Assembly (NCBI GenBank): GCA_947175245.1
Contig: CAMWLW010000001.1
Coordinates: 36,144 to 100,143 of the forward strand
Length of the DNA stretch: 64,000 bases
Direction: 5' to 3'
From: an uncultured Bacteroidales bacterium
Lineage (GTDB): Bacteria; Bacteroidota; Bacteroidia; Bacteroidales; Muribaculaceae
Both the position numbers and the translations under genes were made by a program. The notes below the pieces were generated by a model. That model was not told where the DNA came from and did no database searches. It saw nothing but the letters and a program-made list of their open reading frames with translations. How positions within the stretch are numbered: position 1 is the first letter of the stretch; each line of letters starts with the position of its first letter. Shown here piece after piece: positions 1-64,000 of the stretch.

Positions 1-630
1 GTCGGTGTTTGAACGGTACTGGCCGTCGGTGTCCATGATGTTGACCGGCTCGTTGGCGAGCTCAAACATGATGTGAGGGTTGTTGGTGAGACGCCGCTGG
101 GTCGAGATATAGCCCCACACGCGCAGGAGGTATTTATGGTAGGCGTCGTTGACCGCGATGTCGTGAGGACACACGCCCGGGGGACGCATCACGACATACA
201 GACCCTTTGAGATGGCATACTCGGCCATCGGGATAAACACCTGTGTGAGATAGGTGCGGAAACGATTGAAATCAAATGCCGAGATGTCGTTCTCGCCGGT
301 GGTGCTGACACCGGGAGTGTTTGACCAGTAGGGATCCATGTGCATGCGCACGTAGTTAACTTTCCAACCGGCATTGACCACGCCGTCGATGATGCCCTTG
401 TTGTACTTGAGACAGGCGCTTACATCATAATTAGACCATTTGGAGCCCTGCTCGTTGAACCAGGGGCTGTAAGTCTGGCCAAAGCCGTGCAGAAGGACTT
501 CGTTGCCATTCTCGTCGAGAAGATAGCGGCCCTCGATGTGCAGTTTTGGCATTTCCATACCGGGCCATGCCGACACTTTGAAAGCGACCAGCAGCCCTAC
601 CAACATGAAGATGTATTTGATGCGATTCAT
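1..630 (-). CDS. Glycoside hydrolase family 5 endo-beta-1,4-glycanase (xylanase/glucanase type). Only the N-terminal 210 codons are present; the 3' end lies outside the window.
   Basis: Absent from the ORF track because it runs off the edge. My own reverse-strand translation from the ATG at 628-630 gives MNRIKYIFMLVGLLVAFKVSA (signal peptide) ... LLHGFGQTYSPWFNEQG ... NYVRMHMDPYW ... HIMFELANEPVN. The ELANEP stretch fits the GH5 acid/base NEP motif. The frame stays open to base 1. Confidence 0.7.
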   Translation of the reverse strand, partial: MNRIKYIFMLVGLLVAFKVSAWPGMEMPKLHIEGRYLLDENGNEVLLHGFGQTYSPWFNEQGSKWSNYDVSACLKYNKGIIDGVVNAGWKVNYVRMHMDPYWSNTPGVSTTGENDISAFDFNRFRTYLTQVFIPMAEYAISKGLYVVMRPPGVCPHDIAVNDAYHKYLLRVWGYISTQRRLTNNPHIMFELANEPVNIMDTDGQYRSNTD

Positions 631-643
631 CACTGTATTTTAT

Positions 644-2014
644 TTATTTGAAGTTCCAATAATCAAAGTTGAAAAGTCGGGGACCCTTGCGTCCCTTGAA
701 CAAGAAGTACAAATCGTGGGCACCGGTCTCGTCAATCTGAGCGGGCACCTCGATATAGCGCCAGTTTTCCCAGCCGCCTGTGCCGGGGACGTCGACGGTG
801 GCTACAACGGGGCCTTCGAGGCTGTCGAGGCGCACCTCAATCTGTCCGCCGCGCAGGGCGCTTGCCACCGACACGCCGAGTGTCCTGGAGCCGCCGGCCT
901 TAAAGTCGACGTTTTTAAGCATTGTGTAATCGCCATCGTGAATATCGCTGATATACAAACCGGTAGCAGAATTGGGCTCGGTGGTGACACCCTGTGACCA
1001 TGCCATTGTCTCGGCCTCGACACGATGATAGGGGTCGAGAGAACCGACAGCAGGAGCGCCCTCGGCCGTGGGCATTATGACGGGAATGGTGCCGTCATCG
1101 TTAAAGCGGAATGGCTCGACCGCCATGCTGCGTGCAAAGCCGCCTCCGCCGGGCAGAGTGCCGGTGTGATAGAAGAAGTAGGGTTGACCCTTGTACTCGA
1201 TGATGCCCGAGTGGTTGGTGAACGACCCTGTCTCGTCAAGCTGAGGCATGATAACGCCTTTGTACTCCCACGGGCCTGTGGGCGATTTGCTCATCGAGTA
1301 GGCTATGTGCTCGGGGATACCGCCGGCGGCATATACCATGTAGTAGTTGTCGCCACGCTGAAAGAACCATGGGCCCTCGGTATAGGTCGAGAAATACTCT
1401 TTGTCGGCCTCCATGGGAACGAACTTGGGCTTGCCGAACCCCTCGGGCGTCTGCTGTATCGTGCGCACTTCGCCGTCAAACGATATCATGTCGTCGTTGA
1501 GTTTGACATAAAAGAGTTTGGGGTTACCCCAGTAAAGGTAGGCATCGCCCTTATCGTCGATGAAAACAGTAGGGTCGATGTTGGCCCAGTCACCGTCGAC
1601 TAGGGGCTTGCCGATGGCATCTTTGAACGGGCCGACGGGGGTGTCACCGACGGCGACACCGATGGCCATGGCGCCCGACAGGCTTGAGTGAAGGGGAACG
1701 TAGAAATAGAATTTGCCGTCACGTTCAACACACTGCGGTGCCCAGGCGCGGTCGTCGCCCCAGGAGAAGTCTTCGATGGCGAGGGGCGAGCCGTGGTCGG
1801 TCCAGTTGACCATATCGGTCGTTGAATAGACACGCCATTCCTGCATCCAGAAGAAATCGGCACCGTTCTCGTCATGCCCGGTGTAGACATAGAGTGTATC
1901 GTTGTGAACCATAGGCGCGGGATCGGTCGTGTAGCATGTCTGCACTATGGGATTGAGTGCAGCGGCCGTCATCGTGACCGACAGCAGTGCGGTTAGTAGC
2001 GGGAGTTTCTTCAT
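644..2014 (-). CDS. GH43 alpha-L-arabinofuranosidase/beta-xylosidase with a C-terminal CBM6-like module
   Basis: ORF 644..2050. The track start at 2050 is TTG; the ATG at 2012-2014 gives MKKLPLLTALLSVTMTAAA (signal peptide). The GH43 N-terminal signature is TTDPAPMVHNDTLYVYTGHDE ... WRVYSTTDMVNWTDHG ... AWAPQCVERDGKFYFY. The C-terminal beta-sandwich resembles CBM6 (YISDIHDGDYTMLKNVDF ... GGWENW ... YFLFKG). Confidence 0.85.
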   Translation of the reverse strand: MKKLPLLTALLSVTMTAAALNPIVQTCYTTDPAPMVHNDTLYVYTGHDENGADFFWMQEWRVYSTTDMVNWTDHGSPLAIEDFSWGDDRAWAPQCVERDGKFYFYVPLHSSLSGAMAIGVAVGDTPVGPFKDAIGKPLVDGDWANIDPTVFIDDKGDAYLYWGNPKLFYVKLNDDMISFDGEVRTIQQTPEGFGKPKFVPMEADKEYFSTYTEGPWFFQRGDNYYMVYAAGGIPEHIAYSMSKSPTGPWEYKGVIMPQLDETGSFTNHSGIIEYKGQPYFFYHTGTLPGGGGFARSMAVEPFRFNDDGTIPVIMPTAEGAPAVGSLDPYHRVEAETMAWSQGVTTEPNSATGLYISDIHDGDYTMLKNVDFKAGGSRTLGVSVASALRGGQIEVRLDSLEGPVVATVDVPGTGGWENWRYIEVPAQIDETGAHDLYFLFKGRKGPRLFNFDYWNFK

Positions 2015-2073
2015 GGATAATAATTGGATGGATAATAATTGTGTATGCAAGGATAAGTGGGGCGTCAGGCCGT

Positions 2074-3243
<1,170 letters not shown>

Positions 3244-4356
3244 TTAACGTATGGCAACTTTCTTGCCGTTCACGATATAGAAGCCCTTGGCAAGGCCCGA
3301 GAGCTCGGCGGCATTATCGGTGTCGAGAACTTTTACGCCCATGAGGTTGTAAACGACAGTGCGGTTGGTCTCGGGAACGAGGACTTCGCCGACACCCGAG
3401 TTTCCATTAGACTCGGTGTAGAGAGTCATGTTGGTGAGGTAGAAAGTGCCTACATACTCGCCGAGGCTTGCAAGCCAGCGGGCGGGGGGATTTGACTCGT
3501 CACCGTCGGCAGCAGCGTCGTAGGGCTCGCCATAAATGATGACGTGCTCCCAATTCTCGGTGATGTTGAATTTAGACATGTTGCCACAGCCCTGCCAGTC
3601 TCTCTCGGCCTGGAAGCCCGAGCTTATAGCCTTGGCGGCATCACCCTTGATGTCGAAACCGATGTAATATTTAACACCGGGAGTGAACTTATAGTCGAAG
3701 GCCAGCTGAACTTCCCAGCTGTTCATTTTCTCGGGATTGGTGAATTTGAGGCAGGTCTTGCCGTCTTCCTCGACAGTCTCGCGGGTTGACTGTCCGCCCC
3801 AGCCGCCTATAACCTCACCGTTGCCTGTATAGAACGAGGCGAGAACGTCGCCGGTTGTGGGCAGCTCGACTGCATCGGCATGAGAAACTTCGACCCAGGC
3901 GATGTGTATAGTGCCGACGAGTGTACCCGACTGGAAGAGGACGAAGCTGTCGCCGGTCATATCGGGAGCGGCAATTTTGACGCTATACTCGTGATACTCG
4001 TTGTCACCGGTCACTTTGATGACGTTGCTCTCGGTATTGCCCCAGGTGCCGAGCACGGCGGTAATGTCGCCGGCTGCATCGCTCTTGATTTTGGCGCTCA
4101 GGGTATATTCGACGCCGGGGGTTACAGCGAAACCGCCGCTGACCATGTACTGTATAGCCCAGAAATCGGTGGCCTCGGGGTTGGTGAGTACCAGCGCGCC
4201 GTCCTTTATCTCCATATTCTCCTTTACTGCATCGGGCGCCCAGTTGTTATAGGCGGTGACGTTGGCATAGTCGGTGAATGAGTCGATGACGACCTCGGCA
4301 TTGGCGGCACAGGTCATGCCGGCAAGTGCTGCAATTGAAAGTAAAAGTTTTTTCAT
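3244..4356 (-). CDS. Secreted non-catalytic protein with two tandem CBM4/9/22-like carbohydrate-binding modules and a T9SS C-terminal sorting domain
   Basis: Signal peptide MKKLLLSIAALAGMTCAANA. Two similar ~150-aa beta-sandwich halves (GVEYTLSAKIKSDAAGDITAVLGTWGN and GVKYYIGFDIKGDAAKAISSGFQ). They resemble the modules inserted in the neighbouring GH10 (GKEYIVTAKIKGSTPGQLNVQLGNWGA). The C-terminus VVYNLMGVKVLDTDNAAELSGLAKGFYIVNGKKVAIR fits the type-A Por/T9SS CTD pattern. I saw no catalytic motif. Confidence 0.6.
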   Translation of the reverse strand: MKKLLLSIAALAGMTCAANAEVVIDSFTDYANVTAYNNWAPDAVKENMEIKDGALVLTNPEATDFWAIQYMVSGGFAVTPGVEYTLSAKIKSDAAGDITAVLGTWGNTESNVIKVTGDNEYHEYSVKIAAPDMTGDSFVLFQSGTLVGTIHIAWVEVSHADAVELPTTGDVLASFYTGNGEVIGGWGGQSTRETVEEDGKTCLKFTNPEKMNSWEVQLAFDYKFTPGVKYYIGFDIKGDAAKAISSGFQAERDWQGCGNMSKFNITENWEHVIIYGEPYDAAADGDESNPPARWLASLGEYVGTFYLTNMTLYTESNGNSGVGEVLVPETNRTVVYNLMGVKVLDTDNAAELSGLAKGFYIVNGKKVAIR

Positions 4357-4412
4357 AAGCGTGGATTGGATTGGGTTATAAAATAATCTAATATGAATTT
4401 AAGGTTATGATT

Positions 4413-4447
4413 AACAGGCGGCCGGCACGTGTCACCGGCCGCCTGTT
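4413..4447 (-). terminator. GC-rich perfect 13-bp hairpin between GH10 and the downstream CBM gene. It may be an intra-operon attenuator or stabiliser, or a weak terminator.
   Basis: aacaggcggccgg (4413-4425), loop cacgtgtca, ccggccgcctgtt (4435-4447). There is no strong U-tract on either strand. Confidence 0.35.
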
Positions 4448-4465
4448 ATTTAAGTATGGGTTGGA

Positions 4466-6574
4466 TTACTCGCCTTTCAGACCCTCGGCAAAGCCGGCAT
4501 AGGTGGGTTTGCGGTCATAGTTGAGGTTCCACAGGCCGATGGGGCTGTTGGGACGCCAGCCCGAGCCGTCGGGACTGTCGGTCTGAGCCCACTGGGTGAT
4601 GCCATGCTGCTGAGCTTCGGGAATAATCTCGAAGTACTTCTGAATGATGAACTTGTAGTATTCACCCATGAGCTTGTGCTGCTCGAGGGTTACATCCTCG
4701 GTAGCTACATCATTGCCGTTTTCATCAACGAGACCCATATCGAGCTCGGTGATGCGGCAGAGCTTACCGGTGGCGGCCATGAGCTCGAACATCTTGACTA
4801 CATGCTCCTGTTTGCTTGCCTGTGTGGCGGGATCCATGTAGTAGCTTACGTGCATCTGGCTGCCGATACCGTCGATCTTGGTGACGCCGTCGCTCTCCCA
4901 CTGCTCGATCCAGCTGATAAGGCTCTTGAGTTTCTGGTTGTCGTCCCAGTCTGACTCGAGGTTGTAGTCGTTGACAAAGAGTTTGAGCTCGTCGGGATCA
5001 CCGCCTGCCTCCTCAAAATACTGACGGGCATACTTAACGGGGATGCGAACGAAGTCGTCGCCCAGGTAGTCCTGCCAGAAGAAGTCGGTAGCATTGCCGG
5101 GGGTGCCGTGCTGCAGGTCGTAACGCTGACCCCAGGGGCCGCCCGATATAGCCTCGTTGACAACATCCCAGCACTTGACATAGCCCTCGGTGTTGTCCAT
5201 CATGCCCTTAATCCAGCGGGCCATCTCGGTCTCAAGAATCTCGGCTTTCTCCTCGGGAGTAAGCGGGATGGTGTTGAGCTGCTCGACCTTGCACATCGTT
5301 ACCGAACGAACGTCGAGGATAGCGTCAGATGTCTGAGGCTTGAGAATGATGTCGTAGGCGCCGCCATCGACCTCATTCATCTTAATGCGCACCAGGTTGT
5401 CACCTTCCTCAAGAGGAACATTGCCGCTGATGCTCTGTGCGTCACCGCCCCAACCGTTCTGCATGGTAACCTGAATACCTGAAGCCACGGCCTTTGACGA
5501 CTTGATGTCGAGATACATGGCATAGTTGCCGGCGGGAAGGTTGTTGTCACTTGCGGGCACGATGAAGAACTGTGACCAGTCGCCGGTGGGCTCGAAGTGG
5601 ATGCAACCGTTGATAACCGGGGGCTCGCAACCCATTGCATAGAAGGGGAAGGGGCCGTCGGTATAGGTCTTGCAATTTATCTCGGTCTCTACCTCGACGG
5701 CATTGGCCTCCTTGTGATGGAGTTTCACCCACTCGATCTCGAGTTTGCCGTCATAAGTACCGGGCTGGAACACGCTGAAGCCAGTGGTTACAGACATTGC
5801 ACCAAGATTAACCGAACACTCTGACCATTCATCGGTAAACTTGAGCGGAGCGTCAACAAGCGCACCCCAGTTGCCGAGCTGAACGTTGAGCTGGCCGGGC
5901 GTAGAGCCTTTAATCTTGGCGGTAACGATATATTCCTTGCCTTCTTCAAACGAGAGACCGTCCATTACAAAGAACTGATACCAGCTGCCGGGATACTCGG
6001 GAACGGTAAGAATACCGTTGTTAATCTCGGGCTCGTAACCCATTACAAAGTAGGGGAATTTATCGAAATTCTTATACTCGGTGAGGTTGTCAAGAACATC
6101 TTTCGAGTCATTGGGGTCAACCTCGGGAACACGGTCGGCGATGAGCTTGTTGAGGTACTTGACATTCTGCTGAGCGTGCCAGCAAAGTGTGTGACCGTAA
6201 ATCTCGATACCTGCCGAGCGAGCAGCATCGACAAACTCATAGACGGTGCTGAAATCCATATCACCCTTGTCGTTGACAACCGAGGCATACTTCATGGCGT
6301 TGCCGGCGGTCATGATGTCGAAGTTGTTGTTGGTGAGACGGTAGAGCATGCCTTTTTTCACATAGTCATAGGCCGACACGCCTGAACCGAGCTTGAATGT
6401 GGGGTGAGCAGTCCGGTCGATATAGTCCTTGAGCGAGCCATAGGCGTCAAGATACTCATAGTCAGCGACACTCTGTGGTTTCTCGACCTGATAGACGTCG
6501 ATGTCGGTGTCGGCACAACCTGTCAGCATGAAAGCTGACAGGCCGATAGCCGCTGATATATAAAATTTTCTCAT
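4466..6574 (-). CDS. xyn10C: GH10 endo-1,4-beta-xylanase lipoprotein whose catalytic domain is interrupted by two CBM4/22-like modules (Xyn10C-type architecture)
   Basis: Lipoprotein signal FMLTGC followed by ADTDID (acidic surface-export-like signal). N-terminal GH10 part: NFDIMTAGNAMKYASV ... IEIYGHTLCWHAQQ. About 300 aa of two CBM-like repeats follow. The GH10 fold then resumes with WDVVNEAISG (acid/base NE) and CRITELDMG (nucleophile E). It sits immediately downstream of the xusE-like gene, as in the Prevotella bryantii xus cluster. Confidence 0.9.
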   Translation of the reverse strand: MRKFYISAAIGLSAFMLTGCADTDIDVYQVEKPQSVADYEYLDAYGSLKDYIDRTAHPTFKLGSGVSAYDYVKKGMLYRLTNNNFDIMTAGNAMKYASVVNDKGDMDFSTVYEFVDAARSAGIEIYGHTLCWHAQQNVKYLNKLIADRVPEVDPNDSKDVLDNLTEYKNFDKFPYFVMGYEPEINNGILTVPEYPGSWYQFFVMDGLSFEEGKEYIVTAKIKGSTPGQLNVQLGNWGALVDAPLKFTDEWSECSVNLGAMSVTTGFSVFQPGTYDGKLEIEWVKLHHKEANAVEVETEINCKTYTDGPFPFYAMGCEPPVINGCIHFEPTGDWSQFFIVPASDNNLPAGNYAMYLDIKSSKAVASGIQVTMQNGWGGDAQSISGNVPLEEGDNLVRIKMNEVDGGAYDIILKPQTSDAILDVRSVTMCKVEQLNTIPLTPEEKAEILETEMARWIKGMMDNTEGYVKCWDVVNEAISGGPWGQRYDLQHGTPGNATDFFWQDYLGDDFVRIPVKYARQYFEEAGGDPDELKLFVNDYNLESDWDDNQKLKSLISWIEQWESDGVTKIDGIGSQMHVSYYMDPATQASKQEHVVKMFELMAATGKLCRITELDMGLVDENGNDVATEDVTLEQHKLMGEYYKFIIQKYFEIIPEAQQHGITQWAQTDSPDGSGWRPNSPIGLWNLNYDRKPTYAGFAEGLKGE

Positions 6575-6583
6575 TGGTCAGAT

Positions 6584-7660
6584 TTATTTCATTTTGAAAG
6601 AGAATTCTTCAAGTTTATTCTGGCGGTCACGCAGACACATCACCTCGTCGATCTCGGCCTTATAGGTGGCGGTGGTGCCGTCCTGGTCGTTCACGACATA
6701 GTCGATAGTGTAGGTGTATTTGAGCTCCAGGCGGTCACGATCCTCGTCACCGAAGGCTTTCTTCTCGCCCTTGGCAGTCCACTTACCCGTGCCTGTAGCC
6801 GTACAATTGGGTGTCTCGGTCGAAACAGTCACGTCGCCGTTGTCGTCGATGGTGAGAATGAGGTCACAGGTGATGTTCTTCTCTGAGGCCTTACCCTCGG
6901 CATCGGTGGTTGCCACGGCGTGAGTGTAGGTGTAGACAGCCTTATTGATGGCCTTGGTTGTGAGATAGCGCAACGAGGCTTTCTCCCACATCTCGGTCTG
7001 GCGGCTATTGGTGGTGGCGACGCCGTCGTTGACAATCTTATCGGTGCCCTTGCTCAGCCAGCAGCCATGATAGGCGTTTTTGTACTTGAGCGCATAGAGG
7101 ACATAGTCCTGGGGCTTGACCGACCAGTGGTCGCCGTTAAGACGGTCGGCGTTCTCACCAAACTCGGGCTTGGCCTGCCCTGAGAGAATCGAGTCGGCAG
7201 ACTCGGTAAGACGCACGGGAAGCACATAGTTCAGCTCAACTGCTGCGGGATCATTGAAGAAGGCATCGGTGAGCTCAACACGGAAGCCTCCGAGAACCTC
7301 ACCCTTGCGAATAGTAATGTGGTCGGTGTAGACATTATAATATTCCTGGGGGAGAGCCTTGATCGCGCTACCGTCAGAGAACACGATGCGGTCACAAAGG
7401 CTGTTGTCGATGACAAACTTCACGTCGTGGTTTTTGCGGTTCTCGTTTACACCGCCGAGGGCTGCATAGACCTCAATCGCATGCTCGTTGTCGATATCAT
7501 TGTCGGCAAAGCGCTCCTCACCAAGGGTGATTGTGCGTATGGGCGACTGACGGGCAAAATAGATGGTCTGATAATCAAAATCAGGAAAATCTACATCGCT
7601 GTTGTGACAGCCGGTGAGTAATGAGCCGATGGCAAGTATGGGAAATAATATTTTTTTCAT
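6584..7660 (-). CDS. XusE-like surface lipoprotein (DUF1735/BT_3987-like N-terminal domain); candidate surface glycan-binding protein
   Basis: Lipoprotein signal LLTGC followed by HNSDVDFPDFD. N-terminal YQTIYFARQSPIRTITLGEE is typical of DUF1735-type domains. The position between SusD and GH10 matches xusE. Confidence 0.6.
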   Translation of the reverse strand: MKKILFPILAIGSLLTGCHNSDVDFPDFDYQTIYFARQSPIRTITLGEERFADNDIDNEHAIEVYAALGGVNENRKNHDVKFVIDNSLCDRIVFSDGSAIKALPQEYYNVYTDHITIRKGEVLGGFRVELTDAFFNDPAAVELNYVLPVRLTESADSILSGQAKPEFGENADRLNGDHWSVKPQDYVLYALKYKNAYHGCWLSKGTDKIVNDGVATTNSRQTEMWEKASLRYLTTKAINKAVYTYTHAVATTDAEGKASEKNITCDLILTIDDNGDVTVSTETPNCTATGTGKWTAKGEKKAFGDEDRDRLELKYTYTIDYVVNDQDGTTATYKAEIDEVMCLRDRQNKLEEFSFKMK

Positions 7661-7688
7661 TACAGTATTGTGATTTTAGGTTTTGTGA

Positions 7689-9443
7689 TTACCATCCGGC
7701 ATTCTGCTGGAGATTGCTGAACTTCAGAGTCTCAGAATAAGGGATGGGGCCGTAGTACATGTGAGGCTGATAGTTGCGGGTCTCGACGGTGAAGGGGGTG
7801 TAGACGCCGTCAACGATGGTGATACCCATGGCGGGCTCGTTGAGTTTCTCGAGCGACACTTTCCAACGACGCAGGTCGTAGAAGCGGAAGCCCTCGAAGC
7901 AAAGCTCAATGCGGCGCTCGTTGCGGATGAGCTCACGCATGGCCTCCTTGCTGGCGGCACACTCTCTTAGATAAGCGTCGCCATTCTCAAAGCCGAGACC
8001 TGCACGGATGCGTATCTCGCGTATCACGTCATAGGCCGAGAATGAGTGTGAACCTGTACCCTTCGGGCCCCAGGCCTCATTGGCAGCCTCGGCATAGTTG
8101 AGCAGGAACTCGGTGTAGCGCAGGCGTGCGTTGTAGTGCAGCTGGTCGACACGGTTGCTGGGGTTGCAGTTTACGTCCTGACGCAGGTGTTTCTTCATGT
8201 AGTAACCTGTGCGGGTCGATGTCGAGATCATGTCGATACCGTCGTTGGTGTCGTCGCTGATGGTGCTGATCTCCTTGTTGTCGGTACCGGCACGGCCACC
8301 GTTGTACAGGATGTACTGGGCGAGGCGCAGGTCGCGGCCGGCATAGGGATTGGTCTTGTCGTATGAGCTTTGGGGAGCATCGATAGGATAACCATTCTCC
8401 ATGGGGAAGGCGTCGACGAGGTTCTGAGTGGGGTTCATGCGGCCGTTACCGTACAGTGTCGGGGGGAAGTAGCTCTCTTCACGATCGTGGCTGTTGCCTT
8501 TGACATCGCGCCATATCACCTCGTCGGGACAACCGCCGTCGGTAAGATTCTGCATGTCGGGGTCACAGTACCATGTGCCGCCAAGGACGGGAACTTCCAT
8601 CAGGTAGCCGTCGCGGTCGATAAGCTCGGCAGCGGCATCGGCAGCCTCGGCCCAGGTCACACCCGAAGCCTCGAAGGCGGGGCTGGCAGCGAGGAGCTTG
8701 ATGCGTGATACAAAGCCCTTGATGACACGACCGCTCACGCGACCCTGGAACTCGGGGCCAAACACGCGGGCAATCGACGAGGCCGATGCCTCGGGATACT
8801 TGCCTGCGAGCTCGGTGTAATACTCCTCGCCATACTCGGTGGGGAGGTACTTCAGGGCAGTCTCGAAGTCGCTGTTGATGTCATTGATACACTCAACGAA
8901 GGTGTTGCGGGGCACGTTGAAGTCGCTCGAGGCGTCCTCGGCAACCTTTACGATGGGATAACCGAGAAGCTGGCCCGACTGGTCAACACCGGCGTGAGCC
9001 TGCAGGAGGAAGTAAGACATTATACCGCGCAGGGCGTGAGCCTCGCCATAGAAACGGTCGTGGAAAAGGGCATTGGCCTTGGGGTCAGATGTCCAGGTGA
9101 CCTTGTCGAGCTCAGAAAGGAAGATATTGCAGTACTGGATGGCACTGCGGCATGTCTCCCAGCGGTTCATCGGGTTAGATACCGATGTCCAGCGGCCGGC
9201 AGCCATCTGGCGCCACGAGTTATCGGCCTCGTTGCTTACAGCATCGTCGGTGGCAGGCTCGTTGAACTGGAAGCCGGGGATGTACATGTAAACGTTGCCG
9301 AGCACGTTCTGGGCATAGTTAGCATTTTCCTCGAGGTAGTCGAGGGGGAGATTATTCTCGGGCGACGGAGTGAATACATCCTCACACGATGCCAACGTTC
9401 CTACCATGAGGGTAAGGAGGCCGGTTTTCAATATATTATTCAT
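7689..9443 (-). CDS. SusD/RagB-family nutrient-binding lipoprotein (XusD position)
   Basis: ORF 7689..9458. The ATG at 9441-9443 gives MNNILKTGLLTLMVGTLASC (lipobox) and leaves a 14-nt gap after the SusC stop. The C-terminal SusD hallmark is ERRIELCFEGFRFYDLRRW ... QNAGW. Confidence 0.9.
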   Translation of the reverse strand: MNNILKTGLLTLMVGTLASCEDVFTPSPENNLPLDYLEENANYAQNVLGNVYMYIPGFQFNEPATDDAVSNEADNSWRQMAAGRWTSVSNPMNRWETCRSAIQYCNIFLSELDKVTWTSDPKANALFHDRFYGEAHALRGIMSYFLLQAHAGVDQSGQLLGYPIVKVAEDASSDFNVPRNTFVECINDINSDFETALKYLPTEYGEEYYTELAGKYPEASASSIARVFGPEFQGRVSGRVIKGFVSRIKLLAASPAFEASGVTWAEAADAAAELIDRDGYLMEVPVLGGTWYCDPDMQNLTDGGCPDEVIWRDVKGNSHDREESYFPPTLYGNGRMNPTQNLVDAFPMENGYPIDAPQSSYDKTNPYAGRDLRLAQYILYNGGRAGTDNKEISTISDDTNDGIDMISTSTRTGYYMKKHLRQDVNCNPSNRVDQLHYNARLRYTEFLLNYAEAANEAWGPKGTGSHSFSAYDVIREIRIRAGLGFENGDAYLRECAASKEAMRELIRNERRIELCFEGFRFYDLRRWKVSLEKLNEPAMGITIVDGVYTPFTVETRNYQPHMYYGPIPYSETLKFSNLQQNAGW

Positions 9444-9457
9444 GTCGATAAATAGCA

Positions 9458-12316
9458 TTAGAAGTTAACTTTAACACCGAAGTTATAGGCACGGCACTGA
9501 GGTGCATAACCGATGCTTGTCTCCTGGTACTCTCTCTCATGACAAACACGCAGCAGGCTGTTGCCGTTGACATAGAGCTGGAGGCCCTTGACAAACTTGC
9601 CGGCAAACATCTTGGCAGGGAAGTCGTAAGTGAGCTGAATCTGGTCGAGCGAGAAGTAGTCGCTGCTGCGCATCCAGAAGTCAGAAGTAACGAAGTTGAG
9701 CTCACCGCCCTGAGTGGTGAGACGCGGATAGGTAGCAGTCTCGGCAGTCTCGGGAGTCCAACGGTCGCGCACGATGGGGGTGTACTTGCGGCCACCATAA
9801 ACCCAGACATTGCTGTTGTTCATGATGAAGTTACCGCCTGTGCCGGCTGTGGCAGCCACAAAGAGGGTGAAGCCTTTATACTTGCCGGTGAGATTGAGGC
9901 CGTAGCTCCAGGGGTTGCCCCAGCGGCCCAGTGTCACCTGATCGCGATAGTCGATTACGCCGTCTTTGTTCATATCCTCATACTTGAGGTCGCCGCGCTT
10001 GGTGTTGTTGTTGATGACAGCACTGTTGGCAATCTCATCGTCGGTCTGGAAGAAACCGAGGCAACGGTAGCCGCGCAGGGCATCAACCTTGGCGCCCTCG
10101 CTGCGGAGCCAGTCAAACTCAACGTTCTCACTGATTTTAAGGTTCTTGGAGTCAACATACATTACATTGGCACCGATACCGAGCTCGAACTCACCGAACT
10201 TCTTGTTGTACTGCACACCGAGGTCAAAACCGGTGTGGCGACGCTTGTTGTAGTTGATCCAGGGAATGAATGAGCTCTCGGGGTAGTAGGTCGACATGTA
10301 GTTGGGGAAGAAGTCGGTCGACTTGACGGGGAGGCCGTCGGTAACGATGTTGAAGAAGTTACCGTTGACCGTCAGCTCGTTGTTAAGGAAACCGGCTGTG
10401 AGACCCACGTTGAACTCTTTGCGCTTGATGAATGTGAGATCGGGATTGGCACCCTGACGTGACTGGAATGCCTGGTTTGAGCCGTGGCTGTCGTTCCAGC
10501 CCCACCAGTTACCGTCGGCGGTGTACTTACTGTCCCACATGTAGAAGCTCTTGTCCTCGTCCTCATCGGTAGTGCCTACCACCATGTCGATGTCCTGGAG
10601 GAGCATACCGTAGGTGGCATTGAGGCGCAGCTCGCTGATGACGTCGTTGTCCTTGAGGAACTCTTCGTTCTTGAGGCGCCAGCCGATGCTGCCGACAGGT
10701 GAGAAGCCTGCACGGTGACCGGGAGCAAACTTGGCCGAGTAGTTGACCGAGCCGTTGAACTCGGCATAGTAGCGGCTGTCATAGTTGTAGGCGGCACGGA
10801 GACCGAGGTTGGCGCTGGCATTGTGGTGGTAGCGGCCGGTGTAGCTGCGCTTGTAGGCCTGGCCTACGAGGTTACCCTCGACGTTGTGAACGCCCTCGAA
10901 CGTGCGCTTGTAGTCAAAGTGACCGGCGAACATAAGGGTCTGACGCTCGGCCGATGATGACACGTTTTGTGTGCCCGAGTTGAGGTCGTCGCCATACTTG
11001 GTGAGGTAGTCGATCACATCCTTGCCACCGTAGTGAGTCCAGTGTGCCTCATAAACGGCATACTGGGGATCGATCGATGTAGCATAGTAGGTGTGATAGT
11101 CGACGGCACCCTGTGCGGTGAACGACAGGCCGGGAGTGATGCGGCCCATGTCGACACGCACACCGGCGTCAAACTGCAGCTGACGGGTCGTGGCCTTGGT
11201 GTAACCACCGGCATACATCGACGCGAACGGGTTGGTCTGATAGTTCTGGGTACCACCGATAAGATACTGGCCGTTGATGAGATAACGCGAGTTGTTGGCC
11301 AGAATCCAGCTGTTCTCGTCGTTGGCCTCGATAGCCGAGATGGGAATGAGGGGAACGAGGGGCGATGTACCCGACTGGGTGGGAGTCATGGTAGCGGCTG
11401 CGTTCCAGTAACCCGAGTGGTCGTAACGGTTGTCATAGAAAGTCACGCTGGTGTTTACCCAACCTGTAACCCACTCGTTGAGGTTGAGGTCGATATTACC
11501 ACGGACGCTCAGACGGGTGGTGCCGTTCTTCTTACCCTCGCCAAAGTTGAGGAGGTCGTCGGTGTGATACAAGCCTACCATAGCGTAGAACTTGGCGAAC
11601 TTACCGCCGCCGATAAACTCGGCCTGCCCCTCATACTTCATCCAGTTTTTCTTGAGGTACTCGCTCGAGAAATAGTTGATGTCGGGGTAACGGAAGGGGT
11701 TGCTGCCCGAAGCATAGTTGTAGATATCGAGATCTGAGAACGCGTCGTTCAGTCCGTCATTGTGACGGGCCTCATTATATAATGTCATATACTCGGGCGA
11801 GCTCAGATACTGCTGATAGCGTTTGGGAACGTTGAGCGACACGTCGCCGCGGACGTTTACACGCAGGCCGTCAACGTTACCGCGCTTGGTCGAGATAAGG
11901 ATTACACCCTTGGCGGCCTTGCTGCCATAGAGCACGACGGCCTGTGCGCCTTTGAGGAACGAGATTGACTCGATTTCCTGGGGCAGGATGTTATTGGCAT
12001 CACGGGGCACACCGTCAACGAGAACGAGAGCGCTGCCCTGACCCCAGAGATCGCCATTGTAACCGTTGACGAGGCTCTGCATGTTTGACAAGCTGTAGTC
12101 GGTGTAGCTCTTCTTCTCGAGGTCGACCATGTTGACTGTCGAGACACCGCCAAGAATGTCGGCTTCGTTATCGACGGTGCGGAATGCAAGATGCACCTTC
12201 CCCGACAGCGAATCGCCGGCCTCGGTCGTGGCGGCCTCCTGTGCCGATGCAACCGGCGCTGCGATCAGTGCAGCCGCCAGCACAACAGGATTTATTATGT
12301 GATATGATTTTTTCAT
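9458..12316 (-). CDS. SusC-type TonB-dependent outer-membrane transporter (XusC position) lacking the N-terminal carboxypeptidase-regulatory-like domain
   Basis: 952 aa. A signal peptide is followed directly by plug-domain motifs (ALVLVDGVPRD ... IESISFLKGAQAVVLYGSKAAKGVILISTKRG). It ends in the beta-barrel terminal ...YNFGVKVNF. Confidence 0.9.
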   Translation of the reverse strand: MKKSYHIINPVVLAAALIAAPVASAQEAATTEAGDSLSGKVHLAFRTVDNEADILGGVSTVNMVDLEKKSYTDYSLSNMQSLVNGYNGDLWGQGSALVLVDGVPRDANNILPQEIESISFLKGAQAVVLYGSKAAKGVILISTKRGNVDGLRVNVRGDVSLNVPKRYQQYLSSPEYMTLYNEARHNDGLNDAFSDLDIYNYASGSNPFRYPDINYFSSEYLKKNWMKYEGQAEFIGGGKFAKFYAMVGLYHTDDLLNFGEGKKNGTTRLSVRGNIDLNLNEWVTGWVNTSVTFYDNRYDHSGYWNAAATMTPTQSGTSPLVPLIPISAIEANDENSWILANNSRYLINGQYLIGGTQNYQTNPFASMYAGGYTKATTRQLQFDAGVRVDMGRITPGLSFTAQGAVDYHTYYATSIDPQYAVYEAHWTHYGGKDVIDYLTKYGDDLNSGTQNVSSSAERQTLMFAGHFDYKRTFEGVHNVEGNLVGQAYKRSYTGRYHHNASANLGLRAAYNYDSRYYAEFNGSVNYSAKFAPGHRAGFSPVGSIGWRLKNEEFLKDNDVISELRLNATYGMLLQDIDMVVGTTDEDEDKSFYMWDSKYTADGNWWGWNDSHGSNQAFQSRQGANPDLTFIKRKEFNVGLTAGFLNNELTVNGNFFNIVTDGLPVKSTDFFPNYMSTYYPESSFIPWINYNKRRHTGFDLGVQYNKKFGEFELGIGANVMYVDSKNLKISENVEFDWLRSEGAKVDALRGYRCLGFFQTDDEIANSAVINNNTKRGDLKYEDMNKDGVIDYRDQVTLGRWGNPWSYGLNLTGKYKGFTLFVAATAGTGGNFIMNNSNVWVYGGRKYTPIVRDRWTPETAETATYPRLTTQGGELNFVTSDFWMRSSDYFSLDQIQLTYDFPAKMFAGKFVKGLQLYVNGNSLLRVCHEREYQETSIGYAPQCRAYNFGVKVNF

Positions 12317-12341
12317 TATTGAAATTCATTAGGGGTTAGGA

Positions 12342-14276
12342 TTACCAGCCGGGATTCTGGCCGAACTCTACATACATCGTGGTGTCATCGATCTTGAGGG
12401 GGAGCCAGTAGTGCTTGTCGGTGAAGTTACGGGTAAGTATCACTTTCTCGGTGAAACCGCTCACCTGGCTCTCGGTGGGATCATCGACATTTATACCTTT
12501 GGACGAGTCAGTCTCAATGCCGGTAAGATCGCCTACGCGTGTAAACTCCTGTGAAGTCTTGATGTTGTAGGGATACTTGTCAAGAAGCAGCCAGCGACGC
12601 AGGTCGTTGAAGCGGTGGGCCTCAAATGCCAGCTCGACGGCGCGCTCGCGGCGCAACTCGCTCATGAACATGTCAAGCGAGCCTGTGAACTTGGCGTTGA
12701 TGTGATCCACGCCGGCACGGTCACGGATGGTGTTGATGGCGTCGACAGCCGAGAGTGAGCAGTTGGACGACTTGCCCATAGGAACGCCGGTGGCATTGCA
12801 GGCCGACTCGGCATACATCAGGTAGATATCGGCCAGACGCATGTAGGGGATGTGCAGGTGGGTGGTGTTGCTGTATTTGTAACCGTCGTCCCACTGATTG
12901 AACGAGTTGAGCACAAACTTGTAGTTGAGGTAACCCGTGCGGCTGCCGTCGGTGGCACCGCGCAGGGCGGCATCGGTGTAGAGGGGAGCGTAACGCACGG
13001 CCTCGATTACCTTGGCCTCGTCGGCTTTCTCACTTACCATCTCGACGAGCTTGCAGCCGTCAAAGCGGATGTCGTGATAGAAACGGGGGTCACGGCCCTT
13101 CCAGGGATGGAGTTTGTCGAAGCCCGAGTCGGGGTCGTCGAGAGGGAGACCGTTGGCCATGCCATAGTAGTTGACATAGTTGGCTGTGGGCTGATAGCAG
13201 ACACCGTTATTGGTGATCTTGAACGAGCCGTAGTCCTTGGTCTGACCCCAGTTGGAACGGTTCCAGTCGAGCGACGGCGAACGATAGATAGCCTCGGTCG
13301 AACCGGGCATCAGGCCACCCTTACTATAGGTGAGGAACAATTCTTTGTAATCCTTGAAGTCGACAAGTGAATACTGTGTCTGGCCGGCCTCGACGAGAGC
13401 GAGCAGCTCACCGAAGGCCTCGGCGGCGCGCTTGCAGAAGTCGGCGTTATAGGTCGAGCTGCCGGTCGATTCCTGGTTCATGAGCGGGCTGCCGGCAAAG
13501 AGCAGATTCTTGCCCAGATAGCCGAGAGCCATGATCTTGTTGATGCGCAGGTCGTTGTTACCGCGTGTGGCAGCACCGGTAGGCGTGTCGTCCCAGTTGA
13601 TGGGCAACAGCTTGGCAGCCTCCTCGAGGTCGGCGGCAGCGCGGTCGGCGGTCTCCTGATAAGATAGGCGCGGGAGGGTGAGTTTACCACCGGCAAGCAC
13701 CTCGTCGATATAGGGCAGACCACCGAAATACTGCATGAGCTGGAAGTGGAAGAAACCACGGAAGAACAGGAGCTGCCCTTTGATGATGTTCTTCTGCTCG
13801 GCCGTGGCCTCGGTGAGAAGGTCGAGATTGGCGAGACCGATGTTGGCCTTGCGGATGCCATACCAGCTGCCTTTCCACAACGACGTCTGCTTTGCAGCCT
13901 GGCCGATATTATCATATTCGGCGGGGTCAAAGTCGTTCAGATCCATGAAGCCGCAACCCCAGCCGTCATACTGTGCCTGCCAGCCCCAGAAATCGCCTTT
14001 GTCAATCTTGTCACCCATCATGTAGGTCTCGTTGACACCGATGATCTCATCTTCACCCCAGTTGAAGGAGTTGTTCCAGTAGATGGTCGAGAAGTTGGGA
14101 ACACAGAAGTAGAGCTCCTCGACAAAACCCTGGAAGTTCTTGAAGTTCTTGAATGCCTCCTCGGCCGAGAGGTCGCTCTCGGGAGCCTTGTCAAGATAGT
14201 CGGTACAGCTTGACATGGCACCGCTCACAATAAAAGCGGCAGCTAAAAGAGAAATATATTTCTTGATTGTTTTCAT
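12342..14276 (-). CDS. SusD/RagB-family nutrient-binding lipoprotein (XusB position)
   Basis: MKTIKKYISLLAAAFIVSGAMSSC lipobox. C-terminal RERAVELAFEAHRFNDLRRW ... QNPGW. Confidence 0.9.
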   Translation of the reverse strand: MKTIKKYISLLAAAFIVSGAMSSCTDYLDKAPESDLSAEEAFKNFKNFQGFVEELYFCVPNFSTIYWNNSFNWGEDEIIGVNETYMMGDKIDKGDFWGWQAQYDGWGCGFMDLNDFDPAEYDNIGQAAKQTSLWKGSWYGIRKANIGLANLDLLTEATAEQKNIIKGQLLFFRGFFHFQLMQYFGGLPYIDEVLAGGKLTLPRLSYQETADRAAADLEEAAKLLPINWDDTPTGAATRGNNDLRINKIMALGYLGKNLLFAGSPLMNQESTGSSTYNADFCKRAAEAFGELLALVEAGQTQYSLVDFKDYKELFLTYSKGGLMPGSTEAIYRSPSLDWNRSNWGQTKDYGSFKITNNGVCYQPTANYVNYYGMANGLPLDDPDSGFDKLHPWKGRDPRFYHDIRFDGCKLVEMVSEKADEAKVIEAVRYAPLYTDAALRGATDGSRTGYLNYKFVLNSFNQWDDGYKYSNTTHLHIPYMRLADIYLMYAESACNATGVPMGKSSNCSLSAVDAINTIRDRAGVDHINAKFTGSLDMFMSELRRERAVELAFEAHRFNDLRRWLLLDKYPYNIKTSQEFTRVGDLTGIETDSSKGINVDDPTESQVSGFTEKVILTRNFTDKHYWLPLKIDDTTMYVEFGQNPGW

Positions 14277-14288
14277 GTTGTACGAGAA

Positions 14289-17200
14289 TTAGATGTCAAA
14301 CCTGATTCCGAGATTGAAACGGCGAACGGTAGGATAGGCACCCTGAGAGGCGTTACCTGTGCCGGCGAAGTTTGACTCGCGGTCGTCGGGCATGCGTGTC
14401 CACTGCAGGAGGTTGTTGCCGTTGAGATAAATCTTAAGAGAGCTGAGGCCTACGCGCTTGATCCAGCCATCGGTCCATGTGTAGCCGATCTCGGCGTTCT
14501 TGAGTCGAATGAACGAGCCGTCATAGTGGTTGTAGCGGTTGTCCCAGCCGTTGTAGTAGCTCGGAGTGCTGTTCCACACGGGGAGAGGACGGTCAATGTC
14601 GGTGGCACCTACATTCCAGAAGTTAACACCGGCATAGAGGGTGCTCATGTTGCCGCGGTAAGACTCGAACACAACGGTGCGCTGCACGTTGGTCACGCCA
14701 TAGACCTGAACATAGAAGCTCCAGCCTTTGTAATCAAAGCCGATAGTGGCGTTATAGGTGTTCTGGGGTGTGCCGCTGAAGCCATAGGGAGTTGAGTCGG
14801 CCGAGTCAATGATACCGTCACCGTTGTAGTCGACCATGATAGGCTGGCCGGGCAGTTTCTGGAGGTCGTTGGTATTGTGCTTGGTCATACCGATAACCTG
14901 GTCCCAGGTGTTGGCATAGCCTGCATCATATATAATTTTATCCTGACCGATCTGGAAGCCGGCAGCCTTGCGGTAAGCCTCTTTCAGCTCGGGCTCGTCT
15001 TTCTCGAGAATCTTGTTCTCGGCGTGAGTCATATTGAGGTTGGCCCACAGGTGGAAGTCGCGGCCGAAGGTGTGGTTGAAACGGAGCTCAAGCTCGTAAC
15101 CCTTGCTGGCAACACGACCAAGGTTGGCTGTGGGAGCTGTACCGCCGAAGTATGAGGGGATAGCGCGGTCGGAACCCGATATCAGGATGTCGTTGCGACG
15201 CTCCTTGAAGAGCTCGATGGTACCGTTGAACATGCCGTGCAGCAGGCCGAAGTCAACACCGAGGTTCTGCTTGAGAGCTTTCTCCCAATGTATGTCGGGG
15301 TTACCGATCTTAGATTCCTTATACCAGGTGTAGGGCGATGTCTGACCCGAAGTAATCGAGAGGTTCTTGCTGCCTACGATAGCCCACTGGGTGGCATAGA
15401 GCCAGCGGTCCCAGACGTTGTCGTCACCGACCTGACCGATCGAGTAGCGCACCTTGAAGTTGTCAAGCCATGAGCGGCTCCAGTTCATGAACTTCTCCTC
15501 GCTCAGACGCCAGCCCACAGCTGCCGAGTTGAAGAAGTCAAAGCGGTGTTTGCGGCTGAATTTCTCTGAACCGTTATAAGCACCATTGTACTCAAAGAAG
15601 TAACGGCTTGCATAGTTGTAGGTTACACGGAAAGCCCAGTCCTCACGGTAGTTGGGGAACTCCGAGCCGGTAGCGCGCTCATTGCGGTTGAACACGCCCA
15701 TCGCGGTTAAATCGTGGTCGCCGAAGCGGCGTGCCCAGAAGAGCTGTGCCTGATAGAAGAGGTTACGGGTGGTAGCCCAGTTGCGCACGGCGCCGGCCTT
15801 GGTGCTCCACTTCATGTCCTCGAAGAAGTCAAGGCCGTTTGAACCGGTCTTGGGATCCCAGGTTACTTCGCCGGTAGCGGGGTTAATCCATTTGTGCTTG
15901 GCCGAGTACCAGTTCTCGTTGATACCGCGCTCAGCCTCGACCATGACGTTGTCCCACGAAATGGTAGCGCTGGCACGAAGGCCCTCGGTGATGAACGAGA
16001 GATCCTGCTCGAGAGTGAAGTCGGTGTTTATGCGGGTAGTCGTCGTGTACTCCAGACCGCCGGTTGCCACGCTCTGCATCGAGTTGGGAGCGCCCTGTGA
16101 GTTAGCGGGATAATAACCCCATGTGCCGTCAGAATAGATGGGACGGTAAACGTCGGGAGCCGAGCTGTAGGCTGCCTGCCACAGCTGGGTGGTGAACCAG
16201 TCGGTGTCGCTGTGACCCCAAGGGCTCTTTTTTTGACCGTGCGAACCCGACAGGTTGACCTTGAACAAGGTCGAACGGGTAATCTGGAAGTCGAGATTTG
16301 AACGTATGTTGATACGGTCATAACCGAAACCGCTGTTGTAACCGCGGCCTACGTCATACGTGCGATAGAGGTCACCCTCGTGCAGATAGTCGATAGCGGC
16401 ATAGTATTTAACGAACTTTGTACCGCCGCGCACGTTGATGTTGGGGTTGTAGGCCATTGCGTGACTCTTGAAGAGTTCCTTCTGCCAGTCGACGTTGGGA
16501 TAGCGCTCGTACTCCTCGAGATTGGCGGGATGAGCATACTTGTCGATGATCGAGAGGGGAGTCATGTCAACCCACGAGTCGGGCTGGAGGCCAAGCTCGC
16601 GTTCGATGATGGTATTACGCATGTACAGCGCCTCGGGCGAGCCCTCGACACCGGGGAGCTTGGAGGCCACCTTGGCGGCGGCATTCATCGATACGCCGAT
16701 AACGGCACGGCCGTCCTGACCACGCTTGGTGGTGATAAGGATTACACCGTTGGCGCCTTTCACACCATACACGGCGGTAGCCGATGCGTCTTTAAGTACC
16801 GAAACGGTCTCGACCGAGTTGATATCGACCGATGTCATGGGACGCTCGACGCCGTCAACGAGTACGAGAGGGTCTGAACCGTTCCATGAGGTCTGACCAC
16901 GGATAACGATCCTCGGGTCTTCCTCACCGGGCATACCGGTCGAAGCCATCGTCACGACACCGGGAAGATTACCGGTAAGGGCGGCACCGACGCTCGATAC
17001 ACCGCCGGCACGTGCCAGTGTAGCGCCTGTTGTCTGGGCGATAGCACCCACCACCGAGGCTTTCTTCTGCTGGCCGTAACCTACAACCACGACTTCATCG
17101 AGAGCCGAGTCGGCAGTTGTCATTACGACATTGACAACCTTGCGGCCGTCAATCTTAACAACCAACGGCTCCATACCCACATAGGTGAAGCGCAGTTGAT

Positions 17201-17420
17201 CCTTAGCCGGATCAGGTACATTAATCGAGTAGTTGCCGTCAAAGTCGGTAGGAGCACCAACCGACGAGCCAACTACCATTACAGTAACACCGATCAGGGG
17301 CTCACCCGTGTCATCGGTGACATTACCGGTGACAATCTCGGCCCGGAGCGTAAACGACCCGGACAGGAGCATTGCCATCAGCAAGCAGATGCAATGTAGC
17401 GTCTTTTTTACATTTTTCAT
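14289..17420 (-). CDS. SusC-type TonB-dependent transporter (XusA position) with an N-terminal CarboxypepD_reg-like domain
   Basis: 1043 aa. VTGNVTDDTGEPLIGVTVMVVGSSVGAPTDFDGNYSI (carboxypeptidase-regulatory-like). Plug motifs VVVGYGQQKK, VLVDGVER, VSVLKDASATAVYGVKGANGVILITTKRG. C-terminal ...RFNLGIRFDI. Confidence 0.92.
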   Translation of the reverse strand: MKNVKKTLHCICLLMAMLLSGSFTLRAEIVTGNVTDDTGEPLIGVTVMVVGSSVGAPTDFDGNYSINVPDPAKDQLRFTYVGMEPLVVKIDGRKVVNVVMTTADSALDEVVVVGYGQQKKASVVGAIAQTTGATLARAGGVSSVGAALTGNLPGVVTMASTGMPGEEDPRIVIRGQTSWNGSDPLVLVDGVERPMTSVDINSVETVSVLKDASATAVYGVKGANGVILITTKRGQDGRAVIGVSMNAAAKVASKLPGVEGSPEALYMRNTIIERELGLQPDSWVDMTPLSIIDKYAHPANLEEYERYPNVDWQKELFKSHAMAYNPNINVRGGTKFVKYYAAIDYLHEGDLYRTYDVGRGYNSGFGYDRINIRSNLDFQITRSTLFKVNLSGSHGQKKSPWGHSDTDWFTTQLWQAAYSSAPDVYRPIYSDGTWGYYPANSQGAPNSMQSVATGGLEYTTTTRINTDFTLEQDLSFITEGLRASATISWDNVMVEAERGINENWYSAKHKWINPATGEVTWDPKTGSNGLDFFEDMKWSTKAGAVRNWATTRNLFYQAQLFWARRFGDHDLTAMGVFNRNERATGSEFPNYREDWAFRVTYNYASRYFFEYNGAYNGSEKFSRKHRFDFFNSAAVGWRLSEEKFMNWSRSWLDNFKVRYSIGQVGDDNVWDRWLYATQWAIVGSKNLSITSGQTSPYTWYKESKIGNPDIHWEKALKQNLGVDFGLLHGMFNGTIELFKERRNDILISGSDRAIPSYFGGTAPTANLGRVASKGYELELRFNHTFGRDFHLWANLNMTHAENKILEKDEPELKEAYRKAAGFQIGQDKIIYDAGYANTWDQVIGMTKHNTNDLQKLPGQPIMVDYNGDGIIDSADSTPYGFSGTPQNTYNATIGFDYKGWSFYVQVYGVTNVQRTVVFESYRGNMSTLYAGVNFWNVGATDIDRPLPVWNSTPSYYNGWDNRYNHYDGSFIRLKNAEIGYTWTDGWIKRVGLSSLKIYLNGNNLLQWTRMPDDRESNFAGTGNASQGAYPTVRRFNLGIRFDI

Positions 17421-17577
17421 TGCTATTAAATTTAAAGTAAAAATTGATAACGAATCATTGGTCTTTGAATTTGAGCCGGGACGTACCCGACGTTAAGTGA
17501 AACTAATTGTTTTACAGTTGTTGATAATTGGGTTTGTTTAGGTTAGTAATTATATAATAATGTGTATAGATTTCAGA

Positions 17578-19296
17578 TTATTCGGCCGCCGAGGCATACA
17601 TGCCCACTACCGTGCCCGTAAAACCGCCTGCGACGGCTGTCGAGGTGTAGCCTGCATCGACATTCTCGGCCAGTGTCTTCCACTCGTGACCATCGTCGGT
17701 TGAATAGGCAAAGTCGAAGTTCATGCCTTTACCCTCGACACGCAGGTCGACATTCGACAGGTCGGCCGGGACGTCGACCTCGGCAAGAGTCGTGTTACCG
17801 CCCTCGCCTATGCGACGCACTTCGAGCTTGTGCGCGCCATCCTTCATGCAGCGGCACAGCAGGTACTGGTGAGTCTCGTCCTTGAACAGCAGCATGCCTG
17901 CCACCTGGCTCTCGGTCTCGGGCAGGAACGACATGTGAGTGTCAGCGGTAAAGTTATGGTGTGCGATTGGACGGCACACGAACGGGAGCACGGCTTTGTC
18001 GCTTGACTTGACATCACCACACTTTATTGTGAGGAAACCGGGATTGGTCGAGAGCGAATAATAATCGGTGGCCGGCCCGCGCAGGGTCATCCACTTCACG
18101 CCGAGAATAGAATCGGAGAACTCGTCATTGTGGGCGAAGTTACCGAACGTAACATTCTCGCCGCGCACGGCTCCGGGGACATCGACCACCAGAGGCACGG
18201 CCTCGTCATGGCCCAGGAATACGGGCCAGCCGTCCTCGTTCCACTTCACCGGCATGAGGAAAGTCTCGCGGCCGAGATTTTCCTTGTCACCCTCAACCGG
18301 GCGACATGCCAGGAACACGCCCCACCAGTTGCCGTCGGCATCCTCGATGATGTCGGCATGGCCGGCACATGTCACGGGGTTCTCGCGGTTGGGGTCAAGT
18401 GTGCGCTGTGTCAGAATGGGGTTACCCTCCCAGGGGGTGTACGGGCCGAAGGGCGTGTCACCGCGATATATCACCTCGCTGTGCCAGCCGCATGTGCCGC
18501 CCTCGGCAGTCATCAGATAATACTTGCCGTTCACCTTATATATATGGGGGCCTTCACACCAGATGGGTTTCTCCTCGGGACGGCAGCCTTTGTTCACGAC
18601 AATCTTACGCTCACCTACACACATGTCGGTAGCCGGGTCAAACTCAACCACACGCACCGTGCGATGGCCGGGGTACTCGGGCTTACCCTCGGGGGCGTCA
18701 TCATTATTAACAATGTAGCCTTTGCCATCCTCATCAAAGAAGAAGGCCGGGTCGATGCCCTGCACCTCGGGAAGCATGATGGGATCACTCCACTCGCCGA
18801 ACGGATCCTGAGTCTTAACAAAGAAATTACCGTCACCGACATTGGTCGTGATCATATAATAGGTCTTGTTGGCGGGATTATATGAGATTGCAGGAGCAAA
18901 AATACCCCCGCTCACATGCTGTTTCTCGAGATTGCGCAACTGTGACGGGCGACTGAGCACATGGCCTATCTGCTCCCAGTTTACGAGATCACGGCTGTGA
19001 TAGAGAGGTACACCGGGGAAGTAGGTAAAGCTTGACACCGCGAGGAAGTAATCACCCTCGCCGTTGGTGCATATCGACGGGTCAGAATTCCAACCCGCGA
19101 GCACCGGGTTATAAATCGAGCTTTGCCCGGGAAGAGGATTGGCTTTGTAGTAGTCGTCATTGCCCTGATAGTTGAACGAATCAAATATCGCAACCGAGCT
19201 CTGAGGCTCCATCCCTTTGGCATTAGACGCACAACCGCCGTTAATCATCAGCAGGGGCGCAGCCATCGTGAGAAAGAATGTGATGTTAGGTTTCAT
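17578..19296 (-). CDS. GH43 beta-xylosidase/alpha-L-arabinofuranosidase (two-domain XynB/SXA-like type with a C-terminal beta-sandwich)
   Basis: WNSDPSICTNGEGDYFLAVSSFTYFPGVPLYHSRDLVNWEQIGHVL and CEGPHIYKVNGKYYLMTAEGGT match the two-domain GH43 xylosidase pattern. Length is 572 aa, with a signal/lipobox INGGC. Confidence 0.85.
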   Translation of the reverse strand: MKPNITFFLTMAAPLLMINGGCASNAKGMEPQSSVAIFDSFNYQGNDDYYKANPLPGQSSIYNPVLAGWNSDPSICTNGEGDYFLAVSSFTYFPGVPLYHSRDLVNWEQIGHVLSRPSQLRNLEKQHVSGGIFAPAISYNPANKTYYMITTNVGDGNFFVKTQDPFGEWSDPIMLPEVQGIDPAFFFDEDGKGYIVNNDDAPEGKPEYPGHRTVRVVEFDPATDMCVGERKIVVNKGCRPEEKPIWCEGPHIYKVNGKYYLMTAEGGTCGWHSEVIYRGDTPFGPYTPWEGNPILTQRTLDPNRENPVTCAGHADIIEDADGNWWGVFLACRPVEGDKENLGRETFLMPVKWNEDGWPVFLGHDEAVPLVVDVPGAVRGENVTFGNFAHNDEFSDSILGVKWMTLRGPATDYYSLSTNPGFLTIKCGDVKSSDKAVLPFVCRPIAHHNFTADTHMSFLPETESQVAGMLLFKDETHQYLLCRCMKDGAHKLEVRRIGEGGNTTLAEVDVPADLSNVDLRVEGKGMNFDFAYSTDDGHEWKTLAENVDAGYTSTAVAGGFTGTVVGMYASAAE

Positions 19297-19316
19297 TTGT
19301 TCATAATTTTACATTA

Positions 19317-19324
19317 CAAAGTTA
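19317..19324 (-). promoter_or_regulatory. Candidate -7 promoter box TAACTTTG for the GH43 gene at 17578..19296
   Basis: The plus strand reads caaagtta, which is TAACTTTG on the minus strand, 20 nt upstream of the ATG. It fits the Bacteroides -7 consensus TAnnTTTG. I found no clean -33 TTTG. Confidence 0.3.
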
Positions 19325-19629
19325 TATTTAACGTGTCTTAACCACGTTTTCACTTATGCGCTTTACGTATGTTTTGGTATATTGCGCCACGTGTTTTGTC
19401 TCATAAGCGTATGTTTTTGTAAATATCAATTTTAAACACCATTAATTATCAACACTTTAACAAACACAGCCACAAATCACGCAGTAAAAAAAAGAGAAGA
19501 GATTCCATTACTCACGCAATGAAATCCCTTCCACTAAACCTAATCTAATATAACCTTAAAATAAATTACCGTTAAACTTACAGTTTAATATATGTAGTTG
19601 TAAGTATATACCTAACATAATTTTTATAA

Positions 19630-21237
19630 TCAATACTCATTGGTGTGAGTGTAAAACGAGTCGACATCAATATAACCTCCTGTCTCACGGGTCGCATAAT
19701 TGAAGATTGCGTAGCGCGTGCCCATGAAAAAGCGGCGGTAGTCAAATATCATCTTGAACGGCTCGCCGAGCGTTGTCCACACATCGCCGTCAAGGCTATA
19801 TGAGAACGTGGCTATGTCGCGGCCGGGATTGAAGTCAGTATCGATTTTAAAGTAGACCGTGTCGGCCTCAAAGGGAACGCGAGCCCACTCGTCGGCATAC
19901 ACATTTGTAACCTTGTGTCCGTCGCCAAGCTCCACCGAGGCCGTGCCGCACACTATATATTTGCCTTCATCATCGGCCTCAACCGCCAACACTCCTGAGT
20001 CGCCGTTAAAGGCAGCGAAACCGGCAACATCACCGGGTTTCATGCCCGAGGTCACAAATTTCACAACAGCACTGCCACCCGGGCCCTCCATGCGCTGGCT
20101 TATGGTATTGGGCGCCTCAAATATATTAGACACCACCCTGGCCGTCTTGAGTCTCAGATAGCCGGGATTTTCGGTCAACGACCATGCCGAGTCGACAGGG
20201 TTATGATTCCATTGCCACAGGACAGACATCTTTCCGTCAGCAAAATCATCCGATTCCGACACCCGGCAAACACCGTCAGCATCGAGAGTCTTTGTCACCA
20301 CCGCCGGCACCTTACCGTCGGCATCGCCCAACATAGGCACACCATCGACAAACCGACACGGGTTGAGCGTGAGCACACGTCCCACACCACCGCGATCCTG
20401 AAATATCATACCCCAGAAATTACCCTCGGTATCATCGACAAGACAGCCCTGACCTACATAGGGGAAGCCGCCGAACTCCGACTCGAGAACCACATGTTTG
20501 GTATATGGGCCGGTGATACTGTCGGCCACATAACACAACTGTCGGCGCGGCCTGCCTGCAGGCCATGAGATAACAAACGCATAATACCTGCCATCGTGCT
20601 TGATGACGCGGCTGCCCTCGTGCAGTCCGGTCTCGGTGCCGTCGGGCATAATGACAATCTGATCTATGCCGCCCGGCTTCACGCCATTGAGATCATCATT
20701 GAGCTCGCGCAGTCTTATGGGGCCGCCGTTATAGAACACATAGGCCTTGCCATCGTCGTCGAGCAGCAGCGAGGCATCGTGAAAGTGATCGGTGCGCGTG
20801 AGCAGCTCCCACGGCCCGGCTGGATTTTCGGCTGTATAGATATATGAGCGGTAGGGCTGGTCGTTGGGCGAGAACAAGACATAGAAACGTCCGTCTCTCC
20901 ACCTTATCGAGGTCGCCCACTGCCCTTTGCCATAAACGGTTCCGTCAATGAGGTCATATCTCGGTGTATCATCGAGTCGGTCAAAGACATAGCCTATCGT
21001 CTGCCAGTTGACCAGATCCTTGGAGTGCATCACGGGGCATCCCGGCATGAGATGCATCGTAGTGCTGACCATGTAATAATCATCGCCGACCCTGATAACA
21101 TCGGGATCGGGGACATCGGCCCATATAACGGGGTTATGAAACTGACCGGCCTCGGCGCGTGTACCGCCACACGACAGCAGCGCCGACGCGACGACAACCG
21201 ACAGGCTAACACAGGTCAATGTTTTAAAAATCTTCAT
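19630..21237 (-). CDS. GH43 xylosidase/arabinofuranosidase lipoprotein with a C-terminal beta-sandwich domain
   Basis: Lipobox ALLSCGG. HNPVIWADVPDPDVIRVGDDYYMVSTTMHLMPGCPVMHSKDLVNWQTIGYVF. GLHEGSRVIKHDGRYYAF. 535 aa. Confidence 0.85.
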   Translation of the reverse strand: MKIFKTLTCVSLSVVVASALLSCGGTRAEAGQFHNPVIWADVPDPDVIRVGDDYYMVSTTMHLMPGCPVMHSKDLVNWQTIGYVFDRLDDTPRYDLIDGTVYGKGQWATSIRWRDGRFYVLFSPNDQPYRSYIYTAENPAGPWELLTRTDHFHDASLLLDDDGKAYVFYNGGPIRLRELNDDLNGVKPGGIDQIVIMPDGTETGLHEGSRVIKHDGRYYAFVISWPAGRPRRQLCYVADSITGPYTKHVVLESEFGGFPYVGQGCLVDDTEGNFWGMIFQDRGGVGRVLTLNPCRFVDGVPMLGDADGKVPAVVTKTLDADGVCRVSESDDFADGKMSVLWQWNHNPVDSAWSLTENPGYLRLKTARVVSNIFEAPNTISQRMEGPGGSAVVKFVTSGMKPGDVAGFAAFNGDSGVLAVEADDEGKYIVCGTASVELGDGHKVTNVYADEWARVPFEADTVYFKIDTDFNPGRDIATFSYSLDGDVWTTLGEPFKMIFDYRRFFMGTRYAIFNYATRETGGYIDVDSFYTHTNEY

Positions 21238-21366
21238 GGCTCCAATTTTGATAATGCAAAATTAGATTTATTACGCCATGTAGGGATGCTCACATGTTAC
21301 AACAATATATTTATACGCAAACCTCGCGTACAAATCGGTAAAACATACATACCGTTTGGTAATCGG

Positions 21367-22992
21367 CTACCTGTGCGGGTGCGCGACAATCATATCTGAC
21401 ACACGCGTGCCGGGTGTCTTTTTGTCGCGGGGGTGAATGTCGTTCCACTCGCCTATATCGCCGTTCTTAATCCACTCGGCATCGTGAGTCTCCTCGGCCG
21501 CGAGTCGCTGGGCATCGCGCATCTCCTGCCAGCTGCGGCGTCCGTATGTGTCAGACGGATGCAGGAAGTCGGCCAGCTCCACGATATAGAACGGCAGAGC
21601 GTCATCGGCAAATGTCGCGCGCCAGTCGGCCATGAGAGACTTCATCAAGGCGGCATACTGAGACCGAATATCCACATCCGACTCACCCTGATACCACACC
21701 ACACCCCTGAAAGGCAGATGTCTCATCGGAGCAATCAGGCCGTTGTATAGCACTGACGGCGTCTGGAAGAAATCGGTCACCGACGGTGTCGGCGGCATCA
21801 CACACCCCGTCTTGTGGCGCCACTCACCTTCGAGCGAGACCTCATCACCATTATTAAAAATGAATTTGTGGGGTTTTTCGGGCACAAAATGAGGCACACC
21901 GCCGTTGCTCACAACACGCACGCACACAAGATTATCACCCTCGGTCAGCACACCGGCGGGCACACGATAGATGCGCGGCGGATACTGATAGGCCGTGAAA
22001 CCGACAAACGTGCCATTGACCCACACCGAGTCGGCATCGACAATGCAGCCGAGACGCAGCTCAGCCTCTTCACCGGCATGTTCCGTGGGGATTGACACGG
22101 TCTTTCTGAGCCAGTGCGAACCGTTGACAGGTTTTCCGTCACTGCTACCCCACTCTTTGCCAAGCAATTCGGTCGTCGACCAGTCATCGTCATCAAGCGT
22201 CGGAGCGTTCCATTTCAACGAGTCGTGATAGCCGGGGTCGTCGCGGTTCATAATTGCGTACCATAGATTTTGAGCCCGGCGTTCGGCCGTCGAGAGATTG
22301 CCGCGATAAGCATCATCGGCCGCCAGCTCAAGACGGTGAAGCCGTTCGGGATAGGCTGCCAGCGCATCGCGGCTCAGCCATGCCTCAATTCTGGAGCCGC
22401 CCCAGCTCGAGTTGACCACCCCCACGGGGACATGACCGTTTTTCTCATAAAGGTCTTTGGCCATGAAGTAGACGAGCGCTCCAAACTTCTCACTCTCGCC
22501 GGGCACCGCCTTTTTCCACACAGCCGGGGCCACCTCATAATCCTCAGTTTCAAATGTATAATTCTTGGGGGTCTTAAATTCACGTATATAAGGATTAGCA
22601 TAGGCGGCGACCTCGTCTTTATAGAAATCAAGCACGCGATTTACAGGGAGTTCCATATTGCTTTGGCCTGAACACAGGTACAGGTCGCCGATGAGCACAT
22701 CATTGACCGACACATCGTTCACCGTGAGCACGTGAGGGCCGCCGGGCTTCATGGGCGGCAACGTGGCGAGCCAACAACTGTCGGCACCGGCTACAGCCGA
22801 CGCCTTTTTGCCGGCAAGAGATACCGCCACAGTCTCACCCGGGGCAGCCTTCCCCCATATCTTCACTGGCTGTTGGCGTTGAAAAATGACACCGTCTGAA
22901 ATTACCGACGGCAACTTCACGCCGGCATTTGAAGCAGCGCACACAGCCAGAACGGCCAACGACATAGCCGCACGTTTAATCTTTACAGTCAT
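21367..22992 (-). CDS. SASA/DUF303-type carbohydrate acetylesterase (sialate-O-acetylesterase-like); acetyl-xylan esterase candidate in this context
   Basis: Signal peptide. GDLYLCSGQSNMELPV (SGNH-like nucleophile block). GVVNSSWGGSRIEAW. RGVVWYQGESD. 541 aa. Confidence 0.75.
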   Translation of the reverse strand: MTVKIKRAAMSLAVLAVCAASNAGVKLPSVISDGVIFQRQQPVKIWGKAAPGETVAVSLAGKKASAVAGADSCWLATLPPMKPGGPHVLTVNDVSVNDVLIGDLYLCSGQSNMELPVNRVLDFYKDEVAAYANPYIREFKTPKNYTFETEDYEVAPAVWKKAVPGESEKFGALVYFMAKDLYEKNGHVPVGVVNSSWGGSRIEAWLSRDALAAYPERLHRLELAADDAYRGNLSTAERRAQNLWYAIMNRDDPGYHDSLKWNAPTLDDDDWSTTELLGKEWGSSDGKPVNGSHWLRKTVSIPTEHAGEEAELRLGCIVDADSVWVNGTFVGFTAYQYPPRIYRVPAGVLTEGDNLVCVRVVSNGGVPHFVPEKPHKFIFNNGDEVSLEGEWRHKTGCVMPPTPSVTDFFQTPSVLYNGLIAPMRHLPFRGVVWYQGESDVDIRSQYAALMKSLMADWRATFADDALPFYIVELADFLHPSDTYGRRSWQEMRDAQRLAAEETHDAEWIKNGDIGEWNDIHPRDKKTPGTRVSDMIVAHPHR

Positions 22993-23013
22993 TATATCAA
23001 AATATTACATTTA

Positions 23014-26000
23014 TCATTCATTATTATCGGCATCAGGCTTACCGATAAGCTGTGGCGGGACGACCGGAGGCTTTCCCGACTCCCACTTGGCACGATACTC
23101 AGTCGGCGAGACACCTACAAACTTCTTGAACACCGACGAGAAGTGAGGCTGTGACGTGAATCCGAGAGCATAAGCCACCTGTGTGACCTCGATATCACCT
23201 TTCTGGAGCAGCTCACATGCACGTCTCAGACGTATCGAGCGTATGAAATCACTGGGCGTCATTCCGATCATATCTTTCATCTTGCGATGCAGATGGGCGC
23301 GGCTCACGCCCACCTCCTGAGACAGCTTCTCGACATTAAGCGTGCGGTCATCGATATTGCGGTCTATGATTTTCATCATTCGCTCCATGAGAGCCTCATC
23401 GTTGCCCTTGTACTCGGGCGACGCGATGACATCCTCAGTATCCTGCACGCCCGAGAACTTGCCTTTCATTCTCAAACGGTTATCTATCAAATTGGCTATC
23501 AACCGTTCAAGTTCATCCACGACAAACGGTTTACCGAGATAGGCATCGGCACCGCGCTCCCAGCCGGCCATGCGGTCGGCCACAGCATTCTGCGAACTGA
23601 GCAGCACCACAGGTATATGGTGAGTGTCGGCATTTGACTTGAGGCGGTGCAGCAGCGTCAGGCCGTCGACACCGGGCATCTTCACATCGCTGACTATGAG
23701 GTCGGGCATCGACTCGCTTATCGCCTTCATAGCGTCAGCACCGTTCTCAACACCTTTAACCCTGTATTTCACACCCAGCTGGCTACAAATATAATCACGC
23801 AGGTCGGCATCATCCTCAACCACAAGCACATACTTCATCATCGACGACTTCTGGCCCGATTTTGCCTGTACACCCGGCCCGAGCGTCGGCACGATACGGT
23901 TGCTGACCCTGTTTACATCTCGGGGTGTGCGATCCCGACCGGTGATAAGCTCATCTTTGCTATAGCACGAACCGTCGACCGGCAGCCTTACCGAGAATAC
24001 ACTGCCCTTGACTCCGTCCTCACGGTTCTTGCCCATGATGACTCCGTGATGAAATTCCACAAGCCGGCGGCACAGGTCGAGACCTATACCGAAACCGTCC
24101 TTATCATAGGTCATATCGTGATCTCTGTAAAACCTCTCGAATATGCGGGCCTCCATCTTGCTGTCAAGACCTATGCCGGTGTCAATGACCGACACCTCGA
24201 CGGCCGGCCCTATAACGCTATCGGTCAGCTTGCCGACTTTCACCGTAATGTCTCCGCCCGAGGGGGTATATTTTATAGCGTTTGAAATCAGATTTACCAG
24301 GATTTTATCGAAATTATCCCGGTCAACCCATATCTCAGGCACGTCGCCTTCCTCGATGAAAGATATGTTAAGCCCCTTGTCGGTGGCCTGGGGTCTGAAC
24401 ATCTCGACCAGCTCGCTTATGAACACGCCTACATTCGTGCGCCGGCACGACAGGCGCATTTTTCCCTTCTCGAGTTTACGTATCTCGAGAAGTTGGTTCA
24501 CAAGACCAAGGATACGCTGACAGTTACGGTACATCAGCTTCAGTTTCATCTTGACATCATTGTCAAACGGCTGCTTGAGCAACGATTCGAGCGGACTGAC
24601 AATGAGCGTCACCGGGGAACGTATATCATGAGATATATCCATGAAGTAACGTATGCGCGCGTCATTTTCAAGTTCCTCACGCTTTTTCTTCCTGACAGTC
24701 CACACCAACATGAACAGGGCGACCATCACCAGCGCGTAAAACAGTTTGGCGACATCTGACAGGTACCAGGGCGACGAGATACGTATCGTCAGTTCAAGAG
24801 GCTCAGACAACACATTATTTTCCACGCCCTTGATCTGCAGCTTGTATTTACCGGGGTCGAGGTGAGGCAAATATATCATATTCTCGCCGCGCCGGGTGGT
24901 GTTCCAGTCGTCATCGGCGCCATCAATATGCCACATATACTGCACATTGGAGCCATCCCTGAAATCGCGCGTCGCAAGCCGCAGCGTGAGAGCGTTCTCC
25001 TGATAGGGAAGATACAACGACGTCGGATTGCCGAGTTCACCCTCGATAATCTTGCGGTTGGCAAACTTCGTTGCCGAGGTCACCTTCTTGCCGTTCAGAT
25101 ATATGCCAGACACCCTGATGCCGCGGTCAAAGTCGGTCGACAGCAGCGAGTCGGGATTAAACGAGGTAATGCCCTTGCTGCTTGCAAGATACACAAGGTC
25201 AGATTTATCAGAAAATGCCAGCCTGTTGAACGAAGTCTCAACAAGACCGTAACCGCCTCTGAACGAGGTGAAGTGACCGTCATCGGGCGACTGATACGAC
25301 AGTCCTCTCAGCGAGCCTATCCACAGTCCGCCGTTGTTATCTATTGCGATTGTGCGCACGTCGCTGTCGAGCAGCCCGTCCTCGGCCGTGTACTTACGCA
25401 ACACCCCGTTCGACAGGTCAAGATGTATCAGGCCATGACTTGTAGCGACGACGACACTGTTCTCATCGACCGGCGCTATATCAAACGACGCCCCCGGCAG
25501 GAATGGGGCCTGGTCTATCTCGATAAACTCGTTGCTGTCAATGTCATAGCAGGCAATACCGCCATAGAGAGCCATCCATATCTTGTCGTCGGTGCGGCAC
25601 AGGTTGGATACAAACGGATTAAAGAGCGGGCCGTTGACATTGTCACACTCCAGCCATCGCTCACTGTGAGTAACGGTATTATACAACATCACGCCTTTGC
25701 CGAATACAGCGACCATCAGCTCATTCTCGCCGGCCGGCACGGCTGTTATCAACGGGTACTTACCCGGCACATCAAGCAGTTTCCTCAGTCGGCCGTCGGG
25801 CAGAGACATCTCCCACAGGCCATCGTTTGACATGCCTATTATAGCTTTGTCATCGGGTGTCATCGTGACCGAACTGATAACACCGCCGGTGCGCACCGAC
25901 GAACTCATCAACAGCTTACCGTCGGGCGAGAAAAGCGCCAGCCGTCCGGGATCAAAAGCCACGAGCACATTGCCGTTCCACGTCGTCAAAGCCTTTATAC

Positions 26001-27057
26001 CGCCGCCAAAGTCGGGGAACACATCCGACAGTTTACGGTACATGAACGGCAACATATTTACGGGCACCATAACTATACCATAATAATTGCATCCCAGCCA
26101 CAGATTGCCGTCGGGCGAGCAATATGCGGCCCCGATATTGGAATGGCTCAGATCCATAAACGACGAGTAAATATCGGTGCACGGCACCACCTCGTCCGAG
26201 CCGGGTTCCACTACCCAAAGCCCCTCACCGGGAGTGCCGACATATACCCCCCCCCATTTATCTTTGACCGACAGGCAGTTAACCCTAAAATTGGCCGGTT
26301 GGGAGAGTTTTGTGATAGAGTTATCGGCGACATAAATCCTATATACATTATTAATATCGCTTACCAGCAGATTACCTGTCGCCTCTATGGTCAGTCCGGT
26401 GATGTAATCCAATGCCACCTTGATCTCGGTTGACTGCCCGCTGCGCGAGATAGCAAACACGCTGCCGTTCTGCGTTCCGACATACAGTCGGCCGTTGGCC
26501 GAGCATACGAGAGTGTTGTAATCCTTGGCCGCGTCATTGTATGGCATATAGTTGAACGCCTCAGGCTCACCGTCTTTCTCGGTAATGGCATACATGCCCA
26601 CTCCCGACACGATAAATGTCACCGTGCCGTCGACCTGTTCGGCCAGCGCGATGACATATCCGTAGAAATTTTTAGACGGCAGCGGTATAATCCTGAACGA
26701 ATCTGACTCGGGATCATACAGATTGAGACCGTTGGCAGTGCCTACCCACAGCCTGCCCTTCGAGTCGTACAGCAACCCGAGCACACGGTTGTCGCTTATA
26801 GCCCCATCGGTATTTGATTCGGCCGTGTAAATATCACAGTTGGCACCGTCAAAACGTAGGAGCCCGGTGTCGGTGCCTATCCATAGATAGCCCGACTCAT
26901 CCTGGCAAAATGAGGTGTAACCGCCCGTCACCGTCTCGGGTGAGGCGAACAACCAGCCGGTGCGCAGTCCCATACGTTCCGACACCGCTGCCGACACGGC
27001 AAACGGCTTGATTACTGAGGCTGCTACTATCATTAACAGGATACAGTACTTTCTCAT
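23014..27057 (-). CDS. Hybrid two-component system regulator: periplasmic beta-propeller/Y_Y_Y sensor, HisKA, HATPase, REC and AraC-type HTH
   Basis: The ORF track start at 27108 is TTG; the ATG at 27055-27057 gives MRKYCILLMIVAASVIKPFA. A long repeat-rich periplasmic region is followed by a TM segment (LFYALVMVALFMLVW). H-box ISHDIRSPVT. ATPase boxes NLISNAIKYT and VIDTGIGL. Receiver VLVVEDDADL ... DLIVSDVKMPGVDG. C-terminal AraC HTH (QVAYALGFTSQPHFSSVFKKFVGVSPTEYR). Confidence 0.92.
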   Translation of the reverse strand: MRKYCILLMIVAASVIKPFAVSAAVSERMGLRTGWLFASPETVTGGYTSFCQDESGYLWIGTDTGLLRFDGANCDIYTAESNTDGAISDNRVLGLLYDSKGRLWVGTANGLNLYDPESDSFRIIPLPSKNFYGYVIALAEQVDGTVTFIVSGVGMYAITEKDGEPEAFNYMPYNDAAKDYNTLVCSANGRLYVGTQNGSVFAISRSGQSTEIKVALDYITGLTIEATGNLLVSDINNVYRIYVADNSITKLSQPANFRVNCLSVKDKWGGVYVGTPGEGLWVVEPGSDEVVPCTDIYSSFMDLSHSNIGAAYCSPDGNLWLGCNYYGIVMVPVNMLPFMYRKLSDVFPDFGGGIKALTTWNGNVLVAFDPGRLALFSPDGKLLMSSSVRTGGVISSVTMTPDDKAIIGMSNDGLWEMSLPDGRLRKLLDVPGKYPLITAVPAGENELMVAVFGKGVMLYNTVTHSERWLECDNVNGPLFNPFVSNLCRTDDKIWMALYGGIACYDIDSNEFIEIDQAPFLPGASFDIAPVDENSVVVATSHGLIHLDLSNGVLRKYTAEDGLLDSDVRTIAIDNNGGLWIGSLRGLSYQSPDDGHFTSFRGGYGLVETSFNRLAFSDKSDLVYLASSKGITSFNPDSLLSTDFDRGIRVSGIYLNGKKVTSATKFANRKIIEGELGNPTSLYLPYQENALTLRLATRDFRDGSNVQYMWHIDGADDDWNTTRRGENMIYLPHLDPGKYKLQIKGVENNVLSEPLELTIRISSPWYLSDVAKLFYALVMVALFMLVWTVRKKKREELENDARIRYFMDISHDIRSPVTLIVSPLESLLKQPFDNDVKMKLKLMYRNCQRILGLVNQLLEIRKLEKGKMRLSCRRTNVGVFISELVEMFRPQATDKGLNISFIEEGDVPEIWVDRDNFDKILVNLISNAIKYTPSGGDITVKVGKLTDSVIGPAVEVSVIDTGIGLDSKMEARIFERFYRDHDMTYDKDGFGIGLDLCRRLVEFHHGVIMGKNREDGVKGSVFSVRLPVDGSCYSKDELITGRDRTPRDVNRVSNRIVPTLGPGVQAKSGQKSSMMKYVLVVEDDADLRDYICSQLGVKYRVKGVENGADAMKAISESMPDLIVSDVKMPGVDGLTLLHRLKSNADTHHIPVVLLSSQNAVADRMAGWERGADAYLGKPFVVDELERLIANLIDNRLRMKGKFSGVQDTEDVIASPEYKGNDEALMERMMKIIDRNIDDRTLNVEKLSQEVGVSRAHLHRKMKDMIGMTPSDFIRSIRLRRACELLQKGDIEVTQVAYALGFTSQPHFSSVFKKFVGVSPTEYRAKWESGKPPVVPPQLIGKPDADNNE
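26247..26255. repeat. Homopolymeric C9 (G9 on the coding strand) inside the sensor domain of the HTCS gene
   Basis: Read directly: catataCCCCCCCCCattta. The coding strand is AAA TGG GGG GGG GTA (K W G G V). It is the longest G/C homopolymer I saw in the window. Confidence 0.95.
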
Positions 27058-27075
27058 GATATTAGTATTAGACTG

Positions 27076-27083
27076 CAAACATA
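27076..27083 (-). promoter_or_regulatory. Candidate -7 box TATGTTTG for the HTCS gene
   Basis: The plus strand reads caaacata, which is TATGTTTG on the minus strand, 19 nt upstream of the ATG at 27057. No clear -33 element. Confidence 0.3.
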
Positions 27084-27108
27084 CGGAAAAAGTCAGTAAA
27101 AAATTCAA

Positions 27109-27160
27109 TTATGTCTCTTTGGGAGACATAATTATACAAATTGACATCACAATGAGACAT
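27109..27160. promoter_or_regulatory. Perfect 9-bp inverted repeat (TTATGTCTC-N5-GAGACATAA) plus a third GAGACAT half-site in the HTCS/GH115 divergent intergenic region; candidate operator
   Basis: ttatgtctc at 27109-27117, loop tttgg, gagacataa at 27123-27131, and a further gagacat at 27154-27160. It lies between the two divergent promoter candidates. Confidence 0.35.
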
Positions 27161-27208
27161 TTTTATATCCCGAATATACAGATTACAACCCTCTACATAC
27201 ATACATTA

Positions 27209-27239
27209 TTTGAGCGGTTTTAAAATTTTCATAACTTTG
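27209..27239 (+). promoter_or_regulatory. Bacteroidetes-type promoter (TTTG-N19-TAACTTTG) for the GH115-xylA-xylB operon
   Basis: TTTG at 27209-27212 and TAACTTTG at 27232-27239, with 19-nt spacing. The -7 box ends 31 nt upstream of the ATG at 27270. It matches the -33 TTTG / -7 TAnnTTTG consensus described for Bacteroides. Confidence 0.5.
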
Positions 27240-27269
27240 CAACTGACAAACCAACCAATACCCGATATC

Positions 27270-29846
27270 ATGAACAACATCCTCAATCGTCTCCTGATGC
27301 TGTCGGTAATTGTAACCGTCAGCTGTCAGCTTTTACTGGCGGTCGACAACCGGGGAATAACCGACACTATCGGCGGTGACGGCATGTTAGCCCTGCTGCA
27401 ACCCGCTCCCGGCAACAGCAGCGTGAAACCGTTGCCTGTCTTTGTCGACCCCGACGATGCCAAGGGTGTGGAAATTGCCGCCCGCAATCTCTGCGGCGAC
27501 TTCGGTAAAGTATGCGGGACCGAGGCCACGCTCGTCACGACCGGCATAGGCGGTAAGGGCGATATTATCATCGTGGGCACGATTGATTCCAAATTGATAA
27601 AACCACTGCTCGACTCGGGCGCCATCGACCGCAGCGAGCTCGAAGGCAAGAACGAGAAATACATCATGACGACTGTCGCCTCACCCTACCCCGGCATATC
27701 TAACGCACTGGTGATTGCCGGCAGCGACCGTCGCGGAGCGATATACGGCATATATGAATTGTCAGAACTCATCGGTGTCTCTCCCTGGTATGACTGGGCC
27801 GACGTCCCAGTCGGGCACAAAAATCACCTATATATTAAGGAAGGGACATACACAGCCGGCGAGCCGGCCGTCAAGTATCGAGGCATATTCCTCAACGACG
27901 AGGGGCCGTGTCTCATGAACTGGGTGAAAAACACCTACGGTACATCATACGGCGACCACCGTTTTTATGAGCGTGTTTTTGAGCTCATACTGCGACTGCG
28001 CGGCAACTTCCTGTGGCCGGCCATGTGGGCATGGGCGTTCTATGCCGACGACCCCGAGAACAGCCGTCTGGCCGACGAGATGGGTGTGATTATAGGCACG
28101 TCCCACCACGAGCCAATGGCACGCAATCACCAGGAATGGGCACGCCGGCGCGCCGACTTCGGGGCGTGGAACTATGCCACCAACCAAAAGACCATCGACA
28201 AGTTCTTTAAAGAGGGTATCAGCCGAATGAACGGCACCGAAGACGTGGTGACTATCGGCATGCGCGGCGACGGCGACGAGGCCATGAGCGCCGATGCCGA
28301 TGTTGCACTGCTCAAAAAAATAATATCAAACCAGCGCAAGATTATCGCCCGCGAGACCGGCAAAAGCGCCGACAAGACCCCACAGGTGTGGGCCCTGTAT
28401 AAAGAGGTGCTTGACTACTATGATGCAGGCCTCCGCGTGCCCGACGACGTGACACTGCTGCTGTGTGACGACAACTGGGGCAACGTGCGCCGTCTGCCCA
28501 CAGCCAAGGAGCGTACCCATCCCGGCGGCTGGGGCATGTATTACCATGTCGACTATGTAGGCGCGCCGCGCAACAGCAAGCTGCTCAACTGCACCCCCAT
28601 TCAAAACATGTGGGAACAGCTTCAGCTCACCTACGACTATGGCGTCGACCGCCTGTGGATTCTCAATGTCGGCGACCTCAAACCGATGGAATACCCCATC
28701 ACCCTGTTCCTCGACATGGCATGGAACCCCAAGGCGTTCACTGTCGACAACCTGTTGGGTCACACGCTCGAGTTCTTTGAACAGCAACTGGGGCCCGATC
28801 AGGCAGCCGAGGCAGCCCGCATATTCAACCTGCTGTGCAAATACAACGGACGCGTCACTCCCGAGCTGCTCGACCGCAACACTTATAACCTCAACACCGG
28901 CGAGTGGAAAAATGTCGCCGACGACTTTGCACGTCTCGAGGCCGAGGCCCTGCGTCAATACCTGACACTCGCGCCCGAGTACCGCGACACCTACAAGGAG
29001 CTCATACTCTTCCCCGTCCAGGTCATGGCCAACCTGTATGAGATGTATTACTCACAGGCCATGAACCACGACCTCTACAACCGGGGCATGGCCGAGGCAA
29101 ACACTTGGGCCGACAATGTCGAGAAATGCTTCACCCGCGACGCCGAGCTTATGAACGAGTACAACCACATCATAGCCGGCGGCAAGTGGAACGGCATGAT
29201 GACCCAGAACCACATAGGCTACACCGACTGGCACGACTGGTTTGACGGCGACACGCTGCCCGAGACGTTCCGCGTCGGTGACACCGACCCGATGGCCGGC
29301 GGCCACACATTCAGCCATTCAGACGGCTACGTTGCTATCGAGGCCGAGCATTTCATGAACGCGACCAATCCGGCGGCCAATGCCGCGTGGACGCGTCTGC
29401 CCTATGTGGGCCGCACTCTCGGAGCCATCGCCGTCATGCCCTACACCGAGCCTGTTGACGGCGCGAGCGTGACCTACAGCTTCACACTCCCGGCCGGGAC
29501 CGACAGCGTCAACGTACACGTCATCACCAAATCTACACTCGCCTTCGCCCGTCTCGACGGCCACCGCTACAACGTGTCGGTCGATGGCGGCGAGCCCGTG
29601 ACCGTGAATTTCAACGGCAACATGAACGAGCGCCCCGAGAACATCCACACCAACTACTATCCCGTCATAGCACGCCGCGTGGTCGAAAAGACCGCGGGCT
29701 GCAAAGTCAACGCCGGTGCCGACACCCACACGCTCACTCTCACGCCGCTCGACCCGGGCATCGTATTCGAGAAGATTGTCATCGACTATGGCGGCTACGC
29801 CCCGGCCTACCTTTTTGGAAATGAATCAAAATGCACTAAATTATAA
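27270..29846 (+). CDS. GH115 xylan alpha-1,2-glucuronidase
   Basis: The ORF track start at 27210 is TTG; the ATG at 27270 gives MNNILNRLLMLSVIVTVS. YRGIFLNDEGPCLMNWVKNTYG ... FYERVFELILRLRGNFLWPAMW ... IGTSHHEPM ... YYHVDYVGAPR is the GH115 core as I know it. About 860 aa, typical for the family. Confidence 0.85.
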   Translation: MNNILNRLLMLSVIVTVSCQLLLAVDNRGITDTIGGDGMLALLQPAPGNSSVKPLPVFVDPDDAKGVEIAARNLCGDFGKVCGTEATLVTTGIGGKGDIIIVGTIDSKLIKPLLDSGAIDRSELEGKNEKYIMTTVASPYPGISNALVIAGSDRRGAIYGIYELSELIGVSPWYDWADVPVGHKNHLYIKEGTYTAGEPAVKYRGIFLNDEGPCLMNWVKNTYGTSYGDHRFYERVFELILRLRGNFLWPAMWAWAFYADDPENSRLADEMGVIIGTSHHEPMARNHQEWARRRADFGAWNYATNQKTIDKFFKEGISRMNGTEDVVTIGMRGDGDEAMSADADVALLKKIISNQRKIIARETGKSADKTPQVWALYKEVLDYYDAGLRVPDDVTLLLCDDNWGNVRRLPTAKERTHPGGWGMYYHVDYVGAPRNSKLLNCTPIQNMWEQLQLTYDYGVDRLWILNVGDLKPMEYPITLFLDMAWNPKAFTVDNLLGHTLEFFEQQLGPDQAAEAARIFNLLCKYNGRVTPELLDRNTYNLNTGEWKNVADDFARLEAEALRQYLTLAPEYRDTYKELILFPVQVMANLYEMYYSQAMNHDLYNRGMAEANTWADNVEKCFTRDAELMNEYNHIIAGGKWNGMMTQNHIGYTDWHDWFDGDTLPETFRVGDTDPMAGGHTFSHSDGYVAIEAEHFMNATNPAANAAWTRLPYVGRTLGAIAVMPYTEPVDGASVTYSFTLPAGTDSVNVHVITKSTLAFARLDGHRYNVSVDGGEPVTVNFNGNMNERPENIHTNYYPVIARRVVEKTAGCKVNAGADTHTLTLTPLDPGIVFEKIVIDYGGYAPAYLFGNESKCTKL

Positions 29847-29874
29847 TCATTCACTAAAAAACAACCTGATCAGT

Positions 29875-31191
29875 ATGGAAAAGAAAGAGTACTTTCCCGG
29901 TATAGGGAAAATCAAATTTGAGGGTACTACAAGCTACAACCCCCTGGCCTACCGCTACTATGACGCCGAGAAAATGATTCTTGGCAAGCCCATGAAAGAA
30001 TGGCTTAAATTTGCCATGGCATGGTGGCACACACTTTGTGCCGAGGGTGGCGACCAGTTTGGCGGCGGCACGAAGAAATTCCCCTGGAACGCAGCCGAGT
30101 GCCCCATTCAGCGCGCAAAAGACAAAGTTGACGCCGGCTTTGAAATCATGGAGAAGCTCGGTATCGAATATTTCTGCTTCCACGATGTCGATCTCGTTGA
30201 CGAGGGCTCATCGGTCGAGGAGTACGAGGCCAATCTCAAGGCCGTCGTAGCCTACATCAAGGAGAAGATGAAAGGCACCAACATCAAGAACCTCTGGGGC
30301 ACAGCCAATGTGTTCGGCAACGCCCGCTACATGAACGGCGCCGCCACCAACCCCGACTTTGACGTCGTGGCCCGCGCGGCAGTCCAGATCAAGAACGCCA
30401 TCGATGCCACTATCGAGCTCGGCGGTCAGAACTATGTGTTCTGGGGTGGCCGTGAGGGCTACATGAGCCTGCTTAACACCGACCAGAAGCGCGAGAAAGA
30501 GCATCTGGCCACCATGCTCACCATGGCACGCGACTATGCACGCGCCAAGGGCTTCACCGGCACATTCCTCATCGAGCCCAAGCCCATGGAACCCTCAAAA
30601 CACCAGTATGACGTCGACACCGAGACCGTTATCGGTTTCCTCAAAGCCCACGGTCTCGAGAAGGACTTCAAGGTGAACATCGAGGTTAACCACGCCACCC
30701 TCGCCGGCCACACATTTGAGCACGAGCTCGCCGTGGCTGTCGACAACGGCATGCTCGGCTCGATCGACGCCAACCGTGGTGACTATCAGAACGGCTGGGA
30801 CACCGACCAGTTCCCCATCGACAACTTCGAGCTCACCCAGGCCATGATGCAGATCATTCGCAACGGTGGCCTCGGCAACGGCGGCACCAACTTCGACGCC
30901 AAGACCCGTCGCAACTCGACCGACCTAGAGGATATCTTCATCGCCCACATCGCCGGCATGGACGCCATGGCACGCGCTCTCGAGTGCGCCGCCAACATCC
31001 TCGAGAAGTCACCCTACAAGAAGATGCTCGCCGACCGTTACGCCTCGTTCGACAGCGGCGAGGGCAAGGCATTTGAGGAGGGCAAACTCACTCTTGAGCA
31101 GCTCGCAGCCATCGGCACCAAGGTCAACGAGCCCGCTCAGACCTCGGGCAAACAGGAGCTCTACGAGGCCATCGTGAACATGTACGTATAA
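29875..31191 (+). CDS. xylA: Xylose isomerase
   Basis: The ORF track start at 29716 overlaps GH115. The ATG at 29875 gives MEKKEYFPGIGKIKFEGTTSYNPLAYRYYD and a 438-aa product. Signatures: FCFHDVD, NYVFWGGREGY, LIEPKPMEP, VNIEVNHATLAGHTFEHEL. Confidence 0.97.
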   Translation: MEKKEYFPGIGKIKFEGTTSYNPLAYRYYDAEKMILGKPMKEWLKFAMAWWHTLCAEGGDQFGGGTKKFPWNAAECPIQRAKDKVDAGFEIMEKLGIEYFCFHDVDLVDEGSSVEEYEANLKAVVAYIKEKMKGTNIKNLWGTANVFGNARYMNGAATNPDFDVVARAAVQIKNAIDATIELGGQNYVFWGGREGYMSLLNTDQKREKEHLATMLTMARDYARAKGFTGTFLIEPKPMEPSKHQYDVDTETVIGFLKAHGLEKDFKVNIEVNHATLAGHTFEHELAVAVDNGMLGSIDANRGDYQNGWDTDQFPIDNFELTQAMMQIIRNGGLGNGGTNFDAKTRRNSTDLEDIFIAHIAGMDAMARALECAANILEKSPYKKMLADRYASFDSGEGKAFEEGKLTLEQLAAIGTKVNEPAQTSGKQELYEAIVNMYV

Positions 31192-31216
31192 TGCTCGCAA
31201 TACCTGCACTAATCAC

Positions 31217-32707
31217 ATGTACCTATTAGGATATGACATAGGCAGCTCGTCGGTCAAAGCGGCGCTGGTCGATGCCGTCACCGGCAAGTGTGTCGCATCA
31301 GACTTCTTCCCCAAGAACGAGGCGCCGATCAAAGCCCTGCGCCAGGGCTGGGCCGAGCAGGAACCTGCCAACTGGTGGAAATACCTCAAGGAAGCCACCG
31401 CCGCGGTTCTCGCCGGGAGCAAGATTGACCCGGCCACGATCAAAGCGATCGGCATCAGCTATCAGATGCACGGTCTCGTGGCCATCGACAAGGATCACAA
31501 CGTCCTGCGCGACGCCATCATCTGGTGTGACTCGCGCGGCGTGCCCTACGGCGACAAGGCTTTCAGCGAGCTCGGGGCCGACACCTGCCTGCCCCGACTG
31601 CTCAACTCGCCCGGCAACTTCACCGCAGCCAAGCTACGTTGGCTCAAGGAGGAAGAACCCGAGGTATTTGAGCGCATATATAAGGTAATGCTGCCCGGCG
31701 ACTACATCGCCATGAGGCTCACAGGCGAGATATGCACCAATCCCGAGGGACTGTCTGAGTACATGCTGTGGGACTTCAAGGATAACGCACCGGCACGGTT
31801 CCTCATGGACTACTACGGCTTCCCGGCCGACATATTCCCCGAGGTCAAGCCCACGTTCAGCGAGCAGGGACGCCTCACCGAGAGCGCTGCCCGCGAACTC
31901 GGACTCGCCGCCGGCACCCCGGTAACCTACCGCGCCGGCGACCAGCCCAACAACGCCCTGTCGCTCAACGTGTTCAATCCCGGCGAAGTCGCCTCGACAG
32001 CCGGCACGTCGGGCGTGGTCTACGGCATCAACGGCACGGTCGACTACGACCCCCGTTCGCGCGTCAACAACTTCGCCCACGTCAATCACTCGGCCGGGCT
32101 GACACGCGTCGGCGTCATGACCTGCATCAACGGCACAGGTATTCTCAACACCTGGATCAAGCGCAACGTTGCCCCCGACGGCATAAGCTATGCCGAGATG
32201 AACGACCTTGCAGCCACCGTCCCCGTCGGCAGCCAAGGGGTCACCATCCTGCCGTTCGGCAACGGTGCTGAGCGCGTGCTCGAGAACCGTCAGATTGGAT
32301 GCTCAATGCACGGCATCAACTTCAACATCCACAACCGCTGTCACATAATACGCGCCGCCCAGGAGGGCATCGTGTTCTCGTTCATGTACGGCATGGAGAT
32401 AATGGAGTCGATAGGCATGGACATCAAGCGCATACATGCCGGCAACGCCAACATGTTCCTCAGCCCCATCTTCCGCGACACGCTGGCATCGGTATCGGGA
32501 GCCACAATCGACCTGATCGACACCGACGGCGCAGCAGGCGCTGCCAAAGGCGCCGGCATCGGCGCCGGGATATATGCCGACAACAACGAGGCATTCTCGT
32601 CGCTCAAAGTGCTCAAGGTAATCGAGCCGGCAGCCGACCGCACGCCCTACCTCGAGGCATACGCCCGCTGGAAAAGCGTGTTGAAACAACAGCTCGAAAC
32701 TGTCTGA
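31217..32707 (+). CDS. xylB: Xylulokinase (FGGY-family carbohydrate kinase)
   Basis: MYLLGYDIGSSSVKAALVD (FGGY N-terminal ATPase motif). GISYQMHGLV. AGDQPNNALS. HAGNANMFLSPIFRD. It directly follows xylA. Confidence 0.9.
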   Translation: MYLLGYDIGSSSVKAALVDAVTGKCVASDFFPKNEAPIKALRQGWAEQEPANWWKYLKEATAAVLAGSKIDPATIKAIGISYQMHGLVAIDKDHNVLRDAIIWCDSRGVPYGDKAFSELGADTCLPRLLNSPGNFTAAKLRWLKEEEPEVFERIYKVMLPGDYIAMRLTGEICTNPEGLSEYMLWDFKDNAPARFLMDYYGFPADIFPEVKPTFSEQGRLTESAARELGLAAGTPVTYRAGDQPNNALSLNVFNPGEVASTAGTSGVVYGINGTVDYDPRSRVNNFAHVNHSAGLTRVGVMTCINGTGILNTWIKRNVAPDGISYAEMNDLAATVPVGSQGVTILPFGNGAERVLENRQIGCSMHGINFNIHNRCHIIRAAQEGIVFSFMYGMEIMESIGMDIKRIHAGNANMFLSPIFRDTLASVSGATIDLIDTDGAAGAAKGAGIGAGIYADNNEAFSSLKVLKVIEPAADRTPYLEAYARWKSVLKQQLETV

Positions 32708-32730
32708 TTAGGTTTTACCAATACAACACG

Positions 32731-32772
32731 AACAGGCGGTACCTCAATTTGACGGTATCGCCTGTTTTATTT
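32731..32772 (+). terminator. Rho-independent terminator after xylB
   Basis: 13-bp stem aacaggcggtacc (32731-32743) / ggtatcgcctgtt (32754-32766) with one G-U pair and a 10-nt loop, followed by ttatttg. It starts 24 nt after the xylB stop. Confidence 0.6.
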
Positions 32773-32794
32773 GTATCATTGTACCTCAACGGCT

Positions 32795-32836
32795 AAAAAA
32801 ACGAAATCCAACGACTCTTCACGAGCCATTGGATCC
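32795..32836 (-). terminator. Candidate rho-independent terminator after the long nagB gene
   Basis: On the minus strand there is an imperfect hairpin (atccaa / ttggat plus inner pairs, 32803-32837) followed by T7, which is the plus-strand A-run at 32795-32801. Confidence 0.45.
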
Positions 32837-32874
32837 CTAACCTATGATTCACTTATTAAAACAATTATTATCGT

Positions 32875-34854
32875 TTATTTAATCGGCTTGTATTCAACAA
32901 ATGCCTCCATAGCCTCATAGCTTGCCAGACCTAAGTCCTGATACAGCTTGGCTGTAGCACGGTTGCGCTCCTCGGCACGTTGCCAGAACAGGCGGTCATC
33001 ATCACCCAGGAAGGGCGCGTTCTCCATCTGTGACTGGTGTTTGAGAATTGAGTTACGCTTGAAACGCAGCTCCTCGGGGCTGATGGGCACAGCCATCTCG
33101 ATGTGGTCGATTTCCCACTCGGCCCAGGCACCGCGGTACATCCACACGCGGCAGTCCTGCATCCAGGGCTGATCCTGCAGCTCGTCGATGGCAGCCAGTA
33201 CGGCGTCGGTACATACACGGTGTGTACCGTGGGGGTCGGCAAGGTCACCGGCCACGAATATCTGATGAGGTTTCACATCCTCGATAAGTTTCTTGACGAT
33301 ATTGACGTCGCGCTCTGACAGCTCACCCTTCTTGATAGTGCCGGTCTCATAGAACGGCAGTCGCAGGAAGTGGATATGGTCGGGCTTCACGCCTATAAAG
33401 TTGCAGGCGATGGTAGCCTCGGCCTGGCGTATCATGGTCTTGATCTCACGAATCTCGGGCAGGTCGGTCTCACCGGCTTTCTTGTTGGCCACGAAAGCCG
33501 ACAGGTCGGCGCTCAACTTCTTGTAGCCCTCGGTGTCAAAGCCAAACTGGGGCGCGATCTTGTCGAACATCATGAAGTAGCGCATCATGTCCTCGTCGCC
33601 CACGGCGATGTTGCCCGAGGTCTCGTATGCTACATGCACATCGTGGTGCTGGTCGACGAGACGCTTCAGCGTGCCGCCCATCGAGATGACGTCATCATCG
33701 GGGTGAGGGCTGAACACGATAACGCGCTTGGGATAGGGAGTCGCGCGCTCGGGACGGTAGGTGTCGTCGGCATTGGGTTTGCCGCCGGGCCAGCCGGTGA
33801 TAGTGTGCTGCAGCTCGTTGAACACCTTTATGTTAACATTGTAAGCCGAGCCATAGAGAGCTACGAGCTCGCCGAGACCGTTGTCGTTATAGTCTTTGTC
33901 GGTGAGTTTCAGAATCGGTTTCTGGATAAGCTGGCTGAGCCATACGATAGCACGGCGTATGAGCTTGTCGTTCCACTCACACGAGGTCACCTTCCAGGGC
34001 ATGCTCAGGCGTGTCAGTGCCTCGGCTGCCGCGAGGTCGAGAGCTATGCGGGCGTGATTGTGAAGCTGGAGGAACGAGGCGGGAACAGCGTCGGTGACGG
34101 GGCCTTCGATAGCCTCGGCAACCACCTTCGAGCGGTTTTCGCCCCAGGCCATGCTCATAACGCGACCCGACTTCATGATGTCGCCGATGCCGAGTGTGAT
34201 AGCCGATGTGGGGAAGTCATCAACGCCATAGTCCTTGCTCAGCGACTGGCGCACCTCGCCGCTCAGCAACACCAGGCGGCAGTTGCTTGTCGACAGCGAG
34301 CCGGGCTCGTTGAAACCAAGCGCACCCATCGGGCCAATCTCACAAATCGTGAGGTCAAGGCCACCCTCGGCCTCGATGCTTGCCGTGTACTCGCGGCAAT
34401 AGTCATACATGTTGTCCTTTGTCACAGCCGGGTTAAAGGTGTGAATATTCTCGGGCTTGATGTTGATATGGTCGAGTAACACCTGCTTGAGTCGCTCTAT
34501 CGTGCTGGGGCCCTGGGGCTTCAGCGGGAAGAACTCATTGAGGTTGAAAATAACTACATTTTCAAACGATACCTTGCCCTGCTTGTACATCTCAATGAGC
34601 GATGCATACACCGGGTGGGTAGAACGGCCGGCACCAAGAGCAATTACACACTTGCCGTGATCGGCCACGCTTTTCTCGATACGCGCCACGACGTGACGAG
34701 CCAGATACTCGCTGCCCTCGACAGGTGTTTCAAAGATACGGGTGTAAGTCTTTTCTTCACGGGTAAGTGCTGCAATCTCTAACTCCCCCTCGGGGGCATA
34801 ATATTTGCTGGGGATATGTTCCAGCTTGATCTGTGAACTTAAGTTAGTTTTCAT
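32875..34854 (-). CDS. nagB: Long-form glucosamine-6-phosphate deaminase: NagB-like N-terminal half fused to a PIG-L/LmbE-type (putative deacetylase) C-terminal half
   Basis: The ATG at 34852-34854 gives MKTNLSSQIKLEHIP and a 659-aa product. The N-terminal half has the NagB/6-phosphogluconolactonase fold pattern (VIALGAGRSTHPVY ... VIFNLNEF ... ICEIGPMGALGFNEPGS). The C-terminal half carries VFSPHPDDDVISMGGT, the PIG-L HPDD metal-binding motif. Confidence 0.75.
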   Translation of the reverse strand: MKTNLSSQIKLEHIPSKYYAPEGELEIAALTREEKTYTRIFETPVEGSEYLARHVVARIEKSVADHGKCVIALGAGRSTHPVYASLIEMYKQGKVSFENVVIFNLNEFFPLKPQGPSTIERLKQVLLDHINIKPENIHTFNPAVTKDNMYDYCREYTASIEAEGGLDLTICEIGPMGALGFNEPGSLSTSNCRLVLLSGEVRQSLSKDYGVDDFPTSAITLGIGDIMKSGRVMSMAWGENRSKVVAEAIEGPVTDAVPASFLQLHNHARIALDLAAAEALTRLSMPWKVTSCEWNDKLIRRAIVWLSQLIQKPILKLTDKDYNDNGLGELVALYGSAYNVNIKVFNELQHTITGWPGGKPNADDTYRPERATPYPKRVIVFSPHPDDDVISMGGTLKRLVDQHHDVHVAYETSGNIAVGDEDMMRYFMMFDKIAPQFGFDTEGYKKLSADLSAFVANKKAGETDLPEIREIKTMIRQAEATIACNFIGVKPDHIHFLRLPFYETGTIKKGELSERDVNIVKKLIEDVKPHQIFVAGDLADPHGTHRVCTDAVLAAIDELQDQPWMQDCRVWMYRGAWAEWEIDHIEMAVPISPEELRFKRNSILKHQSQMENAPFLGDDDRLFWQRAEERNRATAKLYQDLGLASYEAMEAFVEYKPIK

Positions 34855-34970
34855 TGGTAAGTACAATTCTACGACACAAAAGTATAAAAAATTTACCAAC
34901 CATAATAAAAAACCACCTAAAAAATCACCCTATTTAATAAATTTTATTCAAAAGTATCACCCCAACCGCC

Positions 34971-35201
34971 TTACATATATAATATACGCCTCTCGAGAGT
35001 CGACTGCATCAAATTAATTTGTTCAGTTGCAGCCCATACGCCATTATCGATTACGGCAATACGGCGTCGGTTTTTCATATCTATTATTATCACGCTTTCG
35101 GGCGTCGGTGAATACTTACTTAAAATCATGTATTGTATTCCTGAGTCAATAAAAGTTTCAAATTTCCATTCAGGAACAAGTTGCTCTTTGTCAACATACA
35201 T
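34971..35201 (-). CDS. Small hypothetical protein (76 aa) in the AT-rich islet
   Basis: ATG-initiated ORF with non-degenerate composition (MYVDKEQLVPEWKFETFIDSGIQYMIL...). No recognisable motif and no convincing promoter directly upstream. Confidence 0.3.
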   Translation of the reverse strand: MYVDKEQLVPEWKFETFIDSGIQYMILSKYSPTPESVIIIDMKNRRRIAVIDNGVWAATEQINLMQSTLERRILYM

Positions 35202-35240
35202 GAATGTGCCGATTTAAACTAAACTTCAATTGTGGACTCG

Positions 35241-35267
35241 AAAAGTCAACAGACTGTTGACTTTTTT
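35241..35267. terminator. Perfect 11-bp hairpin with a T-tract; terminator candidate between the two islet ORFs
   Basis: aaaagtcaaca (35241-35251), loop gac, tgttgactttt (35255-35265), then tt. The T-run is stronger on the plus strand, while the adjacent genes are on the minus strand, so the orientation is ambiguous. Confidence 0.45.
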
Positions 35268-35382
35268 ATACCATCTTCGCGCCGACTTCATGTTAGGAAG
35301 TGACAACCGAATCTCGCCGGAAAACGCTGCACGCAAATCTGATTATCTGACACCAGCTCTAACCATATTAAACTAAACACTG

Positions 35383-36330
35383 TCACCTAAGTTGTATTTT
35401 CGAAGTCTTAGTATATCCATTACTAAATACCTCTTCCTTAATATATAATCCCGGAGTAAATGTATAATTCATAAAATCGGTGAGCGACCCTTTAAACAAC
35501 GGTATGCCATCTAATGTAAATAAGGTAATTTCTTTTATGATATTATAATCGAATATATCGTCAGATGACACATATTTAGAACCGGCTTCCTCTTTGTTGC
35601 CCTCATAGGTAGGCGCATATTCCAGTGTTTCTGAGACTGATCCATATTTATTTGAGACAATAATAGTAACCCAGCTATAATACAATTTTGTGATATTCCC
35701 GGTTTTTATATGAGCTAAATATGGTTCATCAAAACGATAACTTCTAAGAGTTGTATTATATTCTTCCTCAATTTCAACTGAAACATAGTCAGCACCGGCA
35801 TAATGAACATTGAAATCCAAAGAAAATTCATATTGGCCGTTATCGACAATAGTAATATCACTAATAGAGATTATGGTTGGCTTTAACTCCAACGATAGTG
35901 TAAATGGAATTGCGTTGCATTGTTCACCATTCAATGTGTATTCACACTCTATTCGGCCTTCCAAGTCTCCATTTATGGTTACAAAATTTTGCTCAGGAGA
36001 TTGTACAGCAGGTATAGAGAAGGTCTCATCAGTTCCGTCGGTTATCTGAACATAATCACCAATTTCATTCTTTAAAAGAAATTTCCACTTATAATTATCG
36101 ACATTTTCATCTCCCATCAAAAGAGAAAATACGTAGGACTCATAGGCAGAACCTATACCATTGCTTGATATGTCATTACACTGAATAGAGAAGCCCGATT
36201 GAGGCAAAGATGAAGTATTTGAATTGACACTTTCAGTGCAGCGTATATATTCTTTTGCGATATCGGGAGATGAGGCCCGGGTGCCCGGTACCCCCGCAAG
36301 CAAAATCGAAATCAACAGCAATAGTCTCAT
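35383..36330 (-). CDS. Hypothetical secreted protein with a T9SS C-terminal sorting domain; AT-rich, function unknown
   Basis: The ORF track start at 36342 is TTG; the ATG at 36328-36330 gives MRLLLLISILLAGVPGTRA (signal peptide). The C-terminus ITLFTLDGIPLFKGSLTDFMNYTFTPGLYIKEEVFSNGYTKTSKIQLR fits the Por/T9SS CTD pattern. I recognised no catalytic or binding motif. Confidence 0.6.
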   Translation of the reverse strand: MRLLLLISILLAGVPGTRASSPDIAKEYIRCTESVNSNTSSLPQSGFSIQCNDISSNGIGSAYESYVFSLLMGDENVDNYKWKFLLKNEIGDYVQITDGTDETFSIPAVQSPEQNFVTINGDLEGRIECEYTLNGEQCNAIPFTLSLELKPTIISISDITIVDNGQYEFSLDFNVHYAGADYVSVEIEEEYNTTLRSYRFDEPYLAHIKTGNITKLYYSWVTIIVSNKYGSVSETLEYAPTYEGNKEEAGSKYVSSDDIFDYNIIKEITLFTLDGIPLFKGSLTDFMNYTFTPGLYIKEEVFSNGYTKTSKIQLR

Positions 36331-36369
36331 AATAAGCAACAATTAAAACAACAATTCTCGTTATAGTTG

Positions 36370-36400
36370 CAAACTTAAAAATATATTTTGAATTGGCAAA
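36370..36400 (-). promoter_or_regulatory. Canonical Bacteroidetes promoter (TTTG-N19-TAAGTTTG) for the islet T9SS-cargo gene
   Basis: The plus strand has caaactta at 36370-36377 and caaa at 36397-36400, which on the minus strand is TTTG, a 19-nt spacer, then TAAGTTTG. It lies 40 nt upstream of the ATG at 36330. Confidence 0.5.
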
Positions 36401-36463
36401 AAATATTTTTACATTCGGCCCGCGGGTTAGGGTTAAAAATTTTTCGTATTGGATTTATTTCGC

Positions 36464-36471
36464 TAAATTTG
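36464..36471 (+). promoter_or_regulatory. Candidate -7 box TAAATTTG for dnaX
   Basis: TAAATTTG ends 29 nt upstream of the dnaX ATG. The -33 position reads TTTC rather than TTTG. Confidence 0.35.
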
Positions 36472-36499
36472 CCGTTATAAGCATATACATTAATTATAC

Positions 36500-38278
36500 A
36501 TGGACAAATATATCGTATCGGCACGCAAGTACCGCCCGTCAACGTTCGCAAGCGTGGTGGGGCAGACGGCACTGACGTCGACGCTCAAAAACGCCATCGC
36601 CACCGACAAGCTGGCCCACGCCTACCTGTTCTGCGGCTCGCGCGGTGTGGGCAAGACGTCGTGTGCGCGCATCTTTGCCAAGACCATCAACTGCGAGAAC
36701 CGCACGCCCGACGGCGACCCGTGCAACGAGTGTGACTCGTGCCGCGCCTTCAACGCCGGCAGCTCGCTCAACATCGTGGAGCTCGACGCGGCGTCAAACA
36801 ACAGCGTCGACGACATCCGCGCCCTTGTCGACCAGGTGCAGGTGACCCCCACCAACGGCCGCTATCGCGTGTTCATCATCGACGAGGTGCACATGCTGTC
36901 GTCGGCAGCGTTCAACGCCTTCCTCAAGACGCTCGAGGAGCCCCCGAGCTATGTAGTATTCATTCTTGCCACTACCGAGAAACACAAAATCATCCCCACC
37001 ATCCTGTCGCGATGCCAGATTTATGACTTCAACCGCATCACTATCAGCGACATGGTCAACCACCTGGAGTATGTAGCCAACAGCGAGGGCATCAAGGCCG
37101 AGCGCTCGGCACTGGGCGTGATAGCATCGAAGGCCGACGGCGCGATGCGCGACGCCCTCTCGATATTCGACCAGGTGGCAGCCTCATCGCGCGGCGAGAT
37201 TACCTACCGCAGCACCATCGACAACCTCAACGTGCTCGACGCTGCCTACTTCAGCCGACTGGTCGACAGCTTCCTGGCATGTGACGTACCGGCAGCGCTG
37301 CTCACCTACAAGGAGATACGCGACCACGGCTTTGACTCACACGCCTTCATCAACGGTCTGGCGGCCTACATACGCGACCTGATGGTGACCCGCGAGGAGT
37401 CGACACGCTCGCTGGTCGACACCGACGAGGCCACGCTCAAGCTCATGAGCGAGCAGGCATCCAAGTGTACGCCCACATTCCTGTATCAGGCCATGAGCCT
37501 GTGCAACGACGCCGACCTCAACTACCGTCAGGCGTCGGCCAAGACCTTCCTCGTCGAGCTGCTGCTCATCAAGCTGTGCCAACTACTCAGCCCCTCCCCC
37601 ATCTTTAGTGGCTACGGAGAGGGGCAGTTAAAACCCATCGCTGTGACATCGACCCCGGCCGATGCCGCCGCGACCGCCACGCAACAGGCCGAAACACCCC
37701 GTGAAGCCGCGCCGTCACAACCAAAGGCGCTGAGCTCACAGCCGGCGGCGTCCCCGGCCAACACCTACACACCACCGGCAGCCCCGATGGCGACACGCCG
37801 TCCACGCACACCGCTGGTGCACACCGTCAGCATACGCAACGGCAGCGCCGCGCTCAGGCAGGAGCAAGCCGAGGCGGCGACACCCGCCGTCGAGGCGCCC
37901 AAACGCTCCAAAGCCTACACTACCGAGCAACTCGTGGCGCTGTGGAAAGATTACATGATGCTTGACCCGACCAAGCGCATACTTCTCAACACGATGCGTG
38001 CCAGCCTGCCCGTGCCGAGCGAGGACGGCCGACCCGACATATTCACCGTCACGGTCGAGATCGAGACACAGCGCGAAGAACTCGAGAGAGAGATGCCATC
38101 ACTGCTCGGTTTCATTCACGACCGTCTCGAGAACGACCACATAGCGTTCGACATCGAACTCAACCAGGGAGCGTCGAGCCCGTCGACATGGAGCGAGCGC
38201 GAAATCATCGAATATCTGATGACCGAGAACAAAAACTTCAAAAAATTAGCCCAGGCGCTCAAACTTTCTTTGACATGA
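36500..38278 (+). CDS. dnaX: DNA polymerase III subunit gamma/tau
   Basis: KYRPSTFASVVGQ. Walker A GSRGVGKTS. Zinc module CNECDSC. VFIIDEVHMLS. ATTEKHKIIPTILSRCQ. Pro/Ala-rich linker before the C-terminal domain. Confidence 0.95.
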   Translation: MDKYIVSARKYRPSTFASVVGQTALTSTLKNAIATDKLAHAYLFCGSRGVGKTSCARIFAKTINCENRTPDGDPCNECDSCRAFNAGSSLNIVELDAASNNSVDDIRALVDQVQVTPTNGRYRVFIIDEVHMLSSAAFNAFLKTLEEPPSYVVFILATTEKHKIIPTILSRCQIYDFNRITISDMVNHLEYVANSEGIKAERSALGVIASKADGAMRDALSIFDQVAASSRGEITYRSTIDNLNVLDAAYFSRLVDSFLACDVPAALLTYKEIRDHGFDSHAFINGLAAYIRDLMVTREESTRSLVDTDEATLKLMSEQASKCTPTFLYQAMSLCNDADLNYRQASAKTFLVELLLIKLCQLLSPSPIFSGYGEGQLKPIAVTSTPADAAATATQQAETPREAAPSQPKALSSQPAASPANTYTPPAAPMATRRPRTPLVHTVSIRNGSAALRQEQAEAATPAVEAPKRSKAYTTEQLVALWKDYMMLDPTKRILLNTMRASLPVPSEDGRPDIFTVTVEIETQREELEREMPSLLGFIHDRLENDHIAFDIELNQGASSPSTWSEREIIEYLMTENKNFKKLAQALKLSLT

Positions 38279-38338
38279 CGGTGTTCTTATTAATGTTTTA
38301 ACTCATTTTTCAACTATTTATTAAATTGACTACTACTT

Positions 38339-38773
38339 ATGGGTAAGTTTCTTTCTGATTTCAAAGCGTTTGCCATGAAGGGCAACATCATCGACATGGC
38401 AGTCGGCGTTATCATCGGCGGTGCGTTCGGCAAAATCGTGTCATCGCTCGTTAACGACATCATCATGCCCCTCGTGAGCATGGCAACCGGCAGCGCCACC
38501 TTCTCAGGCCTCAAAGCCACACTGAGAGACGCACAACTCGACGAGGCCGGCGAGGTTGTCAAGGAAGCCGTTACATTCAACTACGGTATGTTCATCCAGA
38601 ACATTGTTGACTTCCTTATCATCGCTTTCTGTATCTTCGTTGCCATACGCATGATAATGAAATTCAAGAAGAAAGAAGAAGAGGCACCCGCGCCTGCTCC
38701 CGAACCCTCAAAAGAAGAAGTGCTCCTCACCGAGATACGCGACCTCCTGAAGCAGCAAGGCGAGAAGAAATAA
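38339..38773 (+). CDS. mscL: Large-conductance mechanosensitive channel
   Basis: [37 protein letters not shown] is the MscL TM1 signature. 144 aa. Confidence 0.93.
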
Positions 38774-38792
38774 TCGCCTGTCCGTCATATAG

Positions 38793-39323
38793 ATGCACCC
38801 TATATACCTCATAGGCTACATGGGCTGCGGCAAGACCACACTGGGTCGTGCCGTGGCTCATGCTGCGTCCATGCGGTTCGTCGATCTCGACGAGCTTATC
38901 GAGCAGGAACAGGGCATGACCATCAGCGAGATATTTGCCACGCACGGCGAGGAGACCTTCCGCCGCCTCGAGCGCGAGACCCTCGGGCGCGTGTCATCAC
39001 TCAGCGACGTCATCATTGCCACCGGCGGCGGTACGCCATGCCGCGACGGCATGATGGAGCTGATGCTCGCCACCGGCACCACTGTCTACCTCGAGACCGA
39101 CATTGACCGGCTGCACTCACGCCTCGCCGTGGCGCGCGCCACCCGGCCGCTGATAGCACGGCTCAACGACGACGAGCTGCGCGAGTTCATCATCTCGTCA
39201 CTCAACGCCCGCCTGCCCCACTACACCCGCGCCGCCGCGCGCTTTGACTCGACACAGCTCGAAGACGAAGAGCAGATTGCCGCCACCACCCACCGATTTA
39301 TAAACCAATTCATTACCCGATGA
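38793..39323 (+). CDS. aroK: Shikimate kinase
   Basis: IYLIGYMGCGKTTLGR (Walker A) ... FVDLDELIE ... TGGGTP. 176 aa. Confidence 0.9.
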   Translation: MHPIYLIGYMGCGKTTLGRAVAHAASMRFVDLDELIEQEQGMTISEIFATHGEETFRRLERETLGRVSSLSDVIIATGGGTPCRDGMMELMLATGTTVYLETDIDRLHSRLAVARATRPLIARLNDDELREFIISSLNARLPHYTRAAARFDSTQLEDEEQIAATTHRFINQFITR

Positions 39324-40501
39324 ACGATAGCTACACCACCCCGCTTGAACAAGCCGCACAGGTGGCTACATCGCGCCGCCGGCTCACGATAGGACTGCCG
39401 CGCAGCGCACAGTCGGCCGAGCGCCGATTTCCGCTGACCCCCGAGGCCGTCAACATACTCGTTGAGCAGGGCTTCACCGTCAAGATGGAGCGGGGCGCCG
39501 CCGATGTGATTCACTATACCGACAACCGCTACTCGCGCTGCGGCGCCGCCATTGTCGACCGACGCTCAACCCTGCAGTGTGACCTTGTCATACACCTGTC
39601 GCCGCTCTCGGTGGCCGATGTCAACGACATGAAGCGCGGCGCCATGCTGCTGACGCTGTTCCACTCGTCGGCCAAGCTCACACGCCCGCTCGTCGACGCG
39701 CTCATGCGCCACGGCATCATAGCCATCGCCCTCGACCTCATCAAGGAGCCTCAGGGTCACGCGCTGTTTGCCGATATATTGAGCGAAATCGACGGCCGCG
39801 CGTCAATAGCCATTGCGTCGTCACTGCTGGCCGACGCCATTCGCGGCAAGGGTATCTTGCTTGGTGGTGTCGCCGGCATCGTGCCGTGTGAGGTAATGAT
39901 ACTGGGCAGCGGACTGGCCGCACGCGCCGCCGCCATGTCGGCTATCGGACTGGGCGCACAGGTGCGCATGTTTGACAGCGACACCTACTCGCTGCGGTCG
40001 GCGCTCGCCGCCCTCGGCCCCGGAGTCGCAGGGTCGGTACCCCACCCCCATGTAGTAGATAACGCGCTCCGAAGCGCCGATATCGTGATAGCCACCACAA
40101 TGAGCAACGCCCCGGCCATTGACAGCGACCGTGTCGAGCTTATGAAGCGCGGCGTCATCACATTCGATATATCGTCAACCCCGGGCAAGGTATTCCCATC
40201 GATGCCTACCGTCGACCTCGCCGTGGCGCGCAGCTGTGACAACACCCTTGACGGCTACCGCGTGTGCTACATCAACGCCGGCAGCGCCGTGCCACGCACG
40301 GCAGCTATGGCGCTGAGCAACTCGCTCGTTACCATGCTCCACGACGTCGTGACGTGTGAGGGCATAAGCAATGCCGTCAAGCTCACCCCCGGCTTGCAGG
40401 GTGCCACCCTCACATTCAGCGGCCACGCCGTCAATCCCGAGATAGCACGCATAGCCGGTTGCCGTCCCACCGACCTGGCCTTATTCCTGCAACTGTCATG
40501 A
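39320..40501 (+). CDS. Alanine dehydrogenase / PNT-alpha-like NAD(P)-dependent dehydrogenase (substrate not certain)
   Basis: LTIGLPRSAQSAERRFPLTPEAV resembles the AlaDH N-terminus. Rossmann motif VMILGSGLAARAAAMSAIGLGAQVRMFD. Its start overlaps the aroK stop (ATGA). Confidence 0.6.
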   Translation: MNDSYTTPLEQAAQVATSRRRLTIGLPRSAQSAERRFPLTPEAVNILVEQGFTVKMERGAADVIHYTDNRYSRCGAAIVDRRSTLQCDLVIHLSPLSVADVNDMKRGAMLLTLFHSSAKLTRPLVDALMRHGIIAIALDLIKEPQGHALFADILSEIDGRASIAIASSLLADAIRGKGILLGGVAGIVPCEVMILGSGLAARAAAMSAIGLGAQVRMFDSDTYSLRSALAALGPGVAGSVPHPHVVDNALRSADIVIATTMSNAPAIDSDRVELMKRGVITFDISSTPGKVFPSMPTVDLAVARSCDNTLDGYRVCYINAGSAVPRTAAMALSNSLVTMLHDVVTCEGISNAVKLTPGLQGATLTFSGHAVNPEIARIAGCRPTDLALFLQLS

Positions 40502-41145
40502 GCTCACATCGCAGGAAGTATTACGTCGTTTGGGCCGGACACGATACCGGCGTCTTCGACAACTGGGAAGACTGCCAGCAACAGATTAACGGGTTCCCGG
40601 GCGCCCGCTACAAGAGTTTTGACTCAAAAGAGGCTGCCGTCAATGCCTATCGCGGCGACCCGTCGGAGTATATCGGCATCATACGCAAGATATTCACCCA
40701 CCCCGCTGCTCCGGTCAACTATGACGCCATCCCGGCCATCAGGCAGGACGCGCTCGCCGTCGACGGCGCCTGTGCCAAGAACCCCGGCCCGATGGAGTAC
40801 CGATGCGTGCGCGTAGGCACCGGCGAGGAGGTGTTTCACATGGGCCCGCTTGACGACGGCACCAACAATATAGGCGAATACCTCGCCTTGGTACACGCGC
40901 TCGCCATGCTCGACAAACAGGGCGACCACCTGACCCCCGTCTACAGCGACAGCCGCACGGCCCAGGCGTGGCTCAAACGCCGCGGCCACAAAAGCTCGCT
41001 GGCCCGCACGCCGCGCAATGCACGCATCTTCGAACTGCTCGACCGTGCCGATGCCTGGGTGCAGACTCACGACATCCTTAACCCCGTGATAAAATGGGAC
41101 ACCGAAAACTGGGGCGAGATTCCGGCCGACTTCGGTCGCAAATAA
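40498..41145 (+). CDS. rnhA: Ribonuclease HI with an N-terminal hybrid-binding (RNase H1-type) domain
   Basis: The ATG at 40498 overlaps the upstream stop (ATGA). YYVVWAGHDTGVFDNWEDCQQQINGFPGARYKSFDSKEAAVNAY is the HBD. Catalytic blocks: AVDGAC, TNNIGEYLALVHAL, VYSDS. Confidence 0.85.
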   Translation: MSSHRRKYYVVWAGHDTGVFDNWEDCQQQINGFPGARYKSFDSKEAAVNAYRGDPSEYIGIIRKIFTHPAAPVNYDAIPAIRQDALAVDGACAKNPGPMEYRCVRVGTGEEVFHMGPLDDGTNNIGEYLALVHALAMLDKQGDHLTPVYSDSRTAQAWLKRRGHKSSLARTPRNARIFELLDRADAWVQTHDILNPVIKWDTENWGEIPADFGRK

Positions 41146-41148
41146 CAC

Positions 41149-42060
41149 ATGGAGATGTCTGACAATCAAGTACCCGTAGGCCGTTTCGCGCCATCGCCCT
41201 CAGGGCGTATGCACCTGGGCAACATCTACGCCGCCGTGATGTCATGGCTGTCGGTGCGCCGTCGCGGAGGCCGATGGATTCTGCGCATCGAGGATCTTGA
41301 CCCTCAACGCTCGAAACCCGAACACGCCCTGATGATTGAGGACGACCTGCAGTGGCTCGGCCTTGACTGGGACGAAGGCGGCCTTGACAATCGCGGCCCC
41401 CACGGGCCATACGTCCAGAGCCGGCGCCACGACATCTACAGGCAGTATCTCGACCGCCTGGAGGCGACAGGATTCACCTACAAGTGCCGGTGCACACGCG
41501 CCGACATCATGGCAACACAGGCGCCTCACCAGTCGGACGGCCGCATCATCTACTCGGGGCGTTGCCGCCCGGCCGTGATGCCGTGCCACGACACCGACCC
41601 GTCGGCCCCCGGCGCCACACGCCTGTATGTGCCCGACCGCGATATCAAGTTTGACGACCTGCTCGCCGGGCCACAGTGCTTCAATCTGGCCCGTGACTGT
41701 GGCGACTTCATACTGCGCCGCGCCGACGGTGCATGGTCTTACCAGCTCGCCGTCGTGGTTGACGACGCGCTCATGGGCGTCACCGAGGTAATGCGTGGCA
41801 GCGACCTGTTACTCTCGGCCGCACAACAGATTTATCTATATGAATTATTGGGATTTGAGCCGCCGCGATTTGCCCACCTGCCGTTGCTCACCAACGAGAC
41901 GGGACAGCGCCTCAGCAAGCGCGACAACAGCCTGAGCATGGAGGCATTAAGACAAAACAACCGGCCTGAAGATGTTCTCGGCATGGTAGCTCACGCCGCC
42001 GGGATTATTGACCGGGCACGACCGGTAGCGCTCAGTGAACTGCTTTCTCCCGGTGTATAA
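41149..42060 (+). CDS. gluQ: Glutamyl-Q tRNA(Asp) synthetase (truncated GluRS paralogue)
   Basis: GRFAPSPSGRMHLGN (HIGH-type motif). ILRIEDLD. YQLAVVVDD. RLSKRD (KMSKS-like). About 300 aa with no anticodon-binding domain. Confidence 0.85.
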   Translation: MEMSDNQVPVGRFAPSPSGRMHLGNIYAAVMSWLSVRRRGGRWILRIEDLDPQRSKPEHALMIEDDLQWLGLDWDEGGLDNRGPHGPYVQSRRHDIYRQYLDRLEATGFTYKCRCTRADIMATQAPHQSDGRIIYSGRCRPAVMPCHDTDPSAPGATRLYVPDRDIKFDDLLAGPQCFNLARDCGDFILRRADGAWSYQLAVVVDDALMGVTEVMRGSDLLLSAAQQIYLYELLGFEPPRFAHLPLLTNETGQRLSKRDNSLSMEALRQNNRPEDVLGMVAHAAGIIDRARPVALSELLSPGV

Positions 42061-42162
42061 AAACCAGAGAACAAATCTTTTTTACTTTAAAAATTATCTC
42101 CTATTGGACCTGCTTGGATAGATGGTGCAAATATACACCATATCGGGATATCTACAAAACAA

Positions 42163-42204
42163 ATTCATGGAAAAATCAAATTACACATCGATTTTTCCAT
42201 GAAT
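42163..42204. terminator. Bidirectional rho-independent terminator between the convergent gluQ and GH20 genes
   Basis: Perfect 15-bp stem attcatggaaaaatc (42163-42177) / gatttttccatgaat (42190-42204) with a 12-nt loop. T-rich tail tattattttt on the plus strand and ttgttttg on the minus strand. Confidence 0.65.
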
Positions 42205-42227
42205 TATTATTTTTATAGAACATTTTG

Positions 42228-44522
42228 TCACCAAGCCTGTAGCTCGTCGACAAACATCAGTGCGGGCCATCCGCCCTGCGGGTGATCGGCAGGCAACTTT
42301 GCTACAGGCGCTATGACAACGCGCACTTTTCTAAGGGTACAGGGTGAAAATTCGAGCGTGTGACACTCGATATGGTGATCGGCCTTGGGATCATCGGGAG
42401 GATAGGTCTCGGAGGCAAGTAGCGTGAACGTCTCGCCGTCGGCCGACCCGTAGACCCGGGCCTCGACTGCATCGGCAAGCGCATCGACAGGCTTCACGAC
42501 CGTGCGGAATGACACCCTTGACAACTCGGCTGGCTCGGGTAGCGTCACAGTTGCATCAAAATTTTTAACCGAAAATCCAAGCCAGCGTCCCGTGCGGAAG
42601 TAGCGCGTGCCCTTGAGGCCGTCAACGAGCTGAGGCGCCCCCTGGAATGCGTACACATAGTAAGGCTGGTCGACGAGTTCTACCTCGCCGAATGTCAGTT
42701 TGTTGACTTCGAGTGTATCACACACGGCACGGCCGGCGCGACCGTCGGCCGCGAAGCTGTTCACTTTGATTATACAGTCACGGTCAAGATGCACGGTGCC
42801 GTCATAGAGCGGCGAAGCCTTGGCAGGCTCGGAGCCGTCGAGCGTATAACGTATCTCATAGCCGGGGAGCGCCGTACACGTCATATCGAGACAGCGGTGG
42901 GCGCGGTCGGTCTCATACTTGACGTTGACATTGCTCACGTGGCGGGCATAGTTGTAGCCGCGCGAGTCGTAAGTGTCCATGAGGTGCGGGATGCGGGCGC
43001 GGAAACCCTCGTAGTCCTTGCGGTCGGCATCGACCCACTGCACCTCGCTCAGCGCGGCCATGCGCGGCAGCACGTTATAGCACACGTGGTCAAATGTCTT
43101 GATATATTCAGTCCACAGGTTGGCCTGCACGCCCATCACGAGGTCGGCGCGCTCACCCTCCCACTCGGCGGGACAAGGCTCGAGCGAGTAGACCTTCTCG
43201 ACCGACGTCAGCCCACCCACAGCAAACGGCTCATCGGGGCCGTCGGGGCTCTGAAAGTAATCGAAATAGCAGTATTGTGACGGCGTGAGTATGACGCGAT
43301 GACCACGGCGCGTACCCTCGACGGCACCTGTGACACCATGCCACGACATGATGATGGCGTCGGCCGGAGCCTCACACTCGAGGAGCTCATCCCAGCCTAT
43401 AGGGCTCTTGCCGTGGCGGCGCACTACATCACAGGCGTGGCGTGTAATGTAAGCCTGGAGCTGTGCCTCGGGGCTGACGCCGTCGCGCTCGGTGAGGCCG
43501 AGCTCGGCGATGCGCGCCTGACACTTGGGGCATGCCTGCCACCTGACGCGCGGACACTCGTCGCCACCTATATGTATATAAGGCGCCGGGAACATATCCA
43601 TCACCTCGTCGAGCACATCGGCGATAAATTCGAGCGTCTTGTCATTGCCGGGACACAGCACATCCTCGTTAATGCCCCAGCGCCCCCACACGCTGTAGGG
43701 GCCGCCGGTGCAGCCAAGCTCGGGATAGGCTGCAAGCGCCGCGAGCATGTGACTCGGCAGGTCAATCTCGGGGATAATCTGTATGTGACGGTCGGCCGCA
43801 TATCTCACCAATGAGTCAACATCGGCACGGGTGTAGTACCCGTCGACCGGTGTATGATCATACTCGGGCCCCGTGCGGCCTACTATGGTGCTGTCACGGT
43901 GTGAGCCGATGGTCGTGAGGCGCGGATAACGCTGTATCTCAACGCGCCATCCCTGGTCGTCGGTGAGGTGCAGGTGCAGCGTGTTCATGCCGTGCAGGGC
44001 CATCATGTCGATGTAGGTTTTGACATCGGCCACCGGGAAGAAATGACGCGCGACATCAAGGTGCATGCCGCGGTAACCGAACCTCGGCCTGTCATAGACA
44101 CTGACCGCCGGCAGCAGCACACCACCGTCTGACGGCTGCGGGAGTGACTTTACCAACGTCATGACACCCCTGAAGACGCCGGCCCGCGACGAGCCGTTGA
44201 TCATGATGCTGTCGCCCGTAACACTTAGCGTATAGGCCTCGGGGTTAGGGTCGGCAAGCGTAGACGAGAGAACGATGTGGCCCGACGACACGCCGCCGGA
44301 CACACCGGCAATCATATCGCGCAGCAGACGCGCCTCGCCGGCAAGCGAGTCGGGCGACACGATATCAAAATCACCACCCAACAGGAACGGACGCCCCTGC
44401 TGCATGACAATATCACGCGGCAACGGAATAGTGCGGTAGTCGGCCACGTTTTTAAACGGCTCAGTCGCCGTGAGCGGCAATGTGGCCGACACGACGACTG
44501 AAAACAATAGGTTTCGAAGCAT
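42228..44522 (-). CDS. GH20 beta-N-acetylhexosaminidase with C-terminal CHB_HEX_C-like and discoidin/F5-8-type-C (CBM32-like) modules
   Basis: The ATG at 44520-44522 gives MLRNLLFSVVVSATLPLTA. GYRGMHLDVARHFF. NTLHLHLTDDQGWRVEI. YIHIGGDEC (catalytic D-E pair). C-terminal YTLDGSEP ... and a ~150-aa jelly-roll tail. Its start lies 2 nt after the stop of the upstream DUF4855 gene. Confidence 0.88.
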   Translation of the reverse strand: MLRNLLFSVVVSATLPLTATEPFKNVADYRTIPLPRDIVMQQGRPFLLGGDFDIVSPDSLAGEARLLRDMIAGVSGGVSSGHIVLSSTLADPNPEAYTLSVTGDSIMINGSSRAGVFRGVMTLVKSLPQPSDGGVLLPAVSVYDRPRFGYRGMHLDVARHFFPVADVKTYIDMMALHGMNTLHLHLTDDQGWRVEIQRYPRLTTIGSHRDSTIVGRTGPEYDHTPVDGYYTRADVDSLVRYAADRHIQIIPEIDLPSHMLAALAAYPELGCTGGPYSVWGRWGINEDVLCPGNDKTLEFIADVLDEVMDMFPAPYIHIGGDECPRVRWQACPKCQARIAELGLTERDGVSPEAQLQAYITRHACDVVRRHGKSPIGWDELLECEAPADAIIMSWHGVTGAVEGTRRGHRVILTPSQYCYFDYFQSPDGPDEPFAVGGLTSVEKVYSLEPCPAEWEGERADLVMGVQANLWTEYIKTFDHVCYNVLPRMAALSEVQWVDADRKDYEGFRARIPHLMDTYDSRGYNYARHVSNVNVKYETDRAHRCLDMTCTALPGYEIRYTLDGSEPAKASPLYDGTVHLDRDCIIKVNSFAADGRAGRAVCDTLEVNKLTFGEVELVDQPYYVYAFQGAPQLVDGLKGTRYFRTGRWLGFSVKNFDATVTLPEPAELSRVSFRTVVKPVDALADAVEARVYGSADGETFTLLASETYPPDDPKADHHIECHTLEFSPCTLRKVRVVIAPVAKLPADHPQGGWPALMFVDELQAW

Positions 44523-44524
44523 AA

Positions 44525-45742
44525 TCAACGGTTGCGGTATGGACGCGTGGTTACGAACGTGGCAAACTCGTGATAGAGCTCGACATCGGCCGAGTTGGAC
44601 GAGTGTTTGAGCGTGTGGACGGTATTGTTGTGCTGATAGTAGGCAAGACGCTGGTTGTCCCACACCCCGTTAGCCTTGAAAGCATCCATGTAGTTACGGA
44701 GGCGGTAGGCCTTGCCGCGCGAGGCCAGGGCGTTGTCGTCAAACTCCATCTCCATGCCCATGCCGGCAGCCTTACCCATGTTGCAGGCCTCGTTGAGGCG
44801 CGAGATTGGCACTTCTTCGCTAAAGAAGTAGTTGGGCTGCAGATAAGCATAGTCGAAGCCCCATGTAGCCCACTGTGAGTAACCGTCGGCGGTATAGTAG
44901 GGAATCCAGTTGAACGTGTAGTTGAACCTGTGCATATACTCGGCCACCTTGGGCAGAATAGTATATGTGTTGGTCGACTTCTCGGCTATCCAATAGAAAC
45001 CGGCGAGCTCGATGTTCTTGAAGTTGGCCTTGTCAAAGAGCTCACGCACGCGGTCGATGTACCACTTGCAGGCGGTGACACGGTCGGCATCCTTGGCAAA
45101 GTCGAGCTGCTCGCCATTGACACGACCCCAGTAGGTGGTCGACGACGAGTTGTTGCTCCAGTTCTGACGCGTGATAGGTTCGGGAACTGTAATCACCACG
45201 CGGCGTTTGTAGGGAGGCTCACCGAGGCGCTTGATCGCGTCGCCGACGGTCTCGTCAAGCGCATAGAGGTTGTGCCCCTTGAGGAAGTAGTAGTTGATAA
45301 GGCGCTCCCAGTCATACTTGGTGGCTGAGTTGAGGATGGTGCCGCCCGGATCCTTATAGCCGGTGGCGAACGTTACCATCTGAGAGCCGGTGCCATAGTC
45401 GGCGAACTCGAGGAAGAGGAACGAATCAAAGAACCAGGTCTCGTAGCCCGACTTATTCTTGTAGGTCACGTAGCTCTCGATGCGGTCTTTATCCCAGTTG
45501 GGGATATAGCGCTGAGTACCGCCGCCATAGAACAGTACCATGTCGGTGTAGTCGAGTATCCTCGTGCGCTCCTGTTCCCAGGAATACATCTCGTCACTGT
45601 TGTCGGGGTCGGACGGTTCATTGGGATTGTTGGGGTCGACAGGATTGGTCGGCACGATGATGTAGTCGGGCTCCTTGTCGCCACATGATGACATCAGGGG
45701 CAACAGAGCGAGTGAAAGCAATACACTGAAAATGTGTTTCAT
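44525..45742 (-). CDS. DUF4855-type lipoprotein (uncharacterised, glycosidase-like TIM-barrel suspected)
   Basis: Lipobox LMSSC followed by GDKEPD. It is a clear paralogue of the central part of 57363..59366, e.g. DADRVTACKWYIDRVRELFDKANFKNIELAGFYWIAEKS versus DADRIAACKWYVDKLRERFAAANFQNIEIAGFYWMPEKS. The family assignment is from memory of DUF4855 sequences. Confidence 0.65.
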   Translation of the reverse strand: MKHIFSVLLSLALLPLMSSCGDKEPDYIIVPTNPVDPNNPNEPSDPDNSDEMYSWEQERTRILDYTDMVLFYGGGTQRYIPNWDKDRIESYVTYKNKSGYETWFFDSFLFLEFADYGTGSQMVTFATGYKDPGGTILNSATKYDWERLINYYFLKGHNLYALDETVGDAIKRLGEPPYKRRVVITVPEPITRQNWSNNSSSTTYWGRVNGEQLDFAKDADRVTACKWYIDRVRELFDKANFKNIELAGFYWIAEKSTNTYTILPKVAEYMHRFNYTFNWIPYYTADGYSQWATWGFDYAYLQPNYFFSEEVPISRLNEACNMGKAAGMGMEMEFDDNALASRGKAYRLRNYMDAFKANGVWDNQRLAYYQHNNTVHTLKHSSNSADVELYHEFATFVTTRPYRNR

Positions 45743-45770
45743 ATACAGGTAGAGATTAATTGGAATAAGA

Positions 45771-45894
45771 GGGCGGTGCCACCATTTTGAGTATCAAATC
45801 ATTACAGCTTACACATCATATAACTTCATCTTACTGTCAGTTGAATGATGAAGAAAATGTGTTGATACTTGATACCGGTCATGCAGCACCGCCC
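45771..45894. repeat. Nested inverted repeats forming a long imperfect hairpin in the 177-nt gap between the NAGPA-like and DUF4855 genes
   Basis: gggcggtgc 45771-45779 / gcaccgccc 45886-45894. agtatcaa 45790-45797 / ttgatact 45862-45869. cttcatc 45824-45830 / gatgaag 45847-45853. Confidence 0.7.
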
Positions 45895-45919
45895 CTGTGT
45901 TATGGGGTAGGGTTATAAA

Positions 45920-47551
45920 TTATTTCTTGAAGAAGCCCATAGTCGATACAACGGCACGGTTGTAGGGCGACTGGGTACCGTCATTGTTCTCGATGACAGC
46001 CTTGTTGATGTGCTTGTCGCCGACCATCATGCCTGTTGAGCCGCCACCGTCAAAGTTGACTGCGTCAACACAACCGAGGCCCTTCATGATCTGAGCGAGC
46101 TCCAGGAGGGTAGCGCCACCCGACTGAGCCGTGCGGCCGTCACAGATGAATAGTATGATCTTGCCATCGGCGGTGCAGCCTGCAGCCGTGCGGTCGGGGC
46201 TAACGTTAGTACCGAAGATATCGTAGGCAATGATCTCGTAGTTGGTGAGGTAGCTGTCTACGTCAACAGTGCTGTTGGGAGTCATGGTGAAGTCGAAAGG
46301 AATCTTGCCGTCGATGAGGAGCAGCGGGCCGGCGCTCAGAGCAAACTTGGGAGTCCAGGCAGTAGGCTCGACGGGGAACTTGGCGCCAACCTTGCCATAC
46401 TTGTTCTTGCCGACTACACAGGGAGAGGGAGTGGTATAATATTTGGTCTTGCTGTCGCCATCGGTACCTGCCCAGAAAGCGCGGGGCTGGTCGGCAGCGT
46501 CAACACCGAAGATACCACGGGTAGCATAGTACATCTCGTTATACTCGGGGCTCGAAGTGAGCAGCGAGCCACGGACTTCATTAATCGAGCCCTCGTTCTT
46601 GCCGTTTACGACAGCCAGACCGGTGTGGCGCTCCTGGTAGAAGTAACCGCCGTTGACCATGATGTAGCAGTCGCCGTTGAATGAAGCAGCCTGGTCGTCA
46701 ATAGTCTGAGCCGAAGCAGGAACGTTCACGCGGAACTCGACATCGCTGTTCTTCACGTCGGCGATAGCATACCATGCCTCGAAGTTGTGGCCATTGAGCT
46801 TGGAGGTGGTGCTGTAAACCTCGATAGCCGAGGGGATGCCGGGTGTCGATACCTTTGTCCACTCGAGAGTGATAGCGGGATATTCTTTGGTCATCGATGC
46901 CTTATAAACGGGGCTGTAGTTGACGCCGCCATCAGTCTTGGCATAGGCACGCACACTATATTCAACGCCATACTCGAGAAGAGTGTTGGGAATAACCTGG
47001 AATACCTTGCCGTCATCGGCCTGCTTGGGGCCTGAGATATAGTAGCCGTCGACTGTGGGTGTACCGTCGGCGCTCCAGCAGAGACCCCACTCGGAAACCT
47101 TAGAGCTGTTGAGGACAGTGTAATTGCCATAGATGCAGTTTGTACCCGACTTGAGTTCATTTACCTGAACATTACCCATGCCGGCATAGCTCTCCATATC
47201 AAAGAGAACCGAGGTGAGACGAGACTGCTCCTTGGCGTTGACAGCCTTCACACCGATATAATATTTGTAGCCCTCGGCGAGGCTGGTGGTGGTAAACGAT
47301 GTCTCATTGGCAGCGACCTCGCCTATCTGCTTGAGGGTATTGGCAGGCTCGTCGGCGCGACGTGCCATGATTACATAACCGGTCTCGGCTGTGGCATTAT
47401 CGGTCCATGTAAGTTTGATCTCGTCGGCGCTCAGACGCTCAACAGCTACGTTGGAGGGAGACTGCATGTTGCTGATTACAGCGTCGAAGCCGTCAGAGCA
47501 AGCGGCCAATACGGCCAAACTCGTTGCTAATGTGATAATTGATTTCTTCAT
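45920..47551 (-). CDS. Phosphodiester glycosidase-family (NAGPA / uncovering-enzyme-like, former DUF2233) lipoprotein with an N-terminal FN3-like domain
   Basis: Lipobox LAACSDGFD. FN3-like N-terminus (LSADEIKLTWTDNATAETGYVIMAR). C-terminal IMVNGGYFY ... GLAVVNGK ... ATRGIFGVD ... SAGPLLLIDGK ... RTAAGCTADGKIILFICDGR ... GATLLELAQIMKGLGCVDAVNFDGGGST fits the phosphodiester glycosidase domain. Confidence 0.75.
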   Translation of the reverse strand: MKKSIITLATSLAVLAACSDGFDAVISNMQSPSNVAVERLSADEIKLTWTDNATAETGYVIMARRADEPANTLKQIGEVAANETSFTTTSLAEGYKYYIGVKAVNAKEQSRLTSVLFDMESYAGMGNVQVNELKSGTNCIYGNYTVLNSSKVSEWGLCWSADGTPTVDGYYISGPKQADDGKVFQVIPNTLLEYGVEYSVRAYAKTDGGVNYSPVYKASMTKEYPAITLEWTKVSTPGIPSAIEVYSTTSKLNGHNFEAWYAIADVKNSDVEFRVNVPASAQTIDDQAASFNGDCYIMVNGGYFYQERHTGLAVVNGKNEGSINEVRGSLLTSSPEYNEMYYATRGIFGVDAADQPRAFWAGTDGDSKTKYYTTPSPCVVGKNKYGKVGAKFPVEPTAWTPKFALSAGPLLLIDGKIPFDFTMTPNSTVDVDSYLTNYEIIAYDIFGTNVSPDRTAAGCTADGKIILFICDGRTAQSGGATLLELAQIMKGLGCVDAVNFDGGGSTGMMVGDKHINKAVIENNDGTQSPYNRAVVSTMGFFKK

Positions 47552-47630
47552 GTTAACTTATTTTAAGGGTTTTACTCTATCTTGTTGTATTTAAGCGTCA
47601 ATTACCTCTCACAGTGTTAAAAAGTATTGA

Positions 47631-47660
47631 CAAATATATTGAAATTAATTGATTATCAAA
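47631..47660 (-). promoter_or_regulatory. Candidate internal promoter (TTTG-N18-TATATTTG) ahead of the NAGPA-like/DUF4855/GH20 sub-operon
   Basis: The plus strand has caaatata at 47631-47638 and caaa at 47657-47660, which on the minus strand is TTTG, an 18-nt spacer, then TATATTTG. It lies about 80 nt upstream of the ATG at 47551. Confidence 0.45.
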
Positions 47661-47690
47661 AATATTTAGCGTAAAATTTCATTAAACAGC

Positions 47691-49721
47691 TCAGATTGCC
47701 TTCTTGGCGGCATCAAAAGCCTTTACTTTGATTGATTTTCCGTCGGGCAGAGTTACCTTGCGGTCGGTATCGCTCATGTTGGCTACAATGTAGAATCGCT
47801 TGCCCTTGACATCGGTCCACTCGGCACCCATTACCACGGGAGTAGGCTGATAGTTGGGGACATCGAACGTGGGATTATCGCCGCCGGGAGTAAACTCGGC
47901 CATGAAACGGCCACCGAAGAAGATATCATGGTTGTCCTTGCGGAACTTGGCCAGATTCTTGAGCATCAGAGCCTCGTTGCGGTTGGCCTCGTTCATGAGC
48001 AGCTTAGGCTCGACCCAGCCGAGCTGAGAACCCCACAGGAGTGACTTCATGGTCATGTAACGCAGTGAGCCGTCGTTGATTTTCCAGGGCACGTAGGTAA
48101 AGCCGCTGTAGACACAACGGTCGCTGTAGATAAGGGGGAAGAGGGGCACCATGCGCATATAGCTGACGTGGGGCGAATTGACCACGAGCATCATGTCAAA
48201 GAGGTCGATGTAGGGCTCGGCATTCTCCTCGGTTGTCATGGCCTGGTCGGGGGTATAGAACGACTCGCGCATGTCGGTGAGCACCTTGCGGTAGGCCTCG
48301 GGCCACCATGAGCCGCCGCCCTTTCCGTGACCGTGATTGTCGGCATAACAGGGCTCGGCCGCGGCACAGCCTATCTGATCCATGTACACGCCGTCGGTGC
48401 CGAGGCTGTCGAGAATGTGACGGTTGAGGTAGTGGAGCTTATCCTGCCACAATTGGCTCGCGGGACATGTGACGGTATTGAGCACCTTGGAACTGTAGAC
48501 CTCGGTGTAGAGAGTTCCGTCGGGTTTGCGGCACGATGCCTCCTTGGCGTTCTCGGCCTTATAGCTGGCGGTGGCGGGATCCCACAGGCGGCCGTTGATA
48601 TAAGGTGTTACATGAGCACCCATCTGCTGAGCCTCGGCAATCATCTCCTTGAAGTCGGGCTTGGCGGGGAAATACTCGGGATAGTGGGTATCGAAAGGAT
48701 AATTGTGCCAATAATACCAGTGGAGGCCTACACCCTTGCCATAATACTTGAGGGCCTCGCGCACGGCAGCCATCGTGGCCTCGTCGACATCACCGGGACG
48801 CAGCCACATGTCGGCATGCTCGACCCAGGGGGCGATGTGACGGTCGCGTACGTTCTTTGCAGCCCACTTGGTGTCAAGCACCCAGGGGCGATACCACTCG
48901 AGGGCTGTCTGCTGCCAGCCGGCAGGGTTATAACCGGCCTCGACTGCATAGGGAAGGCTGAACTTACCGCCCTTGCTCCAGTCATAGTTGGCTGTGACTT
49001 CCTGCTGGAATGTCACGTTGTCGCCTTCCATCTTCATGCGCATCACCTTGTTACCGCCATCGGCATCACGGGGTGCGAAGAATACGGTGCCCTCGTTGCC
49101 GGCAGGGTCGTGCATCATCATGAGCTGCATCGAGCCGGTCACCGAGGGGTAGCGGGTCTGGAGCTGTCCCTCGCGGCTGAGGTTGTACTCACAGCCATAG
49201 GCTATGGGCATGATGGCTTTGCCGCCCTTGATCTGCTTGAATGTGATGCGCGGGAACTCGACATCGGTAATCACCCAGTCCTCGGGCAGCGAGGCGTCGA
49301 TGTAGAACGACGGCATGGCGGCATCATCGGCAAGAGCCACAGTCACGGTCACGGGCCAACGGGGGGTATCGTCGAGCACCATGTCCCAGGTGGCCTTTAC
49401 GGCCGGCACACCGTCACGGTCGGTTATCTCGGTACCGCGGTACACGCCCCACTGGGGACGCAGCTGGGGATTCTCGCCTACCGGGCCACGGTAAGTGAGC
49501 TGCCAGGGATAGGTAGTCGAGCCATTGGCAGGCAGTAAGTTCTTGCCCGACATATTGAATTCCTTGAACTGAAAATCATTTCCACCGCCAAATGTTAGAG
49601 AGGCGTTCTCGTTGGCCAGGACAATGTCGCCTGCCGCGGTGCGGCTCGCGGTTGTCTTGGCTTCGGCCGCAAAGGAGAGAGCGGCAATAAGCAATGAAGC
49701 TACAATCGGTGATTTTGTCAT
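47691..49721 (-). CDS. Uncharacterised secreted 676-aa protein, glycosidase-like (TIM-barrel suspected)
   Basis: Signal peptide MTKSPIVASLLIAALSFAAEA. Central region GLHWYYWHNYPFDTHYPEYFP ... HVTPYINGRLWD ... GVYMDQIG ... TTEENAEPY has the alternating hydrophobic-strand/acidic-residue look of a (beta/alpha)8 glycosidase. It resembles what I recall as DUF6259-type proteins, which I cannot verify here. Confidence 0.45.
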   Translation of the reverse strand: MTKSPIVASLLIAALSFAAEAKTTASRTAAGDIVLANENASLTFGGGNDFQFKEFNMSGKNLLPANGSTTYPWQLTYRGPVGENPQLRPQWGVYRGTEITDRDGVPAVKATWDMVLDDTPRWPVTVTVALADDAAMPSFYIDASLPEDWVITDVEFPRITFKQIKGGKAIMPIAYGCEYNLSREGQLQTRYPSVTGSMQLMMMHDPAGNEGTVFFAPRDADGGNKVMRMKMEGDNVTFQQEVTANYDWSKGGKFSLPYAVEAGYNPAGWQQTALEWYRPWVLDTKWAAKNVRDRHIAPWVEHADMWLRPGDVDEATMAAVREALKYYGKGVGLHWYYWHNYPFDTHYPEYFPAKPDFKEMIAEAQQMGAHVTPYINGRLWDPATASYKAENAKEASCRKPDGTLYTEVYSSKVLNTVTCPASQLWQDKLHYLNRHILDSLGTDGVYMDQIGCAAAEPCYADNHGHGKGGGSWWPEAYRKVLTDMRESFYTPDQAMTTEENAEPYIDLFDMMLVVNSPHVSYMRMVPLFPLIYSDRCVYSGFTYVPWKINDGSLRYMTMKSLLWGSQLGWVEPKLLMNEANRNEALMLKNLAKFRKDNHDIFFGGRFMAEFTPGGDNPTFDVPNYQPTPVVMGAEWTDVKGKRFYIVANMSDTDRKVTLPDGKSIKVKAFDAAKKAI

Positions 49722-49731
49722 CTCGTTATAC

Positions 49732-51975
49732 TTATTGTTTTGATATTTGTGATTCTTGTTGATTGGTCAGGACGTCGAGAAACCAGTCTCGGGCCTCATC
49801 ATGAGGCAGGGCCACGTTGAGCACCCGACGCTCGGACGCCGGGAGCACGGCACGCCCGTTCTTGTCGCGGCGTGTCTTTAAGCGTTTGCCGTCAAATGTA
49901 AACAGCTCGACTGCAGGCGAACCGGCAGGCAGTGTCACGGTCGACTCGCCGTTGCCGTTCCAGTATATTACAGCGGTGTGAGTATCGTCGACAGGATAGG
50001 TGAACGCGCGCACGGGCATCGTGGCATTGAGCGAGTCGGCTGTGAGCTGCGATACCTGATGCACCTCGACATGGCCGCCGCGGCGCGGCATTATAGTCCA
50101 CTCGGTGTCGGGGTCACGCATGGCGAGTTTCAGGCTGTCGGGGATGGTATGTGCAAGTTTGGCCGTCTCCCACAGGTTGATAGCCTGCAGGTTATCGGGT
50201 GTGCGTGGATGACGCTCGAGGTCGGGCATATTGGCTACGAGCGATATGGGCGAGTTCCAGGCGAGGGCCTTAGAGCAGATATAGTCGTACATGTCGGGCT
50301 GCATGCCTATGGTCTTTTCGCTCGGGGCGAGATAGTTGACCCACCCGAAGTTGACCGATGTGAAGTCGCATGCTACCTGGCGGGCACATCTCAGTGTGTA
50401 ACGTTTCATGGCCGGGCGTATGCGCTCGGGAGGGAAGATGTCGAACGCATTACCGCGCGAGAGTATGTGCCAGCCGTAGTGTGACTTCTGGGCGCCCTCC
50501 GACCACATCGGCTCGGGCTTCATGGCATTGAACACCTCGAGCTGAGAGCGCGATACATTATACCAATAGGGCATAGGAATATCCTCGGCACCGTCAAAGT
50601 AGACGAACCTGAAGCCACAATCGGCATAGATCTTGCCGAGTCGCTCGGCTATCTCGCGCTGTATGCCGCTGTTCTGATCGATGCGTATGAACAAGGGCCA
50701 GTCGTCGACATCAAGGTGACGTGCCTCTGACGAGGCGGCATGGGCCGAAGGCTTGGAGTTGTAGCAGCCGCGCTGACAGCCGGTGAATGTGTAAGGAGCG
50801 GTCTTGGTAACGTCGGTGAACATGATGAGCTCGTCGTCGAGCTGCAACAGGCGGCGTCCTTTCTCCATCCTCACGCCCTCGGGGCACTCCTCGACAGTGA
50901 TGACGGTGGCAGCCTCATCGATAGGCTCGGAGAGGGTGAAACGTGCCACGACATTGCCGCGGCGGTCGGGGGTACCGTCATTGATATAGGGGTCGGTGAC
51001 GGCTATCTTGGAATAGTGTATGTGTATGCCGGGAATCATACCGGCCTCGGTAATCTTGCGGGTAATCTCCTGGAGGTCGGCCATGCCGCGCGGATATTCG
51101 GGACGCCAGTCGTAGTGACCGCATGCCTTGGCAAAGTCAAAATAGTACACCACCATAGTCTTGAGACCGGCCTGACGGGCAAGCTCGATGTTGCGGTCGA
51201 TGTTGTCGACTGTGACATCGCGCAGCTCGTAGTAGCTCATCGGATACTCGGCGCGGCGGCGGCTCTCGACGCCACGGGGCATGTCATAGTCGCGCTCGAG
51301 CACGTCGATGCGGTCGAGCAGGCTGTCGGGCCGGGTCACCATAAGCGCGGCGCCCGAGTCAAAGAGCTTCACGGCGGTGTGAGTGGCGGCGAGCAAGGTG
51401 GTGTTGTCGCGCTCCACACGCGAGTCGATATAGGTGGTGGGATGGGTGCCGACGAGAGCTACAGCCACATCGTCGTCCCACATGACGTTGAGCCACTCGC
51501 CAAACCGCTCGAGCTTCTTGAGCGGCAACTGCATGATGGTGAGCTCATCGAGCTCGGTCTTGCGTTTGACGCCATAGTCCTCGATGCGGTAATCACGGTC
51601 GACGGGGGTGAAAGCGATATAGTCGGGAGTGATGTCGACCTTGATTTTGACGATGTCGTATGTATCGGTGAACTCGACGCACAGCGTGTCGCCCGACATA
51701 TAACATTTATTGGACGGGAACGAACGCGGTTTGGCCGGGAACATCAGGAAGTTCTCGTTATCGTATGGGCGGTACTGGGTAATCACACATACGGGAGCAT
51801 CGACCCCGGGCTGCAGACACTCACGGCCGGTGGATTTCTGCACAAGGCTTTTAACCATGCCGTCGTCGCCCACGGTGAGCGCCATCTCGTCGTTCTGCAA
51901 CACGACATCGGCAACTGCCGGCAGTGTCATTACTGCCGACAGCACCGGGGTCAATATATATTTACCAATATTCAT
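49732..51975 (-). CDS. Uncharacterised secreted ~747-aa protein, possible TIM-barrel glycosidase-like fold
   Basis: The ORF track start at 51990 is TTG; the ATG at 51973-51975 gives MNIGKYILTPVLSAVMTLPAVA. Strand-like blocks LKTMVVYYFDF, IPGIHIHYS, FRFVYFDGAED, GWHILSRGNAFD. I recognised no named family. Confidence 0.4.
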   Translation of the reverse strand: MNIGKYILTPVLSAVMTLPAVADVVLQNDEMALTVGDDGMVKSLVQKSTGRECLQPGVDAPVCVITQYRPYDNENFLMFPAKPRSFPSNKCYMSGDTLCVEFTDTYDIVKIKVDITPDYIAFTPVDRDYRIEDYGVKRKTELDELTIMQLPLKKLERFGEWLNVMWDDDVAVALVGTHPTTYIDSRVERDNTTLLAATHTAVKLFDSGAALMVTRPDSLLDRIDVLERDYDMPRGVESRRRAEYPMSYYELRDVTVDNIDRNIELARQAGLKTMVVYYFDFAKACGHYDWRPEYPRGMADLQEITRKITEAGMIPGIHIHYSKIAVTDPYINDGTPDRRGNVVARFTLSEPIDEAATVITVEECPEGVRMEKGRRLLQLDDELIMFTDVTKTAPYTFTGCQRGCYNSKPSAHAASSEARHLDVDDWPLFIRIDQNSGIQREIAERLGKIYADCGFRFVYFDGAEDIPMPYWYNVSRSQLEVFNAMKPEPMWSEGAQKSHYGWHILSRGNAFDIFPPERIRPAMKRYTLRCARQVACDFTSVNFGWVNYLAPSEKTIGMQPDMYDYICSKALAWNSPISLVANMPDLERHPRTPDNLQAINLWETAKLAHTIPDSLKLAMRDPDTEWTIMPRRGGHVEVHQVSQLTADSLNATMPVRAFTYPVDDTHTAVIYWNGNGESTVTLPAGSPAVELFTFDGKRLKTRRDKNGRAVLPASERRVLNVALPHDEARDWFLDVLTNQQESQISKQ

Positions 51976-52006
51976 TAATTCTGTTGTCAATATATATCAA
52001 AATCAA

Positions 52007-53626
52007 CTAATCACGATACTCGGTCTCGCTCTCACGGGTTTTCTTTTTGATCACCGGGCCGGCGGGTTCGGGATGATGTGCCGCATCGCGGTGGTCGAAG
52101 TAATAAATGCCGAGACTGTCAAACAGCCTGTAGGCGTCGCCGAGGCGATTTTCAAACGAGGCGTAGTCCTTATTGGCCGGCAGAGTCCATGCAGCCTCGG
52201 AGAGTGCACACAGGCGGGGCCATGTCATGAACTCGACGCGGTCGCTGTTGTGCATCAGCTCGCTCCAGGCATTGGCCTGCATGCCCGACACATGCTTTTG
52301 CATGTCGGGGGTAACGCCTATCGATTCAAACCACGGGTCGGGAAAGGCATAGACGTCCTCGAGGGGGCAGAAGCCGTCCCAGATACGGCCCACCGAGTGG
52401 GTGTCGTGCTGGACGAAGTCGAAGTAGAGCGGTTTGCGGGGACACATCACGGTGGTGTAACCGGCCGAGAGCGAGCGTGTCAGATACTGAGGCTTGTCGT
52501 GACGCCACCACATGATGTTGGTCGACTTGTCGACATCGAGGTCAATAAGCTCGTCCCAGCCAAGCAGGGTCTTGCCAAGATGTGCCACCTCGGCTATCAT
52601 GCGGTTCATGAAATAGCGCTCACACTGCTTCACGTTGGTGAAGCCCTCGCGATCCATCAGAGCCTTGACATCGGGGTCGACTTTCCAGGCATTGATGCCA
52701 TAGGCCACCTCGTCACCGCCTATGTGGATATAGGGGCCGGGGAAAAGCCCGGCAATCTCGGCGAGAATGTCGCTTAGGAAGGTGTAGGTTCCCTCCTTGC
52801 CGGGATTGAATGTAAAATCGGGGAAAATGCCCTCACCGCCGCCGTTGAACTCGGGGTAGGCACGGTTGGCGGCCGTAGCGTGGCCGGGCATGTCAATCTC
52901 GGGGATAATCATAACGTGACGGCGCGCCGCATAGTCAACGATGTCGCGTATCTCGTCCTGTGTGTAGTAGGCACAGGGCGAGTCGGGGTCGCTGTGTGAG
53001 CCGATGCCGCCTACGGTAGCGAGCAACGGGTATTTCTTAATCTCCACACGCCAGCCCTGGGCATCGGTCAGGTGCCAGTGGAAGCGATTGAGCTTGTAAT
53101 AGGCCATCAGGTCGATGAACTTCTTGACACTCTCGACGCCTGTAAAATGGCGTGCATCGTCGCGCATGAAACCGCGCCAGGCATAACGGGGCGCGTCGGT
53201 CACGGTCACACACGGCAGCTGCTCACAGTTGCCGACGAGTTGCAGGAGTGTCTGGACGCCGTAGAACGCGCCGGCAGCCTCGCGGGCACTGATCACGATG
53301 CGGTCACGGCCTATCTCGAGGCGATAACCCTCGGGCTCGGCTATGGCATTGTCGGCAGCGAGCACGATACCGCGTTTGGCCTTGCCGGCAACGTCGACCT
53401 CGACAATCTTACCGGCAGCCGCAAGTTTCTCGGCCAGGAAAGCGCCCTCTGACGCAAATGCCGGGTCGGTCACCGTGATATCGAAACCGTTCTTTTCATT
53501 ATAGAAGCCCTTTGACTCCTTCACATCGGCAGGATAGGGTATCACAGGCAGCCTGTCGGCGCTCGCCGTGCCACACACGGCAATCAGAAATGTCAGAAAA
53601 AATATAATGCGATTCATCATGGTCAT
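52007..53626 (-). CDS. GH20 beta-N-acetylhexosaminidase
   Basis: AWRGFMRDDARHFT. NRFHWHLTDAQGWRVEI. IIPEIDMPGH. YIHIGGDEV. 539 aa with a signal peptide. Confidence 0.9.
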   Translation of the reverse strand: MTMMNRIIFFLTFLIAVCGTASADRLPVIPYPADVKESKGFYNEKNGFDITVTDPAFASEGAFLAEKLAAAGKIVEVDVAGKAKRGIVLAADNAIAEPEGYRLEIGRDRIVISAREAAGAFYGVQTLLQLVGNCEQLPCVTVTDAPRYAWRGFMRDDARHFTGVESVKKFIDLMAYYKLNRFHWHLTDAQGWRVEIKKYPLLATVGGIGSHSDPDSPCAYYTQDEIRDIVDYAARRHVMIIPEIDMPGHATAANRAYPEFNGGGEGIFPDFTFNPGKEGTYTFLSDILAEIAGLFPGPYIHIGGDEVAYGINAWKVDPDVKALMDREGFTNVKQCERYFMNRMIAEVAHLGKTLLGWDELIDLDVDKSTNIMWWRHDKPQYLTRSLSAGYTTVMCPRKPLYFDFVQHDTHSVGRIWDGFCPLEDVYAFPDPWFESIGVTPDMQKHVSGMQANAWSELMHNSDRVEFMTWPRLCALSEAAWTLPANKDYASFENRLGDAYRLFDSLGIYYFDHRDAAHHPEPAGPVIKKKTRESETEYRD

Positions 53627-53640
53627 TGTGTCTTAAATTG

Positions 53641-56439
53641 TTATTCGATTCTTACTGTCGGGGCGCCCTCGAGCATGTCGGCGGCCACCCGGGCCGTGAC
53701 CGTACGGGTCTCGCCCGGCAGCAGCGTGATGAAATTGTCGCTCCAGAACACGGGGTTGACCGACGGGCCGACGGGCGTATCGCCGATGGTCAGATGCTTG
53801 AAGAACGCACACCCGGCGTCGTCACACGCGAGCTTGACCGTCACCAGCCATTCGTCGCCGTCACGCACGGCGGTGACCTCGCGGGTGAGGTTGCCCTGGG
53901 GCAGACGCAGCAGCCAGTAGAAGTTCTGATGCTGACTGTAGCGCCAGTAGGTGTTGTGAGACACCTCGTTGCCGTCGGCATCGGTGAGTGACAGCGTCAC
54001 GAGATACACGGCGGCGAGTTTCTGACCGCGCGGTATCGCCGGCAGCCCGACATAGCTGTTGGGCCCGAGACTGACGGTGTCGCGGCGGCTCCACTGCTGC
54101 TTCATCGAGAAGTCATGGATGCGGGTCTCGAGCACGAGCGGCCCCGTCGGGCGCTGCGTGTTGTTGACCACGGTCAGGCTCTCGGTGTTGGCGTTGAGCT
54201 GTGCGTGCACGGGCTCCATAGCCTTGCGTGTGAAGTAATAGGCGGCGTTGGGGGTCAGATACCAGTCGTACACCTGCCATGCCACATCGGGCCAGCACGA
54301 GTTGAGCTTCCACAGCATCACGCCGGTGGTGATATCCCACGCGCGATGATTGGCGGCCTCGATCATGGCCCGGTAGCCGTCGGCGCTGAGCAGCTGTGAC
54401 TTGAGAACGTAGTCGCGGGCCGACTCGGGGTCGCTGTAGAGCGTGCGGACGGCGTTGTCAAAGCCTCGGTACACGAAGTTGTTGACACACCACGCGCCGT
54501 GCTCGGCCCACACGCTGTCGAGCGGCCACAGGCGGTCGCCGACATCGAACGGCTTGTTGATGGTAGGTATGAATTTCTCGATGCTCTCATAGACGGGCGG
54601 CGCGGGCATGCCCAGCTCGTTTTTGAACATCTGGGTGTACACCTCGTCGATTTTGTCAAAGTAGTAGTCGCTCGGAGCCCAGTTGTAGTCGGGGGCGCCG
54701 TCGTCGGTGGTGCCTATCGGCATATCTTCGGCAAGCCAGGGTGTTAGCTTCTCCACATCCCAGCTTGTCGAGGTTGTCGGTATGAACGGACGCGACGGGT
54801 CGAGCGTGCGAGCCGCCTCGCGGGTGGCTATGTACAGGTCGCGCGCAGGGCACACCTCGTTGACGCCCACCCAGGTCACGATGGCGGGGTGATTGCGGTA
54901 ACGTTTGATCTGGTCGCGCACATGTGCGGCGGCGAGAGCGTGGTCGTCGGGATTGTTCTGGTTGGCACGCCCGGGGAACATACGGTAGCACTGGTGGAAC
55001 ACGTGCCACCACATCAGGCCATACTTGTCACATGCCGCGAGCCACGCGTCGTCGGGCGTGGGCATATCCTCGCTGCCGATGGTGTTGGCACCGAGCTCGG
55101 CCATGAGGCGCACCTGGTCGTAGATGTTACGGGTCGAGTTGTCGAGCAGTATGTCGGGCTGAATCCAGCCGCCGCGCGAGAACACCTCGACGCCGTTGAC
55201 TATGAACACCAGGCCGTGCTCCACATCCTTGCCCAGGTGTGACTCATACTCGCGCTCCATGAGGCGGGTCTCGACCTGCCTCAGACCGAAGTCACACCCG
55301 AAACGGCTCTCTGCACCACCCCGGGGCTTGAACACAAGCTCGAGGTGCTGCAGCGGCTGTGAGCCGTAGCCGTTGGGATACCACAGCGGCGGATTGACAA
55401 TCGACAGCGACTCGTACTCGTCGGGAGTCAGGGTCACGGTCGTCGTGTCACCGGCGCCGATGGTTACATCACGCTTGATGGTGATGGGAGATATGAGAGT
55501 GGAAACCTTTTTCTTATAGGTAATGAAATCAATCTCGGGGAGCGAGCTGATGCGCGCCGTCAGCGTGCCCCTGACGTCGCGGCCCGTATTGTTGACCAGC
55601 GGTACCGTGACGGTGACGCGTGCCAGCGTCGTGTCGCGGCCCGGCAACTCGGTGACCACATGAGGGTCATCGAACGTCACGGGGCCTGTAGCCTCGAGCG
55701 TCACAGGCAGATAGATGCCCATGTTGCGGTCGCGCACCACCGGCGCACAGTCCCATCCGCCGCTCATCTTGAGCGTCTCGTCGCGGTGAATGTCGCCGGC
55801 ATTGCCGCGGTTGGGCCCGAAGAGCGTGAACTGCGTGCCGGGCGACGGATCGCCGGGATGGTCTACCTGATATATCTTGATAGCCACCGCGTTGTCGCGG
55901 CCGGGCTTGATATAGGGCGTAACGTCAAACCTGAAACGGCGGAACATGCCCACGACACTGTCGCGGTCGGCCACCCGATGACCGTTGACCCACACGTCGG
56001 CGCGATAGTTGATGCCGTCCAGATTGAGCCACACCAGCTTGCCGCGCCATGCCGACGGCACCTTGAACTCCACGCGGTACCACCACGGCTGCTGCCACGG
56101 ATTTGACCCGTCTGCCAGGTGGTTGTACTTGTCGAGCCCCAGACGGGCGTTGAACTCATCGCTCACATCGGGTATCAGGTAGTTGTTCATCCCCACCCTC
56201 GGGTCGGGATAGACACCGTCACACACCAGGGCGTTGAGCACCGTCGACGGCACCGTCACATGATGCCACGACGAGTCGTCGAAGCCCACAGCCGACACCG
56301 CGCTGTCCGGCGACGTCACGCCGCCGCTGTGATACAGGCGCCAGCCCTCGGGCGTCAGAGCCCCCGCAGCGAGCGACATGCACGCTGCCATCAAGACCGA
56401 TATGTAGGTTTTTAAATTCAAAACTTCAACGTTATTCAA
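53641..56439 (-). CDS. GH2-family glycosidase (beta-mannosidase / exo-beta-D-glucosaminidase-like clade)
   Basis: Sugar-binding-domain pattern WHHVTVPSTV ... VWLNLDGINYRADVWVNGHRV. GGWDCAPVVRDRNMGIY. TIM-barrel acid/base WVGVNEV. The codon at 56437-56439 is TTG and overlaps the ROK stop by 8 nt. The alternative ATG at 56391 would give a poorer signal peptide, so the start is uncertain. Confidence 0.75.
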   Translation of the reverse strand: MNNVEVLNLKTYISVLMAACMSLAAGALTPEGWRLYHSGGVTSPDSAVSAVGFDDSSWHHVTVPSTVLNALVCDGVYPDPRVGMNNYLIPDVSDEFNARLGLDKYNHLADGSNPWQQPWWYRVEFKVPSAWRGKLVWLNLDGINYRADVWVNGHRVADRDSVVGMFRRFRFDVTPYIKPGRDNAVAIKIYQVDHPGDPSPGTQFTLFGPNRGNAGDIHRDETLKMSGGWDCAPVVRDRNMGIYLPVTLEATGPVTFDDPHVVTELPGRDTTLARVTVTVPLVNNTGRDVRGTLTARISSLPEIDFITYKKKVSTLISPITIKRDVTIGAGDTTTVTLTPDEYESLSIVNPPLWYPNGYGSQPLQHLELVFKPRGGAESRFGCDFGLRQVETRLMEREYESHLGKDVEHGLVFIVNGVEVFSRGGWIQPDILLDNSTRNIYDQVRLMAELGANTIGSEDMPTPDDAWLAACDKYGLMWWHVFHQCYRMFPGRANQNNPDDHALAAAHVRDQIKRYRNHPAIVTWVGVNEVCPARDLYIATREAARTLDPSRPFIPTTSTSWDVEKLTPWLAEDMPIGTTDDGAPDYNWAPSDYYFDKIDEVYTQMFKNELGMPAPPVYESIEKFIPTINKPFDVGDRLWPLDSVWAEHGAWCVNNFVYRGFDNAVRTLYSDPESARDYVLKSQLLSADGYRAMIEAANHRAWDITTGVMLWKLNSCWPDVAWQVYDWYLTPNAAYYFTRKAMEPVHAQLNANTESLTVVNNTQRPTGPLVLETRIHDFSMKQQWSRRDTVSLGPNSYVGLPAIPRGQKLAAVYLVTLSLTDADGNEVSHNTYWRYSQHQNFYWLLRLPQGNLTREVTAVRDGDEWLVTVKLACDDAGCAFFKHLTIGDTPVGPSVNPVFWSDNFITLLPGETRTVTARVAADMLEGAPTVRIE

Positions 56440-57325
56440 ACATCAGAGCCGCGGCGCCTATGAAGCCGGCATTGTTGCCCAGTCCGGCCGTCAGTATATC
56501 CAGATGCTCGGCAGCCTCCTGGGTTATATATTTGGGCAGAAGTCCCTTGACGCGGGTCAGGAACAGGTCGCTCGAGTCTACGACCGAGCCGCCGAGTATC
56601 ACGGCGTCAGGGTCGATGGTGTTGAGCGTCCAGGCCAGTGCGAACACCAGGCCGTCGGCAAACTGGTCGAACACCTTCAGCGCCGATTCCTCACCGGCAC
56701 GCGCGCGCTCGGCAATCTCCTTGCCGCCTATCTCGACGCCGGTCAAGTCCTTGTACATGCGGCTCAGACCCGGGCCCGACACATAGTCCTCGATAACGCC
56801 CTCACGGTAAGGCGACTGCCATATCTCGCCCGAGTTACCCGTGAAACCTGTCCAGATGCGGCCACTGTTGATGAACGCGCATCCTATGCCCGTGCCCAGG
56901 GTGATACCCAGAATCGACTGGCGGCCGCGACCGGCACCCCACACAGCCTCGCCCAGCATCATGGCGTTCGCGTCATTGTTCATGTGCACCTCCTTGCAGG
57001 TGGTGAGCTCGATAATGTTCTTCAGCGGATAGTTGTGCAGCATCGGCAGCGTGTTGCACTTCAGTATCGTGCCCGAAATGATGTCGAGCGGGCCCGAACA
57101 GCCTATGCCGATACCGCGCAGACGGTTCTCGGGCACCTGTGCCAAAGCCTCGTTGAGCAGGTCAAGGATTCCGGCCACGATTTTCTCACGCGGGCCGTAC
57201 GCATTTGTAGGCACCTCACGAGGGGTTCCCAACACTTTGCCGGTGGAATCGACGACTCCACACTTCATTTTCGTACCGCCTATATCAAGGCCAATCGCCA
57301 GGTCACGTGTTCCGATATTTGTCAT
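56432..57325 (-). CDS. ROK-family sugar kinase (cytoplasmic; hexose or N-acetylhexosamine kinase candidate)
   Basis: LAIGLDIGGTKMKCGVVD (ATPase phosphate-1). MNNDANAMMLGEAVWGAG. GIGCAFI. The segment aligned to the ROK zinc motif reads GNSGEIWQSPYREGVIEDYVSG, so the usual His/Cys zinc ligands are absent. No signal peptide. Confidence 0.75.
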   Translation of the reverse strand: MTNIGTRDLAIGLDIGGTKMKCGVVDSTGKVLGTPREVPTNAYGPREKIVAGILDLLNEALAQVPENRLRGIGIGCSGPLDIISGTILKCNTLPMLHNYPLKNIIELTTCKEVHMNNDANAMMLGEAVWGAGRGRQSILGITLGTGIGCAFINSGRIWTGFTGNSGEIWQSPYREGVIEDYVSGPGLSRMYKDLTGVEIGGKEIAERARAGEESALKVFDQFADGLVFALAWTLNTIDPDAVILGGSVVDSSDLFLTRVKGLLPKYITQEAAEHLDILTAGLGNNAGFIGAAALMFE

Positions 57326-57362
57326 ATTGATTTATTATAGCTTAAATTGACAATTAAATACT

Positions 57363-59366
57363 TTAATCGGGCAGAACCGATACATAATCGATCTCGGCCA
57401 CGGGCTTGCTCAGAGTCTCCGAAGTCTCGATCTGCAGATAGAACGTGTCGTGGTTGAAAGGCCAGCCCTGCGGATAATAGGGCAGCGACGAGTCATACAG
57501 GTCTTCCTGAACGTTGATCACACGGCCATCTACGGTGAAGATGACATCTTTCTCAGTCCATTTGCACTCAAGTTCAATCCAGCGGCCGGCGATATTGTCA
57601 TCAATCAAGATCGAACGGCGCGGATTACCGAGGTTATCGCAGTTCTGCATCGTCTGCGAGCCACAATACAGCTCGTCGGGACGCGATGAGTCATACTTCA
57701 GCAGGAACAGTTCGCCGCTCTTGGGCAGCGCACCGAGTTTCTCGTTGGTGGGCAGCAGACGCACGGTGAACGTAGCGCCTGTGATACCGGGCAGAATCTT
57801 GACACGGGCTTTCACGGTGCCATACATGAAGTCATGCTTGCGGCGCGTATCGACGGCAGCCTTGCCCTTCATCACCAGCGAGCCGTTCTCACACTGAACG
57901 ATGCCCGATACATTCCAGTCGGTCTTATCCAGGCTGCTCGACTCAAAATCTGTGGTGAAATCGGGGTTCTTGCCCTCCACCATCCTGCGGCGGCGCTCCT
58001 GTATGAACCATGCGAGAGTGTCGATGAACTCGCGGTCGCGTATGTCGGTCTTCTTGGTGAAGTTGTACATGCCTGCGCCACCCTCATAGTAGGCAATCGA
58101 CGACTCGCGGTAGATGCCGTGACGACGGAACGCCGACATATACTTGATACCGCGGTCGCGCTTACAGTCGGCAAAGTCAACCGAAGCGGCCATGTCAAAC
58201 TCCATCTCCACACCCATGTGATGGCTGTATGCCAGTTCGCACACGCGATCCAGACGCGAATCGGCCACGTTGCGGTCCCAGAAGAAAGTCGGCTGTATGT
58301 AAGCCGCGTCAAAGCCCAGCTGACGCCACTCGCTGAAGCCTACCGATGCAAAGTAGGGAATCCAGTAGAACTGCTTGCCCAGCGAGCGCACATACTCACC
58401 CATCGCTATCGTCACATTGCGGCTGTTCAGCGACTTCTCGGGCATCCAGTAGAAACCGGCTATCTCGATATTCTGGAAGTTGGCTGCGGCAAAACGCTCC
58501 CTCAGTTTGTCGACATACCATTTGCATGCCGCGATACGGTCAGCGTCATTGTTGAAATCGATTTTCTTGCCGTTCAGCTCGCCCCAGTCGGTCTGACCAT
58601 ACTGCGGGTCGGGCATCGAGATAACGATTTTATGCTTGAACGAGGGCTTGCCTATGCGGGCGATCTCCTCGCCAATGCACTGGTCGAGAGCGTGGATAGC
58701 CTTGCCTTTCTCAAAGTGACGGTCTATGAGCCATTCCCAGTCAGATTTAACCGACGGGGTCTTGCCGTTCTGGGTCTCAAAAGTCACACCGCGGCCGCTG
58801 TCAAACTCACAGAACAGGAAACCGTCAAACAGCCAGTCACGCACACCGTGGCGGTTGATATGCACCACATAGGGGCGTATCTGCTCAAGATTGAAATCCA
58901 TGCGCTGTATGCCACCCTGATAGATGAGCACCAGGTCGCGTATATCGTTCTTGAGATAATAGCCGCTCGGGGTGAACACCGGGCCGGTCGACGGCTCGTT
59001 ATACACCGCCCATGCCAGGGTTACGTTATGTGCAAGCTGAGTTATCGCAACATTCTGAGCCACCGCGCGCAGAGTCCTCTGAACCGACGAACCGTTTTCA
59101 TAGCCCTTAGCCACGGCCGTGGCCTCGACATTGTACGTGCCCAGCGGCACTTTCACACCCTGAGTGCTCGTGAAAGTCAGCTCAAGATTATTGCTGGCCT
59201 TGAGGAACTTGATTGAACGCGATTCTATGGTATAGCCGTCAGGAATCGACTCGGTGAAAACCACGTCATATACCGGCTCTACCGGGTCATCATCTTTAGA
59301 ACATGCGACGAATATCAATGCAAATACGACGCACAAATAAAAATGCTTGGCAAATAATCTGCTCAT
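57363..59366 (-). CDS. Surface lipoprotein with an N-terminal beta-sandwich, a DUF4855 core, and a C-terminal GH16/ConA-like jelly-roll carrying a degenerate catalytic motif
   Basis: Lipobox FVAC followed by SKDDDPVE (acidic export-signal-like). The DUF4855 core is paralogous to 44525..45742. The C-terminal ~185 aa read GTVKARVKILPGITGATFTVRLLP ... LPKSGELFLLKY ... FTVDGRV. ELFLLK occupies the place of the GH16 ExDxxE motif (codons at 57696-57716). Confidence 0.65.
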   Translation of the reverse strand: MSRLFAKHFYLCVVFALIFVACSKDDDPVEPVYDVVFTESIPDGYTIESRSIKFLKASNNLELTFTSTQGVKVPLGTYNVEATAVAKGYENGSSVQRTLRAVAQNVAITQLAHNVTLAWAVYNEPSTGPVFTPSGYYLKNDIRDLVLIYQGGIQRMDFNLEQIRPYVVHINRHGVRDWLFDGFLFCEFDSGRGVTFETQNGKTPSVKSDWEWLIDRHFEKGKAIHALDQCIGEEIARIGKPSFKHKIVISMPDPQYGQTDWGELNGKKIDFNNDADRIAACKWYVDKLRERFAAANFQNIEIAGFYWMPEKSLNSRNVTIAMGEYVRSLGKQFYWIPYFASVGFSEWRQLGFDAAYIQPTFFWDRNVADSRLDRVCELAYSHHMGVEMEFDMAASVDFADCKRDRGIKYMSAFRRHGIYRESSIAYYEGGAGMYNFTKKTDIRDREFIDTLAWFIQERRRRMVEGKNPDFTTDFESSSLDKTDWNVSGIVQCENGSLVMKGKAAVDTRRKHDFMYGTVKARVKILPGITGATFTVRLLPTNEKLGALPKSGELFLLKYDSSRPDELYCGSQTMQNCDNLGNPRRSILIDDNIAGRWIELECKWTEKDVIFTVDGRVINVQEDLYDSSLPYYPQGWPFNHDTFYLQIETSETLSKPVAEIDYVSVLPD

Positions 59367-59406
59367 ATATACATTTTATTTAGGTTGTTATTGAATTTTA
59401 ATTGAA

Positions 59407-60465
59407 TCACTCACGTGCCGTGACTTTCGCACCGTGTGTGAAAATACCGGGCTCAATGCCCTTGTACTCACGCGCCCAGGCCTCGATAGCCACCTGCACC
59501 GGGATTATCGACGTGATGGCGAACAGCTCGGGGCGCGGAGCCTCGGCAGCCACCACCGTCAGCCCCTCGCGCGGCGTCATGGCATCCTCACGGTCAGTCA
59601 CAAGCAGCACACGGCCGCCAAAAGCGAGCACATCCTCAATCAGACGGCCAATCTGCTCCCACGTGCCTGACGCAGTCGGAGCGAGAATAACAGCCGCGAA
59701 GCCCGGGCCCACCATCTCGAGCGGCCCGTGGCGGAACTCGCCGCCGGCCAGCGCTTGTGCCGGAGTGTGGCTCGCCTCCATCGCCATCAGGGCCGACTGT
59801 GAGGCCGAAGCCATCACTGTGCCTCGCGCTACAAATTGCAAATAAGACGCGTCGCCCAGGGCGCGAAGCATGCCCGGCAACACGTTGTCCCGTTGATTGA
59901 GCGCCGTCTCTATCGCGCCCGAGAGCCTGTTCCACACATCGGCGTCAAAGCCCTCGCCCGCCATGCGGCGGTCAATCATATATAATACCTGGAAACCTGT
60001 AATAAAAGTCTTGGTCGAGGTCTTTTCCTCGACACCGGCCACAGTGGGCAGCAGGATGTCGGCACGACGTCCCAGAGTGCTCTGAGGCTCATTGGTGATA
60101 ACGGCCAGACGCGGCGTCACACCGCGCTCCGAGAGCCTGTTCACCACATTGACCGTCTCATAGCTCTCGCCGCTTTGCGAGATAGCCACGAGCAGCGTGT
60201 CGCTGTCTACGGCATTGAGTTCATAGTGTAGTAGTTCGCCGGCATTGATAACCGTGACGGCGATACCGTGCTGTGCAAGAAAAACCTGTAACGCACCGGC
60301 CAGGAAGTAAGAACTGCCCATACCGGTCGCAACGACCTTACGCGCCGAGCGGGCAGCCTCGACAAACTTGTCGAGAGCCTCCTGTCCACCCGCCGTCTCA
60401 TAGTGAGCGGCAGTGGCGCTGATAGCGCCGGGCTGGCCAAGGATTTCCTGAAGGAACTGAGTCAT
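59407..60465 (-). CDS. Double-SIS-domain sugar-phosphate isomerase/deaminase (GlmS-C-terminal / AgaS / NagB-II-like), cytoplasmic
   Basis: VVATGMGSSYFLAG and LVAISQSGESYETV in SIS domain 1. A second SIS-like half has FVARGTVMASASQSALMAMEAS. 352 aa with no signal peptide. Confidence 0.7.
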   Translation of the reverse strand: MTQFLQEILGQPGAISATAAHYETAGGQEALDKFVEAARSARKVVATGMGSSYFLAGALQVFLAQHGIAVTVINAGELLHYELNAVDSDTLLVAISQSGESYETVNVVNRLSERGVTPRLAVITNEPQSTLGRRADILLPTVAGVEEKTSTKTFITGFQVLYMIDRRMAGEGFDADVWNRLSGAIETALNQRDNVLPGMLRALGDASYLQFVARGTVMASASQSALMAMEASHTPAQALAGGEFRHGPLEMVGPGFAAVILAPTASGTWEQIGRLIEDVLAFGGRVLLVTDREDAMTPREGLTVVAAEAPRPELFAITSIIPVQVAIEAWAREYKGIEPGIFTHGAKVTARE

Positions 60466-60500
60466 ATTAAACCTGTTAAATGATTAATACTGATTGGTTT

Positions 60501-60578
60501 GGTGGAGTTGAGAAGAGGAGAATGAAAAAAATGGAGAGAGAGGAGCCTGAGCAATCTTGAGAGAGAGAAGAGAGAGAG
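60501..60578. repeat. 78-nt purine-rich (GA-rich) tract on the plus strand, i.e. polypyrimidine on the transcribed minus strand, upstream of the SIS gene
   Basis: ggtggagttgagaagaggagaatgaaaaaaatggagagagaggagcctgagcaatcttgagagagagaagagagagag. By my count 13 of the 78 bases are pyrimidines. It contains short (GA)n runs. Confidence 0.9.
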
Positions 60579-60601
60579 TCAATATCCAAGTAAACAATTT
60601 A

Positions 60602-60636
60602 AATGGGGGCTTGCCCGTCGAGGGTTCACCCCCATT
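60602..60636 (-). terminator. Hairpin downstream of the Ig-repeat lipoprotein gene; candidate terminator or processing site
   Basis: aatggggg (60602-60609) / cccccatt (60629-60636), an 8-bp stem with a structured 19-nt loop. On the minus strand it is followed by taaattgttt. Confidence 0.4.
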
Positions 60637-60665
60637 CGAGAGATTACTTATATATTAACGGGGTT

Positions 60666-62552
60666 TTAGATATCGAAACAGGTTATCTCGTAGGCGATGA
60701 GAGCCTGATCACTGACAAGCATATATACCTGTACGGCAGTTCCGTCTTCTGAACGAGCGAAGATAACGTCATTCATTTCAGTTGCGTTCTTGCCCAGTAC
60801 AGTACCTGTAGTGAAGCTATAGCCCGATGACATACCGGTAACAGTAACGCCCGTACCGGGGACACCTTCATTACCCTTAGCATTACCATCACGAGAGTCA
60901 AACACAAGACCGGTACCCAGCGACTTGGAATTAGGCGACATTGTAATATCGGCTACATAAAGTCTATAAGTCCAGTTACCGTTTGACGAATAGCCATTGG
61001 TTGTAGCGAGCAATTGTGTACCGTTAAATTCAATAACGTCATTACTCCTGGTAACATAGCTCCAGTTCGGTGTCAGGGGTGCAGGACTAACCCACCAGTG
61101 AGATTCGGGCTGTTCAAAAAATACACAACGGTTGTTGGCTGTACCGGCGGGTATATAGAATATGCCCATACGTGCCATACCTTGATCCCATACATAGCTC
61201 CACGGAGCCTCTGAGGTCAACATTCTACACTTAGTCGAACACCACATCGAGGCCGCGCCGGCACCATTTCCGGCCCATTCTACATAAGCCTTGCTATAGG
61301 TACCGTTTACAAACGGGAGGATAACACAACGGGGATGAGCTCTGGAGATTGTACCAATTGCAGCATTACCAGATGTAATATCACCCTTACATGAAATGGT
61401 ATTGAACATATCATAATTATTCTGGCCGTTCACACCCCTGGGTGCACCCTGGAAGTATGAGCCATTCATATCAGCCCATAAAATAGGCTTGGGAGCATTC
61501 TCTATACCGTTCACCCAGGCAAAGATACGTACATTAGGATCGGTAATAACACCGCCATTATAATTGACATTAGAATTGACGTATGTGGCAGCGATTAAAT
61601 GGCCTGCATCGTCAGTACATATAGCTGCGAACGAACGGTCAGTAGGCAGTCCTGTTACGTTTACTTTCACATCCTCAAGATACTTACCTGTAAAGCGGTC
61701 GTACACAGGCATTTTTGAAACATCAAGACGATTGCTGAGAATCAGATAGTCACCTACAACAGCCATCGTCGTATTGGCGCCTACCTCAAATCCCCTGGGA
61801 TCGCTTGTCAAAGGCTGGAAACCGAATAAAGCTGCTGTATAGCCGGCGCCATAATCCTTAATGGCGGGATAGTCTACAACAATATCATACACAGCCTTTG
61901 TAACACCATCTTGAGCTGTTACTGTGATCTGAGGATAATCACTCAGGTCGGCGATTCCGGTTTCAGGATCATAAGCCGAGCACTCAAAAGTAGCCCACGG
62001 TGCAACATTGATAATGGCCGAATGTAAGGCACCGTCAATGGCCGACGATGTCTTGTAGATTGATACTGTGCCATGCTCACCTTCGGCAGCAGGAGCCTTG
62101 ATTATTATCGTAGCACGTTCCATCTCGGTAAGCACAACCGAAGCGATATCGGTTGAGCTCGATTTCACATACTCGGCGAGGATAGTATAAGAGGTAGCAT
62201 GACCCTTATCGTCCAATAGATTTGTACGATAGCCGGCGGCCAGGTCGTGAATACCGCTAATCGAAGGATTGAACGAGTAACCAACAGGAGTAGTAGCCTC
62301 AAGTTTCATCTGAGTGAGGTCACCCATGATAGGATCAGTGTCACTGATGTAATACGGTACCTGAACAGTTATTGTACCTGCCTCGGGATCTATTATAGCA
62401 GGGTACTCATCAGTATTACCCACTATAAATCCTTTGACGCTCAATTGAGCAGTGCCGATACCTTCAAGTCGGTTTATTTCGTCAACCTGGGTACAGCTCG
62501 AGAGCATGACGGTCGAGACAACGAGTCCGGCAAATAAATATTTAATTTTCAT
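60666..62552 (-). CDS. PUL-associated surface lipoprotein with N-terminal Ig-like repeats (DUF5018-like) and a large C-terminal beta-rich domain; surface glycan-binding protein candidate
   Basis: Lipobox MLSSC followed by TQVDE. ITVQVPYYISDTDPIMGDLTQMKLEATTPVGYSFNPSISG ... ATSYTILAEY resembles DUF5018-type modules. The position immediately after SusD is typical of SusE/F-position proteins. Confidence 0.5.
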   Translation of the reverse strand: MKIKYLFAGLVVSTVMLSSCTQVDEINRLEGIGTAQLSVKGFIVGNTDEYPAIIDPEAGTITVQVPYYISDTDPIMGDLTQMKLEATTPVGYSFNPSISGIHDLAAGYRTNLLDDKGHATSYTILAEYVKSSSTDIASVVLTEMERATIIIKAPAAEGEHGTVSIYKTSSAIDGALHSAIINVAPWATFECSAYDPETGIADLSDYPQITVTAQDGVTKAVYDIVVDYPAIKDYGAGYTAALFGFQPLTSDPRGFEVGANTTMAVVGDYLILSNRLDVSKMPVYDRFTGKYLEDVKVNVTGLPTDRSFAAICTDDAGHLIAATYVNSNVNYNGGVITDPNVRIFAWVNGIENAPKPILWADMNGSYFQGAPRGVNGQNNYDMFNTISCKGDITSGNAAIGTISRAHPRCVILPFVNGTYSKAYVEWAGNGAGAASMWCSTKCRMLTSEAPWSYVWDQGMARMGIFYIPAGTANNRCVFFEQPESHWWVSPAPLTPNWSYVTRSNDVIEFNGTQLLATTNGYSSNGNWTYRLYVADITMSPNSKSLGTGLVFDSRDGNAKGNEGVPGTGVTVTGMSSGYSFTTGTVLGKNATEMNDVIFARSEDGTAVQVYMLVSDQALIAYEITCFDI

Positions 62553-62573
62553 AGGATTGTTGTGTTAATAAGT

Positions 62574-64000
62574 TTATTTCCATGCATCATTCTGATCACA
62601 CAGTGGGTTACCCTGAATCTCACCGTAAGGAATCGGGAAGATCTCATATTTCTTTGGGAAGATACGGTCATAGTCGTCAGCCTCGATAACTTCATAGCTG
62701 AATGTATTGCCGGTCTTCGTAACCTTCACGCCGTGAACACGCTTGCCGTTAAGAACCTCCTGTGAGATACCCCAGCGCATGATGTCGTCATAGCGGTGAC
62801 CCTCGAGACCGAGCTCGCAGATGCGCTCCTTCTGGAGATCAACGAGATAATCTTCCCAAGTCGATTTCTGAGGCTTGGCAGGCATGTTTACGCGTGTACG
62901 AATCACGTTGAGGTCGTTGTAGGCATCGCTCCACTTGTTAAGACGGGCTGAAGCCTCCGAGCGGATGAAGTAAATCTCGGCGAGACGCATTTCGATCCAG
63001 TGCTGGTCGCTGAGTTTGTTAGTGAAGTTATAAGCCTTATCACCGGTCTTTGAGCTCAGGAACTTGCGTACATAGTAACCTGTGGTACTCTTATGTGTGT
63101 TGTCCTGGCCAGAAGGAGCATAGGTCATGCACTGGTCTGAACCACCTTCCCAACACTGAATTTCGACACCCTTGAAGGTGCTGCCGTTGGCGAGAATCGA
63201 CTGGTAGAAACGCGGGTCGCGGTTCTTGTAAGGCTCGTTGCCATACTTGGCGAGATTGGCCCAGTCAAATGCTTCCCAGTTGTCACCTACCTTGATGTCA
63301 AACTGCGATGCATACTCCTCGGTGGGGGTAGCGGCTGCACCGAACTGATCCTTATAACCCAACGAAGCGGCAAAGCTGGGAGGACACATATAGGTGTCAT
63401 AGTTGTGCTGCTTCTTCTCAACCTCAAACAGCACCGGGATAATGATCTCGGGGTTGGCGGGATTGGTGTAGATGGCAGCGATGTCGCTTGACAGCGAGTA
63501 TTTCTTTGAGTCAATCACAGCGGTAGCAGCATCGTAGGCCACCTGATAACGGCCGGCGATAAGAGCGGCGCGGGCTTTCATTGCCATTGCGGCCATCTTG
63601 GTAACGCGACCGTAGTCACCTGCGGGCCATGACTCGGGAAGGTCGGCTATAGCCTTGTCATACTCGCCGAGAATGAAGTCCCAGGTCTCTTCCTTGGTGG
63701 CACGAGCCTTGGCATTTTCATTCTGGTCATCAACCTTATCCTCGCTTACACGGAGAACAACACCGCCGTGGAACTTGGCAAGCTCCTGATAGGCGAAAGC
63801 GCGCAGGAAGCGTACCTCGGCCACACGGGCAGCTGCATCTTCAGCCGGGAGGTGGCTTATACGGCCGGCCTTGGCGTCAACAAGGAAATAATTGAATTTA
63901 CGTATGTGTGAGTACATCGTGCCCCAGTTGCTGCGGGGATTGCTCTCGACAGTCATCGAGTTGACCTGGCTGAAGAACTTGTTCTGACCCTGGCCTACGT
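62574..64000 (-). CDS. SusD/RagB-family nutrient-binding protein, C-terminal ~475 codons; the 5' end lies outside the window
   Basis: The ORF track lists 62574..63956 from an internal Met. The frame stays open to the window edge (upstream codons read VGQGQNKFFSQVNS). SusD hallmarks: EVRFLRAFAYQELAKFHGG, AEIYFIRSEA, KERICELGLEGHRYDDIMRW. Confidence 0.85.
   Translation of the reverse strand, partial: VGQGQNKFFSQVNSMTVESNPRSNWGTMYSHIRKFNYFLVDAKAGRISHLPAEDAAARVAEVRFLRAFAYQELAKFHGGVVLRVSEDKVDDQNENAKARATKEETWDFILGEYDKAIADLPESWPAGDYGRVTKMAAMAMKARAALIAGRYQVAYDAATAVIDSKKYSLSSDIAAIYTNPANPEIIIPVLFEVEKKQHNYDTYMCPPSFAASLGYKDQFGAAATPTEEYASQFDIKVGDNWEAFDWANLAKYGNEPYKNRDPRFYQSILANGSTFKGVEIQCWEGGSDQCMTYAPSGQDNTHKSTTGYYVRKFLSSKTGDKAYNFTNKLSDQHWIEMRLAEIYFIRSEASARLNKWSDAYNDLNVIRTRVNMPAKPQKSTWEDYLVDLQKERICELGLEGHRYDDIMRWGISQEVLNGKRVHGVKVTKTGNTFSYEVIEADDYDRIFPKKYEIFPIPYGEIQGNPLCDQNDAWK

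Follow-up and report, generated by a model that had tools for sequence, protein, structure and literature searches.

A widespread and uncharacterised family of Bacteroidales PULs with a predicted amino-sugar-rich substrate

Described enzymes with similarity to proteins of the locus studied here are the exo-beta-D-glucosaminidase CsxA (PDB 2vzo), the glycosidases of families GH101, GH36, and GH31, and human NAGPA, a phosphodiester glycosidase. The DGGGS motif of the NAGPA family has been defined previously (PMC13474241). We analyzed a 64-kb window from an uncultured gut bacterium of the Muribaculaceae, together with related loci in other genomes. Searches of Pfam/NCBIfam, the PDB (sequence and profile), and the full-text literature found no characterised counterpart and no syntenic characterised locus, in agreement with the original prediction that no known PUL type matches.

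Organization and distribution of the locus

All 12 minus-strand ORFs that had been proposed to run from a SusD gene to a GH20 gene were confirmed and are co-directional; every feature described below lies on this strand. The gene sequence, 5' to 3', is SusD, DUF5018, SIS, DUF4855, ROK, GH2, GH20, Unk752 (a 752-aa protein), DUF6259, fn3-NAGPA, DUF4855, and GH20, and Pfam searches confirmed this gene content. The gaps from SusD to the last DUF4855 gene are 21, 200, 40, 37, approximately 10 (or an 8-nt overlap), 14, 16–31, 10, 139, and 177 nt, and the last junction, from DUF4855 to the terminal GH20, is a 4-nt ATGA overlap; the lengths agree with the short gaps, single overlap, and three long gaps reported before. 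Among the window ORFs, no opposite-strand gene interrupts the array. The unit is closed by an intrinsic terminator (42155..42203; a 16-bp perfect stem with a dG of -19.9 kcal/mol, followed by the T-tail TTTGTTTTG), beyond which lie convergent housekeeping genes as identified by Pfam. The 200-nt gap after the SusD and DUF5018 genes contains a GC-rich hairpin (60595..60638; RNAfold dG -22 kcal/mol), which is possibly a partial terminator or attenuator. In the AT-rich 139-nt gap between the DUF6259 and NAGPA genes (47552..47690), a regex scan detected two Bacteroidetes-type -7 motifs (TAnnTTTG), consistent with a possible internal promoter. A long imperfect hairpin (45764..45898; RNAfold dG -47.7 kcal/mol) fills most of the 177-nt gap; the equivalent region of six relatives yielded no match to its GC-rich stem motif (GGGGCGGTGC / GCACCGCCCC). 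These three longer gaps, with their hairpins and possible promoters, may allow sub-operons. The window locus encodes neither an inner-membrane transporter nor NagA. A gene for a fusion of a NagB-like protein and a PIG-L deacetylase-family protein is located 7 kb from the locus.

The SusD-like outer-membrane glycan-binding lipoprotein (62574..>64000; Pfam SusD_RagB 2.8e-48 and SusD-like_3) is cut by the end of the window, so that approximately 82 N-terminal residues fall outside; a 100% identical full-length protein of 556 aa is present in a Muribaculaceae MAG (P0271). The expectation that SusC lies just beyond the window is borne out by the closest retrievable relatives (L087/L088), in which a 1078-aa SusC is encoded immediately upstream of SusD. 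The 628-aa DUF5018 lipoprotein (60666..62552; Pfam 3.2e-23; lipobox ...MLSSC20) is probably a surface glycan-binding protein (SGBP-like). Its gene directly follows SusD in 28 of the 30 informative loci and is often duplicated.

Across 38 non-redundant loci, belonging to Muribaculaceae, Bacteroides, Alistipes, rumen Bacteroidales, and other groups, a core of SusC/D, DUF5018, GH20, Unk752, DUF6259, and DUF4855 is kept. Dozens of genomes, spread over several families of Bacteroidales, share the gene order with protein identities of 45–90%, and therefore the arrangement is not due to chance. SusD, GH20, and DUF4855 (paralogue A) occur in 27/30, 25/30, and 24/29 informative loci, respectively. The core is always paired with one of two interchangeable amino-sugar modules, either GH2-ROK-SIS, as in the window, or MFS-NagA-NagB with oxidoreductases. 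Some variants, found in Bacteroides, add a GH89 alpha-GlcNAcase, and others add an AGE-type GlcNAc 2-epimerase, a sugar transporter, and DUF4434, or SGNH/SASA/S9 esterases. Clusters of Unk752, DUF4855, and DUF4434 are also present in sediment Prolixibacteraceae. The locus is the enzyme-rich part of a PUL, as proposed; it had been called an orphan, and it is indeed uncharacterised but belongs to a widespread family.

Enzymes of unassigned and amino-sugar families

Of the two large enzymes originally described as unknown, only Unk752 (49732..51990, with a likely start at the ATG at 51975) has no Pfam, NCBIfam, or PDB sequence match. Its family comprises 1125 cluster representatives at E<=1e-3. 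The AF2 model (pLDDT 79.8) consists of a beta-sandwich, a (beta/alpha)8 barrel, and a second beta-sandwich, as in GH101, GH36, and GH31, and the best Foldseek matches are GH101 EngBF, GH36 alpha-galactosaminidase, and GH31 (E ~1e-14 to 1e-11). Unk752 is thus predicted to be a periplasmic retaining alpha-glycosidase. A GH20-Unk752 gene fusion exists (P0391). The other protein (47691..49721; 676 aa, periplasmic) belongs to Pfam DUF6259 (4.1e-92) and shows a weak match to GHL6 (2e-4) and no PDB match in sequence or profile searches; it may be a glycoside hydrolase built on a TIM barrel similar to that of GHL6. Its gene adjoins that of Unk752 in the 38 non-redundant loci.

DUF4855 paralogue A (44525..45742; Pfam 2.2e-94) is a 405-aa lipoprotein encoded by a core gene. 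Its AF2 model (pLDDT 91) is a (beta/alpha)8 barrel, with an invariant E254 after strand 4 and E331/E333 on strand 7. Because the Foldseek matches, GH18, BT_0435, and GH20, are weak (E 2e-5 to 1e-3, TM ~0.4), the glycoside hydrolase role stays a candidate one. Paralogue B (57363..59366; 667 aa; Pfam DUF4855 3e-93 and weak GH16) comprises an N-terminal Ig-like region, the DUF4855 TIM barrel, and a ConA/GH16-like C-terminal domain. In tandem-DUF4855 proteins, which combine A and B, the second domain shares 46% identity with paralogue B, whose insertion is in none of the retrieved relatives. Paralogue B is a lipoprotein that has a lipobox with an acidic tract (FVAC22SKDDDP) and is probably surface-exposed. 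As anticipated, HMM searches placed DUF4855, DUF6259, and Unk752 in no well-studied family.

The amino-sugar enzymes are assigned more closely. The two-SIS-domain protein (59407..60465; Pfam SIS x2) lacks a signal peptide and is cytoplasmic. It matches the glmS C-terminal half (4.6e-38), GlmD (1.8e-15), and NagB-II (1e-10) in NCBIfam, all under equivalog cut-offs, and is predicted to be a GlmS isomerase domain-like amino-sugar-6-phosphate deaminase/isomerase of the GlmD/NagB-II type. The cytoplasmic ROK-family sugar kinase (56432..57325; Pfam ROK 4.7e-52), also without a signal peptide, has ROK glucokinase subfamily and NagK-like matches under the NCBIfam cut-offs and is a predicted GlcN/GlcNAc kinase. 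SPI-type signal peptides were found on GH2, both GH20s, Unk752, and DUF6259, and lipoprotein signal peptides on both DUF4855 proteins, NAGPA, and DUF5018.

The periplasmic GH2 protein (53641..56439, with a likely start at the TTG at 56421; Pfam GH2, Ig_GlcNase 2e-18) falls in the CsxA clade. CsxA is its best PDB match (E 4.7e-62, residues 16-931), ahead of beta-mannosidases (1e-32). Both catalytic motifs are present, NE527 (acid/base) and NE608 (nucleophile), and a Glu is kept where the alignment places CsxA residue 394 (numbered by our own count), which we take to be the amine ligand. The acid/base motif is the canonical NE, whereas that of CsxA is S-D/E, and the two enzymes are distantly related. 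We predict a CsxA-like exo-beta-D-glucosaminidase; by the PDB E-values, the glucosaminidase part of the earlier assignment is favoured over the mannosidase part, although the specificity may be beta-mannosidase-like or other. The core GH20 (52007..53626; Pfam 1.8e-107; PDB 6q63, 2.8e-87) is a predicted periplasmic exo-beta-N-acetylhexosaminidase with an HIGGDE catalytic pair. The second GH20, the last gene of the unit (42228..44522; 764 aa; Pfam GH20 with CHB_HEX_C/Fn3_assoc and weak F5/8C domains at the C terminus; HIGGDE), almost certainly starts at the ATG at 44522 instead of the GTG assumed before. Among the retrieved relatives, an 82%-identical copy occurs only in L005.

Proposed substrate and alternatives

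The enzyme families and the linked amino-sugar modules point to a HexNAc/HexN-rich polymer with alpha and beta linkages. A HexNAc/GlcN-rich substrate, as originally proposed, is well supported by these sequence assignments and fold models: amino-sugar catabolism is always linked to the core, and GH89 or the AGE-type epimerase accompanies it in some relatives. The locus is probably an amino-sugar glycan PUL. Because relatives carry esterases, the substrate would often be O-acetylated. As a source, we would guess first at glycopolymers of microbial cell envelopes, such as teichoic-acid-like or secondary cell-wall polysaccharides and capsules, some of which carry HexNAc-1-phosphate linkages.

The earlier suggestion of phosphodiester bridges hangs on a single gene. 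The fn3-NAGPA lipoprotein (45920..47551; Pfam NAGPA 7.7e-25, fn3 1.5e-9; lipobox LAAC18SDGFD) is probably surface-exposed. D501GGGS505, N300GGYF, and R532 are invariant in its orthologues, with the Arg at +31 from DGGGS, and by its sequence it is a bona fide family member. However, most orthologues have Ile at the position of human NAGPA T260, one of the phosphate ligands. NAGPA occurs in 17/29 informative loci and is missing from 12/29 complete loci (~40%), making it an accessory gene, and the NAGPA-containing loci encode neither a phosphatase nor a phosphodiesterase. Polymers with such bridges, teichoic-acid-like or secondary cell-wall ones for instance, would be plausible substrates, and a phosphodiester-containing bacterial cell-wall polymer is only tentatively suggested as the substrate.

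A host glycan appears doubtful as the target, although several families would suit it. Such a target could be a HexNAc-rich remnant of a mucin O-glycan (Tn, a core 3/5/6 structure, or gland mucin capped with alpha1,4-GlcNAc), or it could be an N-glycan, the kind of substrate on which eukaryotic NAGPA acts, with GlcNAc-P-Man-capped high-mannose glycans included. Unk752 and DUF6259 would then be alpha-GalNAc/alpha-GlcNAc-ases, consistent with GH101 endo-alpha-GalNAc-ase and GH36 alpha-galactosaminidase leading the Unk752 matches, and DUF4855 would be endo-acting, analogous to GH18 ENGases. The SASA and GxDLY-SGNH esterases, AGE epimerase, ROK, and NagA/B of the locus family are similar to the downstream portion of sialoglycan loci in Bacteroides. 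The GH89 of the Bacteroides variants also fits. Keratan sulfate and colonic mucin O-glycans induce the GH89 gene BT0438 of B. thetaiotaomicron VPI-5482, which lies near the DUF4855 gene BT0442. However, BT0438 is active on pNP-alpha-GlcNAc only and not on mucin glycans, and no locus contains a sialidase, fucosidase, galactosidase, sulfatase, GH18/GH85, alpha-mannosidase, or mucinase. The proximity of GH2 to CsxA rather than to beta-mannosidases, and the occurrence of the locus family in rumen Bacteroidales and of the Unk752, DUF4855, and DUF4434 clusters in sediment Prolixibacteraceae, also argue against host glycans.

Purely beta-linked glucosamine polymers, with the DUF proteins as depolymerases, are improbable. 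The GH20s, CsxA-like GH2, kinase, and GlcN-6-P deaminase resemble the catabolic logic for chitosan/GlcN, and the NagB-like/PIG-L fusion gene is nearby, which would fit fungal or insect chitin/chitosan oligomers or the partially de-N-acetylated poly-beta-1,6-GlcNAc (PNAG) of biofilms. In contrast, Unk752 has an alpha-glycosidase-type fold, NAGPA and GH89 are alpha-GlcNAc-specific families, GH18, GH19, GH46, GH75, and GH153-like proteins were not detected, and the esterases and AGE epimerase of relatives would be superfluous for chitin/chitosan. It is also improbable that the 12 genes are two or three adjacent operons (from the units SusCD-DUF5018, SIS to DUF6259, NAGPA, and DUF4855-GH20) that became neighbours by genomic accident. 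The hairpins and TAnnTTTG motifs in the long gaps, the swapping of the catabolic module and several enzymes between lineages, and the lineage-specific addition of DUF4855 B and the terminal GH20 would accord with such a history, but the order is constant across families at 45–60% protein identity, neighbours are fused in some genomes, and the uninterrupted array has one strong terminator only, at its end.

We therefore favour, at a probability of roughly 0.55, a PUL family for a glycan consisting largely of 2-amino sugars, with the following mechanism. SusC/SusD and the DUF5018 lipoprotein would bind the glycan at the surface, as their family membership suggests. The enzyme lipoproteins DUF4855 A, DUF4855 B, and fn3-NAGPA would make the first cuts there; their surface placement is predicted by sequence rules for lipoprotein exposure, from lipoboxes followed by acidic residues. 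NAGPA would cleave the C1-O bond where a HexNAc-alpha-1-phosphate linkage is present. Imported oligosaccharides would be trimmed in the periplasm by the two GH20s as beta-HexNAc-ases, whose catalytic residues are present, by the CsxA-like GH2 removing beta-GlcN from de-N-acetylated residues, and by Unk752, with its modelled fold, and DUF6259 as candidate alpha-glycosidases. Conversion of GlcN (or GlcNAc) to fructose-6-P would follow in the cytoplasm, through the ROK kinase and GlmS-like SIS deaminase. The locus is built around three uncharacterised enzyme families, DUF4855, DUF6259, and Unk752, and is a good experimental target.

Organization and recurrence of the locus

The twelve co-directional minus-strand ORFs of the original prediction were all located in the window. 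The measured gap lengths were identical to those predicted, with three long gaps (200, 139, and 177 nt) and the others of 40 nt or less. Pfam searches assigned the array, from its upstream end, to SusD (62574 to the window end, which truncates the gene), DUF5018 (60666-62552), a protein with two SIS domains (59407-60465), a DUF4855 protein with a weak GH16/ConA-like tail (57363-59366; paralogue B), ROK (56432-57325), GH2 with an Ig_GlcNase domain (53641-56439), GH20 (52007-53626), a 752-aa protein that has no Pfam match (49732-51990; designated Unk752), DUF6259 with a weak GHL6 match (47691-49721), fn3 plus NAGPA (45920-47551), another DUF4855 protein (44525-45742; paralogue A), and GH20 with CHB_HEX_C/Fn3_assoc domains (42228-44522). 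The last junction is a 4-nt ATGA overlap when the ATG at 44522 is taken as the GH20 start. A T-tailed terminator with a 16-bp stem (42155-42203) closes the array, and beyond it lie convergent housekeeping genes (gluQ-RS-like, RNase H, AlaDH, aroK, mscL, and dnaX).

SusD is adjoined on the same strand by the DUF5018 lipoprotein, two GH20s, GH2, and the candidate hydrolases, and its SusC would lie beyond the window end. In two Muribaculaceae relatives (L087 and L088), a SusC of 1078 aa is encoded immediately upstream of a 77%-identical SusD, and the same placement is found in L001, L003, and L084-L086. The source organism belongs to the Muribaculaceae. The window SusD has a 100%-identical, full-length counterpart in a Muribaculaceae MAG, and a partial Unk752 homologue from a MAG is 99% identical. 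The locus is classed as a polysaccharide utilisation locus (PUL), an ordinary kind of system; its content is unusual and conserved, with three uncharacterised core families and a bacterial NAGPA homologue.

An imperfect hairpin of ~135 nt (45764-45898; dG -47.7 kcal/mol) occupies the gap between the NAGPA and DUF4855 genes. No match to its GC-rich stem motif was found at the equivalent position in six related loci or in the rest of the window, and the hairpin could have a regulatory role or represent a small insertion. Scanning the window for Rfam families and tRNAs gave no matches, and a sigma-70 promoter scan was set aside because such scans have no meaning in Bacteroidota. A second PUL, of the classical xylan type, takes up the first half of the window (644-32707). 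Its enzymes comprise GH43+CBM6, a CE1-type esterase, a CBM4/9 protein, GH10, two GH43 beta-xylosidase-like genes, and GH115; binding and import are represented by a BT_3987-like/DUF5627 surface glycan-binding protein and two tandem SusC/SusD pairs, and the other genes encode a SASA esterase with GH2_N, a 1364-aa hybrid two-component sensor, a xylose-isomerase-like TIM protein, and an FGGY kinase.

An Unk752 alignment was scanned against one genome per bacterial species, and the resulting 79 loci were processed by tblastn, ORF calling, and clustering. The canonical order is SusC, SusD, DUF5018 (one or two copies), [SIS, ROK, GH2], GH20, Unk752, and DUF6259, followed by [NAGPA], [SGNH esterase], DUF4855, [GH89], and [MFS, NagA, NagB, two Gfo/Idh/MocA, ApbE], where brackets indicate variable parts. 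It is carried by Muribaculaceae, Bacteroides (caecimuris and thetaiotaomicron-labelled strains), Alistipes, Cryptobacteroides, and other rumen and hindgut Bacteroidales. Because this order is kept across taxa at 45-90% protein identity, the neighbourhood is more than chance. Genes were counted in 38 non-redundant loci with the Unk752-DUF6259 pair, scoring only those with sufficient flanking sequence. DUF5018 (28/30), SusD (27/30), GH20 (25/30), and DUF4855 (24/29) are nearly constant among the informative loci; NAGPA was found in 17 of 29, MFS, NagA, and NagB in 15-18 of 29, GH2 in 12, SIS in 11, and ROK in 8 of 30. Neighbouring genes are linked by fusion elsewhere, as in a GH20-Unk752 protein of 1112 aa (P0391), and proteins with two tandem DUF4855 domains (P0169, P0217) match the two paralogues of the window. 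SGNH, SASA, or S9 esterases are encoded in related loci, and GH89 in some Bacteroides versions. The Alistipes and Bacteroides versions begin with an upstream Peripla_BP_3 plus AraC-HTH regulator, and no regulator was found within 6.7 kb upstream in L087 and L088. Paralogue B of DUF4855, which has Ig-like N-terminal and ConA-like C-terminal domains, sits between SIS and ROK in this genome only; in every retrieved relative, SIS is directly followed by ROK.

Predicted amino-sugar enzymes and the NAGPA homologue

Both GH20 proteins matched Pfam with E values of ~1e-107 to 1e-110 and have the catalytic D-E pair in a HIGGDE motif (residue 301 in one and 317 in the other). Their PDB matches are exo-beta-hexosaminidases, the best being 6q63 (2.8e-87). 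The GH2 protein had been predicted as beta-mannosidase/glucosaminidase-like, and it is the glucosaminidase half of this assignment that is favoured. In a phmmer search, it matched the GH2 exo-beta-D-glucosaminidase CsxA of Amycolatopsis orientalis (2vzo) with an E value of 4.7e-62 across residues 16-931, a distant but full-length alignment that includes the Ig_GlcNase domain (Pfam 2.1e-18), whereas the best beta-mannosidase reached 1e-32. We take E541 of CsxA to be the catalytic nucleophile and E394 to be a carboxylate ligand of the C2 amine. Both glutamates are kept: KNE608LG aligns with FNSE(541)T of CsxA, and GSE(D) aligns with RLE(394)G. In contrast, the CsxA-type acid/base (S-D/E469) is absent from the window GH2, which has the canonical clan GH-A 'VNE527' instead. 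Because its acid/base is of the N-E type, the protein is CsxA-like but not a close orthologue. The contexts of the two also differ, as CsxA belongs to a chitosanase system and the window GH2 to a PUL.

The SIS protein scored best in NCBIfam against the isomerase half of GlmS (131 bits versus a cut-off of 418) and was below the equivalog cut-offs of GlmD (57 versus 580), NagB-II (41 versus 430), and agaS (30 versus 529 bits). Judged by domain type and context, it looks like a GlcN-6-P deaminase of the GlmD/NagB-II type. ROK also scored below every NCBIfam equivalog cut-off and can be called a sugar kinase only in general terms; none of the ten locus proteins scanned was assigned to an equivalog. 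GH2, ROK, and SIS are co-inherited as one module, which alternates with MFS-NagA-NagB. This behaviour is the strongest sign that the pathway product is glucosamine or GlcNAc. It also resembles glucosamine catabolism via a GlmD/NagB-II SIS deaminase in that a kinase and a SIS deaminase travel together, here with GH2.

In some Bacteroides spp. (L084-L086), SIS-ROK-GH2 is replaced by two Gfo/Idh/MocA oxidoreductases together with a DUF1080 '3-keto-disaccharide hydrolase', and a called 81-aa Ig_GlcNase fragment next to the oxidoreductases is an apparent GH2 relic. These features suggest that a Koshland glycosidase may have been exchanged for an oxidative cleavage module, and the two modules may be functionally equivalent. 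The enzyme set of this common Bacteroides variant is the one known from clusters for oxidative 3-keto-glycoside cleavage (Alistipes AL1-5 and BT2156-2160), whose biochemistry has been described (bioRxiv 10.1101/2024.03.25.586180); the module is missing from the window locus. Upstream, the variant also encodes DUF4434, a sugar porter, and an AGE-type GlcNAc 2-epimerase, which hints at ManNAc among the products.

About 7 kb downstream of the locus, a 674-aa fusion of NagB-like Glucosamine_iso and PIG-L, the GlcNAc deacetylase family, is encoded on the minus strand (32875-34899). The locus itself has no deacetylase step, which this protein might provide. The surrounding stretch at 34-36 kb has a GC content of 0.44, compared with about 0.55 elsewhere in the window, and contains an ORF of 319 aa (35383-36342, minus strand) that begins with TTG and has no match in Pfam.

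The NAGPA domain (PF09992) scored 88.5 bits against the Pfam cut-off of 25 (E value of 7.7e-25). Its D501GGGS505 motif does not vary among 11 orthologues and can be aligned with vertebrate NAGPA and with the bacterial DUF2233 structure 3OHG. A cryo-EM study of human NAGPA (2026; PMC13474241) designated DGGGS (286-290 in the human enzyme) as the invariant GlcNAc-1-P recognition motif. The window protein also carries NGGYF and RTAxG, and both motifs are common to the vertebrate 'uncovering enzyme' (GlcNAc-1-phosphodiester alpha-N-acetylglucosaminidase), with NGG(Y/F)F, and to 3OHG. An invariant Arg, R532, follows the DGGGS Asp at a distance of 31 residues, compared with 30 for human R316, and its putative equivalence to R316 is based on this spacing. 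T474 aligns with the human phosphate ligand T260, a position at which most orthologues have Ile. Outside the motifs, identity to human NAGPA and 3OHG is below 20%. The window protein, a bacterial lipoprotein, also differs in carrying fn3 plus one more N-terminal domain. No PUL-borne bacterial NAGPA-family protein was found in the published literature.

Candidate hydrolases of the core

Unk752 gave no sequence match in Pfam, NCBIfam, or the PDB, and its family comprises about 1100 representatives at 50% clustering. The AlphaFold model (pLDDT 79.8) consists of a beta-sandwich, a (beta/alpha)8 barrel, and a second beta-sandwich. The best Foldseek matches were GH101 endo-alpha-GalNAc-ase, GH36 alpha-galactosaminidase and alpha-galactosidases, and GH31, with a probability of 1.0 and E values of 5e-15 to 1e-11 but TM-scores of only 0.3-0.45. 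Unk752 has the three-domain fold of these clan GH-D-like alpha-glycosidases in common, but global TM-scores are low and no sequence similarity to them was detected. An invariant stretch, F-V-Y-F-D466-G-A-E-D, follows a barrel strand in the model, at what would be the site of the clan GH-D nucleophiles.

Distant Unk752 homologues include a GH28-like + GDSL + Unk752-like fusion of 1406 aa (P0420) and a 1245-aa protein combining Unk752 with a weak GHL10 region (P0414). In Rikenellaceae, Prolixibacteraceae, and Mariniphaga (L016, L027-L029, L038, and L045), Unk752 clusters occur outside a PUL context together with DUF4434 (the BT_0435 family), DUF4855, DUF4855-like proteins, a PF12831 FAD-dependent oxidoreductase, TAT-signal Gfo/Idh/MocA proteins, ApbE, and NagA/NagB. 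These uncharacterised families recur together and may form one pathway. In Proteiniphilum and an unclassified Bacteroidales MAG (L072, L074, L076, and L081), Unk752 is flanked by a DegT/DnrJ/EryC1-type aminotransferase, whose TAT-like signal points to the periplasm, and by a protein weakly matching neutral ceramidase. The Unk752 contexts outside Bacteroidales (Acidobacteriota and Proteiniphilum) were rejected as a guide to the substrate because they are too mixed (esterases, M14 peptidase, sugar-acid genes, and the TAT-signal aminotransferase).

DUF6259 had no PDB match by sequence, and a profile search gave spurious antibody matches alone. A paralogous relationship between DUF6259 and Unk752 was considered and rejected, as hhalign gave only a weak N-terminal match with 57% probability.

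The model of DUF4855 paralogue A is a TIM barrel (pLDDT 91), with invariant Glu residues after strand 4 and on strand 7; E254 and E331/E333 are the candidate catalytic residues. A PDB sequence search with DUF4855 found no match. Its structural neighbours are GH18 chitinases (E value of 2e-5, TM-score of 0.40), BT_0435 (DUF4434), and GH20, all of them weak (E values of 2e-5 to 1e-3). Neither paralogue has a DxxDxDxE or DxDxE motif, and a GH18-like ENGase was ruled out as a family assignment because DxxDxDxE is missing.

Proposed pathway, substrate, and related systems

NAGPA, both DUF4855 proteins, and DUF5018 have a lipobox followed by acidic residues and are likely surface-exposed. GH2, both GH20s, Unk752, and DUF6259 have ordinary signal peptides, which place them in the periplasm, and the absence of a signal peptide places ROK and SIS in the cytoplasm. 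On this basis, the glycan would be captured at the surface by SusCD and DUF5018, and the initial cuts would be made by the DUF4855 proteins, plus NAGPA where it is encoded. In the periplasm, GH20 and GH2 would exo-trim beta-HexNAc and beta-GlcN, respectively, and alpha-linked residues may be removed by Unk752 and DUF6259, and by GH89 in some Bacteroides. The esterases of the related loci would strip O-acetyl groups. Phosphorylation and deamination in the cytoplasm would finally yield fructose-6-P.

A substrate rich in 2-amino sugars in both anomeric configurations, partly de-N-acetylated, is well supported. The original prediction, which had specified a HexNAc-rich glycan with phosphodiester bridges, is partly supported: the alternation of GH2-ROK-SIS with MFS-NagA-NagB bears out its amino-sugar part, and its diester part is plausible. 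HexNAc-1-phosphate diesters are favoured by an intact and probably surface-located NAGPA homologue, and the hints of ManNAc, GlcNAc, and O-acetyl groups fit them. Polymers of the HexNAc-1-phosphate type occur in the gut, rumen, and sediment, which are all habitats of the locus. Against them, NAGPA is dispensable in about 40% of the loci, and no phosphatase is linked to it. We therefore rank a microbial cell-envelope HexNAc polymer, sometimes phosphodiester-linked, as the leading substrate, with a probability of roughly 0.3 and hence short of a majority. A bolder version of this proposal is more doubtful: the locus family might be the first in Bacteroidales to be recognised as a system specialised for HexNAc-phosphate-type microbial cell-envelope polymers (teichoic-acid-like polymers, secondary cell-wall polysaccharides, or capsules), in which surface NAGPA would cut HexNAc-alpha-1-phosphodiesters and Unk752, DUF6259, and DUF4855 A/B, as three founding GH families, would depolymerise the glycan.

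Host mucin or N-glycan remnants rank next and appear rather unlikely. The Bacteroides complex-N-glycan/sialoglycan cluster BT0455-BT0461 encodes GH33, three GH20s, two GH2s, and a sialate esterase. Taken with the nanLET-RokA-NagA/B pathway, it is similar to the locus family in having several GH20s, GH2, SGNH/SASA esterases, a ROK kinase, and NagA/NagB. In contrast, sialidase, aldolase, and galactosidase genes are all missing from the window locus, its GH2 is of another clade, and its core contains three DUF or unannotated families. Chitosan or PNAG-type polymers, ranked after host glycans, are improbable. The remaining probability belongs to some other or undefined amino-sugar glycan.

In line with the original prediction, no characterised PUL with this content was found among Pfam/NCBIfam names, the PDB, or the full-text literature, where some queries were obscured by author-name or accession collisions. 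The nearest described relative, likewise uncharacterised, is the BT0435-BT0449 region of B. thetaiotaomicron VPI-5482, which contains DUF4434 (BT0435), GH89 (BT0438), SusC/D (BT0439/40), DUF4855 (BT0442), DUF5009, two GHL10s, and a calcineurin-like phosphoesterase. It resembles the locus in that SusC/D and DUF4855 are accompanied by candidate hydrolases of alpha-GlcNAc-active and GHL types and by a phospho-ester enzyme, and its DUF4434 and GH89 also occur in variants of the locus family. It differs in gene order and has no listed DUF6259 or NAGPA gene; its phospho-ester enzyme is a metallophosphoesterase, whereas the locus has a NAGPA-type glycosidase. BT0438 was described as an 'orphan' gene; keratan sulfate and colonic mucin glycans induce it, and its product cleaves pNP-alpha-GlcNAc only. 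The species-representative scan found no Unk752-type locus in VPI-5482, which is probably why the locus family has been overlooked; other B. thetaiotaomicron strains carry it.

Conceptually, the locus is no surprise, but it deserves experimental work. Three of its core enzyme families have no assigned function, one of them not even a Pfam family, and the locus family is spread over common human-gut Bacteroides and Alistipes, mouse Muribaculaceae, and rumen taxa. PULs are the livelihood of gut Bacteroidales, and each newly deciphered one tends to yield new enzyme families and a new nutrient niche. If the substrate is a host glycan, the families would be new alpha-HexNAc-active enzymes of biotechnological interest, for example in glycan analysis and blood-group or mucin remodelling. 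Should it come from bacterial cell walls or capsules, a physiological role would be assigned for the first time to NAGPA-family proteins of bacteria, and the locus would point to cross-feeding on neighbouring cells, dead or living, an area of gut ecology that is poorly mapped.

Follow-up and report, generated by a model that had tools for sequence, protein, structure and literature searches.

The window, that is, the whole stretch of 64,000 nucleotides analysed here, carries on its minus strand a PUL that occupies positions 42228..64000 and continues past the window's edge, as judged from Pfam matches and the ORF listing. SusD (62574-64244) and SusC (64278-67478, outside the window) lie on the same strand, in a 12-gene run. 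SusD is followed by a DUF5018 protein resembling surface glycan-binding proteins (SGBP-like, 60666-62552), a double-SIS protein similar to the GlmS isomerase (59407..60465), the gene of 667 codons that is the subject of this study (57363..59366), a ROK sugar kinase (56432..57325), a CsxA-like GH2 (53641-56439), a GH20 (52007-53626), a 752-aa protein with no assigned family (49732-51990), a DUF6259 protein (47691-49721), a lipoprotein in which Pfam recognizes fn3 and NAGPA (phosphodiester glycosidase) domains (45920..47551), a 405-aa DUF4855 lipoprotein (44525..45742; Pfam E 2e-94), and another GH20 (42228-44663). All features described below are likewise on the minus strand.

The enzymes of the PUL point to amino sugars. 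GH2 is much closer to the exo-β-D-glucosaminidase CsxA (E 5e-62) than to β-mannosidases (E 1e-32). The best PDB match of the ROK protein is a ManNAc kinase (5nck, E 2.6e-32), although glucokinases follow at E 2e-29 and the difference is not decisive. No gene for GH18, α-mannosidase, sialidase, fucosidase or galactosidase is found in the locus, and neither GDPD nor phosphatase genes occur in this PUL, where NAGPA is the sole pointer to phosphodiesters. The two DUF4855 lipoproteins are 40% identical over 342 aa. The initial annotation was right in recognizing the shorter one, but the long identical blocks that it saw between the two amount to runs of five residues at most (AGFYW, EMEFD and ACKWY).

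Comparison with related genomes sets the 667-aa gene apart from its neighbours. It is missing from the orthologous PUL in four sister species (G002, G004, G005 and G009), and in three of these (G002, G004 and G009) the SIS gene, which flanks it upstream, adjoins the ROK gene, which flanks it downstream; the flanks align with 77-83% identity along 83-129 nt, and the intervening 2 kb are missing. The 690-bp SIS-ROK spacer of G002 yields no remnant of the gene in a tblastn search (best E 6.5). The tail-less 405-aa paralogue is kept in the PUL of all sister genomes compared. Among the species sampled, therefore, the 667-aa gene is a species-specific insertion of 2 kb at the SIS-ROK junction and not the essential initiator of the PUL, which weakens the idea, put forward in the initial annotation, that it encodes the endo-acting enzyme with which breakdown begins. 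A scan for sigma-70 promoters and terminators around the insertion was uninformative.

Domain architecture of the 667-aa protein

The ORF is intact and encodes, in this order, a signal peptide with lipobox, a β-sandwich, a DUF4855 barrel and a GH16-like tail; the AF2 model of the full-length protein has pLDDT of 86.3. The N-terminus reads MSRLFAKHFYLCVVFALIFVAC followed by SKDDDPVE, so that an SpII-type signal peptide (59301..59366) ends in the lipobox FVAC, with Cys22 as the lipid-bearing residue. The next residues, SKDDDP (59283..59300), agree with the lipoprotein export signal (LES) of Bacteroidetes, for which the consensus K-(D/E)2 or Q-A-(D/E)2 is given in PMC5080379; the Cys-Ser-Lys-Asp-Asp-Asp stretch places Lys and the acidic pair among the first residues, as the initial annotation had noticed. 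Homologues embedded in PULs also have Cys-SKD or other acidic stretches after the cysteine; SPI signals are seen in Alistipes-type homologues and those at orphan loci, including another copy in the same genome (C4). These signals suggest that the 667-aa protein is probably exposed at the cell surface and anchored there by lipid.

The model is poorly ordered (pLDDT <50) at residues 1-28 and again in a linker, residues 124-133, which flexibly joins an N-terminal all-β domain to the rest of the chain. This β-sandwich (residues 30-122; 59001..59279) is not part of the initial description of the protein. Among the homologues it recurs in one other protein (P0002), and it is also found in a DUF4876 protein (contig C53).

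The central part of the protein belongs to DUF4855 (PF16147). The Pfam match spans residues 144-451 and profile positions 1-311 of 313, with 312.9 bits (E 3e-93; gathering score 27 bits). Foldseek searches with the full-length AF2 model returned matches to the tail only, so the core, residues 141-462 (57981..58946), was modelled separately, with pLDDT of 94.9 and pTM of 0.93. From this model we are confident that the DUF4855 core folds as a (β/α)8 barrel. Sequence searches of the PDB found no relatives for the barrel, either with the single protein or with a 94-sequence profile. When the 94 aligned sequences were all scanned against Pfam with E values as high as 1, no family besides DUF4855 was matched by the core. 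The best fold match in the PDB (E 9e-5, TM 0.4-0.5) is of the generic TIM-barrel kind, and matches to GH10 and GH5 are weak (E 5e-4 to 3e-3, TM ~0.4).

The pattern of conservation in the barrel is nonetheless distinctive. In 221 non-redundant DUF4855 domains, Glu310 is conserved at 99%, Glu387 at 95% and Glu389 at 97%. The first of these (58437..58439) lies directly past strand 4 (residues 300-307), and the other two, in the sequence Glu387-Met-Glu389 (58200..58208), are on strand 7 (residues 385-391). The aromatic residues Trp210, Trp283, Tyr306, Trp307, Trp335 and Tyr427 are placed at the C-terminal ends of strands. Every family-invariant residue (Asp144, Asp181, Trp210, Gly262, Trp283, Tyr306, Glu310, Trp335, Pro337, Gln358, Glu387, Glu389, Tyr427) is kept in the 667-aa protein, and its departures from the consensus are N360T, L302I and F363W. 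Carboxylates at strands 4 and 7 agree with a clan GH-A-like arrangement by secondary-structure position only, and the Asn-Glu pair typical of that clan is replaced by Pro309-Glu310. Glu310 is a candidate acid/base, and Glu387 or Glu389 a candidate nucleophile; with no closely related structure solved for the barrel (best TM 0.4-0.5), these assignments draw on conservation and strand position rather than geometry.

Elsewhere DUF4855 is fused to GH3, GDPD (in both orders), AXE1, CBM32, Laminin_G_3, SLH and dockerin domains; the 387 proteins collected include no fusion of DUF4855 to ROK. The initial annotation assigned any catalysis to the DUF4855 core, and the modelled TIM barrel, its near-invariant Glu residues and the fusions to enzymes make it plausible that the core is the catalytic part of the 667-aa protein. 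The family comprises ~1,200 clusters at 50% identity and occurs in many PULs of gut Bacteroidota and in surface proteins of Firmicutes; in the literature we found it by name only, with no enzyme activity for any member, and nothing useful on PF16147, BT0442 or teichoic-acid PULs. An equation of DUF4855 with CAZy family GH163 was considered and dropped, as GH163 (BT1035) is DUF4838 (PF16126) according to the literature.

The C-terminal tail is a β-jelly-roll derived from GH16, with the fold of clan GH-B. The initial annotation had arrived at the same fold by eye; its extent is somewhat larger than the ~185 aa then given, about 199 aa (residues 469-667; 57366..57962). A phmmer search against the PDB aligned the tail with GH16 laminarinases 7wwc and 5wut (E 3e-5), and Foldseek with the AF2 model matched 5wut with TM of 0.73, rmsd of 3.1 Å and E of 1e-15; the best 50 Foldseek matches are all GH16 entries, except for 4xxp at rank 41, an Rv0315 ortholog deposited as uncharacterized. 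The match of the tail itself to PF00722 (residues 496-636; 17.6 bits, E 0.0027) is under the 22-bit gathering score; eight tail-bearing homologues match the same family, the best with E of 8e-8.

Where GH16 enzymes have the (W)PxSGEIDIxE motif, the tail has PKSGELFLLKY (57693..57725), which aligns to PKSGEIDIMEH and PQCGEIDILEY in the 7wwc and 5wut search. Glu552, at the position of the nucleophile, is kept, the catalytic Asp is replaced by Phe554, and the acid/base Glu by Lys557, exactly the two replacements that had been read from the sequence at the outset. Among 68 unique tails, position 552 is Asp in 45 and Glu in 23; position 554 is Phe in 64 and Tyr in two, so that the change from Asp to an aromatic is clade-wide; and position 557 is variable (Asp in 42, Cys in nine, Lys in six, Arg in five, Val in two). 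The tryptophans of the GH16 WPAxW strand have also given way, to TFTVR. By alignment, then, the tail lacks both the helper Asp and the acid/base residue of GH16 enzymes, and would no longer support the GH16 mechanism.

The tail family has invariant motifs of its own: NxQEDLFD, YYPxGWPFN and GANTMQMNE. In the 667-aa protein the first of these appears as QEDLYD (57492..57509), followed by YYPQGWPFN; Gln620, Glu621, Asp622 and Leu623 are near-invariant across the tails and correspond to no consensus feature of GH16. Tail-bearing DUF4855 cores form one clade, to which the tail is confined, and a search with the tail only retrieved solely N-truncated fragments of DUF4855-tail proteins, and no free-standing tail. 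Because it is fused to a single DUF4855 clade and has invariant motifs of its own, the tail looks less like a portable CBM than like an integral, obligate partner of the barrel. The initial annotation took it for a binding module; the loss of catalytic residues on which this was based stands, the tail does not behave as a mobile CBM would, and its role in binding is putative.

Gene associations and the probable substrate

We surveyed 79 DUF4855 loci. SusD is present in 52 of them, GDPD in 24 (in 14 as a fusion), DUF6259 in 23, GlcNAc 2-epimerase (AGE) in 18 and NAGPA in 17. Tail-bearing DUF4855 proteins are encoded in compact PULs (L004 to L007) together with NAGPA, AGE, NagA and PIG-L, and NAGPA is a neighbour of tail-bearing genes in other lineages too (L004, L005 and L006). 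The local partners of the 667-aa gene, two GH20, a CsxA-type GH2, the GlmS-like SIS protein and the ROK kinase, are of the same HexNAc type. The recurrent association of DUF4855 with GDPD, NAGPA, DUF6259 and GlcNAc 2-epimerase suggests a substrate rich in HexNAc, and possibly a phosphate-bridged glycan. Two contexts would also fit host glycans of glycosaminoglycan-like or mucin-like type: that in A. dispar, with UxuA, KdgK and Eda, and that in B. thetaiotaomicron (L054), where a DUF4855-GDPD fusion, which we take to be BT0442, is found in a locus with GH89, AGE, GH3 and an esterase.

Functional interpretation and its alternatives

The reading that we favour, with modest confidence, is that of a three-domain surface protein in which a DUF4855 glycosidase barrel works with a non-catalytic, GH16-derived partner on a glycan rich in HexNAc or HexN, encoded by an accessory gene of the PUL. 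The Ig-like N-terminal domain would serve as a spacer that keeps the barrel off the membrane. The barrel would be the catalytic part, most likely a retaining glycosidase of the clan GH-A 4/7 type, with Glu310 as acid/base and Glu387 or Glu389 as nucleophile. The tail, descended from a laminarinase-type jelly-roll, may assist the barrel in cis by binding the substrate or conferring specificity. This glycan could plausibly be bridged by sugar-1-phosphate or glycerol phosphate, as in teichoic-acid-like or capsule-like polymers, and the insertion between SIS and ROK would have supplied a surface-located copy of an otherwise periplasmic enzyme.

Among the alternatives, the one that survives best, although we think it unlikely, is that DUF4855 is an enzyme other than a glycosidase: either one that attacks sugar-phosphate polymers by cleaving phosphodiesters or as a lyase, or a TIM barrel of the isomerase/epimerase type that depends on a metal, the tail in either case still binding. 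It draws on the recurrent fusion and adjacency of DUF4855 to GDPD and NAGPA, both of which act on phosphodiesters, on weak fold matches to D-psicose 3-epimerase and xylose isomerase barrels, and on the missing Asn-Glu motif. Residues conserved in at least 85% of DUF4855 domains, however, include no conserved His or metal-type motif; conserved aromatics together with Glu on strands 4 and 7 are typical of glycosidases, and fusions to GH3, CBM32 and dockerin are typical of glycanases.

It is quite improbable that the tail is itself catalytic through a rewired site, for instance Glu552 with Glu621 or Asp622, making the protein bifunctional. Position 552 is always acidic, most tails, which are of the Alistipes type, have Asp at 557 and hence D-x-F-x-x-D, and purifying selection on the tail is strong, QED and GWPFN being invariant; yet position 557 ranges over Asp, Cys, Lys, Arg and Val within the clade and is Lys here, the middle Asp has become aromatic, and the tryptophans of the cleft have disappeared. 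We know of no GH16 enzyme that functions without the second Glu.

Slightly less probable still is a role as an endo-β-N-acetylglucosaminidase-like initiator of N-glycan or chitin breakdown, in the place of GH18. The weak fold matches of the barrel include GH18-type enzymes and relatives (hevamine, narbonin, chitinases) near the top of the list, and the PUL encodes a GH2, two GH20 and proteins of amino-sugar catabolism with no GH18; but the GH18 signature DxxDxDxE is absent from the barrel, in which strand 4 reads IEIAGFYWMPE, GH2 resembles CsxA far more than β-mannosidases, genes for α-mannosidase, sialidase, fucosidase and galactosidase are missing from the locus, and sister species keep the PUL without the 667-aa gene. 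Least probable of all, and in our view very unlikely, is that barrel and tail form a non-enzymatic glycan binder at the cell surface, or that the gene came in with a recent insertion as a passenger of no function: no activity is on record for the family, relatives dispense with the gene and the DUF5018 protein already provides an SGBP-like component, yet the family-invariant acidic residues are all retained, the ORF is intact with GC content of 54.2% against 55.2% around it, and fusion of DUF4855 to enzymes and to separate CBMs would be unusual for a pure binding domain.

The favoured reading of a glycosidase barrel with a pseudo-GH16 partner can be extended to a broader proposal, which is tentative and more doubtful than the reading itself: DUF4855 may be a new GH family for phosphate-bridged amino-sugar polymers of other microbes (HexNAc-1-phosphate or glycerol phosphate, teichoic-acid-like or capsule-like), acting with NAGPA-type phosphodiester glycosidases and GDPD, with one clade having taken on a dead GH16 specificity domain and this species having recruited a surface lipoprotein version by insertion into an existing PUL. 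If so, orphan PULs of Bacteroidota, including BT0438-BT0447 of B. thetaiotaomicron, would become experimentally tractable.

The 667-aa protein offers an experimental handle on these questions, with separable domains, three candidate catalytic Glu residues and a pseudo-GH16 partner, and the sister species, in which the remainder of the PUL is present, provide a natural comparison with and without the gene. Should the barrel prove to be a glycosidase acting on HexNAc glycans or phosphoglycans, a new CAZy family would be established, orphan PULs of model gut bacteria would find an explanation, and the protein would give a case of a catalytic GH domain recycled as an obligate non-catalytic partner.

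Relation to known systems

As a whole, the protein is reminiscent of the surface endo-glycanases of Bacteroidota PULs (the SusG paradigm; BoGH16MLG, 5NBO; GH18 BT3987), which are likewise lipoproteins with an LES, encoded next to SusC, SusD and SGBP genes and equipped with an N-terminal Ig-like spacer; unlike them, it is not conserved in its own PUL, and its catalytic family is uncharacterised. BT0442 (PF16147) similarly belongs to a locus that combines SusC/D with genes for amino sugars; the B. thetaiotaomicron homologue presumed to be BT0442 combines DUF4855 with GDPD, whereas the 667-aa protein has an N-terminal Ig-like domain and a pseudo-GH16 tail instead.

The best structural neighbours of the barrel are the functional region of Cwp19 (GHL10, 5OQ2), hevamine (1KR0) and narbonin (1NAR), all (β/α)8 folds that act on HexNAc polymers or derive from enzymes that do. 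The likeness is generic (E 1e-4, TM 0.4-0.5, rmsd ~8 Å, 10-12% identity), with no catalytic motif in common.

The tail is homologous to GH16 laminarinases and β-1,3(4)-glucanases of the subfamily-3 type (ULam111, 5WUT; 7WWC; 6XOF; 3ILN), with which it shares PxSGE, the W-T-x-x-x-I-x-F-x-V-D-G strand and the acid at the nucleophile position; it differs from them in Phe554 and Lys557, in motifs of its own, in the lack of the WPAxW tryptophans, and in occurring only in fusion with DUF4855. Since these cleft tryptophans are lost and the locus is of the HexNAc type, β-1,3-glucan is an unlikely ligand. Inactive GH16-like proteins are known: β-glucan recognition proteins of insects are catalytically inactive members of this group, and proteins of the Rv0315 type (4XXP) likewise have a jelly-roll without ExDxxE and are presumed glycan binders. 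Both of these are free-standing, whereas the tail described here appears to be an obligate C-terminal partner of a TIM barrel.

Domain layout and the GH16-like tail

The minus-strand ORF at 57363..59366 encodes a protein of 667 aa whose N-terminus, MSRLFAKHFYLCVVFALIFVAC|SKDDDPVE, contains a lipobox, FVAC, with Cys22 followed by S-K-D-D-D. This stretch fits K-(D/E)2, the export signal of Bacteroidetes surface lipoproteins as defined in PMC5080379; the initial annotation had read it in the same way, and the protein is probably located at the cell surface. Among homologues, signal type follows context: Alistipes-type orphan copies have SPI signals, and PUL-embedded proteins (P0097, P0099, P0105, P0112 and others) combine a lipobox with acidic, LES-like stretches.

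The AlphaFold2 model of the full-length protein (38 homologues as input; mean pLDDT 86.3) comprises an all-beta N-terminal domain (residues 32-118), a disordered linker (124-133), a (beta/alpha)8 barrel (144-462) and a beta-jelly-roll (485-666). The N-terminal domain, absent from the initial annotation, is restricted among the collected proteins to this one and a 673-aa metagenomic relative, P0002. Outside the window, a DUF4876 protein of the same genome (G000:C53:1-1041; E 1e-44) has an N-terminal segment related to this beta-sandwich (E 1e-7), a likeness that suggests a spacer domain common to surface lipoproteins.

Pfam places DUF4855 (PF16147) at residues 144-451 (E 3e-93) and a GH16 match at residues 496-636, below threshold (E 0.0027; 17.6 bits, where the cut-off is 22 bits). 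A phmmer search of all PDB sequences matches the tail to the GH16 beta-1,3(4)-glucanases/laminarinases 7wwc and 5wut at E 3e-5. With the full model, 49 of the top 50 Foldseek matches in PDB are GH16 entries. The best is 5wut (TM 0.73, rmsd 3.1 A, E 1e-15); the one exception, 4xxp, is an Rv0315 ortholog that was deposited as uncharacterized. The structural part of the earlier interpretation, a GH16-type jelly-roll with a dead motif, is supported: in the phmmer alignment PKSGELFLLKY stands against PKSGEIDIMEH and PQCGEIDILEY of PDB GH16 enzymes, so that the nucleophile position is retained as Glu552, the helper Asp is replaced by Phe554, and the acid/base Glu by Lys557. Where laminarinases have a WPAIW strand before the motif, the tail has TFTVR, and therefore the cleft tryptophans have been lost as well.

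Over 68 unique homologue tails, position 552 is acidic throughout (D45/E23), an aromatic residue fills position 554 in nearly every case (F64/Y2), and position 557 varies (D42, C9, K6, R5, V2). Because this pattern is clade-wide, the loss of the GH16 machinery dates from the root of the clade rather than from the 667-aa gene. Motifs that are invariant or nearly so, N-x-Q620-E621-D622-L-[FY]-D, Y631-P-x-G-W635-P-F637-N, G-A-N-T-M-Q-M-N-E and C601-K-W603, are peculiar to the tail and are not GH16 features; the tail is not decaying. A tail-only search of 5.8 billion proteins, based on shared 5-mers and thus able to miss distant standalone relatives, gave no standalone tail and two matches, both N-truncated DUF4855-tail fragments. 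Tail-bearing cores form, with one exception, a single 15-tip clade (support 0.86) when 222 non-redundant DUF4855 domains are arranged in a tree. On these two grounds the tail seems to be tied as an obligate partner to a single DUF4855 lineage, which would better fit an in-cis binding or specificity domain than a portable CBM.

The DUF4855 barrel as a candidate catalytic module

A separate model of residues 134-468 (94 homologues as input; pLDDT 94.9, pTM 0.93) finds only generic fold matches in PDB, the best being Cwp19/GHL10, narbonin, hevamine/GH18, psicose epimerase, GlgE and GH10 (E 1e-4 to 1e-3, TM 0.4-0.5, rmsd about 8 A). The 94-sequence profile found no PDB sequence relative, and no second Pfam family was detected in any member of the DUF4855 alignment; DUF4855 is therefore a family without a solved or characterised relative. 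Our literature search found no published activity for it; one paper has DUF4855, solely as the name of a gene. Identity with GH163 was ruled out, as GH163 is DUF4838.

The conserved acidic residues sought in the family are present: among 221 non-redundant domains, D144 and D181 are conserved at 90%, D276 at 87%, E310 at 99%, E387 at 95% and E389 at 97%, alongside the aromatic residues W210, W283, Y306, W307, W335 and Y427. In the barrel model E310 directly follows strand 4 (300-307), and strand 7 (385-391) carries both E387 and E389. Retaining clan GH-A glycosidases show this 4/7 arrangement; the Asn-Glu pair of that clan is absent here, and by position these glutamates are candidate catalytic residues. 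Elsewhere, DUF4855 is found in tandem copies and fused to GH3, GDPD (in both orders, at 14 of 79 genomic loci), AXE1, DUF6259, CBM32/F5-F8, Laminin_G_3, SLH and dockerin, a pattern expected of an extracellular catalytic module that acts on carbohydrates. Catalysis would probably reside in the barrel.

A species-specific addition to a pre-existing PUL

The gene belongs to a 12-gene minus-strand PUL, in the order SusC (just outside the window), SusD, DUF5018, double-SIS GlmS-like protein, the 667-aa gene, ROK kinase, GH2, GH20, an unassignable 752-aa protein, DUF6259, fn3-NAGPA (phosphodiester glycosidase), a 405-aa DUF4855 lipoprotein and GH20. The 405-aa paralogue (44525..45742) is related to the 667-aa protein as initially noted (40% identity over 342 aa, E 3e-83); the long identical blocks reported between them shrink to runs of at most 5 residues. 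GH2 (53641-56439, minus strand) overlaps the start region of ROK with its 3' end. Its full-length match to exo-beta-D-glucosaminidase CsxA has E 5e-62, against E 1e-32 for beta-mannosidases. It is of CsxA type rather than a beta-mannosidase or beta-galactosidase, which would imply de-N-acetylated hexosamine in the substrate. The best PDB match of the ROK kinase is a ManNAc kinase of zinc-less type, 5nck (E 2.6e-32); glucokinases score almost as well. Given these two assignments, the PUL probably acts on beta-linked HexNAc/HexN and supplies amino-sugar catabolism.

The secreted 752-aa protein (49732-51990, minus strand) has no match in Pfam, NCBIfam or PDB, and keeps its PUL position in 4/4 sister genomes. 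In phmmer searches, this protein and a 743-aa protein encoded in locus L005, between tail-bearing DUF4855 and NAGPA, both lead to GTDB loci L016 and L038. A separate, ordinary-looking xylan-type PUL (2074-22992, minus strand) holds two SusC/D pairs, GH10, two GH43 with GH43_C2, an esterase, a SASA-type esterase and a BT_3987-N/DUF5627 protein.

Four of the 10 same-genus genomes, the sister genomes G002, G004, G005 and G009, have an orthologous PUL with unchanged gene order, SusC-SusD-DUF5018-(SIS-ROK-GH2)-GH20-unk752-DUF6259-NAGPA-DUF4855(405). The SIS and ROK frames overlap in G004, are 27 nt apart in G009 and are separated by an unrelated 690-bp spacer in G002; G005 has no SIS, ROK or GH2. 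The flanks of the 667-aa gene align to the sister genomes at 77-83% identity and the intervening 2.0 kb is absent there; the 667-aa form occurs in 0/10 same-genus genomes. The gene is therefore a species-specific addition to a pre-existing PUL and not its essential initiator, which weakens the role originally proposed for it.

The SIS|ROK junction may be a recurrent insertion site. The G002 spacer (G002:C9:30494-31182, loci L095/L096; ~690 bp) is AT-richer (48.5% GC) and flanked by repeated TTTAGGTTCAAGG-type motifs, and the 40-nt gap upstream of the 667-aa gene (59367-59406) contains ATTTAGGTTG. The third DUF4855 gene of the genome, beside the two PUL members, is a tail-bearing copy outside the window (G000:C4:34822-36504; 560 aa, 62% identical to the 667-aa protein) with an SPI-type signal (..AGECVAQ|F) and housekeeping neighbours (gyrA-like, clpB-like, arginine biosynthesis); this type is present in 1/10 same-genus genomes (G004).

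Family neighbourhoods and likely substrate

We surveyed 10 kb on each side of 79 DUF4855 loci in GTDB species genomes. SusD is found at 52 loci, GDPD at 24 (14 fused), DUF6259 at 23, GlcNAc 2-epimerase (AGE) at 18, NAGPA at 17, GFO/IDH/MocA at 10 and ROK at 8. Tail-bearing homologues lie beside NAGPA (L004, L005, L006), AGE (L004, L007), NagA and/or NagB (L001, L005) and PIG-L (L007). In a B. thetaiotaomicron MAG (L054), a DUF4855-GDPD fusion (9878-11683), which we take to be BT0442, belongs to an orphan PUL with AGE, GH89, SusC/D, a BT_3987-N/CBM32 SGBP, GH3, CE2, DUF5009 and GHL10-SASA. Together, these neighbours point to HexNAc-rich glycans in which phosphodiester bridges are frequent, for example polymers of a teichoic-acid-like or capsule-like type; in the window PUL, NAGPA is the sole phosphodiester pointer. 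Host glycans would also fit other DUF4855 contexts (UxuA/KdgK/Eda, GH89). DUF6259 (47691-49721) shares one open frame with DUF4855 in two genomes (L022, L024), and this, together with its frequency as a neighbour, suggests another uncharacterised partner enzyme.

What adds to the interest of the 667-aa protein is that sister species offer a natural presence/absence comparison, and that DUF4855 is a large orphan family. The protein itself joins a pseudo-glycosidase domain as accessory to an uncharacterised TIM-barrel CAZyme candidate, both of which are of known kinds.
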